A stretch of 64,000 bases of DNA from Botryllus schlosseri. Its lineage: Eukaryota. The stretch covers positions 36,086,001 to 36,150,000 of the forward strand of contig CM119371.1 in the NCBI GenBank assembly GCA_051294905.1. The letters are read 5' to 3'. The first letter of the stretch is position 1. Every line of letters begins with the position of its first letter. Positions 1-64,000 of the stretch are shown in pieces. A program made the position numbers and the translations under genes. The notes beneath the pieces are model-generated. The model searched no databases, had not been told where the DNA came from, and was given only the letters and a program-made list of their open reading frames with translations.

Positions 1-2939
1 AATTATGCTGCTTGTAGCCGGCTAAGCAGTATGCATCTCGTCGTATTCAACCGTGAGTCGCGTGTTGCACATCTAGTCATCATAGGGTTACCATACGTCC
101 TCTTTTAAGATGATTTGTCCTAATTTTTGATTTTTTTAAATGTGTCCTCGGAAAACGCCCAAATGTGTTCTTTTTTGAGGATTTTCGTGACATATAGGGC
201 CCAATTCGACTGATATACATTAAGTCAGCACTGTAGAAACGCTACGGTGGCTATTTCGGGAGCTGGACCGGAAAGTTTACCTTTTTTTCGGTCAACCACC
301 TGTTAGAGTGAAGGAAAAACTGTATTTTCCGGGAGTTGAGCCTCTTTTTCTTTTTTAGTCAAGCGACCACGAAGTGGGAAAAATTTACCATTTTTTCAGG
401 ATTTTCCTCCGATTTTGAAAGTTATCAATACCTATTTATATCTATAGCTACTGCTCGTTCAACTGGAAAGTTAGGGCACATTGCATTGAAACAGCAGTGA
501 CGAAACGTTAGCAGTCTATACTCACAACTTTACTGCAATTCTATAATCAAAAACTAGAGAGGACAAGCCAAACAAGAGTATTTTATAAATATAAATTTTC
601 TTTTTTGTCATAAATCGATTTCTTAAAATATTTTGGGGGCCGCAAGAAGGCTATCTGGGGGCCGCACTTGGGAATCACTGGATAATGTCATCGTGCAGCC
701 TACTAATGTATGAGATGACAGATGCCAGATTTCGTTTCTACGTAATAATTGACGAAATGCGCTAACAAAAAGCCAATAGTAAATTGACTGACTGATTGTT
801 CGCGTGCTGTAATTAGGCATTAACTTACAAGGTGTTTTAATGCTGTAATAATGCACTATTACAACAAGTACAGTCGGCTCCGCTTATTTCCTAGCAGTTT
901 GGTTCCGCTCATTGTGCCGAATTACGCGCAAATCAATTGTTCCCTTCATGGTCATGCGTGAAGGCGCACAACGCAATCAAAATACGGTGCTTGCTTTTGC
1001 GTAATAAATGGATTGCAGCTAGGCGATACTGCAGTAACTGACACAGTCGGATAAAACGCACAATATATATTAACTTCAGATTAGCGTTGCATTCTAAAGT
1101 AGTTTCGATACCAAACCATTCATTAACTACAGTATACTGTATTACTGTGTATGCCTACTACACGCATATATGGTTCAAATAATATTTTTTCATATCCCTA
1201 CCTACGCAACTAACTGCCGAACTGTCAAGGAAGACTCTTCACTTATTTCGTCGTTTTTAGTAGTTTCATTCAATTGAGTTTGTTGCGCTGCGGGAATCTA
1301 GATTTTGCCTGCTGCGCAGAGAGCCAGAGTTTAAATGTTTGTGATTGATCGTCAGCTGGCACTATGACGTTATACGCAATCTGATATTTACTGACGCGGA
1401 GCCGCGTCTCGAATTGCAGAATTTGTAAAATCCTCAAAATGTCACCTTTCAGAGGCACTCACGAACACGACACACATTGTCATTTTTGTGTGACCCTGTA
1501 AATCTCCATGTAATCTTCAATAGTTTTTATCACCCTATACGTTTGGTTTGAAACGATACCTTGTCTTGGCGAATAAGACTGTATGTATTTAGTTGTGTTC
1601 GTTCCGCTGCGTTGTAAGCACTCATCAAAACACGCCTGCAGGCACGCGGCTGGAGGCGTTCCTGTGATCTGAGTGATGGCTTGAAAACATACTACAATCT
1701 TAGTGTAGTACTGAACGAAGTACGCAGTTTGCATTTAAGAGACTCCGTGGTCGAAAGTGACGTTTCGTGCTGAAATCGCTCTGTTAATTCGTATATTTGC
1801 CGAATTTCTGGGATATGTGTCTGTGGATTTTAACGAGTCACTTCCAGAATCCGTCAGCATTATTAAATTAGTCAGAAATTTAGTTACAAATCTTAATATT
1901 TACATTGCAGACTTGTGTTGTCATTAGGGCAGTTACCACGGTAATTTGTGCGGGCAATTATCGCAATTACGGTGCTCAATGCTCACTGAAATTAAAAATT
2001 CAGATCAATAGTCAGACAGCGAGTTGTGTTGCCTGATAACCAGGGAATAAATTTCAGTATCAATGCAGCAATTATCTTGGCAATACCGATTACAACTGAA
2101 CAATCGCACGACGTTGTAGACCGCTATTAGGAGCTCGGGAACCAGGGAAGTTGTAAAATTCCAACAGCGTGTTATCTGCTTTATCTCCATACGGAAATGT
2201 CCAATTATAAACGGTCTACAAATATTTGATACGTACGGCAACTAGCTGTAATAGGCATTCATTCACAGTGTCAGACGATTCGATATATCTTTTGTAGGTA
2301 GTCGCGTTTTGGAATTCGAAACTTTGTTTAAAACCATATTTATTTTGTACACAATGCAGTGTAAATCCAACGAAATCCATGACAACTTGAACAAGTAAGA
2401 AGACTTGGATGTATTACATAGCACTAAAAGATTACAGTAGTGATATTCTAAATTGTGTGTACTGCCGTACTGTTTAACACGGCTCCTCACCACGAATGAA
2501 ATGTTGAAATGCATATTCGATGTTCGTTACACATCTTGCAGACATATGTGCGACCCGCCGTTAGTAATTATCGACAGAGAAAATAGAAACCTTTCACCTT
2601 TTCTCTGTAAGCTTGTTAAAATGACAGGGTACACATCGCTCGTAAATAGCATCAAAGCTAGACGTGTACGGGATGATTTAATTAATTATGAGGTTGTATA
2701 TCTGTTAATAGCAGTGGCACGCTTCTAGAGCAGGAAAACCGTATTGATTGCGATTTTCAAGAACAGAGGAGATATTCAGCTGTGTATAGTAATTATAGAC
2801 ATCTGCATAGAGGAATCCACTTGATCAGTCACACCATAAGGATATGCGAGGAAAAATGAATGAATCAAGACTGAGAAGGGAAACTGAGATAAGCAAGTAA
2901 CAGTCTTGAGTTATGCCAGAGAAGAGCCCGACGGACGCA

Positions 2940-4288
2940 AGTTCAGCTTAGTTCAGTTTAATAATAATTTCATCATTTCAATACACCCCAAGACTGCGAT
3001 ACAATGACAAAAGGAAGGTGTCGAAACGACTTGGAGTAGTCTTCGATATCAGACACCCACCTGACCTAGGAAATATAAAAAAAGAGGCATGCACACTGAA
3101 TGAAAGCTAAAGGAAGATGATATAAAAGGACAGGTGATAAAAAAGGTGGCATGTGTCGAAAGGCGAGATCGATATGTCATGTCTAGGTCTGGTAAACTAG
3201 AAGGCTAACTAGTAGGGATGGTGTGAACCTCTGACAGGCTCAGGCTCAGGTGAACGCGAACCTTTTCGAAAGGTTCTGTGTGAACGCGAACGTGAACCTC
3301 ATGACGTCACGTGACGTCATATTGCTAATTCCAACCCTACATTTCAGCGAAGTGATAGGCTGATAGCCTATATTAATGTACACTATACCTAGCGACGACT
3401 CAGGCCACATAATGCCACAATGCTGAGGTACACATTGAGGTTTTAAACGTCGTCAAATGTATGAACTGGGGCAATCATATGATATAATAATCCCATAAAA
3501 TCAATATCTTTTGTAGCTTTTCCAACAATTCCGACGAGGACTTGCAAGCTTACGCCTTAACGGTCTATAGGCAAGACCGGAAAATGTATTTGGCGTCTCA
3601 GTATTCCGACGTTGATATAGAGCAGAGTGTAAAACGGGTTTCTATAATTGCTACCGCTATTTCCCCATTAAAAAGCTATACAACAGTAGCCAACATCTCA
3701 ATTGCACTGATTGGGTTTTTATGATACAATTAACATACGAAGTCAAGATTGACCCCGTACACCTGCTAGATTTTTACATCAGATAACGATATCAATTTCA
3801 TTGATTACTTGAATAAGCATCAGTCGCTGACTACATGTAGTGTATTTTGCTCTTGATGTTGTGTGATTGCGGGTCAAGCTCTCAGCAGAGAGTCACTAAA
3901 TATTAACAAACAGAAAACTGGATATTTAGAGCAAACTTTTGTAACAATGCATGTACAATTTTGGAGATTGTCAAGGTGCGTGAGCGTCTAGTGATAATTT
4001 TTTATGCTGCCAGCACCATGCATAGAGTGGCCCGCAGTTGAAATGCAATAAATTTCAACCAAAGATGTTATAATGAAGTGAAAATTGTAATAGAATAAAA
4101 AGGTTCACAGTGCAGAACCTACCAAGGTTCGTTTGTGAACGTGAACATCTGAATGTCTGAGGTTCACACACAGAACGCGAACGTGTACCTCACATTCACA
4201 CCATCCCTACGAACTAGTATTGATTCAGTAGAAATTGCTTGTATTTTGACTTGAATGTGGACATACTCGATGACTGTCGGATAGCCGG
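2940..4288 (-). mobile_element. 5'-truncated CR1/L2-type LINE relic (ORF2 C-terminus + 3'UTR), interrupted by a MITE
   Basis: Minus strand 4288-4214 reads PAIRQSSSMSTFKSKYKQFLLNQY*, resembling the typical CR1/L2-clade ORF2 end; 3'UTR resumes below 3212 and ends in a short AACTG-type repeat tail near 2940-2960. Confidence 0.6.
3213..4209. mobile_element. hAT-type MITE family A (TIR TAGGGATGGTGTGAA), copy 1
   Basis: Terminal inverted repeats; 8-bp TSD CTAACTAG/CGAACTAG; homologous copy at 9500-10336. Confidence 0.88.
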
Positions 4289-7200
4289 CGTTGTTTGGAT
4301 AAATTCGAATGTGTTACGCTGCTGGAGGCCGGATAAACGTTCTAACATATTATATAACAAAGATATTTTTCCAAACAGTGTTCACTGTAATGTCTCGCTA
4401 TTGCTGCTGAAATCCTGTGGATATCCTAGAGATAAACAAACTGTTCGTTTTGGAAGGCTCGTAGACAGGTTGCAAAAGAGATGGTTCATGATCACGCATG
4501 AGCGTCCAGTGTTATGAACCCTCCTGATTTAGACGTCTATATTTCTACAAGGTCAACGTTGCTCATATTTCCTACATATAAGCCGATTAATATCAGTAGA
4601 AGCTTTGGAAAGCAGTCGGCAATATTCTTCTAAAATACGATTTCTAATCTGTTCCATTTTTAACAATTCGGATCCTGTGTTTATCCGCAATTGGTACTGT
4701 ATAACTTTGTTGTGGTTTCGCAGTAATAATTATTTCGCAGTGCATTTCAAATCGGCTCTAACGCGCAATCAATGTAAAAGCATTGAGTGTAGCAGCGATG
4801 CATGTTAGAAGTAAATTGCTGCTGTCTCAAAACTATTTTAGGATCGGTGATGCGATTTGCAATAGATTGACATGACATGAGTCAGTGGTTATAATCCATC
4901 ACGATTACAGAGTGCGGTGGATTCGACGTAATAATAACAAAGTGCAGGATGAACGTTCGATTAAATTCCACGCTGAATATGCTGGCCACTTTGTGAAATC
5001 TAAATTATAATTACGGCAACAGCCTAATTTCATTTAATTGAAGATAATCGCAACATGGCATACTTTATTCCGTGGAACTATGCAGTCAGTACCTATAGGT
5101 CGAAGGTAGAACGTTGAAAGACCGTAGGAAAATTTGAGCATGAGCTGAATCTTATAGCGCTTTCGACGAGTACAGTCAGATTTGCTGCTTATTGCATGTG
5201 AGTTTTAGTTTGAGACAAAATGTCTGATACGATATACACAATGACATTTTTACAATCTCCATCGACAGTTCGGTGACTTAATAGTTTATTGTACTAGTAT
5301 AATGCAGCTCATAACAGCGTTCGGGACATATATATAATTATGTGATGTGCGTGAAGTGATCAAATATGGTTTGATTGATTAGAGAGTTACCCGATTCCAA
5401 CGTTCGGTGTATTGGACTTAGTTGTATATTCTTAAAATGTAACGACGTGCGTATCACAATATATAATACCGGACAGTATTTAGCGGTAAAATTATAATAT
5501 ACATGCACAATGTGCATTATATTAAGGAGGGAATGTTTATGTCAATAATTTTGCAAGAACACTAACATTTATAACGAGTTCTAACGAAAGATAGTCGGCA
5601 CTGCGACACTTTACTTACTGTGTTTCTTAACCTTTTTAGCGCTCGCACCCCTTGAGCTTTTAATAAAATTGCTCGTATCTACTATCCATGTTCACCACTA
5701 CTTCCGATGGTGCAGATATAACAATCAAAAACAACGTCAACATGAAATCGCACGAAGCGCGAAGAAATGTTTTGTGTTGAATAAATTTTGGCACGGATAC
5801 GATTCCACTTTTTAGTGGTTTGCAAAATAATTTTAGGCTCTAGATGGCAGACAGGCCTAATTCCACAACGTATCTCGTACCAAACTGATTTGGTGCTCCA
5901 TTCCCCGAATGTATATTTTGAGATTTGGTGCCACACAAAACATAGCACAGAATATATGTTATCTGGGTGCAATTGGGTTGAATCATTTTGCCCAGCGAAC
6001 TCTTATGAATGATTGTACTGATGAGATTCCAAAAGAAATTTCATGTCTTCATAGCATTCAGTGATCTTCACGGAATGTCCAACAGCAGCAGAACCACTGA
6101 CGTTGCCATTGTGTATACGTAGCACTGCCTTGAAATTCTTTATAAATGAGTCCAAAAACAATCGTCATTGTGCCTAACTGCAGACTATACCCAAAGCTGA
6201 TATCATTCCTGATACATATTGACAGTATATTAGGGAATGGCCTTCGTCATAACCGAAATATTATTCGAAACTGTATATCTATATTTCGATACCAGTAATA
6301 TTTTGTTCGTGGAGCCGAAAAGTTGTTCTCATGTAGTCGTGATCCTAAGAGCTGAACCATTTGCCAAAAACTATATCTGACGGATAGCAGTTTTGGATTC
6401 AGCATCAAATAGTACACTAAGAACCGACAATACTTTAGTAGCCTAAACATTAACGCGGCACAGTGTTTCGGAAATAATCAAAGGTGGTTCATTACTACTA
6501 GCAAGTACAAGTATATATAGCGATTTACTATAGCAAGTGAACAATAAGCCTTCGAAGCCTAGTTTTTCCTTTAAAAGTGCCAAGTAGCCAACGTTCACAT
6601 CCGCTTGAGTAAGCTTCGCAAGTAAGTAAACGCAGAATCTTGTCGTTACTGATCACGCCTTGAAATAATCAGTCGTTTTGCCCATAAACCAACCAGAGTA
6701 GGCGGCCAACACATGCTTGAGATCCAATGCCAATGTCTCACATAAGTAGGGCATTAGTTTACGCTAGCAGACGGAAGAAATCGTCAACGGATCGCTGCTG
6801 CATTTGACATCAACGGTTAGGCAGTCAGGTCAATACTGGTCTTTACTTTCCAACGTGTGACATCGGGCGACGATAAGGATGCTATACATTACACGAAAGT
6901 CACATTCCAGCGGTCAATTTTGAGATTATCTCGATCAGCGATGCTTGGAAGTTACTTCGAATCCATTATTCGCGGGTCAATTACTTACTGTCAAGTCACC
7001 CGAGGGCAACCGTTCGCCTATTACCAACACAATTGCGGTGGAACGCCTGTGAGAACCTGAGATTTCGTTTGACATGTTCGTCTGTAATTTTGTCTGCATC
7101 AATGGCGAGCATCTGGCATTCAGATAAAGCGGTAGATTCGTCATTATTTGCAAACTTCTTACATACCTTTGGATATGAAACTATAATTTTATGAAATACA

Positions 7201-8145
7201 GCTAAGCTGTGTTGACGACCCTGATCCAGAGGTGGTCGTTAACGAGATATGTCTATTTTTTCGGAGTACTCAAGACTGTTTGTCCTACTTACGACGCATA
7301 ACTTACTCGGGTGGTCATGTTTGACACTAATAGCACTTTATACTACTCTTCCTTAACATTTTTTTATTCAAAACTAGGGATTTTTTTAAATTTTGGATTC
7401 TATAAAGAATAAAGTTGTTTTGGAGTATATTTTCGCATTTTTACGAGTAAAATCGTCATAACAAGTAGATGAAACAACCATGTATTGAGGTAGGCCTATG
7501 TGATTGCATTTCGAAAATTGCAGCTATTCTTGGTATTATCTATCACTTTTCGTTGGCCGGGAAGATGCATTCAGCAATTCATAAAATAACGAAGTCCAAA
7601 TAACTCATAAAATCTACTTTTCAAACTGCTTACTTAAATACTCTTCATACCCTTAATTTCTACTTTCGAAGTAGCTGTGACATGCTTTAGAAATCTTTAC
7701 TTTTACTTCTAATGTAGATGAAATTCACGGTCTTGGCTATATATACTTTGACTATCTCTGATACACTGATACTGATATACGCACATATATATATACACCT
7801 ATGCTAACATTGTGTGTAAAGTTTGGCCTGTTCGGACATTCTTTCAAATGCAATTCAGCATAGAGAACATTAAGATACCAAAATGAAAACGAAACGCCTT
7901 TACTGTTCTTGCTTAAGATATAAGATTACCAATTGCCCAAGCAGATCTCAGAATATGTACAGGATGTACACACATCTCTATTTTACCATCTTAGATCTAA
8001 TCCCTATCACTACATCGACGACAAGAAAAAGCTATTTCAGTTCAACACAAAGATTAGAGCTCTGATTGCGTATTTCTCTGCTATAACATGACAGTCTTTT
8101 ACAGTCTTTGAGACAACAATAATAATTCAATCACCGCCATTTATA

Positions 8146-11100
8146 ATGATTCGCAAATCTTCTCTGAAATTGCTACTGGACTTCATGTATCATAAGAGCG
8201 TTCGTCGGGTTTTGAGAAAGTAAGTTCAACCCGTTCCTGAGTACTGAATCAAATATAAGCAGGCCTTTTTTCTTTACAGATGCGCTACGGTCGTGAAGAT
8301 GGCTGCTTTTATCCTGTGCCTTATGATGCTGTCGGGTTTCTTACATGCTTCCTTCGAGCAATCAGTACTAGAGCCCCAATCGAGAGGTGAATTTCAAGAG
8401 ATTGACATACATACAGTCCTACATGTTTGCAAGGACCCTAAAATACAAGTATCACATTCTATGAAATGCATCCTTATGACTCCACTCAATACCGCGTTAT
8501 ATTGAGCGGACACTGTTCAGTAGCGAAGTAGCCTACTTCTAATTTTTCGAAGTATTACAATAGAGTTTGTCAGCTTGTAGACGACTATTTGCTCGAGCAA
8601 GTATGTTTTTAGGTCCCTTCCATACTTCTACTTGAACTGTACCTTTCACACTGTTGATTTAATCAAGTTTGAATTAGTTTTTGGATAAGCTCCCAGTACT
8701 TTTACGAGTGGAATTTCCATGGAATCCGCTTGAAATAGTCTCTGTATTTTGGTAGCTATATAAATATATATTTGAAGTTTGGTTCTATTTGTATTGTCTT
8801 ATTAGCACGGTTGTAATCACGTCACAAGGTCCCGAGTCATAAGTCAATTATACTTTTAAAGATTCGACCCAAGTCCAGTCGATTCATTTTCAATTCACAA
8901 CCGAGTCAAGTTCGGGTCGATGTCACGGATCAAAGGTTCTATTCCGAGTCAGCGTGTTATGACTCGAGTACGAATCCAAGTCATTGTGTTCAGCACTCAT
9001 TTCCTCGTTCAATCGTGTTCAGTTCACTTTTTACAACTCTGTTTGGATTATCGCATTCATATTATAGTAATTTGTATCCAATGCTCCCTCTAAGCTGCGC
9101 ATGTGCGCAGATGCGCAGTGCTGAGACGGTCTCTGCGAACAGAAAATCTCATTTGCGCACAAAAAATCCGAAGTAATGACATTTATTTTAGTCGTTACAC
9201 ACTGTCTTCCTAGGGTCTGCGCAGTGAATTGGTGAGTGTGCGAAGAATCGTCCAAAATTAGAGGGAACATTGTTTGTATCCCTTTACACAGTTTCCGACC
9301 TTATTTTACTAAAACCACTACTGATTGACGAAATACCAGTAATGTGGTAGCTTAGAAGTATACTAATCTTCGAAGTTACAACGAAATGCCTGTCTTGGCC
9401 GTCTGAGTCTCGAGTCATATGACTTGCGGTACTAGTCATGCGCAATAACTCGAGTGCAGGTCGCGTCAATACACAGATTGACTCGAGTCGGGTCATTACT
9501 AGGGATGGTGTGAACCTCTGGAAGGTTCAGGCTCGTGTGAACGAGAACCTTTTTGAAAGGTTCTGTGCGAACGCGAACTTGAACCTCATGACGTCACGGG
9601 ACGTCATATTACCAATTCCAACCCTACATTCCAGTGAAGTGATAGCCGATCATAATGCACACGATATCTATAGAGACCACTCGGGTCACATAATGCCACG
9701 ACACTAAAGTGCATATTGACGTTTTAAACGTCGCCAAATGCATCAGCTGGGACAATCAAATGATATAATAATGCCATAAAATCAATATCTTCCGTCGCTT
9801 TGCCAACAATTTCGACGAGGACTGCAAGGGAATATACGCTTACGTCAGGGGTCGGCAACCCCCGGCACGGGTGCCATTTGTGCGCCTGCTAGATTTTTGA
9901 CATCAGACAACGATATAATTTCCATTGATTGGTTGAATAAGCATCATTCGCTGATTACCTACATGTAGTGTATTTCGCTCTTGATGTTGTGTGATTACAC
10001 ACACCTCACAGCAGAGAGTCACTAAATGGTCATAAACGGAAAGCTCGATATTTCGAGCAAACTTCTGCAACAAAACAAGTAAAATTCTTGAGATTGTCAA
10101 GTTGCATACTCGTTTAGTGTTGATTTTCTTATGCTGCCCGTGCTATTCATAGAGTGTTATGCAGTTTCAATGCTATACATTTCAACCAAAGATGTTATAA
10201 TGCAGTGAAAGTTATAATATATAAAAAAGGTTCACAGTGCAGAACCCACCAAGGTTCGTTTGTGAACGTGAACCTCTAAATTTCGGAGGTTCAGGCACAG
10301 AACGCGAACGTAAACCTCACGTTCACACCATCCCTAGCCATTACAACCCTGGTCATTAGTCATTTTGCGTTGGTGCCGAAGATACAAATCGTGATTTCGA
10401 AAGAGCTGCCGCCGAATAACCACCAAACGTATGCGAACCATCGACGAAATCCACATTTGAAGCTACTTTTTCGATTACACTTTACACACTCCCATATTTT
10501 TGAAGAGCTTTTGGCATTGTTTAGGAAGTCACTATACCCACCTGCAGTTCCGAAAGCATTCACTGCCGATTAACTGCAAAATTCATGCAAATTCAGGACC
10601 AAATCTACTTTTCAAAAGTACCTACATGAGTATTTACCGTGGACATGTCAATTTTTTATCTCCACTTGAAACTTTTGATACGTCCTCCGAATCGCTACTG
10701 CTACTTTTACTTGAGTATGGAAATGTACATCACAAATCATATCTTTCTGAGTAGAAACACCGCTCACAGATTTAGTTCTTAACTGGTATCTCTATTGATT
10801 TGTAGAAAACGGAAAATTCCTATTGCGTCACCAACGCCAATTAGCTGACGAGAGGTCAATAAGAGACGAAGTCGCCGCGCCGGCATTACAAACTTTACGT
10901 AAACCCAACGATGTAAAAGTCGCGTCGCAGCTATCGAAAGACGCGCGATCGTCTGAAAGCGATGACGAATTCGTTCCCAAGCCTGTGGCGCTAGGTAACG
11001 TTCCACTGTACATGGCCGTTGATTACAACGTTTTCAAGACCAGGGCTTTCAAGGACAGGGAGCGGGAGATACAGCTGGGTTGGAGCAAACGCATACAAGC

Positions 11101-14100
11101 GAAACAGTTTTCTAAGGTATATGTAGCTGTAACGTCCAATGTCAAATTTAACAACTTTGGCGACCTCTTGCTCTGGCTAATATTCGTTGCGTTACCTATT
11201 TTCAGACGCCTCCGAATCCAAACTTCGTGTTCCACAATAAATTGCCGAAGAGCGGAAGTTCGACGATGAACAACATCTTGAAAGCTCTGAGCAAAGACAA
11301 CAAGTACGTTCGTGGGTGCCTTATTCCGTCTCGCATGAACACCGGTGGTATCGCCAGGTTATACACGGTAGCTCAGGGGTTCCCAACCTGGGGGGCGCGC
11401 TCCCCTTGGGGGGCGTGGGAAGCTCTCAGGGGGGGGCGCGAGAAATTGATCACGTCTGTATGAATTCTGACTAAAAATGTGCTTCACAGTCATTCTGAGA
11501 AGACGATTGTTAAAGATGAAACTTATTTCGTAATAAAGAAATCTCGCCAAATTCTAACTCCAGCGGTCGGGCTCAACGGAGTATAGGCTGATTTTAACTT
11601 CATTTGAGCAAATTTTTGATATTCTTTGAAAATTTGGAGCAATTCCCACGTGTAAGTCATTCATTACTTCATAGCTTTGTCAGTAGCCTAAAGTTTGGTG
11701 CGCTGGGTAGCTGCTGTTAATAATTGGCGAACTGCACTGCCTAAGACAGATTTAGATACAAAATAAGTTGCCCGGTTTCGCGCTCAGTTAAGTTACCCTA
11801 AAAACGCAATTACTCAATTCCAAAACTGATAAAATTTAGCATGGCAGTACAGAACGATGCCGTGCCCTCTGTAGTCACTACCAGCATTAGGTGCAACCTA
11901 CCTACCCAATCTATGTGCAACCTACCTTGAAATAATTTGATGTCCTGTTCAATGTTTTATTTCTATTTTCAAACAAGTTTGGGGAAATTTGTCGGAAATG
12001 TTAAAGACTCAACAACTGGAATGCGGATTTAAACTTGGCGTAAGACATACCATATGTAATTATGTATACTATTAGATCACGGAAGGGCAACCTGTTGCTG
12101 TAGATGGGAATTTGTGCGGCCGTCGACAACTAATTCAATTGGTATGTGTTGGCATCCGTCGACATGCAAATTGAAATTACAAATTCACTCCCAAATATTT
12201 GAGAGATTTCACTTACTTTTGAAATTTTCTTCACACCCCGCGCAATTCAACATAACTTAATTTTTCGATATTAATAGTAGCGCCCTTCTCACTCTGAGCC
12301 GGAATCGGAATCGTGTGCTCCTCACGAAAGAAATTTGTTTATGGTACATTTGGGCGATTTCAATATATTTCCACTACCGATGCAATCGACAATCCTGATC
12401 GGGGGTCAAGAAATAACAGCATGCAACCAAGTGACTTATAACATTTGGCCCACCCGAAGATGCATTATCATTTATAACTTGCCCTAAATTTTAAAAAGCT
12501 CTCCCTCAATGAACTCTACCGGTGTATCTGATCACATGGACTAAGAGAGGATAAATATTTGTTAATAATATGTGATACTGCTACTATTAATTACGGAATT
12601 CATTCGTGAATCTCAAAAATCCCAGCACTATTCATAACGTTGCGACTCGCAATTTCGGTACGTACAAAAGGCTTTTGTTAAAAGTATAATAGCCCGGACT
12701 CCAAAGTTCAACGACAATGGATATGGACAGATTAACATGGGTATTTCGCGTTCAGTTAGTTCATTACGGCTATGCCCTGGAATGCTGCCTTAGGCTACAT
12801 GAGTAATCGAAATGGGCCGTGATTAGCAAAAAGGTTGCCTACCTCTGTATTAGATGATGTGCTCTTTTTGACATGACGAAAAGTGTAGGGGGGGGTCAGG
12901 GGGGGGCGCAATATTTTCGACCATCCCCAAGGCGGGCGCGTGTCCAAAAAGGTTGAGAACCACTGCGGTAGCTGCATACAAGTGGGACTGACAGTGGATA
13001 TGACTGTTTCAATCTGATCCTGGAATAAAACTAGTGATCGAGTTTAAATTAGTTGTCAGCCAATTATATCCCTAAAATCCGTCCGATATTTTACAAAAAG
13101 CCATTGACAGTAACTAGTAATTCAACCCGATTCGCTAATCGTATAGATTTTACTTGCTAAAACCGACCACTTGACAACACTATTAGGAGTGGTTGTTTGA
13201 TAGCTGGTATTGGAGTCGCAAAGCTTGTAGCTTTTAACTCATGTTTCTGAGGAAAATCGGCATGAACTTTTAACTATAGGTCCGTACAGTGACGTGCGGT
13301 GAGGTTCATGACTGGTGAGGTACTGACCCCCCCCCCCCCATCCCACACACACACACACACGCGCGCATGCGTAACTTATCTAATAAATATACACGAATAT
13401 GTGAATGACAACATAAGCATGATAAACCGGTAGGCGGGAGCGTTTCCTTTGCACCCTGTTAGCTGCCATTATACATTCTATAATACATATTTAAATTATT
13501 TCCTTTTGTGAAATATTCAGTTATATGCAAATTGCTCAACGAAAAGGATGAAACGAAAAGGACAACACTATTTTCTTTAAGATCCTAATTTCGGTTTTAT
13601 GTTCGCTATTGCTCGTCCAATCTTCTGTTCACAAGATGGAAATGAACAGTGTAATGTCACACACTAGCATAAAACTTGGTTTAAGAGATCATTCAGACTG
13701 TGGCAAATCAGGCTTAGATTGATGATTTTGGTTGACAGAGAAAGAGTCTTTATTTTCATCCAACCAAAATACATAACAGACGGCAATGATGGTGGTACAG
13801 AAAATATGCATGCACTGCACAATCGCACATACACACTATTCGGTATTAGATAGTAATGATCGATACGACCTTGAGGGTCAACTAGTCTGATCACTGGGGA
13901 ATGGGGATGCAGATTTCCGTGGATTAAAATTCGCAAATATGTAAGACCTACAAGGTTAGCTGATGAAGTTTGGGACCTGTTTCTTATCACATCAGCCATC
14001 TTCACATCCAGGTTATTTAGGCTACTCGTCGCCATCTGTTCCAAGCGGTGTCTTAGAAATGCCTAGAAGCGGGCAGCGTTACAAGTCGGCAAATACTAAT

Positions 14101-17100
14101 ATGAAATCTTAACATCGAATAGCGACCTGGTGTAAATGACTATTGCAGTCGAAAACACTATAACGACCACAAACAACGAAAGCGCAGGCTATGTAAGAAT
14201 AGCTATCACATACCACAATTTACGGTTATAGGTAGGTCTATATGGGTGGAAAATACATATCAGCTACATCAGTAAGGGAATGTATTTGCTCCGCATTACG
14301 TATCGGCCGTCGCTACTATACAATTCCTACCAGACTGTTGGTTTCCGAAATCAATAGCGCGTTCACTGCGCTGCGATTGTCCCATTGTTAGCGAATAGTG
14401 CATGAGGCAGAGTCGTTTGTGCCTCACCTGGCTATTGCTTATCTGCGATGGCATTGTCTGTAATAAAGCCGAATGTAGCATTCATTGGCGATTTTGAGGG
14501 GGTTCTGGTGCTCTGACACTGTTAATATTTGGATTTTCAGAATCTGTGCGACGATAGCGTTTGATTGATACCAGTTATTATGAATTCCGACCTGTTTATG
14601 ATGAATTGCATTGTCGTAGGTGAGGCACGACCCGCCCGTGCCTCACCCGTGCCTCACATCTCCTTTGGTGCTGTACTTTTGAATATAATTATGCAAATTG
14701 ATGATGTTGGATGTTAAAAATGTACATATTTAGTTATTTATGTACATCGATGGAAAATATCAATAATCATCGAGGGTTTTCACAATTTTCTCTTCCTCAC
14801 CCTGACGACAGGTGAGGCACTGCCTCACTTGCCTCATTTGACCGCCCGTCACTGGGCCCGTATATCATGGTAGGCTGAAAGTCATCGGAACTGTTCCACC
14901 AATCCTCAGTTTATATCAGTGCATTGGATGTAGTGGATCACATATTGTAAATCTCGTAATATAGGCGGCTTCGTATTAGCGATAAAGTAGTTCGTTTTCT
15001 CGCTGTTTTGACTACTGCGACATCAAGTGGTGTATGGTACTACAGCTATATTTCTTCTCTGGAGGTGGCAGGATAGCGCAGTGGTACGTTCCACGGCCGA
15101 AGCACCAAGGAGTTTTGAGTGTCATCTAGCGGGGTTCGAAATTCCAACGTATGTCTTGGAGTTTTGTCTTGCTAATCTGCTCCACACCATCCGAACCGCG
15201 TAAGCGGTGTCTTAGAAATTCCTAGAGCGAAAGTGGGCCATGTTAAATCTAAGCAGAACCGAAATTTTATTATTGCATATCTCCCGGTGTAATTGAAGCG
15301 ACCAATGAAGTCAATGCGTCACGAATATTAAAACAACAACGGCTAATTATATCACGTGCTGATTAAGTGGTTACTAATAGTAAAGATAAATACCCAAGAC
15401 CTAGATAGAGATTTGAAGTGAACCTCAATGCGTCAGATGACGTTTTCGCTTAAAGTTCATTGAATGTCCAAATTATATTATGCGTCCTGATCGCGAGGCG
15501 TATAACGCCCTTCGTACTACTTTTTCAGATTCAAGTTTCTTAAAATGGAGACTTCCGATTTCCTAACGTCTGACGATTCGTATCTCATCAACGAATTGGA
15601 GTCAAAAGTAACGCCGCCGTTTCTCCTGCTCAAGCATCACAGATTTCTGAACTTTACCAAGTAAGAATCGTATTTACAATGCATGTTTCTCCCATCATAA
15701 TGCTCATATATCAATTGGCCTTAGGAATAGTGCGAGACTATACGTATCACATTGCGTTCGGTATGCGGACCTTTATCATGTAATACTAACCGTTATAACC
15801 CAACAGACATTCGTGCACTCAAACAAGTCCTATTAGGTTCATAGTGAACTTTTTTGGGTAACATATAAATGTAACAATTGAATACTATATCTATATTGAA
15901 ATGAACACGAGTATTAACCGCTGGCACTCGTCAGGAGTAATCGTTAGCAACTAGTAGAGTAGAGAATAAATAAATGTAACAGCTATTTATGTCGTGTTGC
16001 GCCAATCTTATGTACATGCCAATTGCGATTTGCTCATTTCATTTGGTCGGCAGCGTGAAATTATCCGTCACAACACAACCCAATCACAACTCAATCCACT
16101 CAGGCTCATCTTATCACAACACATACAATATTATACAGAGACGATGGTTCCTTACCAAATTTTACCGTAGTTGCTATGTATGCAGACTAGTTGCACTGAT
16201 ACTTTACAGTTTCGAGGTTAAAACTGCTGTCTTTCTACTCCCCTTATGCTGTGAAGTAGGTGGTAGTTTCTGAGTAAACTCTTAACGAAAAGTGTGTATT
16301 CACACCCGATGGGTGGTACACGAAAATAGAACCTCTAACTCAGAATTATATTGCGGTTATAGACTCTACGAGCATACATTCCTATGTCCCTAGGTGCAAG
16401 CATCATTTGGATTGAAATGTTGTATTTGATTTAAGCCATAGTGTAAGTCTGATGTATGTTCTGATTGCGTGTATACGGTGTATATTCACACCATTATGTC
16501 ACCGTTGCTACAAGGACGTGAATAAACATCCTTTTTCGCTAAGAACGTAAGTTTGCATCTCCTTTACGTTTGAAACTGTCTTAACAACTGAGCTAAACAG
16601 CCCCCTATCACTGTAACTGAATATAATTCCAAACATATCAACTATTCGTAGTGTCATTAATCATATTTCGTTAGTCGCTATGATGTGCTTTGAAATTTCG
16701 GAAGCAGCCATCTCCGATGAACTGTAAAAAGCATGGAGCCCCTCAACCGAGTTAAAATTTGAAGCCACTCACTTAAGTATATTATTCGGACACTCATTTT
16801 CTTTTCCACTTGTAGCAGTTTTAACATGTCCCGGAAGCAAACGAAGTACTGACGAATTACTTTTACTTTTCGAAGCTTTTCGAGTGGATTTTGCCTACTC
16901 GCACTACTCCCAGAATTGGTTATGCTTCTAGACTACGTTTACTTCTACTTGATAGTTTTCATACTTACTCTTACTTACTTTCAAATCGGTACTATGCTAC
17001 TTCTACTTGAGTTCAAGCGACTAATTCGACCACCACTGCTTGGAAATACCTACTAGTACCACTACTACTGCTATCGATTGAGTAAAATGTACGATAGTGG

Positions 17101-20100
17101 GCCTACTTCTGCATCTACCTGAGTATCGAAGATGGATACTTAGAACGGCCTAATAAGGGGCGAGATAGCGCAGTGGTATAATCCGCGGCTACAACACCAA
17201 TGGGTGCTGGTTCGAGTCCGACCGAGGTCGACTTCCGAATTTCGATACCTAAGTGTTGGAGGTTTACCTAGGCTCCTCCTCGTCACCTCATCCGCGTCAG
17301 CGGTGTCTTACAAAAATCCTAAGAGGTGGGCCGTGCTATAAGTCGGCAGTTGCGGAAAATAAAAAGAATATCGGCCTGGTGTAAATGACCATAGTAGTCG
17401 ACAAACACCATGAATACCCCAAAACAAACAAACAAACAAACGGCCTAATACCAATACACTGAATTGCGTCACAGAAGCCACCGGGACCAGCCGACGTATA
17501 TCAACGTGATGCGGGACCCGCTGGAGTGGTTCACGTCGCGATATTACTTCTCTCGATTCGGTTGGAACAGGAAACCGGGCTGCAGGAAAGCGGATTGCGG
17601 CATGAGCGAAGCGGAAAGGAAAATGGTGAGGAAATGTTAATCAGCAGTGTTGGGATGACTCGAGTCAGACTCGAGTCAACATTTTCGTATGACTTGACTT
17701 GACTCGAGTCACTTTGCTAAAATGACTTGACTTGACTTGACTCGACGCTTCAGAAATGTGGATTGACTCGTGACTCGGAGCAAAATTTACGGGTCAATTT
17801 AAAGTCATTGAGTAAACGGTGTCGATTAAATCACCCTATCTTTTGTTTGTTCGGATTGTTCGCGATACACCGATGCCACTTGTGAAAGTAGCCAGTCATT
17901 CACTGATTGTACGTTTCCCTGATCATCCATTGTTACATCAAAAATAATTGACCGCAGACGAAACGATCACAGCTTATAGGTTGTCGTATTAGTAGTAGCA
18001 TTAGATTAATTTAACAGCAACGTATGTTTGTTTCTTAGACGACTCAGTGCTTACAATACTACGCAGTGCTCACCTTTACCAACCCTTTTGTATAATTTAC
18101 ATCGAACGATCATCGGTTATGCGTTTATATCCTCGCGAATGTGTATAGATGGGTAGTGCATAGTGCCATATCAGTTTGTTGCAACTTCTCGAGGCTTCGT
18201 ATCGATCCTCTATTTCTCTGATAATAGCAGACTGTAGCATGTAGTATACGCAGTTACTCGCGTATTTTAGCAGCATGAGCGATACAACGCCGTTTTGCAT
18301 GTAGATTGAACTTTTATTCGTTATTTGATTCAGAATAAATGGTCAATTAATCAGTCTTTCACCCAGTCAGCGAAATGTAATGACTTTGCATCGTCACTCA
18401 TACTTGAATCGTGACTTGACTTGATTTGACTCGATTTGACTCGAGTCACCTCCAAAAATCGAGTGACTTGACTTGACTCGAGTCAAAATGTGCACTGACT
18501 CGAGATGACTGGTGACTCGAAGGTAGTGACTTGATCCAAACACTGTTAATCAGTAACTGGGTTTCTTGGGGAAAATGTGCAGGGGACGTGAACAACATTG
18601 TACTGATCTATCATTGACACTCATACACAATACATAATAGTGATTAGTGATAGCTATTTACAAAGTTCCAAAGTGTACCTTTCATACGATCGCAAAGGAA
18701 ATAATCACTGTTACACTTAGCCTACTTCAGATTACAAACCCTTAATCTTGCTATGTCAAACTGGTAATACTTTCTTTGCGGCCGCATAAAGTGCACACAG
18801 TTTAAATTTGCAATTCGCGAGGTTATATTGTTATAATGTTGTAATGCTCTGGGTTGAGCAGTTGTCAATAATGTCGCGACTCCACACGCAGGCCTATATT
18901 GGTGTTATGTTCCTGATCTTGTTTGAACAATAGCTCATACGACGAGGTTGCAATATGAAATCAGTATATTATACAGCAGAATAATTTTAAGGCAGCGACA
19001 CGATCGAGAGTGCAGTTAAACGAAAGACGTGAACAGAACACAAAGGGTATAAATACAAGCACGACACACGAGGAAATAATGATTGGCGGTAATTACTAGT
19101 CCTATAGAAATTAGGAGTTAAACAACACTGAACGTAAATGCACGAACATATCAATTGGTAGCCTCATTCTATATTTATTGTATGCTATGATGAGGCAAGT
19201 CATGTTAATAAGTCTTCAATAGCGGAAAACAAGTAGTTTTGCCGCAAAACTGTCAAGTAGGTGTAGAAGTATTCGAAAATGATACAACCACTAAGCAGTA
19301 GAAATGGGTAAATCTATTTCGGTGATCAAAAAAGCAGAAGTATAGGCCTACATCGTTACAGACCACCTCAAAGTACATCCAGATCTGGATATGATATTGC
19401 ACGATATCACGTGAATTGTTTGATTTTAATCTGCTCATATCTTCACATGGTATCAACTGTAGCTATATGTCGGCAGTGTCATACTGTTAAAGCACTAATG
19501 ATTGATGATATTTCCAGGAGATCGACGATTGCGTGAAGAAAAGACACCGGGAGTGCATGAATCCCTGGATGTACATTCAGTTCTTCTGCGGCACTTCGCC
19601 GGAATGCAATAAGTAAATCGCTTCTCTGCTTTTCAATTTTGAAAAGAGATTGACTATTCCTTTCCGCATTACAGCGTTACGTCTCTGGCTCAAAAAGAAA
19701 AAGCTACAGAAATTGCAAAGAAGAACATCCTTGACGAGTATCACGCCATGGGCGTTTTGGAGCATTTCGAAGACACGTTGAAGCTTTTCGAACACTTGCT
19801 GCCGGACTACTTCAGGAATGCCGTTCCGACGTGGAAATCCGATTGTGAGTATTACGACGGAATAGATATTTAAATCTGGCTATTCCTATTCCTTCCTTTT
19901 GATTAGAGAGTTAATCCTAAAAGTGGCCCAAAATTCTAGATAAAAGCGTCACATGCAACTGTCGTGACTTTTCGCAATTGAATATGTCCGCAATTATATA
20001 TATAGTTGACGATTGTGCATGTTATTTTGTTCAAATTTATTTGCGTTCGTAATTTAACAGTAATTTGTAAGCCTTCTAAGATTGGCTGTTCAGTTCAAAC

Positions 20101-21192
20101 CGTCATTCAAAGCGGTGGCGACCAATCAAAAGTTAATTATGTCGATGCATAAGTAGCCTATTTGTAAATCTTCTTCCTTTATTCTTACATTAATTCAGTT
20201 CTATGTTCATAGTTATTTCTGATTTGGAACATGAATGTTCCACTAAACTCGTTACAATTCTCTGATGAAGCCTACAACGATTATCGTCAGTAACGCATAA
20301 CGGTTCATTAAACAGGCCACGTGTCCAGAATTCAGCACCAGAGGGTTCCGAAACCTATATCGTGGTGTTATTCACCATCAGCAGATGCATCTCAATTGTG
20401 GGTTGCTCGCTTTATGAAAGTAGACCAATAGATGATGGCTGTTTACTGCTGGTAACCTTTATATAAAGCTTTCTGAATTCCCTCTCCTTCAACTTCCAGA
20501 TGAAAAGATGGAATGTAATGTAACTTATTGACTTCCGTGTATTGGTTTCATGGTCATTTCTATGTCGGATGATGTTTGAGACTTATGTGTGCGTCCTTCA
20601 TGTACAATCAGGAGCGGGCAGTCGCGCAGTACTTCTGCTGTTGCGGAGTAATCAAGCAGACTTTTTCCAAAATAGCACTAAATTGATGCTAAAGTGGAAT
20701 TGGCTATTTGGAAAGCTATAATGTGTGATTGGCTACCAAAATGAAGCAACGCCTAATCCACTTACAATTTTTAAACTGTTCAGTTGAATAAATTCCCGGT
20801 TCCCCACTATTTAATTCTACTTGAAGGAGCTTTTACATGATTTCAAGTCGCATTTTCAACTTGCAATGCTGCAATTATTACGACGTAACCTTTACCAGAC
20901 CCATGGTTAATGCCGGTATGGCTATAGCCTATTATGTGCAATTTTACATTGTACTTACATCGACGAAGAGTAGGCTACAAAGTAGCCTTGTTCTAACCTT
21001 TATCTACGTTCACTTGCAGTTATCCAAAAGAAGCAGCAAATGACGAAGACGACCTACAAGAAAGAGATGAGCGAGGAATCGAAAGAATTCTTCAGAAACG
21101 GGCCGCTGCATTACGAAATCGAACTTTACAAGTTCGCCCTCGAACTCTTCAAGCAAAAATTGAATCACTTTGACCTCAAAGCCACTGTGTGA
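8146..21192 (+). CDS. Heparan sulfate/uronyl 2-O-sulfotransferase family protein (HS2ST/UST-like), 9 coding exons, ~436 aa
   Basis: Exons 8146-8219, 8280-8386, 10806-11116, 11206-11303, 15529-15660, 17475-17625, 19518-19612, 19675-19844, 21020-21192 join in frame at GT-AG sites (1311 nt, ends TGA). Basic N-terminus then hydrophobic anchor (AAFILCLMMLSGFL), stem, 5'-PSB motif FHNKLPKSGSST, LLKHHRFLNF, 3'-PB motif YINVMRDPLEWFTSRYYF, IQFFCG, AKKNILDEYHAMGVLEHFEDTLKLFEHLLPDYF. Alternative in-frame ATG at 8185. Confidence 0.92.
8806..10351. mobile_element. hAT-type MITE family B (CAGGGTTGTAA termini, GACTCGAGTC-rich) containing nested family A copy
   Basis: Termini CACGGTTGTAAT...ATTACAACCCTG; degenerate TSD CTTATTAG/GTCATTAG; similar to copies at 26967, 32431, 52606, 54757. 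Confidence 0.75.
9500..10336. mobile_element. hAT-type MITE family A, copy 2 (nested in family B)
   Basis: Same TIRs and body as 3213-4209 with an internal deletion; TSD GTCATTAC/GCCATTAC. Confidence 0.88.
11374..12965. mobile_element. hAT (Charlie-like) non-autonomous element
   Basis: Termini CAGGGGTTCCCAACC...GGTTGAGAACCACTG; perfect 8-bp TSD CGGTAGCT (11366-11373, 12966-12973). Confidence 0.88.
12078..12847. mobile_element. hAT MITE nested in 11374-12965
   Basis: Termini CACGGAAGGGCAACCT...AGGTTGCCTACCTCTG; perfect TSD TATTAGAT. Confidence 0.8.
13287..14854. mobile_element. hAT non-autonomous element (CAGTGACG termini) carrying a SINE 3' fragment (~14040-14180)
   Basis: TIR CAGTGACGTGCGGT...ACCGCCCGTCACTG; TSD GGTCCGTA/GGCCCGTA; subterminal TGAGGCA/TGCCTCA motifs. 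Confidence 0.82.
15063..15275 (+). mobile_element. tRNA-derived SINE family 1, degenerate copy
   Basis: GGATAGCGCAGTGG A-box, GGTTCGAAA B-box-like, body similar to 17157-17438. Confidence 0.7.
17157..17438 (+). mobile_element. tRNA-derived SINE family 1, full-length
   Basis: A-box TAGCGCAGTGG, B-box GGTTCGAGTCC, (AAAC)n tail, 12-bp TSD AACGGCCTAATA (17144-17155, 17439-17450). Confidence 0.9.
17645..18545. mobile_element. hAT MITE family C (CAGTGTTGGGAT termini, GACTT/GACTC subterminal arrays)
   Basis: TIRs; perfect TSD TTAATCAG; homologous copy at 46527-47448 and fragment near 21882. Confidence 0.9.
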
Positions 21193-22103
21193 TCGCGCCA
21201 GCGAGATTCCTAAGTTTCTTCAAAAATTGCGAAAAGGGCCTGCAATAGCCCCGTATTTTTACTTAAACGGCGTACCTTATGTTGTTGCGCTGTTTAATAT
21301 AATGCCTTTTTATTATTTTAGTACTATTACTTGAACATTTTGATAAATTAAAATATATTGAAGGTATAATGTAGCTGCTATCATCTGGTATAATTGAGCC
21401 TATAAATGAACGCATTGAACGAATCCCTCCCTCATCGGACTTCATCCTGATGAAATATATCCATACATAGGCTATTATCCAGCCTGCCCCTGGAACGTGT
21501 AAATTTGCACCTGAATAAGATGATCTTGGATGATCCCTTTTCAGCCGGGTACAGCCCAGTACAATTAATGGATGCATCGGCCATCAACTAAAGCAAACCC
21601 GTGGGAAGTTTGACTATATACATACAGACCTACAAACATGGTAGCGAATATATATTAATATCACTTTTATTTGAGTCGCATTTCAAACTATATCTATCAA
21701 TTTGGAGTTGCTCTATTACTGAACTTGTAGGTTGCAGTCTTGCAATAGGACTATACCATCTATGTGACAGCAGTGGCTGTATGATTACGTAATTTTACTG
21801 GGACATTTGTTAATTGAAAGGGTAGTAGTATAAGCACTCAGTACCTTCTACAATTTACCTCACGATTTAAACGCTGTAAGTTAGTGTTGGGATGACTCGA
21901 GTCCGACTCAAATCTTGGTTCATGTCTCGACGTCAATCGAGTCACTCGACGACCCTAAAATGAATTGACTTACCTAAGACACGATGTATGTATGACTCGA
22001 AGACGAATATTCAAGTAACTTTTCTGCGCTGGCACCTATACGCTTGTATTCATGCAGTATACCTTTTGTACGTAGAGCAGGCTTTCAGGTTTACAGCGTC
22101 CAA

Positions 22104-23292
22104 CCATAGTGTCCTATATGGTGTCGACACAGGCAAATCTCACGCCTCAGTAAGCCCATTTACATGGTCAAGTCGTCTTGAAGCCAAGTCGTCTTGGAGT
22201 GACGTCATGAGACGGCTTGCCAAAGTGATCGAGTTTACATGGTCATGTTTATCGCATCTCGAGTGATACGCAGCACTTTGTGATTCAGCTCGGGAATATG
22301 CTACGGCAGTTGAGATATCCAGAAATACTTCAACACAATTCCTGAAATGACCAAATACACCGTGTATATATTCTTTCTGATAGTTAGTTAGGCAAGTTAT
22401 ATTGTTGGCTGTACCCGCTTCATAAGTTGTGACGCTGAACAAATAAGACCACGTGCATATTATAAAAGCAGTATCATGTACTGATAGAGCTTTTATATTC
22501 ACCCAGTTCAAATACGTGCCGGTTTCGTGAAATACGAACATGAAATGTTGGTGTGTTGCTGTAGTCTGGATTCGTTTTCAAGTACCGGTGCTGTTCAAGT
22601 CGTCTCCAAGCGACTCTGCGGAACGGATTGAGCTCAAGACGGATTGAAGCCGTCTGCCTTTTTCTCTTTTTCAAAAACGAGAGAGTCGGATTGACGAGTC
22701 AGCTTCGAAGCTGACCCAAACGACCATGTAAATGGGCTTAGTGAAATTGTATCACGTCATAATTTCCATTTGGCTACAGGCAATTTGACGGTCATTTTTG
22801 GCCGGCATGCCGAGCATTAAATTTGGTAAAACGAGTATCAATCGAAAGCTGACTCTGCACTGATTACCAAAATATAATTTTTACTCCGCTCGTGGCCCTG
22901 GAACTCCCACAATCAGCCTCGAATTTTTCATTGTTATGGAGATTCGCATTGGGACGCAACAATGCCGAACAATGCTGTCTGGCTCTTTTTCTCTCGAGCT
23001 ACTCTCTCGTTTCGCCAGATAGCATTGTTGCGTCTCAATGCCAATCTCCATAACAATGAAAAAATCGAGGCTGATTGTGGGAGTTTCAGGGCCACGAGCG
23101 GAATAAAATTTATATTTTCGTAATCAGTGCGGAGTCAGCTTTCGATTGATACCAGTTTTACCAAATTTAATGCTCGGCAAGCCGGTCAAAAATGACCGTC
23201 AAATTGCCTGTAGCCAAATGGAAATTGTGACGTGGTACAATTTCACTGAGGAGTGAGATTTGTCTGAGTCGACGCCATATAGGACACTATGG
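22104..23292. mobile_element. Long palindromic (foldback) MITE, CCATAG termini
   Basis: Arms ~22740-22980 and ~23010-23250 are near-perfect inverted repeats, extended by 22104-22151/23245-23292; 5-bp flanking duplication TCCAA. Confidence 0.85.
22152..22739. mobile_element. MITE with TIR AAGCCCATTTACATGGTC nested in the foldback element
   Basis: Exact TIRs; 3-bp TSD AGT deduced by comparison with the uninterrupted opposite arm. Confidence 0.8.
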
Positions 23293-23297
23293 TCCAA

Positions 23298-23862
23298 CTA
23301 TAGATTACTAATCTACGGATAGATACACAACTCCCGCAAAACCCGTCGTTACGCTCGGGCAAGCAGTTACTCTTAGTGCTGAGCAATCTAAAAGCAGAAT
23401 AATTGGTAGTGCTATAACTGGCGGCCAGGGCGCTGAAAATTAATAGAACTGGTCTTGATCGAAACCTGGTGTCGCACTGATTCCGGCAATACAAATTAAA
23501 ATTTTGTCAGAGCGATGGAACCACCTTAAAACAGCCCTGAAAGTCTCAAAATCGGCATCGTTCCGAACAATCGCTTGACGAAATTGGTCATTGTTATGTT
23601 CATTGTGTCGCGGCGCTGCCATCGTTAAAACAATGCCGATTTTCAGACTTTGCGGGCTGTTTAGGGGTGGTTGCATTGCCCTGAAAAGATTTTAATTTGT
23701 ATTTGCGGAATCAGTGAGACAGCAGCTTTCGCTTAAGACCAATTATATTAAATTTCAGCGCTCTGGTCGCAAGCTACAGCACTACAAATTACGCTATTTT
23801 TTGATTGCTCAGCAATACGAGACCAGGAGTTGCGTATCTATCCGTAGATTAGTAATCTATAG
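23298..23862. mobile_element. Palindromic MITE, CTATAG termini
   Basis: TIR CTATAGATTACTAATCTACGGATAGATAC at both ends, longer imperfect arms; flanks TCCAA/TCAAA. Confidence 0.85.
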
Positions 23863-24685
23863 TCAAACTGCCAGTTTTTATCTCCTGTAACTTTTCCCTG
23901 TGGGTTAAATTGTTGCCATGGCAACATCTCGTCCTAATAAAGTAATCTATATCTTTAGCGCTGGAGTAGATAACCTATCACGACTACACACATGCATTCC
24001 ATTTTCTCCAGTTCGCCTTGCATTACGGTAATATGTTTGTAGACATAGTATTTACAATAATTCAATCGGTGGGCTGTACTTTTCTGAGTTATGTTCACAT
24101 GTCTTGCGCATAACCAAGTGGTGTTCACGTTATGCTGCAACCGTTACAACTTAATCGTGGTGACAATCTTTCACACTCTTACATCTTCATTCGGCACAAA
24201 TTTAACCGGACAAAACTTTCATGTTATTGCACCAATTATCACCTGTGGTCTATTCGCTATAACAGATTATTTGGGACAGCATGTCAAAGTTGTTAGTGCC
24301 AAACCAAATGCATTGGGATTGTTCAATGTTCGCGTTGGCCCCAGAGTTTTCTTCTTGTCTTCACCTACTGCTGTTATATCATCGATAGTAATAACGTGCC
24401 CATTGTATAGGGAGATGCATTCGGAACATTGGATCAAAATTTTCCGGTGCAAACCATAAGCCCTACCACCAATCTGGACTGACTGCCAGGGTATCATTGG
24501 TCGACACCATGCCACGTTACAATTATTCTGCCCTCACATCTTGTCCTGCATTTTTCTATGTCTGCATTTTAAGTATACGCGACGCTGTCTACGGATGTGC
24601 TGATATTTTATATTGTTTACCGAGAATACAATTTGATATCTGTATATCGTGTGTCCATATACATCCGCCGTAAACAGAGATACTT

Positions 24686-27600
24686 CTACCCGCCCACACG
24701 ACTCAAGAATGTTCGATCACCGGGAATACTTTCGACGAGTTGGCTTCTGAGCATGTACACTTGCCGTTGTAGGTGCGATATCTGAAAAGTGCAGGGTAAA
24801 GGATTAGTCATTGGAGGACATAGGGATTCTTATTCTCGAAACGGGCAGAGAGCCATCTTGTCTCCAAATTACTACACGTTCGGCGCGAATTACAAGAGGT
24901 TACAAGAGAACATGTAAAAACTAAACCAGCTATCTCCTTAGTTGACGGTCAACTAATTACTGGATTGTGAGCAGCTCCAGTTCTAGTTTTCCTGGCGGAT
25001 TTTTGAAAAGTGGATAGTGGTAGTTCTAGTTGTAGTTGCGCATTTTGGACAGTGACTAGTTCTAGTTCTAGTTCTAGTTGCAGATTTTGGATATTGAGTA
25101 GTTCTAGTACTAGTTGTGGATGTCGGAAATTGAGTAGTCATAGTTATAGTTGCGGATTTTGGGGAGTGACTAGTTCTAGTCGCGGATTTTGGAAATTGGG
25201 TAGTTCTAGTTCTAGTGCTAGTTGTGGATTTCGGAAATAGAGTAGTTGTTTGTAATCATAGCTATAGTTGCAGATTTTGGGGAGTGACTAGTTCTATTTG
25301 TAGTTGCGGATTCTGGATAGTGACTAGTTCTAGTTCTAGTAGCGGATTTTGGAAATTGAGTAGTTCTAGTTCTAGTACTAGTTGTGGATTTCGGAAATGG
25401 AGTAGTTGTAATCATAGTTATAGTTGCAGATTTTGGAGAGTGACTAGTTCTATATAGTTGCGGATTTTGGAAATTGAGTAGTTTTAGTTTTAGCACTAGT
25501 TGTCGGAAATTGGGTAGTTGTATTCATGGATATAGTCGCGGATTTTGGAGAGTGACTAGTTCTATTTCTAGTTACGGATTGTTGGTAGTGACTATAGTTC
25601 TAGTTCTAGTCGCGGATTTTGGAAATTCACCAGTTCTAGTTCCAGTTGCCGAATTTGGACAGTGACTAGTTCTTCTTCTAGCTACGGATTTTGAAAAGTG
25701 AGTAGTTGCAGTTCTATTTCTGGGTGCAGATTTTAGAAAGTGACTAGTTCGAGTTCGAGTTACTGGTGATCTGTTGTGTGATATGAAATGATTTACCGGT
25801 ACATTGTTGGCCTACGTCAGCGGTACTCGACCATTTTTAGCAAAGGCCAGTTTACAATGTTTTCTTAGGTCGGTTATAACTCTCATGAAATAATTTACTG
25901 TCCTCGTGATTCAATACTGTATATAACCAATTAACCATTAAACATATACAAAGTTCTGTAAAGCGATATTAGTAAAAGCTATCAGCGAAATGTATTCATT
26001 CTTCTGTCAGCCACAGCTAGTGGGAGGATTAACAATAGTTATATATCGCTAGTTCAGAGGTTCCCAACCGGGGGGAGGGGAATCCTCACTTCGAGGAAAT
26101 TTTGAAATTTTAGGGGGAATCAATATTGTCAACAGCAGTTGTTGACTGACAACGCTGAAGCTGTGCGTACACTGCTGGCAATGTTGTCTATATCCCAATT
26201 TTTCATCGCGCGCTTTTTGATATTATAACCAATGCTCACGCAGTCTTGCTTCAGTTAGGATATTGCGGTACGTTCAGCATGGTACCATGTCAACCTATTT
26301 GTTTCATTTGGCCGTTTATGATTCACAATGACCATACAATCGGCCGTCTACAACGGTAGGCCTGTAAAGTAGGCTACAAGCTGTAAAATGTCAAATGACA
26401 AGCTCACCGAAAGTGCAAACGTTTATGATACAGACGAATGCATGTGGCAAAAAGATTTTGACTTTGTAAACAATTTTGACAAGTTTTTGACCTAACGCTA
26501 CAATTTCGACAAACTTTTGACTCATTTTGACATGTCAAAAAAAAAAACGCCTAACCTGTGAACATAATGACGGAACGCGTTTGTATACTATACTTACTTG
26601 GACAGCCATCCTACGGTAGGCGCCCTCGAATTGCTGAACGCTGATTCGACTCGCTTTCAACTCCTCGACGTCAGCTTGCAGTTTCTCAAATGTTGCACAG
26701 TCTGGGCAGTCTGACATAGAAATAATGCCGTGAACTAACCTGGTAAACTAAATGATTCTAGTTGACTAATAAGGCTAGCAGGAGCAGACCTGCGCAAACT
26801 CCGGCCCGCGAAAGTTGCTTGGAATTCAAAACATACTTTTGAGTATCGCTGCTTGGAATAAAACGATAGGCAGTATAAACTAAACCAGAACAGAAATTGG
26901 TTCGCTTGAAAGCCTGTTCGTTAATATGCCGCGATTACGCAGCCTACGTTCCTCGCTTGCGTAATCCAGGGTGTTAACCATTAAGCGAGTCACAAGGCTC
27001 CGAGTCGCAAGTCAATCTACCTTTTATAGGTTTGACTGGAGTCACGTTGAGTCCTTTTCAATTCACCACCGAGTCAAGTCCGAGTCCGAGTCAGCGAGCA
27101 GAGGGTCGAGTCCGAGTCCAAGTCATTGTGTTGACTGCTCAGTTTCCAGTTAAAATCTTGCTAAACCCAATTTTTATAACTCTGTTTGGTGATATCGAAT
27201 GGTTCGCGTTTATAACGTACTGAATTTACTCGCTTTCAGCAGTTTCTGGTCGCATTTTCAAGTACCAGTACCAATAGACGTAATCCCAATAGTGTGGTTA
27301 CTTTACTATTCTTCGAAATTACAATAAAATGTCGGTCCGTATTTTGAGAAAATGACTCGAGTCAAGTCGAGTGATCAGAAATCCGTGATTCGAGTCATGA
27401 CACGACTCATTACATCCTTGGCGTAATCCAAATTCAAAGTGAAGCGCAAATGTAGCAAAGTATGCCGTAACAATTTAAGTCACGAGAAGTCACTCTTTCC
27501 ACATAGTTTATTAGTTCAATTCTTATTTATTACCATTGTCACATTACGTATTACACGGTCTGTGCTTCAAATTGTAACATGATACGTTTCCAAATCCCTA

Positions 27601-30600
27601 ATTCGTAAAACAAGGTAATCAGTGCCCGTTTTTACTATGAGATATCGACATCAATAGATGATGAACGGGCATGTCAAACTGAAATTCAAACAAGGTATGG
27701 AGCACTAATAAAACTGAAAGCTTCGCTCAACACGGCGATTTCACCAAGCTGCACACTGTTACAAAGGCAGCGACCAAGACAATAAGCTTTTGAATAGTAT
27801 ATTCATATTGAAATAAACCAGAATATTTTCGGCTGACACTCGTCAGGGGTAATCGTCAGCAACTAGTAGAGAATCGGAAAGAACATTGTATATATCAACA
27901 ATCGTATCACAAAATATGACGTCACCGGCATGAAAGAGAGAGCGCTCAATGTACTATCTTTAGGTGGTACACAAACTCCTTTTGTTGACAGAGTTTGGGT
28001 TGGTGTGTTTCGATAAAAGTCGACTCCAAGGCACACAAATGGAAGTGACGACGCGAAATCTGGCATCACGATAATTATTCGCGCAAATCGGATTATCCAA
28101 CAGAAGTTTGCCGATGGCAGAATAAATGGCCTGCTGACTAGTTGCTGAGGATTACCTCTGACGAGTGTCAGCCGAAAATATTCGGGTTTATTTCAATATG
28201 AATATATTCAATTGTATGTTGAAGTTCTGTACCTCCAAAAAGCTCGACAATAAGCTTTGTAGTATCCCCAATATACATTTTAATGTCTTAATAGAAAAAC
28301 GTGGATAGGGGTTTTAAAGAGAGTTTGGAATGTATCGAATGGAACGGAAAATAAATACAATTTTTTGTTAATTAACCTTCACTTTCTCATTATATAATAA
28401 TCAACTCATTCCTGAACAGGATTTATAAACAATGTAATGCATTGCTTTCAATTCGGAAATAAAATTATTACCCCGGAGAATATAACTAAATATTTAGAGT
28501 CGGCCCACCCCTAAGCTAGAGAAAAATGACGGTAAGCCAATTCTAACCGAATAGTGAATTGTTTTATGCTTTGACTTCAACTCTAATGCACTCAGTGCTC
28601 TTCCTGAAAATTTTGCAAGGGAAGAGCATAGCGCGAAACGACGCATTCCATTCTAATTCTGATGCGCACATATAGTCGCAGTGCTTCAGAGTCATTAGAG
28701 TTACAATGATTAGAACATAATGCCGGTATAATCTAATTTGTGAAATGTTTCTATGTTCTTATTTCAATTCTAACCTAATTCCTGAATTTCCTGAATATGC
28801 AACAGGAAAATTGAACGAAAATTTACCATTCTTCTGCTTATTGAGAATATTCTGAAGATTGATACGAACTTAACTTGATTGCCGATTCAGTTATTATTAA
28901 AATGCTGCATGCACAGCGTGTGGCTGTCTCAAAGCATCGAACATTGTCGTATACTCACGGCCGCACGTATGGTCGTCTTCTCCCAGCTTAAAGTCCGCTT
29001 CGCACGTGCAATTGTAGGTGCCGTTGAAGTTGTGGCAGCTTTGATCGCACCCTCCGTTTGATGTGGCGCACTCGTTTATATCGTGGCATCTCTCGTCGGC
29101 ACCGACCTCATACCCATCCAAACAACTGCAGCTGTAAGAGGAACGTGGGGTGTGATTTCCGCTTATTTTTATAGGTAATCGAAGAGATCTCGGAGGTGCA
29201 CAACTTCAGTGCCAAATTGAATTTATCGTTAGATCATCTATAACTGAGCAGGGACGCTCGAATCTCGGTCGTGTTCAGCATGGTATCTCATCAAAAACCT
29301 TCGTGTGCAAGTGGAAGCAGAATTGTTACAATACTTATTCAAATGGAATCGGAAACAGTAGGTCTGAAGAGTGATCGAGTATGTAGAGAATTTAAAAAAG
29401 CAGGATCGAAGGGCAGCAAACTTTTAACAGATAAATCGTTTTGAAATTTGGATCTATCCCGTATTTGGCACTATTGAAGGGCCGCATATCTTTCTCAGAT
29501 TTGAAAAGTTGAAATTCACTCTGAAATTATCCCAAAAACCCGAAATTACCGAGCAAACTCCACTATCCCACCACTTTCAAATTCTACCATTGCGTGAAAG
29601 ATCTGCTATTACGTCACAGTGTCTATTTATGATGATAGAGCTTAGATCAGTGGTTGGATTTGGGGATGGGCCAGGGTAAGGCTCGGGGTTAGGATATATA
29701 TAAGGGTTAATTTCAGGGATATATTTCGGTTCCGGGTTGGTTTTCGGGTTATCAAGTAACATGCTCAACTGTCGTTTCCATTGTGTCGCATGCTCATATG
29801 TCAGGCAACTAGTTCTTCAACCATACATTCCAGCACTTGATGCACAAGTTTGCGGGAATTATACGCTAAGTAATATTGGACTTATTTCAATTTATACTTG
29901 ACTGTGAGCCATTATTTTTATGTTAGTAAAATCGTGTCGAAATTTACTCTTCACAGAGACGATATATAAAGGTCTATGGCCAGAAGAACTCAAGGTATCC
30001 TCGTCTGACTGGTATTTATCCATGCGTTTGGCGTTAGTCTGCAAGAATTCTCTTTCCCGGTTTTCAGAAGCGGCCTTGAAATGCTTTAGACACAACTAAT
30101 ATCCCTTCTTTTCACATTCATATACAGAAATTGTCTATACCTGTTCATAGAAACAAACGACAACTGTAGTCTATTATACTTTTGGTGGCATATTTAGACG
30201 TCAATCTGCGGTTGGGAATCGCTATTCGAAACTAAGATCATACCATACCGGTTGCTTTATGTAGAGTCTGACTTACATCAAAGGTTTGGGCCGACACCGA
30301 TATAACATATTTTCGCCGGTATTCCCTACCTATATGAAAACACCAATTACTCGAATTGGAACTTCTAATTGGTGGCAGTACTTTCAAAAATATATCCAGA
30401 AGTGGTCAAAGTAAATATATAGTGAAGTGAAAGCGGAAGTTAAGCTGTGGAGTCCTGCTCAAATATAGGCGAAACCAACTGGAGCGCTTTTAAAAAGTAA
30501 AAGTCACTGACCACCTCTGCTTGCAGTACTTCGTACGGATGACTGGTAAAATCGTTTCGCAGTTTGACATTGATTTGTCGCTAAGAAAGCCTTGGACCAA

Positions 30601-33600
30601 AGACCTGATTAGGAACACCGGCTTCCATGACTTCCCCGTTTGGCGTTCATTATTGCCGGGTTAGCTTGGAAGGGGTGTTGCAAGACTTAGGAAACCTTAC
30701 AAGGCTATATCTTGTGCCTTATACCTTGTGCAGCGGCATATGCGCATCATGCACGCATGGTATGCATATGCACAGATCGTGTGAATGTATATCATGAGTC
30801 TGTGCATATGCCGCAAAAAACATCAAAGACAGAAATAAATAACATCCTGTCCTACCTGAAAGATCCTGGTGTGTTCCGGCAGACGTGATGGCACCCACCG
30901 TTGTTTGTGGCACATTCATCGATATCTGTGATATGCAAAACAAAGACCTATGACATTAGTGAGTATGATGCGTCACACCAGAGCGAAATGAATAGCGCAC
31001 AAAAGAATCAATATTGGAAAGGTATATCGATTGTTGGAGATGGTCCCAAATCGGTGATTCCCAACTGCGGCTCTGATTGACCTCTAAATAAGCCACAAAA
31101 ATATAATGAACGACAGTTGTTGTTTGTTTCTATGAATAGTTATGGTCAATTTCTGTATACCAATGCTAAAATGAGGGATAGTAGTTAGTTACAGTATGTC
31201 TAAAGCCGTCCAAGGCCGCTTCTGAAAACCGGGAAAGAGAATTCTTGCAGACTAGCGTCAAATGCATGGATGAATACCCGGCAGACAAGGATACATCTTG
31301 AGTTTTGCTGGTCATAAATTTAAACAAGTCAAATATTACTCAACGTATAATCCCACACGAACTTGTGCATAAAGTGCTGGTTTGTATGGACAGCTATCAC
31401 ATAACGCATTAATAGTATGTTGTAGTAATGATATGGAATTTCAGTTTATTTCAATGTATAACACTCGCCAATCTGCGACTTTCGATGCTAAAATAACCGA
31501 TATAGAATCTCTAGAAGTCTTTGTGCATGCTTTTGAATAAGCTGGATGGTGAGAGCCAGAGGTAGCCTAGCTACCTTCAAATTGTCGTTATGGGTAGCCT
31601 GACTTGAGTGTTTTTATGCGGCTCCGACATCCGAAAAGGTAGGGAACCACTGGTCAAAATAGTCTGAATTGGTACCGTACTGAGTGAAAGTAATTCTCTA
31701 GATTTTTACTCAATTACAGATATATGCAGCTATTTCTAAGACCAGTCAAAACGAATGCAGTTAGACATAGAAAAGATCGGGAGAGTACTCAAGCAGTTTT
31801 TAAAAGGTTGAGAAATCATGTAGGCCTGATATTATTTACCAGTTAAAGAGCTTCTTTGAGGTAGAGAAAATTAAATAGTATATTCATATTGAAATGATCT
31901 CGAATACTTTCGGCTGACACTCGTCAGGGGTAATCGTCTACAACTAGTAGAGAAGGGAGAAGAACATTGTTTATAATCAATCGTATCACAAAATATCACG
32001 TCACCAGCATGAGGTTCGCGTACCATCTAAAAACAGTACATCGAACGCTCACGTATTCGAAATTTCATGCTAGTGACGTCATATTTTGTGATGCGATTGT
32101 TGATATACCATATTCTTTCCAATTCTCTACTAGTTGCTGACGATTGCCCCTGACGAGTGTAAGCCGAAAATATTCGGGTTCATTTCAATATGGATTTACT
32201 ATTCAATATTAATTAACTGGAGCTGGCCACTGTTTAAGTTGCCGGACAAATCTTCTCTACTAACACCAAATGACTAATGAACCCACAGATGGCAGCCAGT
32301 TTCGAAAATATACTCAGTTATGCCGACACAGAGACTATATCCCCGATACTTTCAGGGATTTCACTCAAATTTAAACTTATCTCAAAACCAATTTCAGTTG
32401 TACGAAATTCATCACTTAAAAAGTATGCGACAGGGTTCTAATGACTCGAGTCACGATTTTCTGACGATTCGACTTGACTCGAGTCATTTTCTCAAAATAC
32501 GGAAATGACTCGAGCCAATCTATGTATTGACTCAATTCGGACTCGAGTCATTGCGCATTACTAGAACCAAGTCATATGACTCTAGACTCAGACAGCCAAG
32601 ACCGACATTTCATTGTAATTTCAAAGAATAGTAAAGTGACCACACTATTGGGATTTCGTGTATTGGTACTTGTACTTGAAAATGCAACTAGAAACTGCTA
32701 AATCTGAGGAAAATTAGTACATCACAAATGCGAACCATTCGATATCACCAAACAGAGTTATAAAAAGTAAGTTTAACAAGACTTTAACAGGAAACTGAGC
32801 CGACAACACAATAATTTGGAATGGGACTCGAGTTATAATACCATGACTCGGATTCGACCCTCTGCTCGCTGACTTGGATTCAGAGTTGATTGGGTGATGA
32901 AGTGAAAATGTATCGACTTGAATCGAGTCAAAACTTCAAAAGTGAGATTGACTTGCGGCTCGGAGCTTTGTGACTTGGTAAAAGGAACTGACTCTACAGC
33001 CCTGGTCGTTCCTACACAAGACTCACCCACGCATGTCTTATTATTCCCTTCGCCGAATTCCCTGCCCTGGAAGCAGTAGCATCTGAACCACCCGTCCATG
33101 TTGGCACAGCCGTCGCTGCAGCCAGAGGTGTTTCGTAGGCATTCGTTCACATCTGAAACGCGTTTGAAATGTATTTCAGGCAAACGAAAGTATATAGCAG
33201 TGGTTCTCGATTGCCCTCTGTGCAAGTTTCCTGCCGGTCCGCCAGATATATTCGAATTTTATACCTCAATTCCAAAATGCAGGAAGCTGGGAGCTTTTCC
33301 ATTTAATTAAAGAAATAAAACATCAAATTCTAAATTTATTTAGAAGTGTGGGACATGTTATTTCAAATAGGCTTTTCGAAGTATCGAACTTTAATATTAT
33401 ATATTGTATATTGTTATATATATATGTAATATTGTCAATATTATGTCACAACAACAAAATTCTTACTATATTTCGAACTTGGCTGACCTCATTTACTGGT
33501 GTTCGCTCCTGAAGAGAACCAGTCGAAAAGCTTCGAGCGAATTAATTTGGCAACATGAATGTATTGTTTGCTGCAACAAATTATTTTGTATGGTGTCGAA

Positions 33601-36600
33601 GAAGAAAGTCCATTGTTTACTTTGGGTTTGCCTCACAATGGTACAAGTGTTATAAGAAACTGCTTAAAAGCAGCCTAAAACTCGCCTCCAACAAGTTACA
33701 TGTAAAAGCTACGAAGGCTGGTACAGGCGGGTTTTTCCGAAAAATTTTGCTTCACTTTCCAAAACTGTAAAACACGACCTTGCTGGGATGCGAAACCAAC
33801 AAGTAACATGCCGCTGGATTCGGAATGTCAACGCCTAACCAACTGTGCCACGAAGTGAGACGGAGGCAGGTGAACCGACCGTCTATATAAAATCAAGAAG
33901 ACGCGATAACCTCGTTGTAAAAAGGGACACATTTTGGTTACTTCCTTATAGAGTCCACAACGTATACTTAGTGCGAATTGTAACGTGCTATTCACTGCAA
34001 CAGAGATGTCTTCTTTCGAACAAGCCATGGGTGGCCGTTTTTTCGCAATTAATTCGATCGATACTAGCAACACATGGTACAGTGTTTCACCATAAACAGG
34101 CAGTCTGACACTCTCGGTGTGTGTAACCCGGTTAAAGAAACGTCATTTCTTTCAGGCGGCTACACAACTCCCCTAAGATGTTTTTTACGACCCCCAGTAT
34201 GAGAACCTCTGTACCATATGTTTGATGGAGAGAGAGGATCAAGATATTTCACGCTCACCAGCGCATGTGTAATTATCGGCGGAAAGTTCATATCCTTCGT
34301 GGCACCCGCATCTGTGCTTCCCGATCTCGTTGAGACATATCTGATCGCATAACGCGGAACCTCCTTCCGCAGCGCATTCGTCGACGTCTTGATTGGAAGC
34401 AACAAGATGTTTTTTAGAGTACAAGAATCGAACAATAGCCACATGTACACTAGGACCGTACGATATCAACGTATTTTTTTCAGATTTTACTGGTTACTTG
34501 ATAAAACTGTTAGATTACCTAAAAAAACAACGCTGCACACCATTTTTGGTTCAATCCCAACCTACAGAAGCATTGCTATATACGAAAAAAAGTTTTGGAC
34601 ATATTTAATGAAAACACCCTTAAAATTTATCCAAATCTTTCTGGGTACCGCATGAAATTGGCACGTAGTCCTCAATAACGATGCACTGTCAATTTGGCTC
34701 AATTCAAACCTGTAGAAGCGAAGTGATTGATGTTCAAAATTTAGGATTTCAAATCATAGCATTCACGGTGGGTAAAACTATCATTTGAAAGTAAAGAATT
34801 TTCCACTGTAAATACTATTTTTTTTCCGAATCGAAAATTTTGTGCTCCGATAACTGCGCTTCTACCACTTGGAATTTACACAAATTTAATGTGCGTCGTT
34901 TTGTCCGAAAACCGAACAATTTCATGGGCTGAGCATAACAAGTTTGAATAAATTTTATATTTATTTTTATTAAATATGTCAAAAACTTTTTTCTTATACA
35001 GCATTGCTTCCATGGATTGGAATTGAGTCAAAATTGGTGTGTACCGAATTTTTAGGCCACCCAACAATTTTATCAAGAACCCGATAAAATTTGAAAAAAA
35101 TGTATGACTCAAGAGCTCTGAATTACATGTACACGACACTTAATAAGAAATAGCGTACAGAAACGACCACAAAATAGACATGCGATGGAGAGCCATGTTT
35201 CAATCAAAAGTGGTCAGGAATGAAGTATTTCTGTGCTCAGACATATCATAGCTAAGTGATGTCTAGATATTGTAGTCGATTTCCTGCGTTGCGAAATACC
35301 CATATATATGTAATGCATCCTATAGTCATAGTACGGTAAGCCTATCGATATTCCAAATCTCTGTTCATCAGTTACTTATATCTTGTTTCATATCCTGATA
35401 TACCAACCAATCAAATATTGTTTTCAAATTGAAGTATACCCGATTATGTTAGGCTGGCAGTCGTCAGGAGCAATCATAAGCAACTAGTAAAGTGAAGAAT
35501 TGGAGAGAACATTGTATATACGGTGTTACATTTACATGGTGCAGTGCAATATACAAGTACTAAAAATGCAGCCAAAAAAGACAACGATATACCTGAGCAG
35601 GAACGGCCGTCGTCAATAAGGTAGAATCCGCTGCGACACCCGCAAGTGAAGCTTCCCAGAGTGTTGTTGCATAACTCATTGTGTTGACACAGTGACTGTG
35701 AGCACTCATTGATATCTGTAACCATGGAGTGCACATACGTAATTTACGCATCATTGCACACAGTGCTTAGCTCAGCTACAAATCAAAATTTGGAGATAAG
35801 CTTTAACAGCAATGCAAGGAGAGTACACTTGGTCACGCATTCTAGCATGGCTAGCAGGGATTCATAGAACTACAATCCGCAACCAATAGACTTAAGATAT
35901 TGACATATATCTTATAGCGTGTAGGTGTCAAGATGTAGCATTACTAGCTTAATTCATGCTCAAGCACAGCAAAGGGTGCAAAGATGTTCCAATCAATTAT
36001 GTTAAGTCTTGAAAATGCATCCTAAACTATAGATGCCATATCTTTTGAATATCAGCTGAATATATCGAGATATTGCTTACAAATCTGACATTGATCGGGC
36101 TGTAATGATACTGATATCGTGATATCGGGTGATATCGAAGACTTCACATTCATAATATAATCATTTTTCTCACTCTTCGCATGTTTATTTTTCATTGAAA
36201 CAGGAAAAAGTCTGTTTCTGGGCCTGTCATCAGTTATAGGTCCAGATACACGAAACTTGAACCACGCCATGGGCAATAATGACTTGAGTACAAGTGGAAT
36301 AATCACGTAAATTGACTGAAGTTTCAGTCATCATGCGAGATAGCTTGTGGAATCAAGCCATGGCTGCGTCCGTTATTAAAAACTAATGTAAGCCAAATTT
36401 ACCTGTACAGATACCATCAATCGTGACGTATCCAGGATGGCACTCGCATCGGAATGACCCGACGGTATTCACGCACTGCTGCTGACACCCGTGGCTGTAT
36501 CCTGAGTACCAAATAAGAGACTTGTCATCTTACACTCGGATACGCTAATACTAAGCAGTGTCATGGCATTGCATTGTTGAAATAAACAGTGCCAGTAATT

Positions 36601-39600
36601 TTTCTTGCATAAACAGTGGTAGGCATTCTTCTTGCATAAAATATTACTCAAGACGTGAAAGCGTATATTTTCGTTAGTCGAACAAATAGACACTCTATTC
36701 AAATCATTATATTACCAAATTAAGACAAGAATTAGAATTACAGCAACAGTTTTTCCCAGATTAGATTAGAATTAGAATTATAGCTATACACTTTTTTCCA
36801 AATTAGATTAGAATTAAAATTACTGGAATCGTGAAAACTTGGTCATTGAATAAAGTTCTTGCGAAATTAGACTAGAACTAGAGATATAGCTACACAGTTT
36901 TTCTCAAACTGCATTAGAACTAGAGTTATCACTACACACGTTTTCTCCTAATTAGATTAGAATTAGAGCTATAGCTACACCGTTTTTTTTTTTCAAACTA
37001 CATCAGAATCAGAGTTGTCCTACACACGTTTTTTCCAAATTAGATTAGAATTAAACTTATAGCTACAGTTTTTTTGAAATTAGACTAGAACTAAACTTAT
37101 AGCTACACAGTTTTTTTCCAAGTTAGACTAGAACTTAACTTATAGCTACACAGTTTTTTTTCCAAATTAGACTAGAACTAAACTTATAGCTACACAGTTT
37201 TTTTCCAAATTAGACTAGAACTAAACTTATAGCTATACAGTTTTTTTTCCAAATTAGGCTAAAACTAAAGTTATAGCTATACAGTATTTTCCAATCAGAA
37301 TTATAGCTACACATTTTTATCAAAATTAGATTGGAATTACATTTGTAGCTACACAGTTTTTTCAAACTACATTATAATCAGAGTTGTCACTACACACGTT
37401 TTTTCCAAATTAGACTAGAACTAGAGCTATAGCTACACAGTTTTTTCAAACTGCATTATAATCAGAGTTGTCACTACACACGTTTTTTCCAAATTAGATT
37501 GGAACTAGGGCTATAGCTAAACAGTTTTTTCAAACTACATTAGAATTAGAGTTTGTCACCACACGTTTTCTCCAAATTAGATTAGAATTAAAGCTATAGC
37601 TACACAGTTTTTTTCAAACTACATTAGAATCAGAGTTGTCCTACACACGTATTTTCTAAATTAGATTAGAGTTACAGTTATAGCTACACAGTTTTTTTAA
37701 ACTACATTAGTATTAGAGTTGTCGCTACAAAGTTTTTTTTTCAAATTAGACCAGAATTAAACTTATAGCTACAGTTTTTTTTCCAAATTAGACTAGAATT
37801 AAACTTGTAGCTACATAGTTTTTTCAAACTACATTAGAATTAGAGTTGTCGCTACACAGTTTTTTTTCAAAGTAGACTAGAATTAAACTTATAGCTATAC
37901 AGTTTTTTTTTCCAAATTAGGCTAAAACTAAACTTATAACTATACAGTATTTTCCAATCAGAATTATAGCTACACATTTTTTCTAAATTAGATTAGAATT
38001 ACAATTGTAGCTACGCAGGTTTTTCTAAACTAAATTAGAATTAGTTCATACCTAATTAGAGTTCATCCTCACAAGCAGCTCCAGCTCTAGTTTGTGAACA
38101 CTAGCATACATACCATATTGCCAACGAGTATCGCGATCATATACAAAGTCTCAACTACCTCCATAAACGTTGGCGGCACACTCGTCGACATCCTGGCACA
38201 CGGTTCCGTTCACGACAACGTAGCCTGGCGGACATTCGCACGAGAAACCACCGGCAAAATTGGAACACGAAGAGTCCTTGAAATCGATGTCGATATTAGT
38301 TTGTGTCAGGGTAATAATTTCGTCAAAACAAGAAAGCTATCGTGAAGAGAGCTTGGATGGTATTAAGATCGTTGCCAAAGACATGAAATTGTACGTTAAC
38401 GCTGTTCAAAATTAACTTTTCAAATTAACTTCGGTAGATTGCAAAAAAAAATCGATGTACACCAATCTTTGGTCGATTCCAACCTATAGAACAGGGGTGT
38501 CAAACATACGGCCCGCGATATTGATTATATCCTGCACATTTGTAATGAATGTGAAGATTTTTTGCAGGAAATACTCTCGATAAATTTTACCTTAAGACAG
38601 CAAATGTCGAGCATGCTCATAGGCCACATTGTAACCACCAGACCATAGCGTTCTGGTTTCACTCTTTCTAGTTCGAGAAGACAAAAAGTGCACACTGAGT
38701 TCAGAGTTTCATGGAAAAATGGACCAATACTAGCTATTCACAGAAGTTAAAACGCCAATGGAAAACCGTTGTACATGCCATTTGCATGGAAATATATTTG
38801 CTACGCTTTCACAAATATGTAATTCAAATATCTATGATCGCACTGCTATGTGTCACTTCCCAACCAATAGGTCCCCGGACTTGGGTGGAGAAAGCGGACT
38901 TGCGAATTAATAATAATGACCCAAATACATACGTCCGCATTTACAGTTAAATATCTTGTATTCCTCACAGCGCATACGCTGGGCTAACGCCAGATTACGA
39001 CTCAAGCAAAAGGAACGTGGAAATATGCCAAGTAATAACAACTTATAACTGTCTTGTCAACTGTATTCAGCGGACAATCATCATAGTTTGTCAAGTCGAT
39101 TGTTCGCGAATAAAGGTGTTGCGACTTGCTAGAATAGAATACCCATGATCCATGTATTATCTATATATGCTTTATAATAAAGCATCCTAGTGAAAAGCAA
39201 GGACACTAGGTAACATTTGGGAATCCTTTGGTTGGCAATTTGAGTTTGACACCCCAGCTATAGAAGCATTGCTATAACAGAAAAATGTTTTTAATGAATT
39301 CAGTAAAATTTATTGTGCATCGTATTTTTGTCGGAAAACCTAACAATTGTAGCAGGTTTGAAAAAAAAAGTTACGATTGAACAGCCCTATTGTACACAAG
39401 TACTAGAAAATCAACTTTTATAAAAATTCCATTATTTTCATGTCATAGAGTGTGTTTTTGGTAGCATGTCATTCAAAGTAACAAATTGAGCGACCACAGC
39501 ATCCTATCACAAGATATCACGTGCCCTAAAGGTCAAAAACCATTGTGGACAGTGGACTATCGTAACGGCGTCAAACGAATTTAATACCAAGGCATCTGGC

Positions 39601-42600
39601 TGTTACTAACGCACCACTGAATGATCGCAAGGTTTCATCTCCAAGCATTCATCGATATCTTCGCACTGTCCCCCGTCCTGGCTTTGGTACCCATAGAAAC
39701 AGCTGCAATACAAATTAGTGATTAATTACAACTTAAAACTGGTATAAAGAAAACTTCACAGCGGAGGGAGATCTAGCTAGTTAACGGACAATTAACTACT
39801 GTTTTTGAGTAGTTCTAGTTCTAGTTGCCGATTCAGCCGCATCCTTCATTGCTTGACGAAACATCGTAACAGGTTAAGGCACAGGCTGGCAACAAACAAG
39901 ATTTGAATATGGAAAAAGTAACTTAAGTTTCAACTATAATTGCTACCGCATAGTTTTCTATATTGGCTTTATTTTGAGCGTGGATTACTCACACAAATCT
40001 CGCGACAAACCTAAGTTATGCAAACGTAATCACAAGGGCGATTTTTGTGACAGGTCAAATTGTAGCGTTTGGTCAATAAATTGTCAAAATTGTTTATAAA
40101 GTGAAAATTATTTTGAAGCCTGCAGTTTGTTTTATTGTAGATGTTTGCACTGTCTGCGAACTTATCATTTGACACAATGCAGCTTCAGCCTACTTTATAG
40201 CCTTACTGTTGTAGACGGCCCATTCTCTGCTCGTTGTGAATCATAATAGGTTGACATGGTGTTGTGCTCAATGTGTTATCATTGCATGGTTCTAATATTA
40301 AGAAGCGCATGATGAAAAAGTGTGATGTAGACTACATTGTCAGAATTAACACCAGCAGTGTATGCACAAACTCAGTGTTGCCAGCCAACAACTGCTGCTG
40401 TTGACCTTCTTTCTTCATTCTTGGCAAGCTACTTGGTAAGGACAGACACTTTCAAACCGAGAATGTAAGAAAGTAGCCTATATTTCATTGCACTACGTCA
40501 AATTTTGATTATTCCTATAATGTTGCGTGATGTAACTACTGGAATTCTGCATAGGTCCCGATTTCGTTAAAATGAAGTTTTTTTCGTGTAAAAATCTGTC
40601 AGTTTTTTCAGTCAAAAGTTTTTTCAGGTCAAACTATTTCGTAAGGACAGACAGATCCAACCAGAAATGAAGATAATTAGTACAATTCCAACATTATGTG
40701 CAAAGACACCTAATTTGCATACTTGAGGTCAAAACTTTGTCAGAATTAAGATTTCTTGGGTCAAAAAATGTGAAAATTTTGATTTTTCAGGTCAAAATCT
40801 TCCATTTTTTAGGTAAAAAAAATCGCCCTAGTAATCACGGTACATAAATAGACTAGACTTCAAAGCTGACGCATTTTCAGATCAGCTAATACAGAAGTTT
40901 TTGTCTACACATTCACATTACTAAATCGGTTTTAGAGTCCTAATTGCAAGTAACTTCTCGCGGGCTGCTCAGAGTCGCGTCACAGGCCGCATTAGGCCCA
41001 CGGGCCGCACAATGCCGAGGTCTGCTCAAAAACACACAGAAAATCAGAGTAAGGACCCATACATACGTGCAATAATACGATCCAACCGTGTTGTTACAAC
41101 TCTGCAGACAGCCTCCGTTTCCTGTCGCACATTCGTCCACGTCCTGATTGAAACGTAGAGGATATCAAAACTCAATATAAAGGCTAACTTACGCTGGTTA
41201 CACGTGTGTGTATCATACAACGTATCCTAAACTCGAGCTTGAGTTTGAACTGGTGTTGAAGGGTCGACGAGCCGAGGTCTCAAGCTTGGGAATCCCAGGG
41301 CTTGAATCGCTACTGAGCGTGGTTCACAAGACCACGGCTCGCTGATCTCGAATCTGAACCAGCTCACAACTTTGCTTGAACTAAATTGAGCAGAATCATT
41401 CATATTGAAATGAACCAATATATTTTCAGAGTTAATCGTCATCAACTAGTAGAAAATTGGAAATAACATAGTATATCAACAACGGTATCACAAAATATGA
41501 CGTCACCGGCATGAAATTTCTTTCCAATTCTCTACTAGTTGCGGCGATTACCCCTGACGAGTGTCAGCCGAAAATATTGGGGTTCATTTCAATATGACAT
41601 GATATCGTAATGGTGGAGAGTCCGGCTTCTTGATCGGTAGGTCATGTGTTCGATCCCCAGCCTGGTCAGACCAAAGACCTGATTAGTAACACTGGTATCC
41701 AGGACTTCCACACTTGGTTCCCAGCATTACCGGGATAGCATGGAGATGGAGTGCAAGACTTATAAAACCTTACAATGCTATATCTCCACCTTCCTTGTCC
41801 AGCGACATGTGCCCATCACGCACTCATGACATGCATATGCAGTATGCACATAACATGTGTATGTATATCATGAAAAACAGCAAAGGAAAAGATATACTAC
41901 GCTCTATACCTATGAATATACTATTCGAAGAAATTTCTATGGGGCATATTGCCCTCTTTTACTCTCAACACCCCCTCAACCACCCACTTTGCAGTTAGCG
42001 CCCCTGTCCATTGTCTAGGTCGCTAACTCCCACTGTGGTACCCCCAACGTCTGACATGGACAAAGTTTGAATAGCTGATACGTACAAGACACCGGACCCC
42101 AGATAGCGGGTCAATTCGATATCCCGCGATGCAGTCGCAGCTGAAAGATCCCACCGAGTTCTCGCAGTAGTGCTCGCAAGGTCCGCGGCCGCCGTTAGGA
42201 GCGCATTCGTCTGAAGAACGTTAGCCATTATCATCATCAACATCAACTTTTAATCAAATCAATGCACCATAAGAATGCAATATAATTAAAAGAGATCAGG
42301 GTGCCAAATGACAAGATCATCTTGGTCTACAGAAGTGTTTCCCAACGTGTGCGACATCGCCCCCCAGTGGGCGGAAAAGGAAGCACCAAACCAGCAATTA
42401 AGACATTGTAAGAACAAAAACGTTCTCCATCACATTAACCAAGTATCTAATAACTAATTAAAGCACTATCACGTTTATTTTATGTTGCATATATATTTAA
42501 TTGATCATTATAACTACGAGTTTTATTTTATCAAGAATTATGCTTCCTTTTTTCAAAAGGTTGAAAAAATATAGTGTCGGGGTTGATTTTTCAAAATTTG

Positions 42601-45600
42601 CCAAGGGTGACATGGTGTACTAAAGGTTAACAACAAATGGTTCACAGACTATCACGTTGACATACTTATATCGTCGCACGCGCCATCCGCCTCTCTCCCG
42701 GCAATCAACGCCTGTCCTTCGTAACAGGCGCAGTGGTAACTTCCAATCGTGTTGATACACTCCTGAACAGATAGACCTGGTGAATTTCCGCAGTACCGAT
42801 TAGGGCACAATAATCCTACTGCTCGAATGTAAATCGCGTATTCAGACCAGTAGGGCGAGATGATTCTTTCAAGTACTGAACTTATATGGTCCTTGTCATT
42901 ACATGTTACTTTATAAGCGAGAATTTCGATACTACCGTAGGTTTCCAAATATAGTACGCACTCATGTATAATACGCACCCTTAAAATGGAGACTAAATTC
43001 TGGGAAAAAGCCTATGCCAATCAATGACCTAATTTCGCCGTGATTGGCAACACGCTTCTCGCTGATTGGCGGCGCGTAACACTGATAATACGAATTACTG
43101 GACACGATGGCTGAATGTGATGAGTGATTAGAACAAACACGAAGAATGGCGTGATTTCAAATCATATTTCAAGGGAGATTTTTTTCAAGGCTTGTTGTAC
43201 CCATGCATAATAGGCACGCCCCGATTTTAGGACAAAATATCGGTAAAATTTTGCGCATCATATATGGAAAATTACGTATTTTTCACCGTGGAAGCCTCGG
43301 AACTTTATTTGGTTGTATCGCAGCATACGAAACACGAAGTACAAAGTAGCGAACGTTTGCGGCATATCTAGTCGTGATCAACCAAAAGCCTTCTCACAAA
43401 TTGCAAGGAAAAAGGTCTGGTCCAAAAATTATCAAAGTTTCTCCGATGTGATGGAGAATTGGCATTTTATTCATCCTGGTCGCATCCAAGGTACATAATT
43501 GACTCGACTTGAAACCTAATTCTCTACATCCAGAATCGAATCAAGCCGGTTCTTGATTTCGTCCAGCCCTAATCCTGATGCCGCAGCCAAAGACATACTT
43601 GCTGACAATTTCCGTTGTTAACGCCGCACTCGTCGAGATCGAGGCAGCCGGTTTCGTTCTGAAACAGTACAAAGCCATCTTCGCACGCCTGGCAGGAGAA
43701 GCCGCCCTCGTAATTGGCGCAGTCCGTGCAGTGTGCTGGTCTTCTGTCTGCGAAAACCGGAGACGGAATTGGTTTTGAAGCGTACTAACAATCAATACGG
43801 GTGGAAATATAAACGGAGAGGTCTGAGAAGTGCTTTCAGGTGGTCGTTAACGAAACCCTCCTACTTTTTTGAAGCGCTCAAGCAAGGTTGTAATAACACT
43901 AGTAACAACTCGACTTGACTCGTTGGCTCAACTTGACTCGAGTCCTTTTCCATTTTTAAGAAATTTACAACGGATACATTAGTCGGGTTATTAATACGAA
44001 TTTAATAACATCCTGAATAGTGTATGGTAGTGGTTTGTAGCACACTAGAGAAATCTATTCACGCGTTGATGCAATGGCTATGTCGACTGAAACCAGGTTT
44101 AATTGTTGACGAACATACCAACATTTCGTTATTTTCAAAGCAGTTTTTTCTCGGATACAACTGTCAATTTTAGTCAAAACAAAAAAACATGTTTGCATAC
44201 CCATTAACGTACAAATAACAACAGCATTTTGATTGCAATGACCATAGAATAGGATTTGGAAGAGACATCCGAGATTCATTGAATTTGTCGTGAAAATGGG
44301 CTGTTCTTATGCAAAACGATTACTTGATTTTACTTCCAATTGGATTATCTACCCACCTATATTTGATTACAGTACATCGTGAGGAGTATTGTTGAAGTTA
44401 AGTTGAATTCCAGACAATGTGCTCATGATTTGCGGTATGATTTCTTGTTTACGAGTTGTTTACGAATTTCTTCGAGACATAGCAGCCTGATTATGATGTG
44501 GACATCACCCTTCTCGTCTGCAATGTCATGACGCATGGTAATATCTGCTTTGAATTCGTATATGCTTGTCTGCATGAGTTATCGTAAATATGATGCAATT
44601 CTTTCCCAAAATTCCAGAAAGACCCGCGTGACACCTGAGAATCTGTGGCCGCGGCACACAGTTTGGGAATCACTGGTGTGTGGACTCAATAATAAGGTCC
44701 GTACTGGTTAGACGTGTCTTGGAATAGCTATTTCTAATTGTAACGGTGTTACGTCCAATTCTACTAGACTAACTAGAGCACCTATGCTGACTGATCTAAC
44801 CACCACAGCCGGTATGTATTAAGACTCTGAATAACACTCGGATATTGAGATACTGACCCGGCGCGCATTCATCAGTGTCTCTGCAGCCGTTCGGGTCGAA
44901 AGGATTGAGTTCGTAGCCCTCAAAACACGAGCAGGCCCATCCGCCCGGGTAGTTGGTGCAGTCCTGTTCGCACTTCATGCCCTCCGTGGTGCATTCGTTG
45001 ACATCTGAGTGATTAAAAGATGGATGACTCGCTAGGTTAGAGTTTCTGCCGCAGCACCTAATTTTGGTCACATATTCTGATACATGTTTACATTATCGTC
45101 TGACACTCATCGGGGGTAATTGTCAGCAACTAGTAGAGTACTACCGACCTTCAAAAATCCGCATTAAACTAACTAATACAAAACTAAATAGTTCCAATTT
45201 CGAAGCGACCCATTAATTTTTACTTCGTCAGAGTCGTATCTGCTTTCTACCTGAACATCAGTAGGCCTACAAGTTTCAAATTGGAAGGGTTTTTCCAAAT
45301 CAGACTAGAATTTGAATTATAATTATTGAATTCGTGCGCAGCTCATAGTTCAAAATATTATGACGTTTATGATCATAATATTTCTTGATGTGTTTCTACT
45401 TCTGCATCAAAATTACTGCTTTTGTGGTAACCACGCACATCGCCCGTACAAGTGAGCACGGCGTTGCATTAACGTGAAGTTTTAAAAACGTGATCGCAAC
45501 TAGAATGTTGTTCGCGGACTGCAAGCTACCACGCCAAAACATGGCTATTATTCGATACAATAACTACTATGATTGTACGTCGGTGTAAGTTATGCAATGG

Positions 45601-48600
45601 CCGCTTGGCATTGGGTTTTCCTGCGCGAGAAGGATATTCTTGCTGAAAAATGCCGCGGACAAAGAGGCATTTTCAGGAAAACAATAAATTAGATTGGAAC
45701 TAAAATTAGAGCACAAAAACATGTAACAAATTAGATTATAATTAGAATTAGAGCATAGAAACATTAACAAATTAGATTAGAATTAGATTACTGTGATTTC
45801 GCTCTAATTTAGTGAAAGTTAGACAACTAGAATTATTTAGTTGTCCAAGTATGGTCAGTGGTGTGGAGCATGGACCGGAGCCGGATCGGATATCAGGCTG
45901 GACTTTTTCATATTTGGCCAGAGCCGGAGCGCAGCCGCTCCTCAGATTCGAAAAACAGGACCGGAGTCGGACCAGAGAATTTGTTGATCCGCTCCGCGCT
46001 AGTGTCTTCTAAATGTTTGACAACCTTTTTTCAATGCTTGAACTAGAACTAGAACTAGAACTACCTAAAAAAACAGTAGTTAGCTGGCCGTCAACTAACT
46101 GTATTTATAGTTTGTACAATTGTGACCCGTGGTCTGACTCATGGCGGACCGACTCACCGTCGCAAGTCCTACGGTTCGTGCTCAGACTGTAGCCCTCGCC
46201 GCAGTCGCAGTAGTAGGAACCCGCTTCGTTCACGCACAACTGCTCGCAGCCGCTCTGGTAATTGCGATCCCGGCATTCGTCGATATCTGAAACGGGGTGA
46301 ATACAGATTGATATGCTTGTCAACTCTATATGTACACAATTTTAATCCTGTTCAAATTAGATTAGGTAGCGAGATAGCGTAGTGGTATAATCCACTGCTG
46401 CCACACCAATGGGTTAGGGGGTTCGAGTCCGACCGAGGTCGACTCCATAATTACTACCTAAGTGTTGGAGGTTTATCTAGGCTTCTCCTCGCCTCGTGAT
46501 CCGCGTAAGCGGTGTCTTCTAGAAAGCAGTGTTGGGATGACTCGACTCATGACTTGACTCGAGTCAGACTCGAGTCAACTTTTTCGTATGACTTGACTTG
46601 ACTCGAGTCACTTTGAAAAAATGACTTGGCTTGACTTGACTCGGAGCTTCAAAAATGTGCATTGACTCGTGACTCGGAGCAAAATTTACGAGTCAATTTC
46701 AAGTCATCAAGTAAACGGTGTCGAATAAATCACTGCATCTTGTGTATGTTCTGATTGTTCGAGATACACCGGTGTCACTTGTGAGAACAACCAGTCATTC
46801 GCTGATTGTACGTTACAAAGGTTCCTCTATTGTTAGATCACAAAAAATTGACCGCAAAGTAGAAAATTACCCTAAATAGCAATGTGTCTCTGTTTTTTAT
46901 ACGGCTCAATGCTGACGTTGCCCAGTGCTCACATTTACCAATCCTCTTGTATGATTTAAATCGAACGAATATATTGCGTGCGTTTATATTCTCACGGATG
47001 TGTAGATGGGTAGTGTAGGCTATTGTACAACATCAATGTGTTTCAACATCTCAATGATTCGTATTAGGTCCTATGTTTTGGCTGATAAGAACTGACTGAA
47101 GTATGTAGCTGTACAGTTACTCACGTACTTTATTAGCAGTTCTACATGTGCGTGAGCGATACACCGTCTTTTTGCATGTGTATTTAATTGGATATTTGTT
47201 ATTTGATTAAGATAAATGATTGATTAATCTGTCTTTCACACAGCTAGCAAAATGTGATGACTTTGAATCATACCTCATACTTCGAAAATTCAATTTGACT
47301 TGAATTGTGACTTGACTCGTGACTTGACTTGACTCGACTTGACTCGAGTCACCTCCAAAAAACGAGTGACTTGACTTGACTCGAGTCAAAATCTACAATG
47401 ACTCGAGATGACTCGTGACTCGAAGGTAGTGACTTGATCCCAACACTGCTAGAAAGCCTACAAGTGGGCCGTGCTACAAGTCGGTTAAATACGGAATCAA
47501 GAATAAAAAAGAGCACCGGCCTGGTGTAAAATGACCAATGTAGTCGAAACACCATGAATATTAAAACAAAAACAAGATAAAACAAAAAAATTGATTAGAA
47601 CCAGAATTATAAATACCCAATTTTCTTTGAACAAATCAGATTAGAAGAGCTTCTTGGGGGGTACAGGACTTCCATATACAATTGTATAGTATATTCATAT
47701 TGTAATACATCAGAATATTTTCGGGCTGACACTCGTCAGGGGTAATCGTCAGTAACTGGCAGAGAATCGGACAGAACATTGTAGCCTATATCAACAATGG
47801 TATCACAAAATATGACATCGCCGGCGTGAAATTTCGTATGATCAGGGCTGAGATTAGAATTAGTACTCGGGTCATTCCGTGTAACCCACCATCTTGGATT
47901 TTCTTGAAAATTGGTGAGATGAGAAAACTTTTTATCTCATTTCAGATAAACAAATTTGATCAAAATCAACGCTATATATGATCGTTCAAATCTTCATCGC
48001 TGGATTATACAGTTATTCAGTAGCATTATAAGAAAAACCTGAAATTATATTAGTTTTAATTAGAACTGGCGCTGCAAATGGACTTGAATTCCGAATGGGA
48101 CAGAAATATAACAAAAATTCCGCTCATTTCATACAAAATCAAAGATTATTCTTGTAAGCATTAGAATAGCAAATATCTGTACACTAGGGCTCTTCAAAAA
48201 TGGCTTTTTTCTCAAATCGCACTGGCTACATGATAAAATTGTCAGGTTACCTAATTTATGCCTACACGCCAAATTTGATTCAATTCCAGCCAGTAGCCGC
48301 ATTGCTACAGGAGAAGAAATTTTCTATTTATTATATAAAAATAAATACCAAAAAAATTTGAAAATTTTCTGTTCACCCCATTCAAGTGTTATAGAAGCGA
48401 TGTTCACCAAATTTGGTTGAATTCCAACCCGTGGAAGCGGAGTTATCGCCGTCGAAAAATTTGAATTATGAATAAAATAGTATTTGCGTTGACCAATTCT
48501 TTAATTATTTATCATAGTGGTGCCCATCGTAACTACTATTTTATAGATAATCCAAATTTTTCGACGGCAATAACTCCGCTTCCGCTGGTTGGAATTGAAC

Positions 48601-51600
48601 CAGATTTGGACTGTAGGCTTAAATTAGGTAACCTAACAATTTTATCAAGTAGCCAGTGCGATTGGAGAAAAAAAGTCATTTTTAAAGAGCCCTACTGTGC
48701 ACTGTACAGATTGGCTCATGTAGCACTATAAAGTTCTCCTGTAGTATTATCAGAAAAACCAAAAATTAGATTAATAATAATAAGAACTGGGGTAGGAAAT
48801 TGAATTAAATGCTAAATAGAAATACACACAAAAAAAATCTGGCTCAGTTCATATCAAACCATTGTTCACTCTCCTAAACATTAGAACGGCAAATGTATGT
48901 ACAGCTTGACTCATTTAGAACTATACAGTTGCCCTGTAGCATTTTCAGACAAACCAGAGAATAGATTAGAATTAGAATTAGAGCATTGAAGCATTTCACA
49001 AAATAGATTAAAATCAGATTCTCGGCACTTCTAGGCAACTGGAATGATCCGGAGCAGTGGTTCCCAACCTTCTTTTAGACACGCCCCCCTTTATGATAGT
49101 GAAAAATTTCGTGCCCCCCTTATCGTCATATCACAAAATCCAAACGGGATGCTGGCAACCTCAGCAGATCGTTTGATGGCATGGAAGGTTATTACTGTTG
49201 ATGAGAGAATAAAAAAATATGAAATTCGGTCTATATATAGAGAAACACGCATGGGTTGGAGGTAAATCGCGTGGATCGCGATATTTTTTTCAGTTGACCG
49301 CTTCTTCGCGCCCCCCGTCAGATGCTTTCACGAAACTTGCGAACCACCGGTCTAAAGTTATCTAGATGTCCAAGTCTATAGGCCTACAGCTCCCCTTGAG
49401 TCTACGCCTGAATTTCTGTCAGCTGCGGTACATTTCCGATCTCACCTGTACAGTTGTGCCTGTCAGCTGCGATCGTGTATCCAGGATTGCACGTGCAATG
49501 GTACGCTCCGCCGTTTCCGATCAGGTTGCAGTTCTGTTCGCAGCCTGCGTTGTCCACCGCGCACGTGCGGTCTGAAACATTAGCAATTTTGTTATAGCTA
49601 ATCAATATCACACAGTTCCCAATCGCCGCCAACTTCTCAAGCTCCTAACACCCACAGCCCACATGGATTGAAAATATTGTGCACACATTCAAAAATTCAC
49701 AGGTTACATACTGGTGTATTAGTTTCACGACAACTGAAAACATTTCCAACGATTTCGCTTATTTTTAGTGTGATCAGTATGGCAGGTTTTTGTTGCAGTC
49801 AAATCCATGGAGAGTGGCACTTATTTTTCACAAAAGTGGCACTAAAAGGGATATTGATGGACAAGTTCCGTGAAACTATTAGGGTGCAAGATACTCGAAT
49901 CGTTCCGTATCAAAAGCACTGGAGCAAAACTCAATGTTGGCGATTTCAACAAAATCAATAGCCTGAAGAAAATTGGGCGCTTCTTCGATATACCCCTGAG
50001 ATCAAAATCTATAAACGGAAAAATAAAGTCTTTTTGTGTTTGGATTGGGATGGAATTGGAGTTGTGGTTACTGGATATTAGGGTTGGAAGTAGGTTAGGG
50101 TTAGGGGTGGTAGATATTAGGGTTGTGGGGGAGGGATATTAGGGTTGCGAGTGGGAGATATTAGGGTTGGAGGATGACGGATGTTAGGGTTGGGGGATAA
50201 AATATATTAGGGTCGGGGTTTCGCACGCTAGTTCGGGGATTTTATCACCCCTAACCCTAACATGTCATTCATACAACCTTAATATCTGTCATCCCTTAAC
50301 CCTAATATCTCTCACCCACAACCCTAATATCGGGATACCCTAACCCCAACCATAACCCTGACCCACTTCCAACCCTAATAGTCCGTACCCAACACGAAAA
50401 AATAATTTATTTTTCAGTCGATAAATTTTGATATGTTTGATGTCGGGGGTATATCGAAGAAGCGCCGAAGCTGTCTAGCCTGATTGTGAGTCAAATCAGG
50501 AAGGACCTCAAATTTAAACGACACTGAAATAATTAAGCGATATATTTACATGTAGTTGCATGAAGAATCGAAAAAAGCACAAAAAGTTGCATGACAAAAT
50601 GAAGATTCCTTTAAACGGCATAAAACACCATGCTACATCACTTATGGGTATTTACGAAGCTGTCGAAAGTTGTTAAAAAAGTCGCCCTAGGGATCAGTTA
50701 TTTGTCGTTACTCGCGAAGATGCATATTGCAATTTCGGATGGAGATACAAATAACCACAAAAACTAAATAAAACCTGGTCCAAAGCCACTTTTGACATGG
50801 TGTAATAAGCAAGAATTGCTTGGAGTCTCATCTTGAATACAGTGTGTCTCATCTTACCCTCACATCGGGGTAAGTTGAGACATTTGAGCAGGGATGTGCG
50901 GGCCAAGAAATCCAGAAGTATGTTGTTCAATATAACTCAAGACATAGTCATGAATAGTTCAGATAACAAGCTTTTCATTGATACCAAAATTAACCATGAG
51001 AAGGCAATACTCTTCGAGTGGCGTTGAAATATCAGAAAAGTGTCTCATCTTGGCCGCCTCTCCCCTGCGTATTATCTCCTAATATCTTAGCCCCATTGAC
51101 TGACCTGTACAATTTCTTTGGTCTGGAGACAAAATCAGACCAGGTTGCAGGCATTCGCATTGGTAGGATCCGTCGGAGTTGGTACAGTGGTCTTGACAAT
51201 CACCGTTGTTGGTCTCACACTCGTTTACATCTGAAATTTAGTATCTGTATTTTATTCACTGTTTATTTTTATACTGTGATACTACTCTGATCCTGATATG
51301 GAATATAGGGAAGATGTGGGACCTATGACACGGAAAATCCAAAATAAACTCTGGCCTCGAAACCTTCAGCCGAGAACCGCAGACTTTTGCTCGCCCAACA
51401 CTTTGGCCCAAGTTCTACCCTTTGGTGAACATATCCAGGAATCTCCGACTTCTCAAAATATGGTTATAAACGTATAAAATTTGTTGTTCCAAATTTCCAA
51501 ATACTCAAATGTCACGAAGTTTCTTGCTGTCGATTATTATCTAAGCCACAACACGCCAAAGAAGACGTTTGGTATCTACCTTCAAGAAATGAAACGAATA

Positions 51601-54600
51601 ATAACTCAAATGTCGTCATAAAATGATGTCTCATTTCAAGCGACAACTTACAATATTTGAGGTTACACACATATTGCCCATATAACAAACCAAGACTTCA
51701 TTCCTTTACAAATAATTTTTCAACGCATTGAAGTAATACAATTTATAACTGTAGTCAAAGTCAGAACATGGCAAAAGCATTCTAGAAAACAAAACTTACA
51801 TACCGGTATTTAAATGGATTGAAAAATAATTATATTGTAAACGATCAATACCATTTTGAGGTGAGATATAAGACAAATAGCTATTCTGTTCGTTCACATA
51901 AATCTGTCGCTGAACCCATGAAATTACTTTAAGAAACCATGTCGTATTTTAGCCATTCATCAGGACTTGTGCATGACATATCAAGGCTTGGGTACCTGTT
52001 CTGCCATAGCACAGAATGCGAGTTCCAGATGGCTCGGTATGGCAGGAAAATAAAACAGGTTAAAATGACATGCGGCTTTTTTGTCTTTTCGCATTTCTAT
52101 CGTTATATGATTAGTAGGTTAGTCGAAACTATTTTACTTGATTTTGATTTGGTGCATCATCAGTGCCAACTTTATAACCACCACTGGTGGTGGTGACGAC
52201 ACATGTCGATTATGCAACTACCGCCTTTTACGACACCCTGCACCACAATCTTAAAATCACTATCTCTTTGCTCTTACCGTAACACTGAGCTTCTCCTTTT
52301 GGCGCGTAATATCCCAGCCTGCACGAACACTGAGGCATGTTACCGTCAGCCATGCTGCAACCATACTTGCATACATCGTTGATATCATCGCAAGAAGCTG
52401 TCATGAAAGCACATGCGGTCCTCAAAATGGAGTATCGATGTATCTCATATTTTATACCTTTGTAGAACAGTAAATATGAATCCTGTGTATTTTATATTGA
52501 CAACAGGAGCACTAACACAGGAAAGAACGCGACAATTACTCATTCTGATGGGAGGTACACAAAAGTCAGGGCAGAACACGGAATAATTATAATTAATATG
52601 AAAAGCAGGGCTGCGTAATGACTCGAATCATGACTTCACTCGAGTCGCGATTTTTGGGGACTCGATTTGACTCGAATCATTTTTCAAATGAATTAAATGA
52701 CTCGGCTCGACTCAAGTCAATTTTTGTATTGACTCCACTTGTACTCGAGTCATTGTGCGTGACTCGAACCAAGTCATACGACGCGAGACTAGGGCGGCCT
52801 AGACAGACAGTTCACTGTAACTCCGAAGAAGAGTAAAGTCACCACATTATTGAATTTCGTCTATCAGTCCCGATACTCGGAATATTGGCCAGAAACTTTT
52901 AAGATTAAAGAATATAAGATATTATGAATACAAGCCATTCTATATCACTCGAGCAGAGTTGAAAAAAGTGAGTTTATCCGGATTGAACTGAAAACTGAAC
53001 AGAGAACATAACGACTTGGACTCGGACTCGAGCCACAACACTATGACTCGGACTCGACCCCCCACTAGCTGATTTGGACCCAGTCCTGACTCGGTGGTGA
53101 ATCAAAAAAGACTCGACTTGACTCCATTCAAAACTACACAAGTGAGATTGACTTGTGACTCGGAACCTTGCGTCTTGGTTACAACCATGGTACTCAGTGT
53201 CAGCGCTGAAGTAGCGTCATAAATTTCTATACTCAAATTCAAGTAACTCTGAATCACTTGAAAATGCTGCAATCATAAAAACGATTATGATCACAAATCA
53301 CGATTGCCATATGCCTGTACCGAATAAGATTACTTGGTGACTTCTACTTATGAACAGTAAGGTTGTTCACAAAAAAACTTTTCCTTCAGATTTCACCGGC
53401 TACTTGATAAAAGAGTTAGGTTGGTTAAAAAGAACGCTGCACAACAACTTTGGCTCAATTCCAACCAGTAGAAACGAGATTCTTGCAGCAGAAAGTTTTG
53501 AATTTATCCTTAAAAAATAAAAAATGAAAATTTTTAAAAGTTTTTCCTCAACCCCATAAAATTGCTAGGCTGTCAGTGGAGAAGATGCACATCAAATTTG
53601 GCTTAATTCCAACCTCTAGAAGCGAAGTTATTGCGGTAGAAAAATTTGGATTTGAATAAAATAGTATTTACGGTGACTGACTCTCTAATTATTTGTTATA
53701 AAATCATGGAATTAGAAATTATTCTACTGCAAAAACTTCGCTTCTAGTGGTTGGAATTGAGTCAAATTTGGTGTGCATCATCTCTACTGACAAATTAAAA
53801 ATTTTATGGGCTCGACAGACAAATTTTGAAATTTTATTTTTCAATGATAAATTCTAAACTTTCTACTGCAAGAATCTCACTTCTACTGGATGGAATTGAG
53901 TCAAAGTTGGTGTGTAGCATTTTTTTAACCAACCTAATGATTTTATCAAGTAGCCAGTGAAATGTGAAAGAAAAGTTTTTTTTGAATAGCCCTAATGAAC
54001 AGGTTGAAAGAGCTTACCGACAACTTTATACACAAGCTCGAATCCACGTCTCGTGCTGCTACGATCCGACACGAAATTGACTATCGCGTGCGATCCCGGA
54101 ACGACATACGAGTTTCCGCTCAAGTCTCCGCACAACTTCGGACCGATCTGTTCCCCAGAGCGGGTCTTGATGGTGACGTAATCCATGACGCAGTAGGAGG
54201 AGCTCTCGAGTCTGCAAAAGCATCACTGGGTTAGGTTTAAGGATGACCGTAACAATCCCAGTATAGATTTTGATGATTCAAATCGATAATAGCAGCAACT
54301 CGGTTCAAAAATGAAACTCTTCTTTCAGATCTCACAGGCTACTTGATAAAATTGTTAGGTTGGTTAAAAAACGCTGTACACCAACTTCGGCTCAATTGCA
54401 ACCAGTAAAATCGAGATTCTTGCAGGAGAAAGTTTTGAATTTATCATTAAACAAATAAAAAAATTAAATTTCAAAAGTTTTCTGCCGACCCCACGAAATT
54501 GTTAGGCTGGCAGTAGAGATGGTGCATACCTAATTTAGCTCAATTCCAACCACTAGAAGCGAAGTTATTGCAGTAGAAAAATTTCTAATTCCATGATTTC

Positions 54601-57600
54601 ATAATAAATAATTAAATAGTTAATCACCGTAAATACTATTTTATTCAAATCCAAATTTTTCTACTGACCCCATTTTACAAATATCGGTACTGATTGACAA
54701 AATGTTATTAATCGAAGTTAAAATGAAATGCCTGTCTTGGCCGTCCTAGTCCCGAGCAGGGTTGTAACCAAGTCACAAGGTTCCGAGTCGCAAGTCAATG
54801 TCACTTTTATCGTTTTGACTCGAGTCAAGTCGAGTCATTTTCAATTCACCCCCGAGTCAATTACGAGTCCAAGTCAGTGAGTAGAGGGTGGAGTCAGAGT
54901 GATAATGTTATGACTCGAGTCCAAGTCATTGTGTTAGCTATTCAGTTTTCAGTTCAATCCACCTTTTTCAACCCTGCTCGAGTGATATAGAATGGCTTGC
55001 ATTCATGTCGTAATTTTCCTCAGTCTTAACAGTTTCTGGCCATATTTTCCGAGTATCGGGACTGATAGACGAAATACCAATCATGTGGTGACTTCACTAT
55101 TCTTTGAAGTTATAATGAATTGTCTGTCTTAGCCGTCCTAGTCTCGAGTCATATGACTTGGTTCGAGTCATGGACAATGACTCGAGTACAAGTCGAGTCA
55201 ATATAGAAATTGCGTCAAGTCAAGTCAGAAAAAAAATCGAATCATTACAACCCTGGTTGTAGAAGATTAGCATATATATTCACGCTGACATTAGTACAAT
55301 CCATACTCACTGAAATTCTGGAAAAGTGATTAAAATCTGATTGCCCGTCGTCGGAGTGATCTCGTACGTGCAGTTGACTCTGTTTGGGTAGTTGAGAGGG
55401 TACAGAGGCGATTGCAGACTGCCTGTAGATTTCGTTAGAGGCTCCAAGCATTGTCCAGTAAACTTATCGAGCGATTCTGTAAAGAAAGGTAATGAGCCAT
55501 GGCAGACTATGTCAGCAATCCCGTAAGGATAATGGCTACAGGCTTGTACAAAGTACTGGATTTCCATAAGGAATAACTAAAACTATTCACTTTTCGAAAC
55601 TAAAACCAAAACTTGATATAATGACCTTTAAAGATCCGCAACTAACTAAAATTCAACTAGCTAATAGCTGACATTATGCCTTACAATACTAATTGCAAAG
55701 GAGCTGCGAAATATTGGATATAATATCGGCAATTCGAAAGGACAGGGATTCAAGTTTGAAATTGGAGGGTTCCGACCCAAAAAACCCACCCACTGGTCAC
55801 GGCACTGTAGCCTACGTACCCGTAATGATGACTCTGAGCTAGCAATGGCTGCAAGAACATCACACAGCAGGAACTTATCACTTTTTAAAATCACCAAGAG
55901 CTGGAACTAGAACTATTCAGAAACCAAGTAGTTAGTTGACTGTCTAATTGGAACTAGAACTACTGACTTTTCAAAGTCCATAACTAGAAACAGAACTTGA
56001 ACTACGGCACTCAGAAAGCAAGTAGTTAGTTGAATGATAAACTGAAACTAGAACTACTCACCTTGCAAATTCTACAACTAGAACTAGAACTATTAAAATA
56101 AACAAGTTGTTAGGTGACAGTCAGACTGGAGCAAAAACTACTAACTTTTTAAAATACACAACTAGAACTAGAACTAGAACTACTCGAAAAACAAATCATC
56201 GTTTGTTGACTGTCAAACTGGAATAAGAGGACTAATAATTTTCCAAAGTCCGCAATTACAACAAGAACTAGAACTATTCATAAAAAAAGTAGTTATGCGA
56301 ACTGTCAAACTGGAAGTGGAACTAGAGTATTTACTTTTCAAAATCCATAACTAGAACTAATTAGTTCTCCGTCAGCTAACTAGAATGGTAGTTGGTACAA
56401 GTCTGAATTATGAATGCCAAGCATTTCTTACTCGGGGTGAACTGTAGAATGAATCCGCTTTTGCTGAGCGTCCTGTCCGACACAAATCTGAGTGTGGCTT
56501 CATTTCCGTCAGTTTGGATCGTTTTGGGAATGTCGTATCCACATAGTTTTGCTATCGACTGACCGTACGTCGTGCTCTGACCGTTGTAGATTTGGAGATA
56601 ATCAAATCTGTTAGGATAGAAGGTAAAATGAGTGATATTATTGCGACTTTTGGTAGAGATTAGCACCAGTTTCGATGTGAAGACTTGATTTGAAGACTTT
56701 CGATTGATTCGCGCGTTGACATAACATTGCTAATATAGTATTGACGATTTCTACGCCACATTTTGAATATAATTTCTGTCATTAACGGCGATGGGTTCGG
56801 ATTTGGGCATGATACAAAATAAATTCTGATTCTGGTTTATACTCAAATGTTTTATTGTATAGAATGGTACACGTCGTGGAATAGAATACACACCACGCTT
56901 ATTCTAATTCGTATCCCGATTCCAGTGCCAAACCAAAGCAAAAAGTTTATCAAGACTTGTCAAGACGTGGGAGTTCCCCAATCTCTGTTTACTAGGAAGT
57001 TATCGATCCGTAACGTGTCAAAGAACTATTCCATTATTTTCTGCCTTGCCAGGATCAGTCACCTTGAATCAAATCAAAACTTGAACGTTGGTTGTGTACT
57101 TCATGATGGTAAATAAAATCATCTATTTCCCAAAATTCACTGGAATGCATGTAGGCAAAAAGTTTGGAACCGCTCATATTATTTGGTTACCCGCATCTGC
57201 TATGCTTCTCCACGTCGAATTCGATGAAGGATATTTGCATTCTTTCCGATCCCGTAGCTCGCAGATGGAAGACACAATCCGATCGTGACGGATAACCGTT
57301 GTCAAAGAAATAATTTATGGTTTCTGTATTGCCGTTCGCCACGTCGAATGTACGATCGCAAATATCTTCCGGGACCGCTGAAGTGGAAAACCAAATTTGG
57401 CGAATTGGGCAATAAACCTCGGATTTCAAACTCAGTAAGGGAGTCGGGTAGTAAGTAAGTATTTGGAGTGCGCAATTATGCAATGTGCATTGTCATTTGT
57501 CACTAGTTTGCTCAAGTACTTTCACGCTACTTCCACTTCTATTTAATAGTTTTCGGACCAAAACTGCATAGGCTACTTTTACACTTGAATAGGTTTGCAT

Positions 57601-58066
57601 TAGCCTACTTATACGCGCGGCACGCGTTCAGGAATTTAAAATTTTCTAGAAACTTGCACTTGGGTTAGTTATTTTGTTTAGATATCATCAGGATGCATCT
57701 TTCAATTTCAATTTCAATTTCAATTTCAATTTCAATTTCTGATTGACGACAAATGATGATGTTTCTCCACACTTATTGAGATACTATGTTACGGTATACT
57801 TCACTACTGAGGCTTCTCGATTTCCATAGTCTATTCGAAATAGATGCACGATACCTTTGAAATCGTTACTTTTGCTCATAATTGAGTAGATATTTTGGTA
57901 TTATGTATATTTCTACTTGTATACCAATGCTGAATACTTTTTAACATCCCCGTTAATTAGTGACAGGTACTCGAAAATCGACATTCTGGTGCAGATGGAC
58001 ACGACGTTGTTACATACCTTGAGCAAATCCTAGTAATGTCACGGCGATAAGGAATTGAATTTCCAT
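24686..58066 (-). CDS. Secreted CUB-CUB-(EGF)16-coiled-coil extracellular protein, 24 coding exons, ~1000 aa
   Basis: Exons (minus): 58066-58018, 57377-57191, 56607-56432, 55476-55311, 54211-54018, 52397-52278, 51230-51105, 49571-49446, 46286-46158, 45004-44858, 43747-43599, 42762-42666, 42210-42086, 41143-41067, 39702-39615, 38276-38159, 36501-36403, 35715-35593, 34387-34259, 33152-33027, 30925-30856, 29131-28959, 26710-26598, 24781-24686; all GT-AG and phase-compatible (3003 nt, ends TAG). Signal peptide [20 protein letters not shown] motifs (YPSRSDC, FDVE, DYLQIY, KLCG, FVSD, GF); repeated D(I/V)(N/D)EC cbEGF units; C-terminal CPDC then heptads. Confidence 0.9.
24975..25765. repeat. Minisatellite (~30-36 bp unit, TAGTTCTAGTTGCGGATTTTGGAAAGTGAC-like)
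   Basis: Many degenerate tandem units inside the last intron of the CUB-EGF gene. Confidence 0.9.
26967..27420. mobile_element. hAT MITE family B copy
   Basis: CAGGGTGTTAACC...TTACATCCTTG; perfect TSD GCGTAATC. Confidence 0.88.
27791..28210. mobile_element. Long-TIR MITE family D (ATATTCATATTGAAAT...GCTGACACTCGTCAGGGGTAATCG)
   Basis: Inverted arms; related copies/fragments at ~15887-15962, 31873-32204, 35455-35520, 41398-41595, 45099-45138, 47688-47836. Confidence 0.8.
31051..31652. mobile_element. hAT MITE with an inverted partial copy at ~29810-30170
   Basis: Termini CGGTGATTCCCAAC...GGTAGGGAACCACTG; 31100-31390 is reverse-complement-similar to 29820-30165. Confidence 0.7.
31873..32204. 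mobile_element. Long-TIR MITE family D copy
   Basis: ~140-bp inverted arms forming a near-complete palindrome. Confidence 0.82.
32431..33004. mobile_element. hAT MITE family B copy (opposite orientation to 26967-27420)
   Basis: CAGGGTTCTAATG...CTACAGCCCTG; body reverse-complement-similar to 26967-27420. Confidence 0.8.
34470..35105. mobile_element. Harbinger-like palindromic MITE family E, degenerate copy
   Basis: Shares CTACTTGATAAAA / CAATTCCAACC motifs and inverted-arm structure with 53361-53992. Confidence 0.65.
36715..38060. repeat. Minisatellite (~40 bp unit, AAATTAGATTAGAATTAGAGTTATAGCTACACAGTTTTTTCC-like)
   Basis: About 30 degenerate tandem units filling most of intron 36502-38158. 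Confidence 0.92.
38492..39257. mobile_element. hAT MITE (CAGGGGTGTCAAAC termini) inserted in a family E fragment
   Basis: TIR CAGGGGTGTCAAAC...GTTTGACACCCCAG; perfect TSD CTATAGAA. Confidence 0.88.
41596..41890 (+). mobile_element. tRNA-derived SINE family 2
   Basis: tRNA-like head with GTTCGATCCCC B-box; body GACCAAAGACCTGATTAG...GCAAGACTTA...AACCTTACAA shared with a 5'-truncated copy at ~30590-30835. Confidence 0.7.
42933..43279. mobile_element. Probable Tc1/mariner (pogo/Tigger-like) MITE
   Basis: Imperfect TIR TACCGTAGGTTTCCAAATATAGTACGCA...TGCGCATCATATATGGAAAATTACGTA with TA ends. Confidence 0.5.
46365..47590 (+). mobile_element. tRNA-derived SINE family 1, split by a family C MITE
   Basis: 5' half 46365-46526 and 3' half 47449-47590 match 17157-17438 colinearly. 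Confidence 0.88.
46527..47448. mobile_element. hAT MITE family C copy
   Basis: TIRs as at 17645; perfect TSD CTAGAAAG. Confidence 0.9.
48187..48692. mobile_element. Harbinger-like palindromic MITE family E
   Basis: GGGCTCTT...AAGAGCCC termini with long imperfect inverted arms. Confidence 0.7.
49976..50466. mobile_element. Palindromic element with internal degenerate TTAGGG/CCCTAA arrays
   Basis: 21-bp TIR GGCGCTTCTTCGATATACCCC; left arm ATATTAGGGTT repeats, right arm AACCCTAATAT repeats. Confidence 0.8.
52606..53189. mobile_element. hAT MITE family B copy
   Basis: CAGGGCTGCGTAATG...GGTTACAACCATG; reverse-complement-similar to 54757-55255. Confidence 0.82.
53361..53992. mobile_element. PIF/Harbinger-like palindromic MITE family E
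   Basis: GG(G)..TTC...GAATAGCCC termini, TAA flanks both ends, ~300-bp inverted arms; half copy at ~54301-54666. Confidence 0.8.
54757..55255. mobile_element. hAT MITE family B copy
   Basis: TIR CAGGGTTGTAA...TTACAACCCTG. Confidence 0.85.
55575..56385. repeat. Degenerate AACTAGAACTAG minisatellite related (reverse strand) to 24975-25765
   Basis: Recurrent AACTAGAACTAC / AAATCCGCAACTA / TAGTTGACTGTCAAACT motifs. Confidence 0.75.
57700..57739. repeat. (TTTCAA)n microsatellite
   Basis: About six perfect hexamer units in intron 1 of the CUB-EGF gene. Confidence 0.9.
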
Positions 58067-58210
58067 TATGCGCAATTCGACGAATGAACGGTGCAATCTG
58101 TTGGAACCTGTGCAATCTATTTATAGAGAATTACAGTTGGATCTCTGCGATAAAGGAAAAAAAATCTACATTGAATGGAGCTTGATTGATCCGCGAATAC
58201 CTGCGACAGT

Positions 58211-60833
58211 CAGTGGCGGCTCGTGACAATATCGGGTGGTGGGGCAAGGGCTGCGAGCGACTTTTATCAATATGACGTCACAATGGCGTTTTCCAACGTA
58301 AAAAAGTAACTTTATGATGCTCACATGAATTTCCCGACAACAGTGATTTTAACGTAGGTGCCGCGAGAGGTTTGCCGGTGAGCCGTGACTTGAAGTGTGG
58401 TAACAAATGTTTTATTCATTTATTTTTTAACAAAGGATTATTTTACAAAATGTACGTGAACTAAGAATCGTCCCTATGCCACGAATCAAGTATCAGGTCA
58501 TCCTTAGTAGCATGCGTTATGATTTCATGGTATAGTTATAGATTACGCAAATCGATAGACCCTAATTTTTCTAAGCCCGTCCGAAAGTGTTTCGTACACG
58601 ATCCTGGTGTGTTACGACCACTGAGCTGGTGGTTACGACCAGAGATGGGCGGATTCCAAAATTTCGGGATCCGAATCCATCCGGATCCGGCTGGCAATTG
58701 GAAATTCATAGTCCAAAGAAATTCGGCTGGTGAATGTCCAGTTCGGAATCCGAAAAAATCCTGCCAGAACAATGCTAATTAATCATATCACAGCAAAAAA
58801 ATCCGGCTAAAATCCGACCGTCACCCCAAATTCAAAATCCGGATCCAGTCCGGCCAGGTAAAAAAAAACATTGAAATCCTGCTCCGGCTCCTGAACCGGA
58901 CTGTGGCCATCTCTGGTTACGACCAGGTGATAATAGGCAACCAAAACGTAGGCACCCGGCGTACGATTGGATCAATAGACTGGACAACTTCTAGACCTCT
59001 CATTTTCGCTCTAAAGACAACTGCGTAAACTACGTACGGAGCAAAGATTCAATACGATTCATGTTCGCACTTGACTTGACCTGACTCATTCCAATGACTA
59101 GAACTCGAGAGATTGCGTAAGCCTAACTGGAAAGGTCAACGAGTTCGGACACATACGCAATTGTTATCTCATAGATTGGGCCTGTCATATTGAATCCAGA
59201 ACATCCATTTGAATGGTCTTTGAAGAACTAAGGACAGCAGCCTCGGAACTTCGGTCTCGGAACATCATAGGACATTTTGGCCTTGAAACTGGAGACTGTG
59301 ACACAACACATACGTCATACGGCTTACAGTCTATAAGTCTGCTGCGAAATCGCCGTTGGAAAATATACTAATCAATAAATACATGAATAAAAGCCGTAAC
59401 TTAGTATACTGTTACAAGAAATCATCGAGAAGTAGCATACGCAATCTCATAACCCATTCCGGTATGGTACACTGTCAAAATCAATACAAACAGACGAACA
59501 CCGAACTTTGAGTAAAATAGATCGAGGAATAGGCTGATCGAATGATCAGCTGTTAGCCGACATCGAAAATGAAATAGCTATCGCATTTGACAGGGGATTG
59601 TAAGCAAATGGTTTGAAGGCCACAATTTCACAGTGAAATGGACATTGGCGAACATAAAATTATGTGAATATTTGAATGCAAACCGAGAATCTTGGTCAGC
59701 TGTTTCATGCGATCATCGAGATATACCATTGGAAATATCATCACCGATCTCGTTATGGAACGCAGACTATAGATTAGCACAGACCGACACCGGCTATTGC
59801 GTGAGATCCGCAATGACGTAGGTAGGCTAAGTATCAGATCAGCGCGCATCTCTACCATACTCGACCTCGAAAACGAAATAACTGCCTCAATCATTGAGTG
59901 TCAACTTTAAGACTTGGCACCGTGTTCGATACTAAAATCCAGACATACCGTGCGAAGGCTCATGACAGATCTAGGTATGGAACATCGTTGAAATCAATAG
60001 AGACCAATAACGGCTTTTGCGTAAATTTGTTGGCGATAAATGAAGAGTCAGCTCTTACTCGACTTTGGAAACGAAATTACCACCCACATAGTTCAGTGAC
60101 AAACTTAAAACTTGTTACAGCGGTCGATACTAACACTTATCGTGCCAAATGTCATGACCGATCTCGGTATAGAACATCGTCAAAATCAATGGAGACCAAT
60201 ACCGGCTTTTGAGTAAAATCTGTTTGCTTTACTATGTACATGATAGATCAGCACACACTGAACTTCGGAAACGGAATTACTACCATTATCTTTAAGTAGC
60301 AAGCCTGAAACTTGGAGCAGTGTTAAATACTACCTTCACGACATATCATACCAAGTTTCAAGAAATATCATGGTGCGAAACACCGTCAAAATCGACCTAT
60401 TCCAGCAAAGGTCGACTCAACGCATATTACGGTAACCGAGTTCAGATATAGATACGATTGTTACATCACACCTTAGGGGCGAGCAAGCATATTTGCCCCG
60501 GTTGCTCGGCCATTATACGAATAGGAGAGAGTAAATCACCGTTTCTTTATTGTGCGCGGCTTTGAGAGAATAGATAGTGAAAGCTTGTTATGAGCGCTAC
60601 CGGGGCAAGCCCCGGCTAGGCATTCACAAAGCGAAAACACAGAAGAGAATTCGATTTTCGCAGAGACTTCGCTATGTATGGGCGTTTCCAAGCGAAAGCA
60701 CAAGAAGAACGCGGGTTTCGCTGTGATCTCGGTATATATTGATTGCTGTGCGTCTATAAATGGTTAAATTGTTATTGAACAGAATTTTAGGTGGGGCAAT
60801 GCCCCGGTTGCCCTATAGGACGAGCCGCCACTG
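58211..60833. mobile_element. 2.6-kb hAT non-autonomous element (CAGTGGCGGCTCGT termini)
   Basis: Perfect 14-bp TIR; perfect TSD GCGACAGT; internal ~190-bp degenerate tandem repeats (59450-60400); no transposase ORF seen. Confidence 0.9.
58640..58915. mobile_element. Small hAT MITE (CAGAGATGG termini, CCGGA-rich) nested in 58211-60833
   Basis: TIR CAGAGATGG...CCATCTCTG; perfect TSD GTTACGAC. Confidence 0.88.
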
Positions 60834-63047
60834 GCGACAGTATACATGAACCGCAGCCGAATTCCCGAGTTAATCTCCCAATTTTTTCACTGTCGACTTA
60901 TTCTACGGATCACTCGAGTTTCACACTTTACAGGGCATGACTGATGTAGCCTACTTTCAAATTTCTAGAGAGCCCACACTGCAATGGAATCATTTGGATT
61001 TCCGCAGCAATGACGCCGCAACTGAATTGAGGCATATAACCCAGCCAGTATATACCACTATGCAGAGGTTGAAAGCCTTTAACATGGAGAACCCTTGCCC
61101 TCACCTGCAAGCCTTTATGACGTCCAGCGGAACTCCGGTCAAGGGCCACTGCACTTTAGTATATATCCATGGATTATAAAATTAGTGATTGCTGTCAATT
61201 GTCAATGTTAACATTATTTTGAAACCAACAATTCTACTTTGAAGCAATTGGACTATACTGGGCATTGCAACTATTTGACCGCAGTTCCTGGTGCGCCAAG
61301 GCGCTTCATAAATAGTAACCTTTAAAATACTAGTTTGGTTGTCATTTCTCTCAGGGTCTCTGTGTGGCCGATATATCAAGAAACTCGCCTCTCCTTGGAT
61401 GTGATATGATGGAGAATCTTTGCCATCCTGACATTGGAACAACGCGTTTGCCGTCGTACCGTCGGGTCTGATTTCGATTTCCTGGCAGATAAAATACTCT
61501 TATCGTTGTATTCAAATCTTTTTCGATATAAAGTCGTCGTCAGGGTGCAAAGCGCCACCAAACCCCAGGAAAAAGCTATATTTATACACACAACAAAACA
61601 TTCGATTACGCGTTGCGTGGATTACCTGAACTGATAATTATAATATTAACTCAGGCTACCGTAGTATGCATCACTGACCGAATAGAGGCGAACCATCAAC
61701 AAAGATCTCGGTCGCAAAAGTGATATGTCGGAATTATTTGCAGTTTCATATCGTTCCACAGGAGACCCAATTGACTTGTGCCGTCAGGAACGGAAACGCT
61801 CTGCAAGTATTGCGAGTATTACTTTCGATCCGCGGACCTGGTCTTGTTGTTTCCTTTGAAAATCCTAACCGAAAGGATTGTTGTTGACGCGCTCAACATC
61901 TGAGGCGGTATTCCTGGTAAAGCGAGGTTGTTTTGGAGGTGCGAAGGGTTTCACCTAGATTTCGAAAGGCTGACGCGTGAATGTGACGCCAATCCGCCTT
62001 GCTCGAAACGGTTATGTTTTATGACGGGCAGGTGATCATGACGCTAGCTGGAGGAAAGGCGTTTATTTCCACAAGGAAATATTAATGAAGACAATTTAAA
62101 CATAGCTCCAAAAGGAATGAATGTGAGTGACAATCCGTGAAACTTTCGCCAATACGCATGTGTGCTATCGGGATGTAGGCCTACACAAATGGTAGCCACA
62201 CTCGATAACGACGGAAATCTCTCCTCAATCTAATAATTAGGTAAAACGTACGTCATTTCCCCGCGTTCAAACTAAAATCACCCCATGATCTCTCGTACAT
62301 CCAGCGTTCGCGAGTCTACTTTTCTTCTAAGTGGTTATCAACAGTTGAGTCATGACTCATGAGTCACGTGTGAAATAAAACGGTATTTTCATTAACCACG
62401 AGAGTACATCATAAAGCATTTCATTTCTGCCCCAAATAAGGAATTACGTTTCACCGGTGCTACACATGTCAGCCCTGTCATACGTTTACTTCAGATCCAG
62501 ATTTTAGCGACACGTAATTTCTCCCACTACCCTCCTATAACGTCGTGCTGATGCTTCAAGATACGTAAAAATAATCCAGTGCGTTAAAAAGTCACATGAA
62601 AACCCTCGCCTAGCACCGTTCTTATAACTAAATCCTGCCACAGTTTCGCCACACATCAAAATCAAATCCATCGGCTCATTTTTCCTTAGGATGCACGAAT
62701 TTCAAACTCATAAAAGGTAGCGATAATGCTTTTCAGGCACAATTCCAATGGCCTGTAAGCGTGATACGCGCGAATAAGCCTATATGTTTAGCAATATTTC
62801 ATTCTGTAACTTCCGAAATTAAAAGGAATGCGCATAAATTACCTAAGCACACAAAATAAGAATTTATCAAAATAAAAATATAAAAACTAACTATAAAGTG
62901 GCGATATTCGGAAGCAAACACGGAAAATGAGACTATTCGCTTTGCAGGCTGAGGAACAACCAACTTCATTATACTGTGCACACAAGGCATCGAGGTAAAA
63001 TAGCGAAATGATAAAAAACGAGATGATATTTCCGTACACTCCGCGAC

Positions 63048-64000
63048 CTAACGCGACGCGACACCCTCGCGAATATCAGTCTGCACCACAGGCCGATACA
63101 AATGCGAAAGAGCGTCGTCCAGAGTCTGTCTCTTGTAGTCTTTCCACATGAAGGATTCCTTCAGGTTCTGCAGGATCTCGCGCTGCTTCGGGAATGGCGG
63201 AAACTGCGAATTAAATAAAGTGGTATCGGGTGAGGACATTACCGAGAATGGACATTACCGAGAACGGTCACGTTAAGTTTTTTGACCAGTTTCACTTCTA
63301 CTGAAGAGTTTTTTAGGCAAATACCACTTAGCTTTTAACAAGTTGAAATGAGTTTTTGAATTTATCAAAAACCAGGAGGAAACGTACTCATATTCGGGAC
63401 CCAAGTACACATATAAGTAAAGCCGTAAATTTATAATCAAGTATACATGATAGGAGCGAATTCCAAGTAATTAAACAAGTCTTCAAGTCTTTTAGGCCTA
63501 GGTTTGCCTAGTAGGCTGAAAACTACGAGGCAGTCTCAAATTATAACCACTTAACACCAGTAAGTGCAATGTTTCAAAATAAAGTTAGTTCCTGCTATAC
63601 ACGGACTATTTATCCAAATTGGTACGACAATTCCTCTCAGACTGGTGACATAGTGTACGAAGTAAATAAGTTTGCTTGACAAACTGCTAAGTTAAAATGA
63701 AATAATATACCAGCATACCTACTTGAATAAGTATAGTGCAAGTATATACAAAACCAGCTTGAAGGCTCCAAATATGTAGAACTTCGCTAGTGACCAACTC
63801 TGGCATTAAAATAAGTGTGTGCATTGGTCATTGACCACTGCCCCAATACTAACTATATATCCCGGTTATAAACACCATATCGTGACGTACTGAAGAGAAC
63901 TAAGTCTTCATTGGGCCAAAATAATTTTGGTGTCGATGACCAAGCTGTGCCTCACCTTCATGTTGATGAGACTGTACACCGTTTCGTCAGCGAATTTCTG
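63048..64000 (-). CDS. 3' end (last two coding exons) of an unidentified gene continuing beyond the window
   Basis: Exon 64000-63956 (QKFADETVYSLINMK|gtgagg) joins in phase 0 to exon 63203-63048 (ttcgcag|FPPFPKQREILQNLKESFMWKDYKRQTLDDALSHLYRPVVQTDIREGVASR*); GC-richer than flanks; family not recognised. Confidence 0.65.

Follow-up and report, generated by a model that had tools for sequence, protein, structure and literature searches.

On the minus strand of the window, by which we mean the whole 64,000-nucleotide stretch of Botryllus schlosseri DNA analysed here, lies a gene of 24 exons that runs from an ATG at position 58066 to a stop codon at position 24686. Its open reading frame of 3003 nucleotides encodes 1000 amino acids with a single terminal stop, in the order signal peptide, two CUB domains, 16 EGF units, a CPxC motif and a coiled coil, and we are close to certain that the product is secreted with this architecture. 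The gene is real, expressed and spliced. We hypothesize, at roughly even confidence, that it represents, in ascidians, an animal family of secreted glycoproteins that would act as trimeric bridges in the extracellular matrix. The family itself is apparently unnamed, ancient and built from known parts.

Gene structure and transcript

The exons and the 3' untranslated region, with the basis of each assignment, are as follows (window positions).

58018 to 58066, minus: exon 1, start codon and signal peptide (residues 1-16, A-x-A end); hydropathy, Styela match from residue 5
57191 to 57377, minus: exon 2, first half of CUB1 with Ca-site Tyr45 and Glu73; Pfam CUB, E 1e-7
56432 to 56607, minus: exon 3, second half of CUB1 with Asp81 and Asp123; Pfam CUB, E 5e-11
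55311 to 55476, minus: exon 4, linker and first half of CUB2 with Tyr167; Pfam CUB, E 2e-9
54018 to 54211, minus: exon 5, second half of CUB2 with Glu195, Asp203 and Asp242; Pfam CUB, E 6e-7
52278 to 52397, minus: exon 6, EGF1, without calcium consensus; gene model, Pfam, consensus check
51105 to 51230, minus: exon 7, EGF2 (cbEGF); gene model, Pfam, consensus check
49446 to 49571, minus: exon 8, EGF3, without calcium consensus; gene model, Pfam, consensus check
46158 to 46286, minus: exon 9, EGF4; gene model, Pfam, consensus check
44858 to 45004, minus: exon 10, EGF5 and start of EGF6; gene model, Pfam
43599 to 43747, minus: exon 11, remainder of EGF6 and start of EGF7; gene model, Pfam
42666 to 42762, minus: exon 12, remainder of EGF7; gene model, Pfam, RNA joint 42210/42666
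42086 to 42210, minus: exon 13, EGF8; gene model, Pfam, RNA
41067 to 41143, minus: exon 14, first half of EGF9; gene model, RNA on the acceptor side
39615 to 39702, minus: exon 15, end of EGF9 and start of EGF10; gene model, RNA on the donor side
38159 to 38276, minus: exon 16, remainder of EGF10 and start of EGF11; gene model, RNA on the acceptor side
36403 to 36501, minus: exon 17, remainder of EGF11; gene model, RNA
35593 to 35715, minus: exon 18, EGF12; gene model, RNA
34259 to 34387, minus: exon 19, EGF13, partial calcium consensus; gene model, consensus check, RNA
33027 to 33152, minus: exon 20, EGF14; gene model, Pfam, RNA
30856 to 30925, minus: exon 21, first half of EGF15; gene model, RNA
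28959 to 29131, minus: exon 22, end of EGF15 and EGF16; gene model, Pfam, RNA
26598 to 26710, minus: exon 23, CPxC (Cys933, Cys936), invariant Phe and first coil heptads; gene model, RNA, family alignment
24686 to 24781, minus: exon 24, coding part, with end of coil, short unconserved tail and stop; gene model, RNA, Styela match
24383 to 24685, minus: 3' UTR, at least to 24383 (exact end not fixed); contig pieces 24383-24732 (run X2) and 24597-24781 (run X1)

All 23 introns are GT-AG. The splice check by RNA that an earlier note on this DNA had called for covered positions 22800 to 42790, that is introns 12-23, and bore out 10 of these 12: eight match an RNA joint exactly (12 and 17-23) and two (13 and 15) are one letter off, while introns 14 and 16 have no counterpart among the joints listed (439 further joints lie outside that list). 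For the predicted introns 1-11, the support is the 59% full-length match to the Styela protein. The joint into exon 24 is carried by 16 reads of run X23 and 477 of run X21, and RNA contigs continue unspliced beyond the stop to 24383, indicating that the transcript ends after exon 24. Intronic read depth, which arises from repeats, was set aside as a signal of the gene. Among the runs listed in our run search, none is on record as RNA. Over positions 54010-57400 the word share of run X1 was 0.22 and the exon share 0.21, an observation that we do not count as evidence.

A Pfam scan that took in 16 of the 24 exons assigned exons 2-5 to CUB, and each of the 10 EGF exons among the 16 to an EGF-type family. 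We found no Gly-X-Y run in a six-frame scan, no obvious extra domain exon in the filtered exon scan, no Rfam match, and no protease domain in the gene model, the Styela orthologue or the 3'-end RNA rows listed. The coordinates, 24 exons and domain order given in the earlier note thus stand, on the minus strand, against gene model, Pfam and RNA, as does its statement, checked by Pfam, hydropathy and the orthologue, that protease, vWA, TB and transmembrane parts are missing; its interpretation as a whole is partly supported.

The 16 six-cysteine EGF units are contiguous, and 13 of them carry the full calcium-binding consensus. Hydrophobic 19-mers scoring above 1.2 occur only in residues 1-24 (next best 0.69), with no transmembrane segment. 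Tandem cbEGFs, of which there are 13 here, are seen more in structural proteins of the fibrillin/fibulin type. At 2.4 nm per EGF unit, Ca2+ would be expected from the consensus residues to stiffen these 13 units into arms of about 35-40 nm. An odd cysteine spacing in EGF6 was considered as a mark of the family and rejected, being seen in only 2 of 29 rows.

The C-terminal tail and oligomerisation

Exons 23 and 24 have no Pfam match. In the best register, 10 of the 15 a/d positions of the tail heptads are aliphatic or Phe, and across 26 family rows the Cys, Pro, Cys and Phe are kept in 25, 25, 25 and 26, followed by three heptad positions that are hydrophobic throughout; in the Oscarella member both cysteines are gone. 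An AlphaFold2 model of the Styela orthologue has a helix at 927-972. When three copies of exon 23, a 37-residue piece, were submitted to complex prediction, they scored 0.52 against 0.02 for the best control, with contact agreement of at least 88% and pLDDT of at least 73, and the predicted trimer has a Cys1-Cys4 contact between chains. In the calibration, 21 of 30 microbial homodimers (against 0 of 23 monomers) and 17 of 29 eukaryotic pairs (7 of 16 in animals; against 0 of 30 monomers) attained this mark, as did just one of the seven eukaryotic pairs lacking an older solved relative; the calibration used two copies whereas three were modelled, so that the score does not fix the number of chains and may reflect memory of other coils.

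By eye, the tail pattern CPTCxxFxxL, for which there is no Pfam model, fits the start of the NELL2 coil. The coil of chicken NEL opens with this pattern (PMC13044245), and NELL coils form disulfide-linked oligomers (PMC7083938; PMC13100127). From the model and this analogy, we propose that a parallel coiled coil, probably of three chains, would join the chains at their C-termini, and that inter-chain disulfides of the CPxC motif would staple it. Oligomerisation through the tail seems very probable on these grounds, and a trimer is the somewhat favoured state. The earlier note pictured CUB heads, on a stalk stiffened by Ca, joined into an oligomer, and in our judgement was right in this. Its description of the protein as matrilin-style holds as far as a coil is present, but the Pfam matrilin coil (PF10393) was not matched at E up to 10 in nine tails, and the pattern fits, by eye, the NELL2 coil start.

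The tail would be a candidate secreted oligomerisation module without a Pfam model, one that NICOL, CCBE1 and EMID1 may also bear. A profile of 11 family tails, run against a PDB profile library that contains a full-length NELL2 chain, returned generic coiled coils, with NELL2 absent from the best 60 of 192, and a single coral tail used as query likewise missed NELL2; the putative homology of the family coil and the NELL coil, read by eye, is not statistically supported. Searches of the Atlas returned nothing at 0.9 or above, the look-alikes EGFL7/8 (0.83) and matrilin-3 (0.78) being of lead level only. Exon 23 compared with 1.84 billion representatives gave one match, to 14 residues of a repetitive bacterial chemoreceptor-type protein, which we rejected as chance.

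NELL1 and NELL2 are secreted EGF proteins whose coil opens, by eye, with the CPTCxxFxxL pattern, forms disulfide-linked oligomers and precedes a VWC module. It is conceivable that the family acts as NELL2 does, as a receptor-clustering signal, the coil forming a trimer or else pairing two chains with one small partner (2:1), while heads or EGFs cluster cell-surface receptors. Besides the tail pattern, this reading draws on the 2:1 three-helix bundle of NEL and NICOL (PMC13044245), on the high rank of neuropilin CUB pairs in the profile search described below, and on cnidarian members, which as in NELL place a VWC-like module after their shorter coil (VWC E 3e-5, below Pfam's cut-off). However, the NELL order of LamG, coil, VWC, six EGFs and VWC is not that of our protein: NELL has a LamG domain, a coil with four cysteines near the N-terminus, five VWC and six EGF, whereas here Pfam finds no LamG, the two-cysteine coil lies at the C-terminus, and CUBs form the heads. 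Pfam finds no VWC in deuterostome members either, although the ROS1 site of NELL2 is a VWC domain (PMC13044245), and the 13 tandem cbEGFs fit structural proteins better. We consider receptor clustering unlikely as the role of this protein.

The CUB heads and their putative ligands

Both CUB domains of the window protein have the three acidic residues and the tyrosine of the Ca2+-binding CUB subset. Across the family, the Tyr/Glu/Asp/Asp site of CUB1 is kept in 26 of 26 rows, and the Tyr, Glu, Asp and Asp of CUB2 in 23, 25, 26 and 24 of 26. These residues align to those that in PCPE-1 bind Ca2+ and procollagen lysines (PMC6372009). Both CUBs, as judged from their residues, retain the putative Ca2+- and lysine-binding site, and Ca-dependent protein binding by the heads appears highly likely. 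In the mechanism that we favour, the transcribed and spliced 1000-residue secreted-type chain, with its two CUB heads, 16 EGFs and C-terminal helix, would present two Ca2+-loaded CUBs at each arm end that hold a protein ligand by its lysine side chains. Least firmly of all, that ligand might be a matrix protein, most likely collagenous, and the molecule a three-armed bridge or spacer in the extracellular matrix. We infer both ligand and function, and give structural matrix bridging an even chance of being the main job.

The same heads could belong to an invertebrate procollagen C-proteinase enhancer, whose CUB pair would bind the C-propeptide and speed tolloid/BMP-1 cleavage while stalk and coil tether it to the matrix. 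Like PCPE-1, the protein carries two Ca2+-binding CUBs side by side at its N-terminus, and their acidic triad and tyrosine are shared with PCPE-1. The residue before the first Asp is aromatic (Tyr or Phe) in all 26 CUB1 rows and in 21 of 26 CUB2 rows; PCPE-1 is also the top Foldseek match to the heads and the best match for exon 5. However, identity is about 29%, the CUB2 aromatic is Met in the window gene and Styela, and a sequence profile search of the PDB with the CUB pair ranked cubilin (top) and neuropilins above PCPE-1, so the heads do not specifically indicate collagen. PCPE-1, moreover, ends in an NTR domain and works without an EGF stalk or coil. An enhancer role is, on balance, distinctly unlikely.

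A soluble immune or scavenger protein was also weighed, its CUBs binding lectin collagen stalks (MASP/MAp44-like) or capturing plasma proteins (cubilin-like), since the structural relatives include CUBs of MASP, C1r/C1s and cubilin and the layout is the cubilin order reversed. This is quite improbable, given that there is no CUB-EGF-CUB dimerisation unit and no protease, that the single representative of each named species among the matches and the tree, which resembles the species tree, are unlike expanded recognition families, and that the family extends back to sponges. Exon 2 used alone as query found nothing (three candidates), and in a tree of CUB pairs, uninformative at depth, cubilin pairs and a CUB-CUB protease were not set apart from the family.

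Comparison with known architectures

The mismatch with SCUBE, tolloid/MASP, cubilin and matrilins asserted in the earlier note was confirmed by domain order and Pfam. Cubilin shares a coil, an EGF array and Ca2+-binding CUBs, but in reverse order, with an N-terminal coil and eight EGFs preceding many CUBs (as seen in sequence P0096). Tolloid/BMP-1 and C1r/C1s/MASP have an astacin or trypsin protease domain, whereas the window protein has none. Matrilins, defined by their vWA domain(s), resemble it, as do EGFL7/8, CCBE1 and EMID1/collagen XXVI, in an EGF array or head followed by a coil preceded by Cys, a likeness that is putative for CCBE1 and EMID1; here, there is a generic coil with no VWA match in Pfam and no PF10393, and no vWA, EMI or collagen parts. 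In CCBE1/EMID1 collagen repeats follow the coil, whereas after exon 24 we find a stop and UTR, with no Gly-X-Y run in any frame. Long cbEGF arrays, the origin of the database labels, recall fibrillin/LTBP, but the window protein is about a third as long, has CUB heads and lacks TB domains; PF00683 was absent from the Styela orthologue and nine other members. Fibrillins and LTBPs are defined by TB (8-Cys) domains among cbEGFs (PMC3308698; PMC13525746). SCUBE has nine EGFs, a spacer, cysteine-rich motifs and one C-terminal CUB (PMC10214685), against two N-terminal CUBs, 16 EGFs and no spacer here.

Distribution and age of the family

End-to-end alignments within the family run from 32 to 59% identity, with Styela clava LOC120330220 (XP_077974871.1) at 59% and Ciona LOC100178017 at 44%; 16 EGFs and the same tail are common to the tunicate orthologues. 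Counting as carriers those in which at least two CUBs precede the first EGF and the tail motif is present, we found the layout in 24 of the 120 best matches to the Styela protein (query included). The carriers are tunicates, echinoderms, hemichordates, cnidarians and sponges, a spread that overturns the proposal of the earlier note that the protein is lineage-specific. Vertebrates, amphioxus and protostomes have no carrier among these 120 matches, and the homologue search found no member in insects. The tail pattern occurs in 25 of 26 family rows and in none of 94 other proteins. Each species named among the matches has one representative, and two sponge-type members have a third CUB. Partial rows were counted apart: Desmophyllum lacks the tail, Paramuricea lacks CUBs, and Acropora digitifera has a single CUB. 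CUB+EGF matches from lamprey, Oopsacas and Ascaphus were excluded, their CUBs following the EGFs. Among 76 metagenome loci, one (L001, cnidarian-like) carries CUBs plus tail, and another (L018) was excluded for its protease tail.

A full-length tree of 27 rows, made by a quick method with no outgroup and the careful search incomplete, groups tunicates, ambulacrarians, cnidarians and sponges much like the species tree. EGF order is also kept: the median rank correlation is 0.57 across the 29 family rows and 0.07 across 85 EGF arrays from outside the family, the reference being four tunicate proteins of which three are among the 29; the EGF4-8 run is still recognisable in cnidarians, and order is weak in sponge rows (rho 0.22-0.46). 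That CUB pairs, EGF arrays and the CxxC coil were instead shuffled together repeatedly, as the CUB-only tree, unresolved at depth, the full tree without outgroup and a separate CUB-CUB-LDLa-EGF-trypsin gene in a metagenome contig might suggest, is very improbable against the three-part order with its rare tail, the EGF order kept from tunicates to cnidarians and the end-to-end alignments.

The earlier note had allowed for an already named and characterised orthologue; orthologues of the same architecture do exist, but those found bear only automatic names such as 'fibrillin-like' or 'uncharacterized', earlier Styela records reading 'fibrillin-3-like'. Our literature search found no description of the family, nor ligand, localisation or phenotype results for any member, although Whittaker 2006 on the echinoderm adhesome might cover the sea-urchin member. 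The Nematostella member (XP_048589629) was not traced in matrisome tables (PMC12549020), whose rows, as far as examined, give neither sequences nor domain strings, and where it may be listed or detected under another name. A 2023 review of echinoderm matrix suggests that non-canonical fibrillin-like proteins arose within echinoderms (PMC10381214); from its sequence distribution, the CUB-CUB-EGF set looks far older than that.

Taken jointly, and with slightly less than even confidence, we hypothesize that this is an overlooked gene of the ancestral matrix toolkit, masked by 'fibrillin-like' names and retained from sponges to tunicates, with separate losses in vertebrates, amphioxus and protostomes, and that its CPTC-coil is an ancient oligomerisation module shared with NELL1/2. 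Vertebrate signalling proteins of the NELL1/2 type would then reuse a part that first built a three-armed matrix cross-linker. Tunicates and vertebrates are sister groups, so the apparent loss would point to an altered matrix composition when vertebrates arose, and lists of conserved animal matrix proteins built from vertebrates would miss such a gene. All the parts are familiar, and the function is a proposed one. Members in Ciona, Nematostella and sea urchins make the function testable by knockout.

Gene model and domain order

The CUB-EGF gene comprises 24 exons on the minus strand (58066-24686), which join into a frame of 3003 nt encoding 1000 amino acids, with a single terminal stop. All 23 introns are bounded by GT-AG, and the coding GC content is 52%, against about 40% across the window. 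The 24-exon open reading frame and the domain order claimed in the earlier note are borne out by the exon model and a Pfam scan.

Features of the CUB-EGF protein (gene at 58066-24686, minus strand)
aa 1-16: signal peptide
aa 23-136: CUB1 (Pfam CUB in exons 2-5)
aa 147-255: CUB2 (Pfam CUB in exons 2-5)
aa 256-930: 16 EGF units (Pfam EGF types in 10 of the 10 EGF exons scanned)
aa 933-936: CPxC motif, followed by a heptad helix

Thirteen of the 16 EGFs carry the full calcium-binding consensus. The Pfam scan gave no match in exons 23-24, a hydrophobicity check of the protein detected no second hydrophobic segment, and a six-frame scan found no collagen repeat of the Gly-X-Y type.

For the region 22800-42790, covering the 12 introns from 12 to 23, we compared the model with two runs recorded as RNA and two contig sets presumed to be RNA. 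The splice joints matched exactly at 8 of the 12 introns and differed by one letter at 2, while the remaining 2 were absent among the joints listed. The last joint is supported by 16 reads in the bulk run and 477 in the single-cell run, and by 356 further reads from an allele that differs within the nine bases opening exon 24; contigs run unspliced beyond the stop as far as 24383. The gene and its splicing are established.

Allelic variation is strong at the unconserved end of the tail in exon 24 (24726, 24733 and 24773-24781), where, on our reading, Ser replaces Ile, Lys replaces Glu and Leu replaces His. Two short elements (30724-30819 and 41601-41709), each with about 1000 reads in the bulk run and loose ends on both sides, are a repeat abundant in other transcripts, and intronic read depth in the gene comes mainly from repeats. 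Tandem arrays occupy intron 16 (36864-37909, 25 copies of a 43-bp unit) and intron 23 (25021-25761, about 20 copies of a 36-bp unit).

An ancient family

Databases were queried with single exons or with the Styela clava orthologue LOC120330220, rather than with the spliced Botryllus protein. The orthologue was the one protein among 133 candidates found by aligning the second halves of both CUBs. It matches the gene model at 59% over 981 columns, sharing the 16 EGFs and the tail, and this end-to-end match independently supports the entire exon chain. In a search with the Styela protein, 8000 candidates were scored and 4546 of them passed E 1e-20; among the best 120 of these, which we examined, 24 (query included) carry two or more CUBs ahead of the first EGF together with the tail motif. 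These are 3 named tunicates including the query, 9 echinoderms that between them span the five classes, 2 each of hemichordates, sponges and named cnidarians, 1 cnidarian-like record and 5 unnamed records, variously labelled fibrillin-2-like, LTBP4, cubilin or uncharacterized. The earlier note had put the protein forward as a candidate lineage-specific one; the same layout in echinoderms, hemichordates, cnidarians and sponges contradicts this. Since the protein is ancient, the note's interpretation as a whole is only partly supported. No vertebrate, amphioxus or protostome is among the 24, though all occur among the other matches in the best 120 of 4546; this absence is suggestive only, since candidates had passed a word filter, were 535-1703 aa long and were examined within those 120.

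In a quick tree of 27 rows, built with no outgroup, the Botryllus protein adjoins Styela within a tunicate clade, which points to a source of stolidobranch-type ascidian, and the species tree is mirrored; the deeper branching of the family did not emerge from a tree of CUB pairs by themselves. EGF order is also retained, with a median rank correlation of 0.57 in 29 family rows versus 0.07 in 85 other arrays. The signal is strongest in tunicates, from which the reference was taken; cnidarians show it clearly for EGF4-8, and sponges weakly. We consider it very improbable that the same layout was assembled repeatedly and independently. The protein is one of a family of secreted modular glycoproteins that is inherited vertically and apparently has no name.

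The CUB pair of Botryllus and Styela (window 54018-57377) sits on a long branch, 1.77 versus 0.3-0.8 elsewhere, possibly reflecting a change of ligand in stolidobranch ascidians. A metagenome contig (L018:81-3146) holds an unbroken 1021-aa frame reading CUB-CUB-LDLa x2-EGF x9-trypsin; the head is the same and the stalk similar, but the tail is a protease. Two proteins matched by the Styela query, P0037 (Petromyzon) and P0105 (Oopsacas), are of secreted type with 17 EGFs and C-terminal CUB-like domains; labelled fibrillin-like or EGF-like, they represent another layout that may also be unnamed.

The protein lacks the defining TB domain of fibrillins and LTBPs, the vWA of matrilins, the protease of tolloid and MASP and the collagen of CCBE1 and EMID1; its domain order differs from that of SCUBE (PMC10214685) and is the reverse of cubilin's. 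By analogy, the nearest parallels to how it would work are a cubilin made soluble and reversed, or a CUB-headed matrilin, with a NELL-like staple. The full-text literature searched, which leaves most subscription papers and supplements outside its scope so that a prior mention is possible, contained no description of the architecture and no paper citing any of six accession numbers. Echinoderm fibrillin-like proteins without TB domains are described in PMC10381214, where an origin within echinoderms is suggested.

The CUB heads

Calcium-binding CUBs are defined by three acidic residues and one tyrosine, and in PCPE-1 the same residues additionally bind lysines in the procollagen C-propeptide (PMC6372009). 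CUB1 shows no variation at any of the four positions (26 of 26 rows), CUB2 retains them in 23-26 of 26, and they align with those of PCPE-1. This conservation is established, and from it the heads are very likely, as a sequence-based prediction, Ca2+-dependent protein-binding sites. The best match was PCPE-1 in a fold search and cubilin and neuropilins by sequence profile. An enhancer of procollagen processing, as PCPE-1 would suggest, seems to us unlikely, and a soluble immune or scavenger protein more unlikely still.

The C-terminal tail and a proposed mechanism

Conservation of the tail, with its CPTC motif, invariant Phe and hydrophobic heptads, reaches from tunicates back to a calcareous sponge, and the tail matches no Pfam family at cut-off; cnidarian members additionally contain a VWC-like module. 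For the Styela monomer AlphaFold2 predicted a helix of 46 residues, its confidence being low at the cysteines. Complex prediction with exon 23 in three copies gave a score of 0.52, versus 0.02 for the best control, with contact agreement of at least 88% and pLDDT of at least 73. In calibration, 21 of 30 microbial homodimers attained the mark and 0 of 23 monomers did; among eukaryotes, 17 of 29 pairs attained it (7 of 16 from animals; 1 of 7 for which no earlier relative had a solved structure) and no monomer out of 30. The model supports self-association of the tail, short of showing it, and does not fix the chain number.

NELL proteins have a coil resembling this tail, and CCBE1, NICOL and EMID1 may carry a similar motif. 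Within the family, 25 of 26 rows contain the tail pattern, as against 0 of 94 other proteins. The probability of meeting it by chance at a given position is 8e-7, falling to 6e-9 once Pro and Thr/Ser are required, so that about 0.06 chance matches are expected per vertebrate proteome of 1e7 residues, a figure that flatters the NELL match because NELL was picked for its fit. A profile of 11 tails against the PDB did not place NELL2 in the top 60 of 192 matches, though the structures searched include its chain; so short a match may escape this kind of test. By eye, the chicken NEL coil (PMC13044245) agrees at 6 of 6 constrained positions, plus Pro and Thr. NELLs are reported to form disulfide-linked trimers through the coil (PMC7083938; PMC13100127), or alternatively a 2:1 bundle with NICOL (PMC13044245).

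We propose that three chains would be stapled together at their C-termini, from which three arms, stiffened by Ca2+ and about 35-40 nm long, would spread, each tipped by two lysine-gripping CUBs that could bridge matrix proteins. As a whole this is the most likely reading, with about an even chance of being correct; the oligomer is a modelled one, and we infer the ligand and matrix role. A NELL-like ligand that clusters receptors would fit the tail, but the protein lacks the LamG domain that defines NELL, and we consider this rather unlikely.

Surroundings of the gene

A gene on the opposite strand converges on the CUB-EGF gene and ends at about 21189, leaving little space downstream. It is multi-exon and sulfotransferase-like (about 8280-21189, plus strand); 2 of 6 pieces scanned match sulfotransferase families weakly, below cut-off (E 0.031 and 0.063). 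The window also holds self-inverted elements of about 620 bp (53366-53986 and 34473-35101) and repeats, dispersed and each about 500 bp long, with 71-82% identity (18013-18545/46875-47448 and 32444-32979/52638-53179/54757-55222), all of which are probably non-autonomous DNA transposons.
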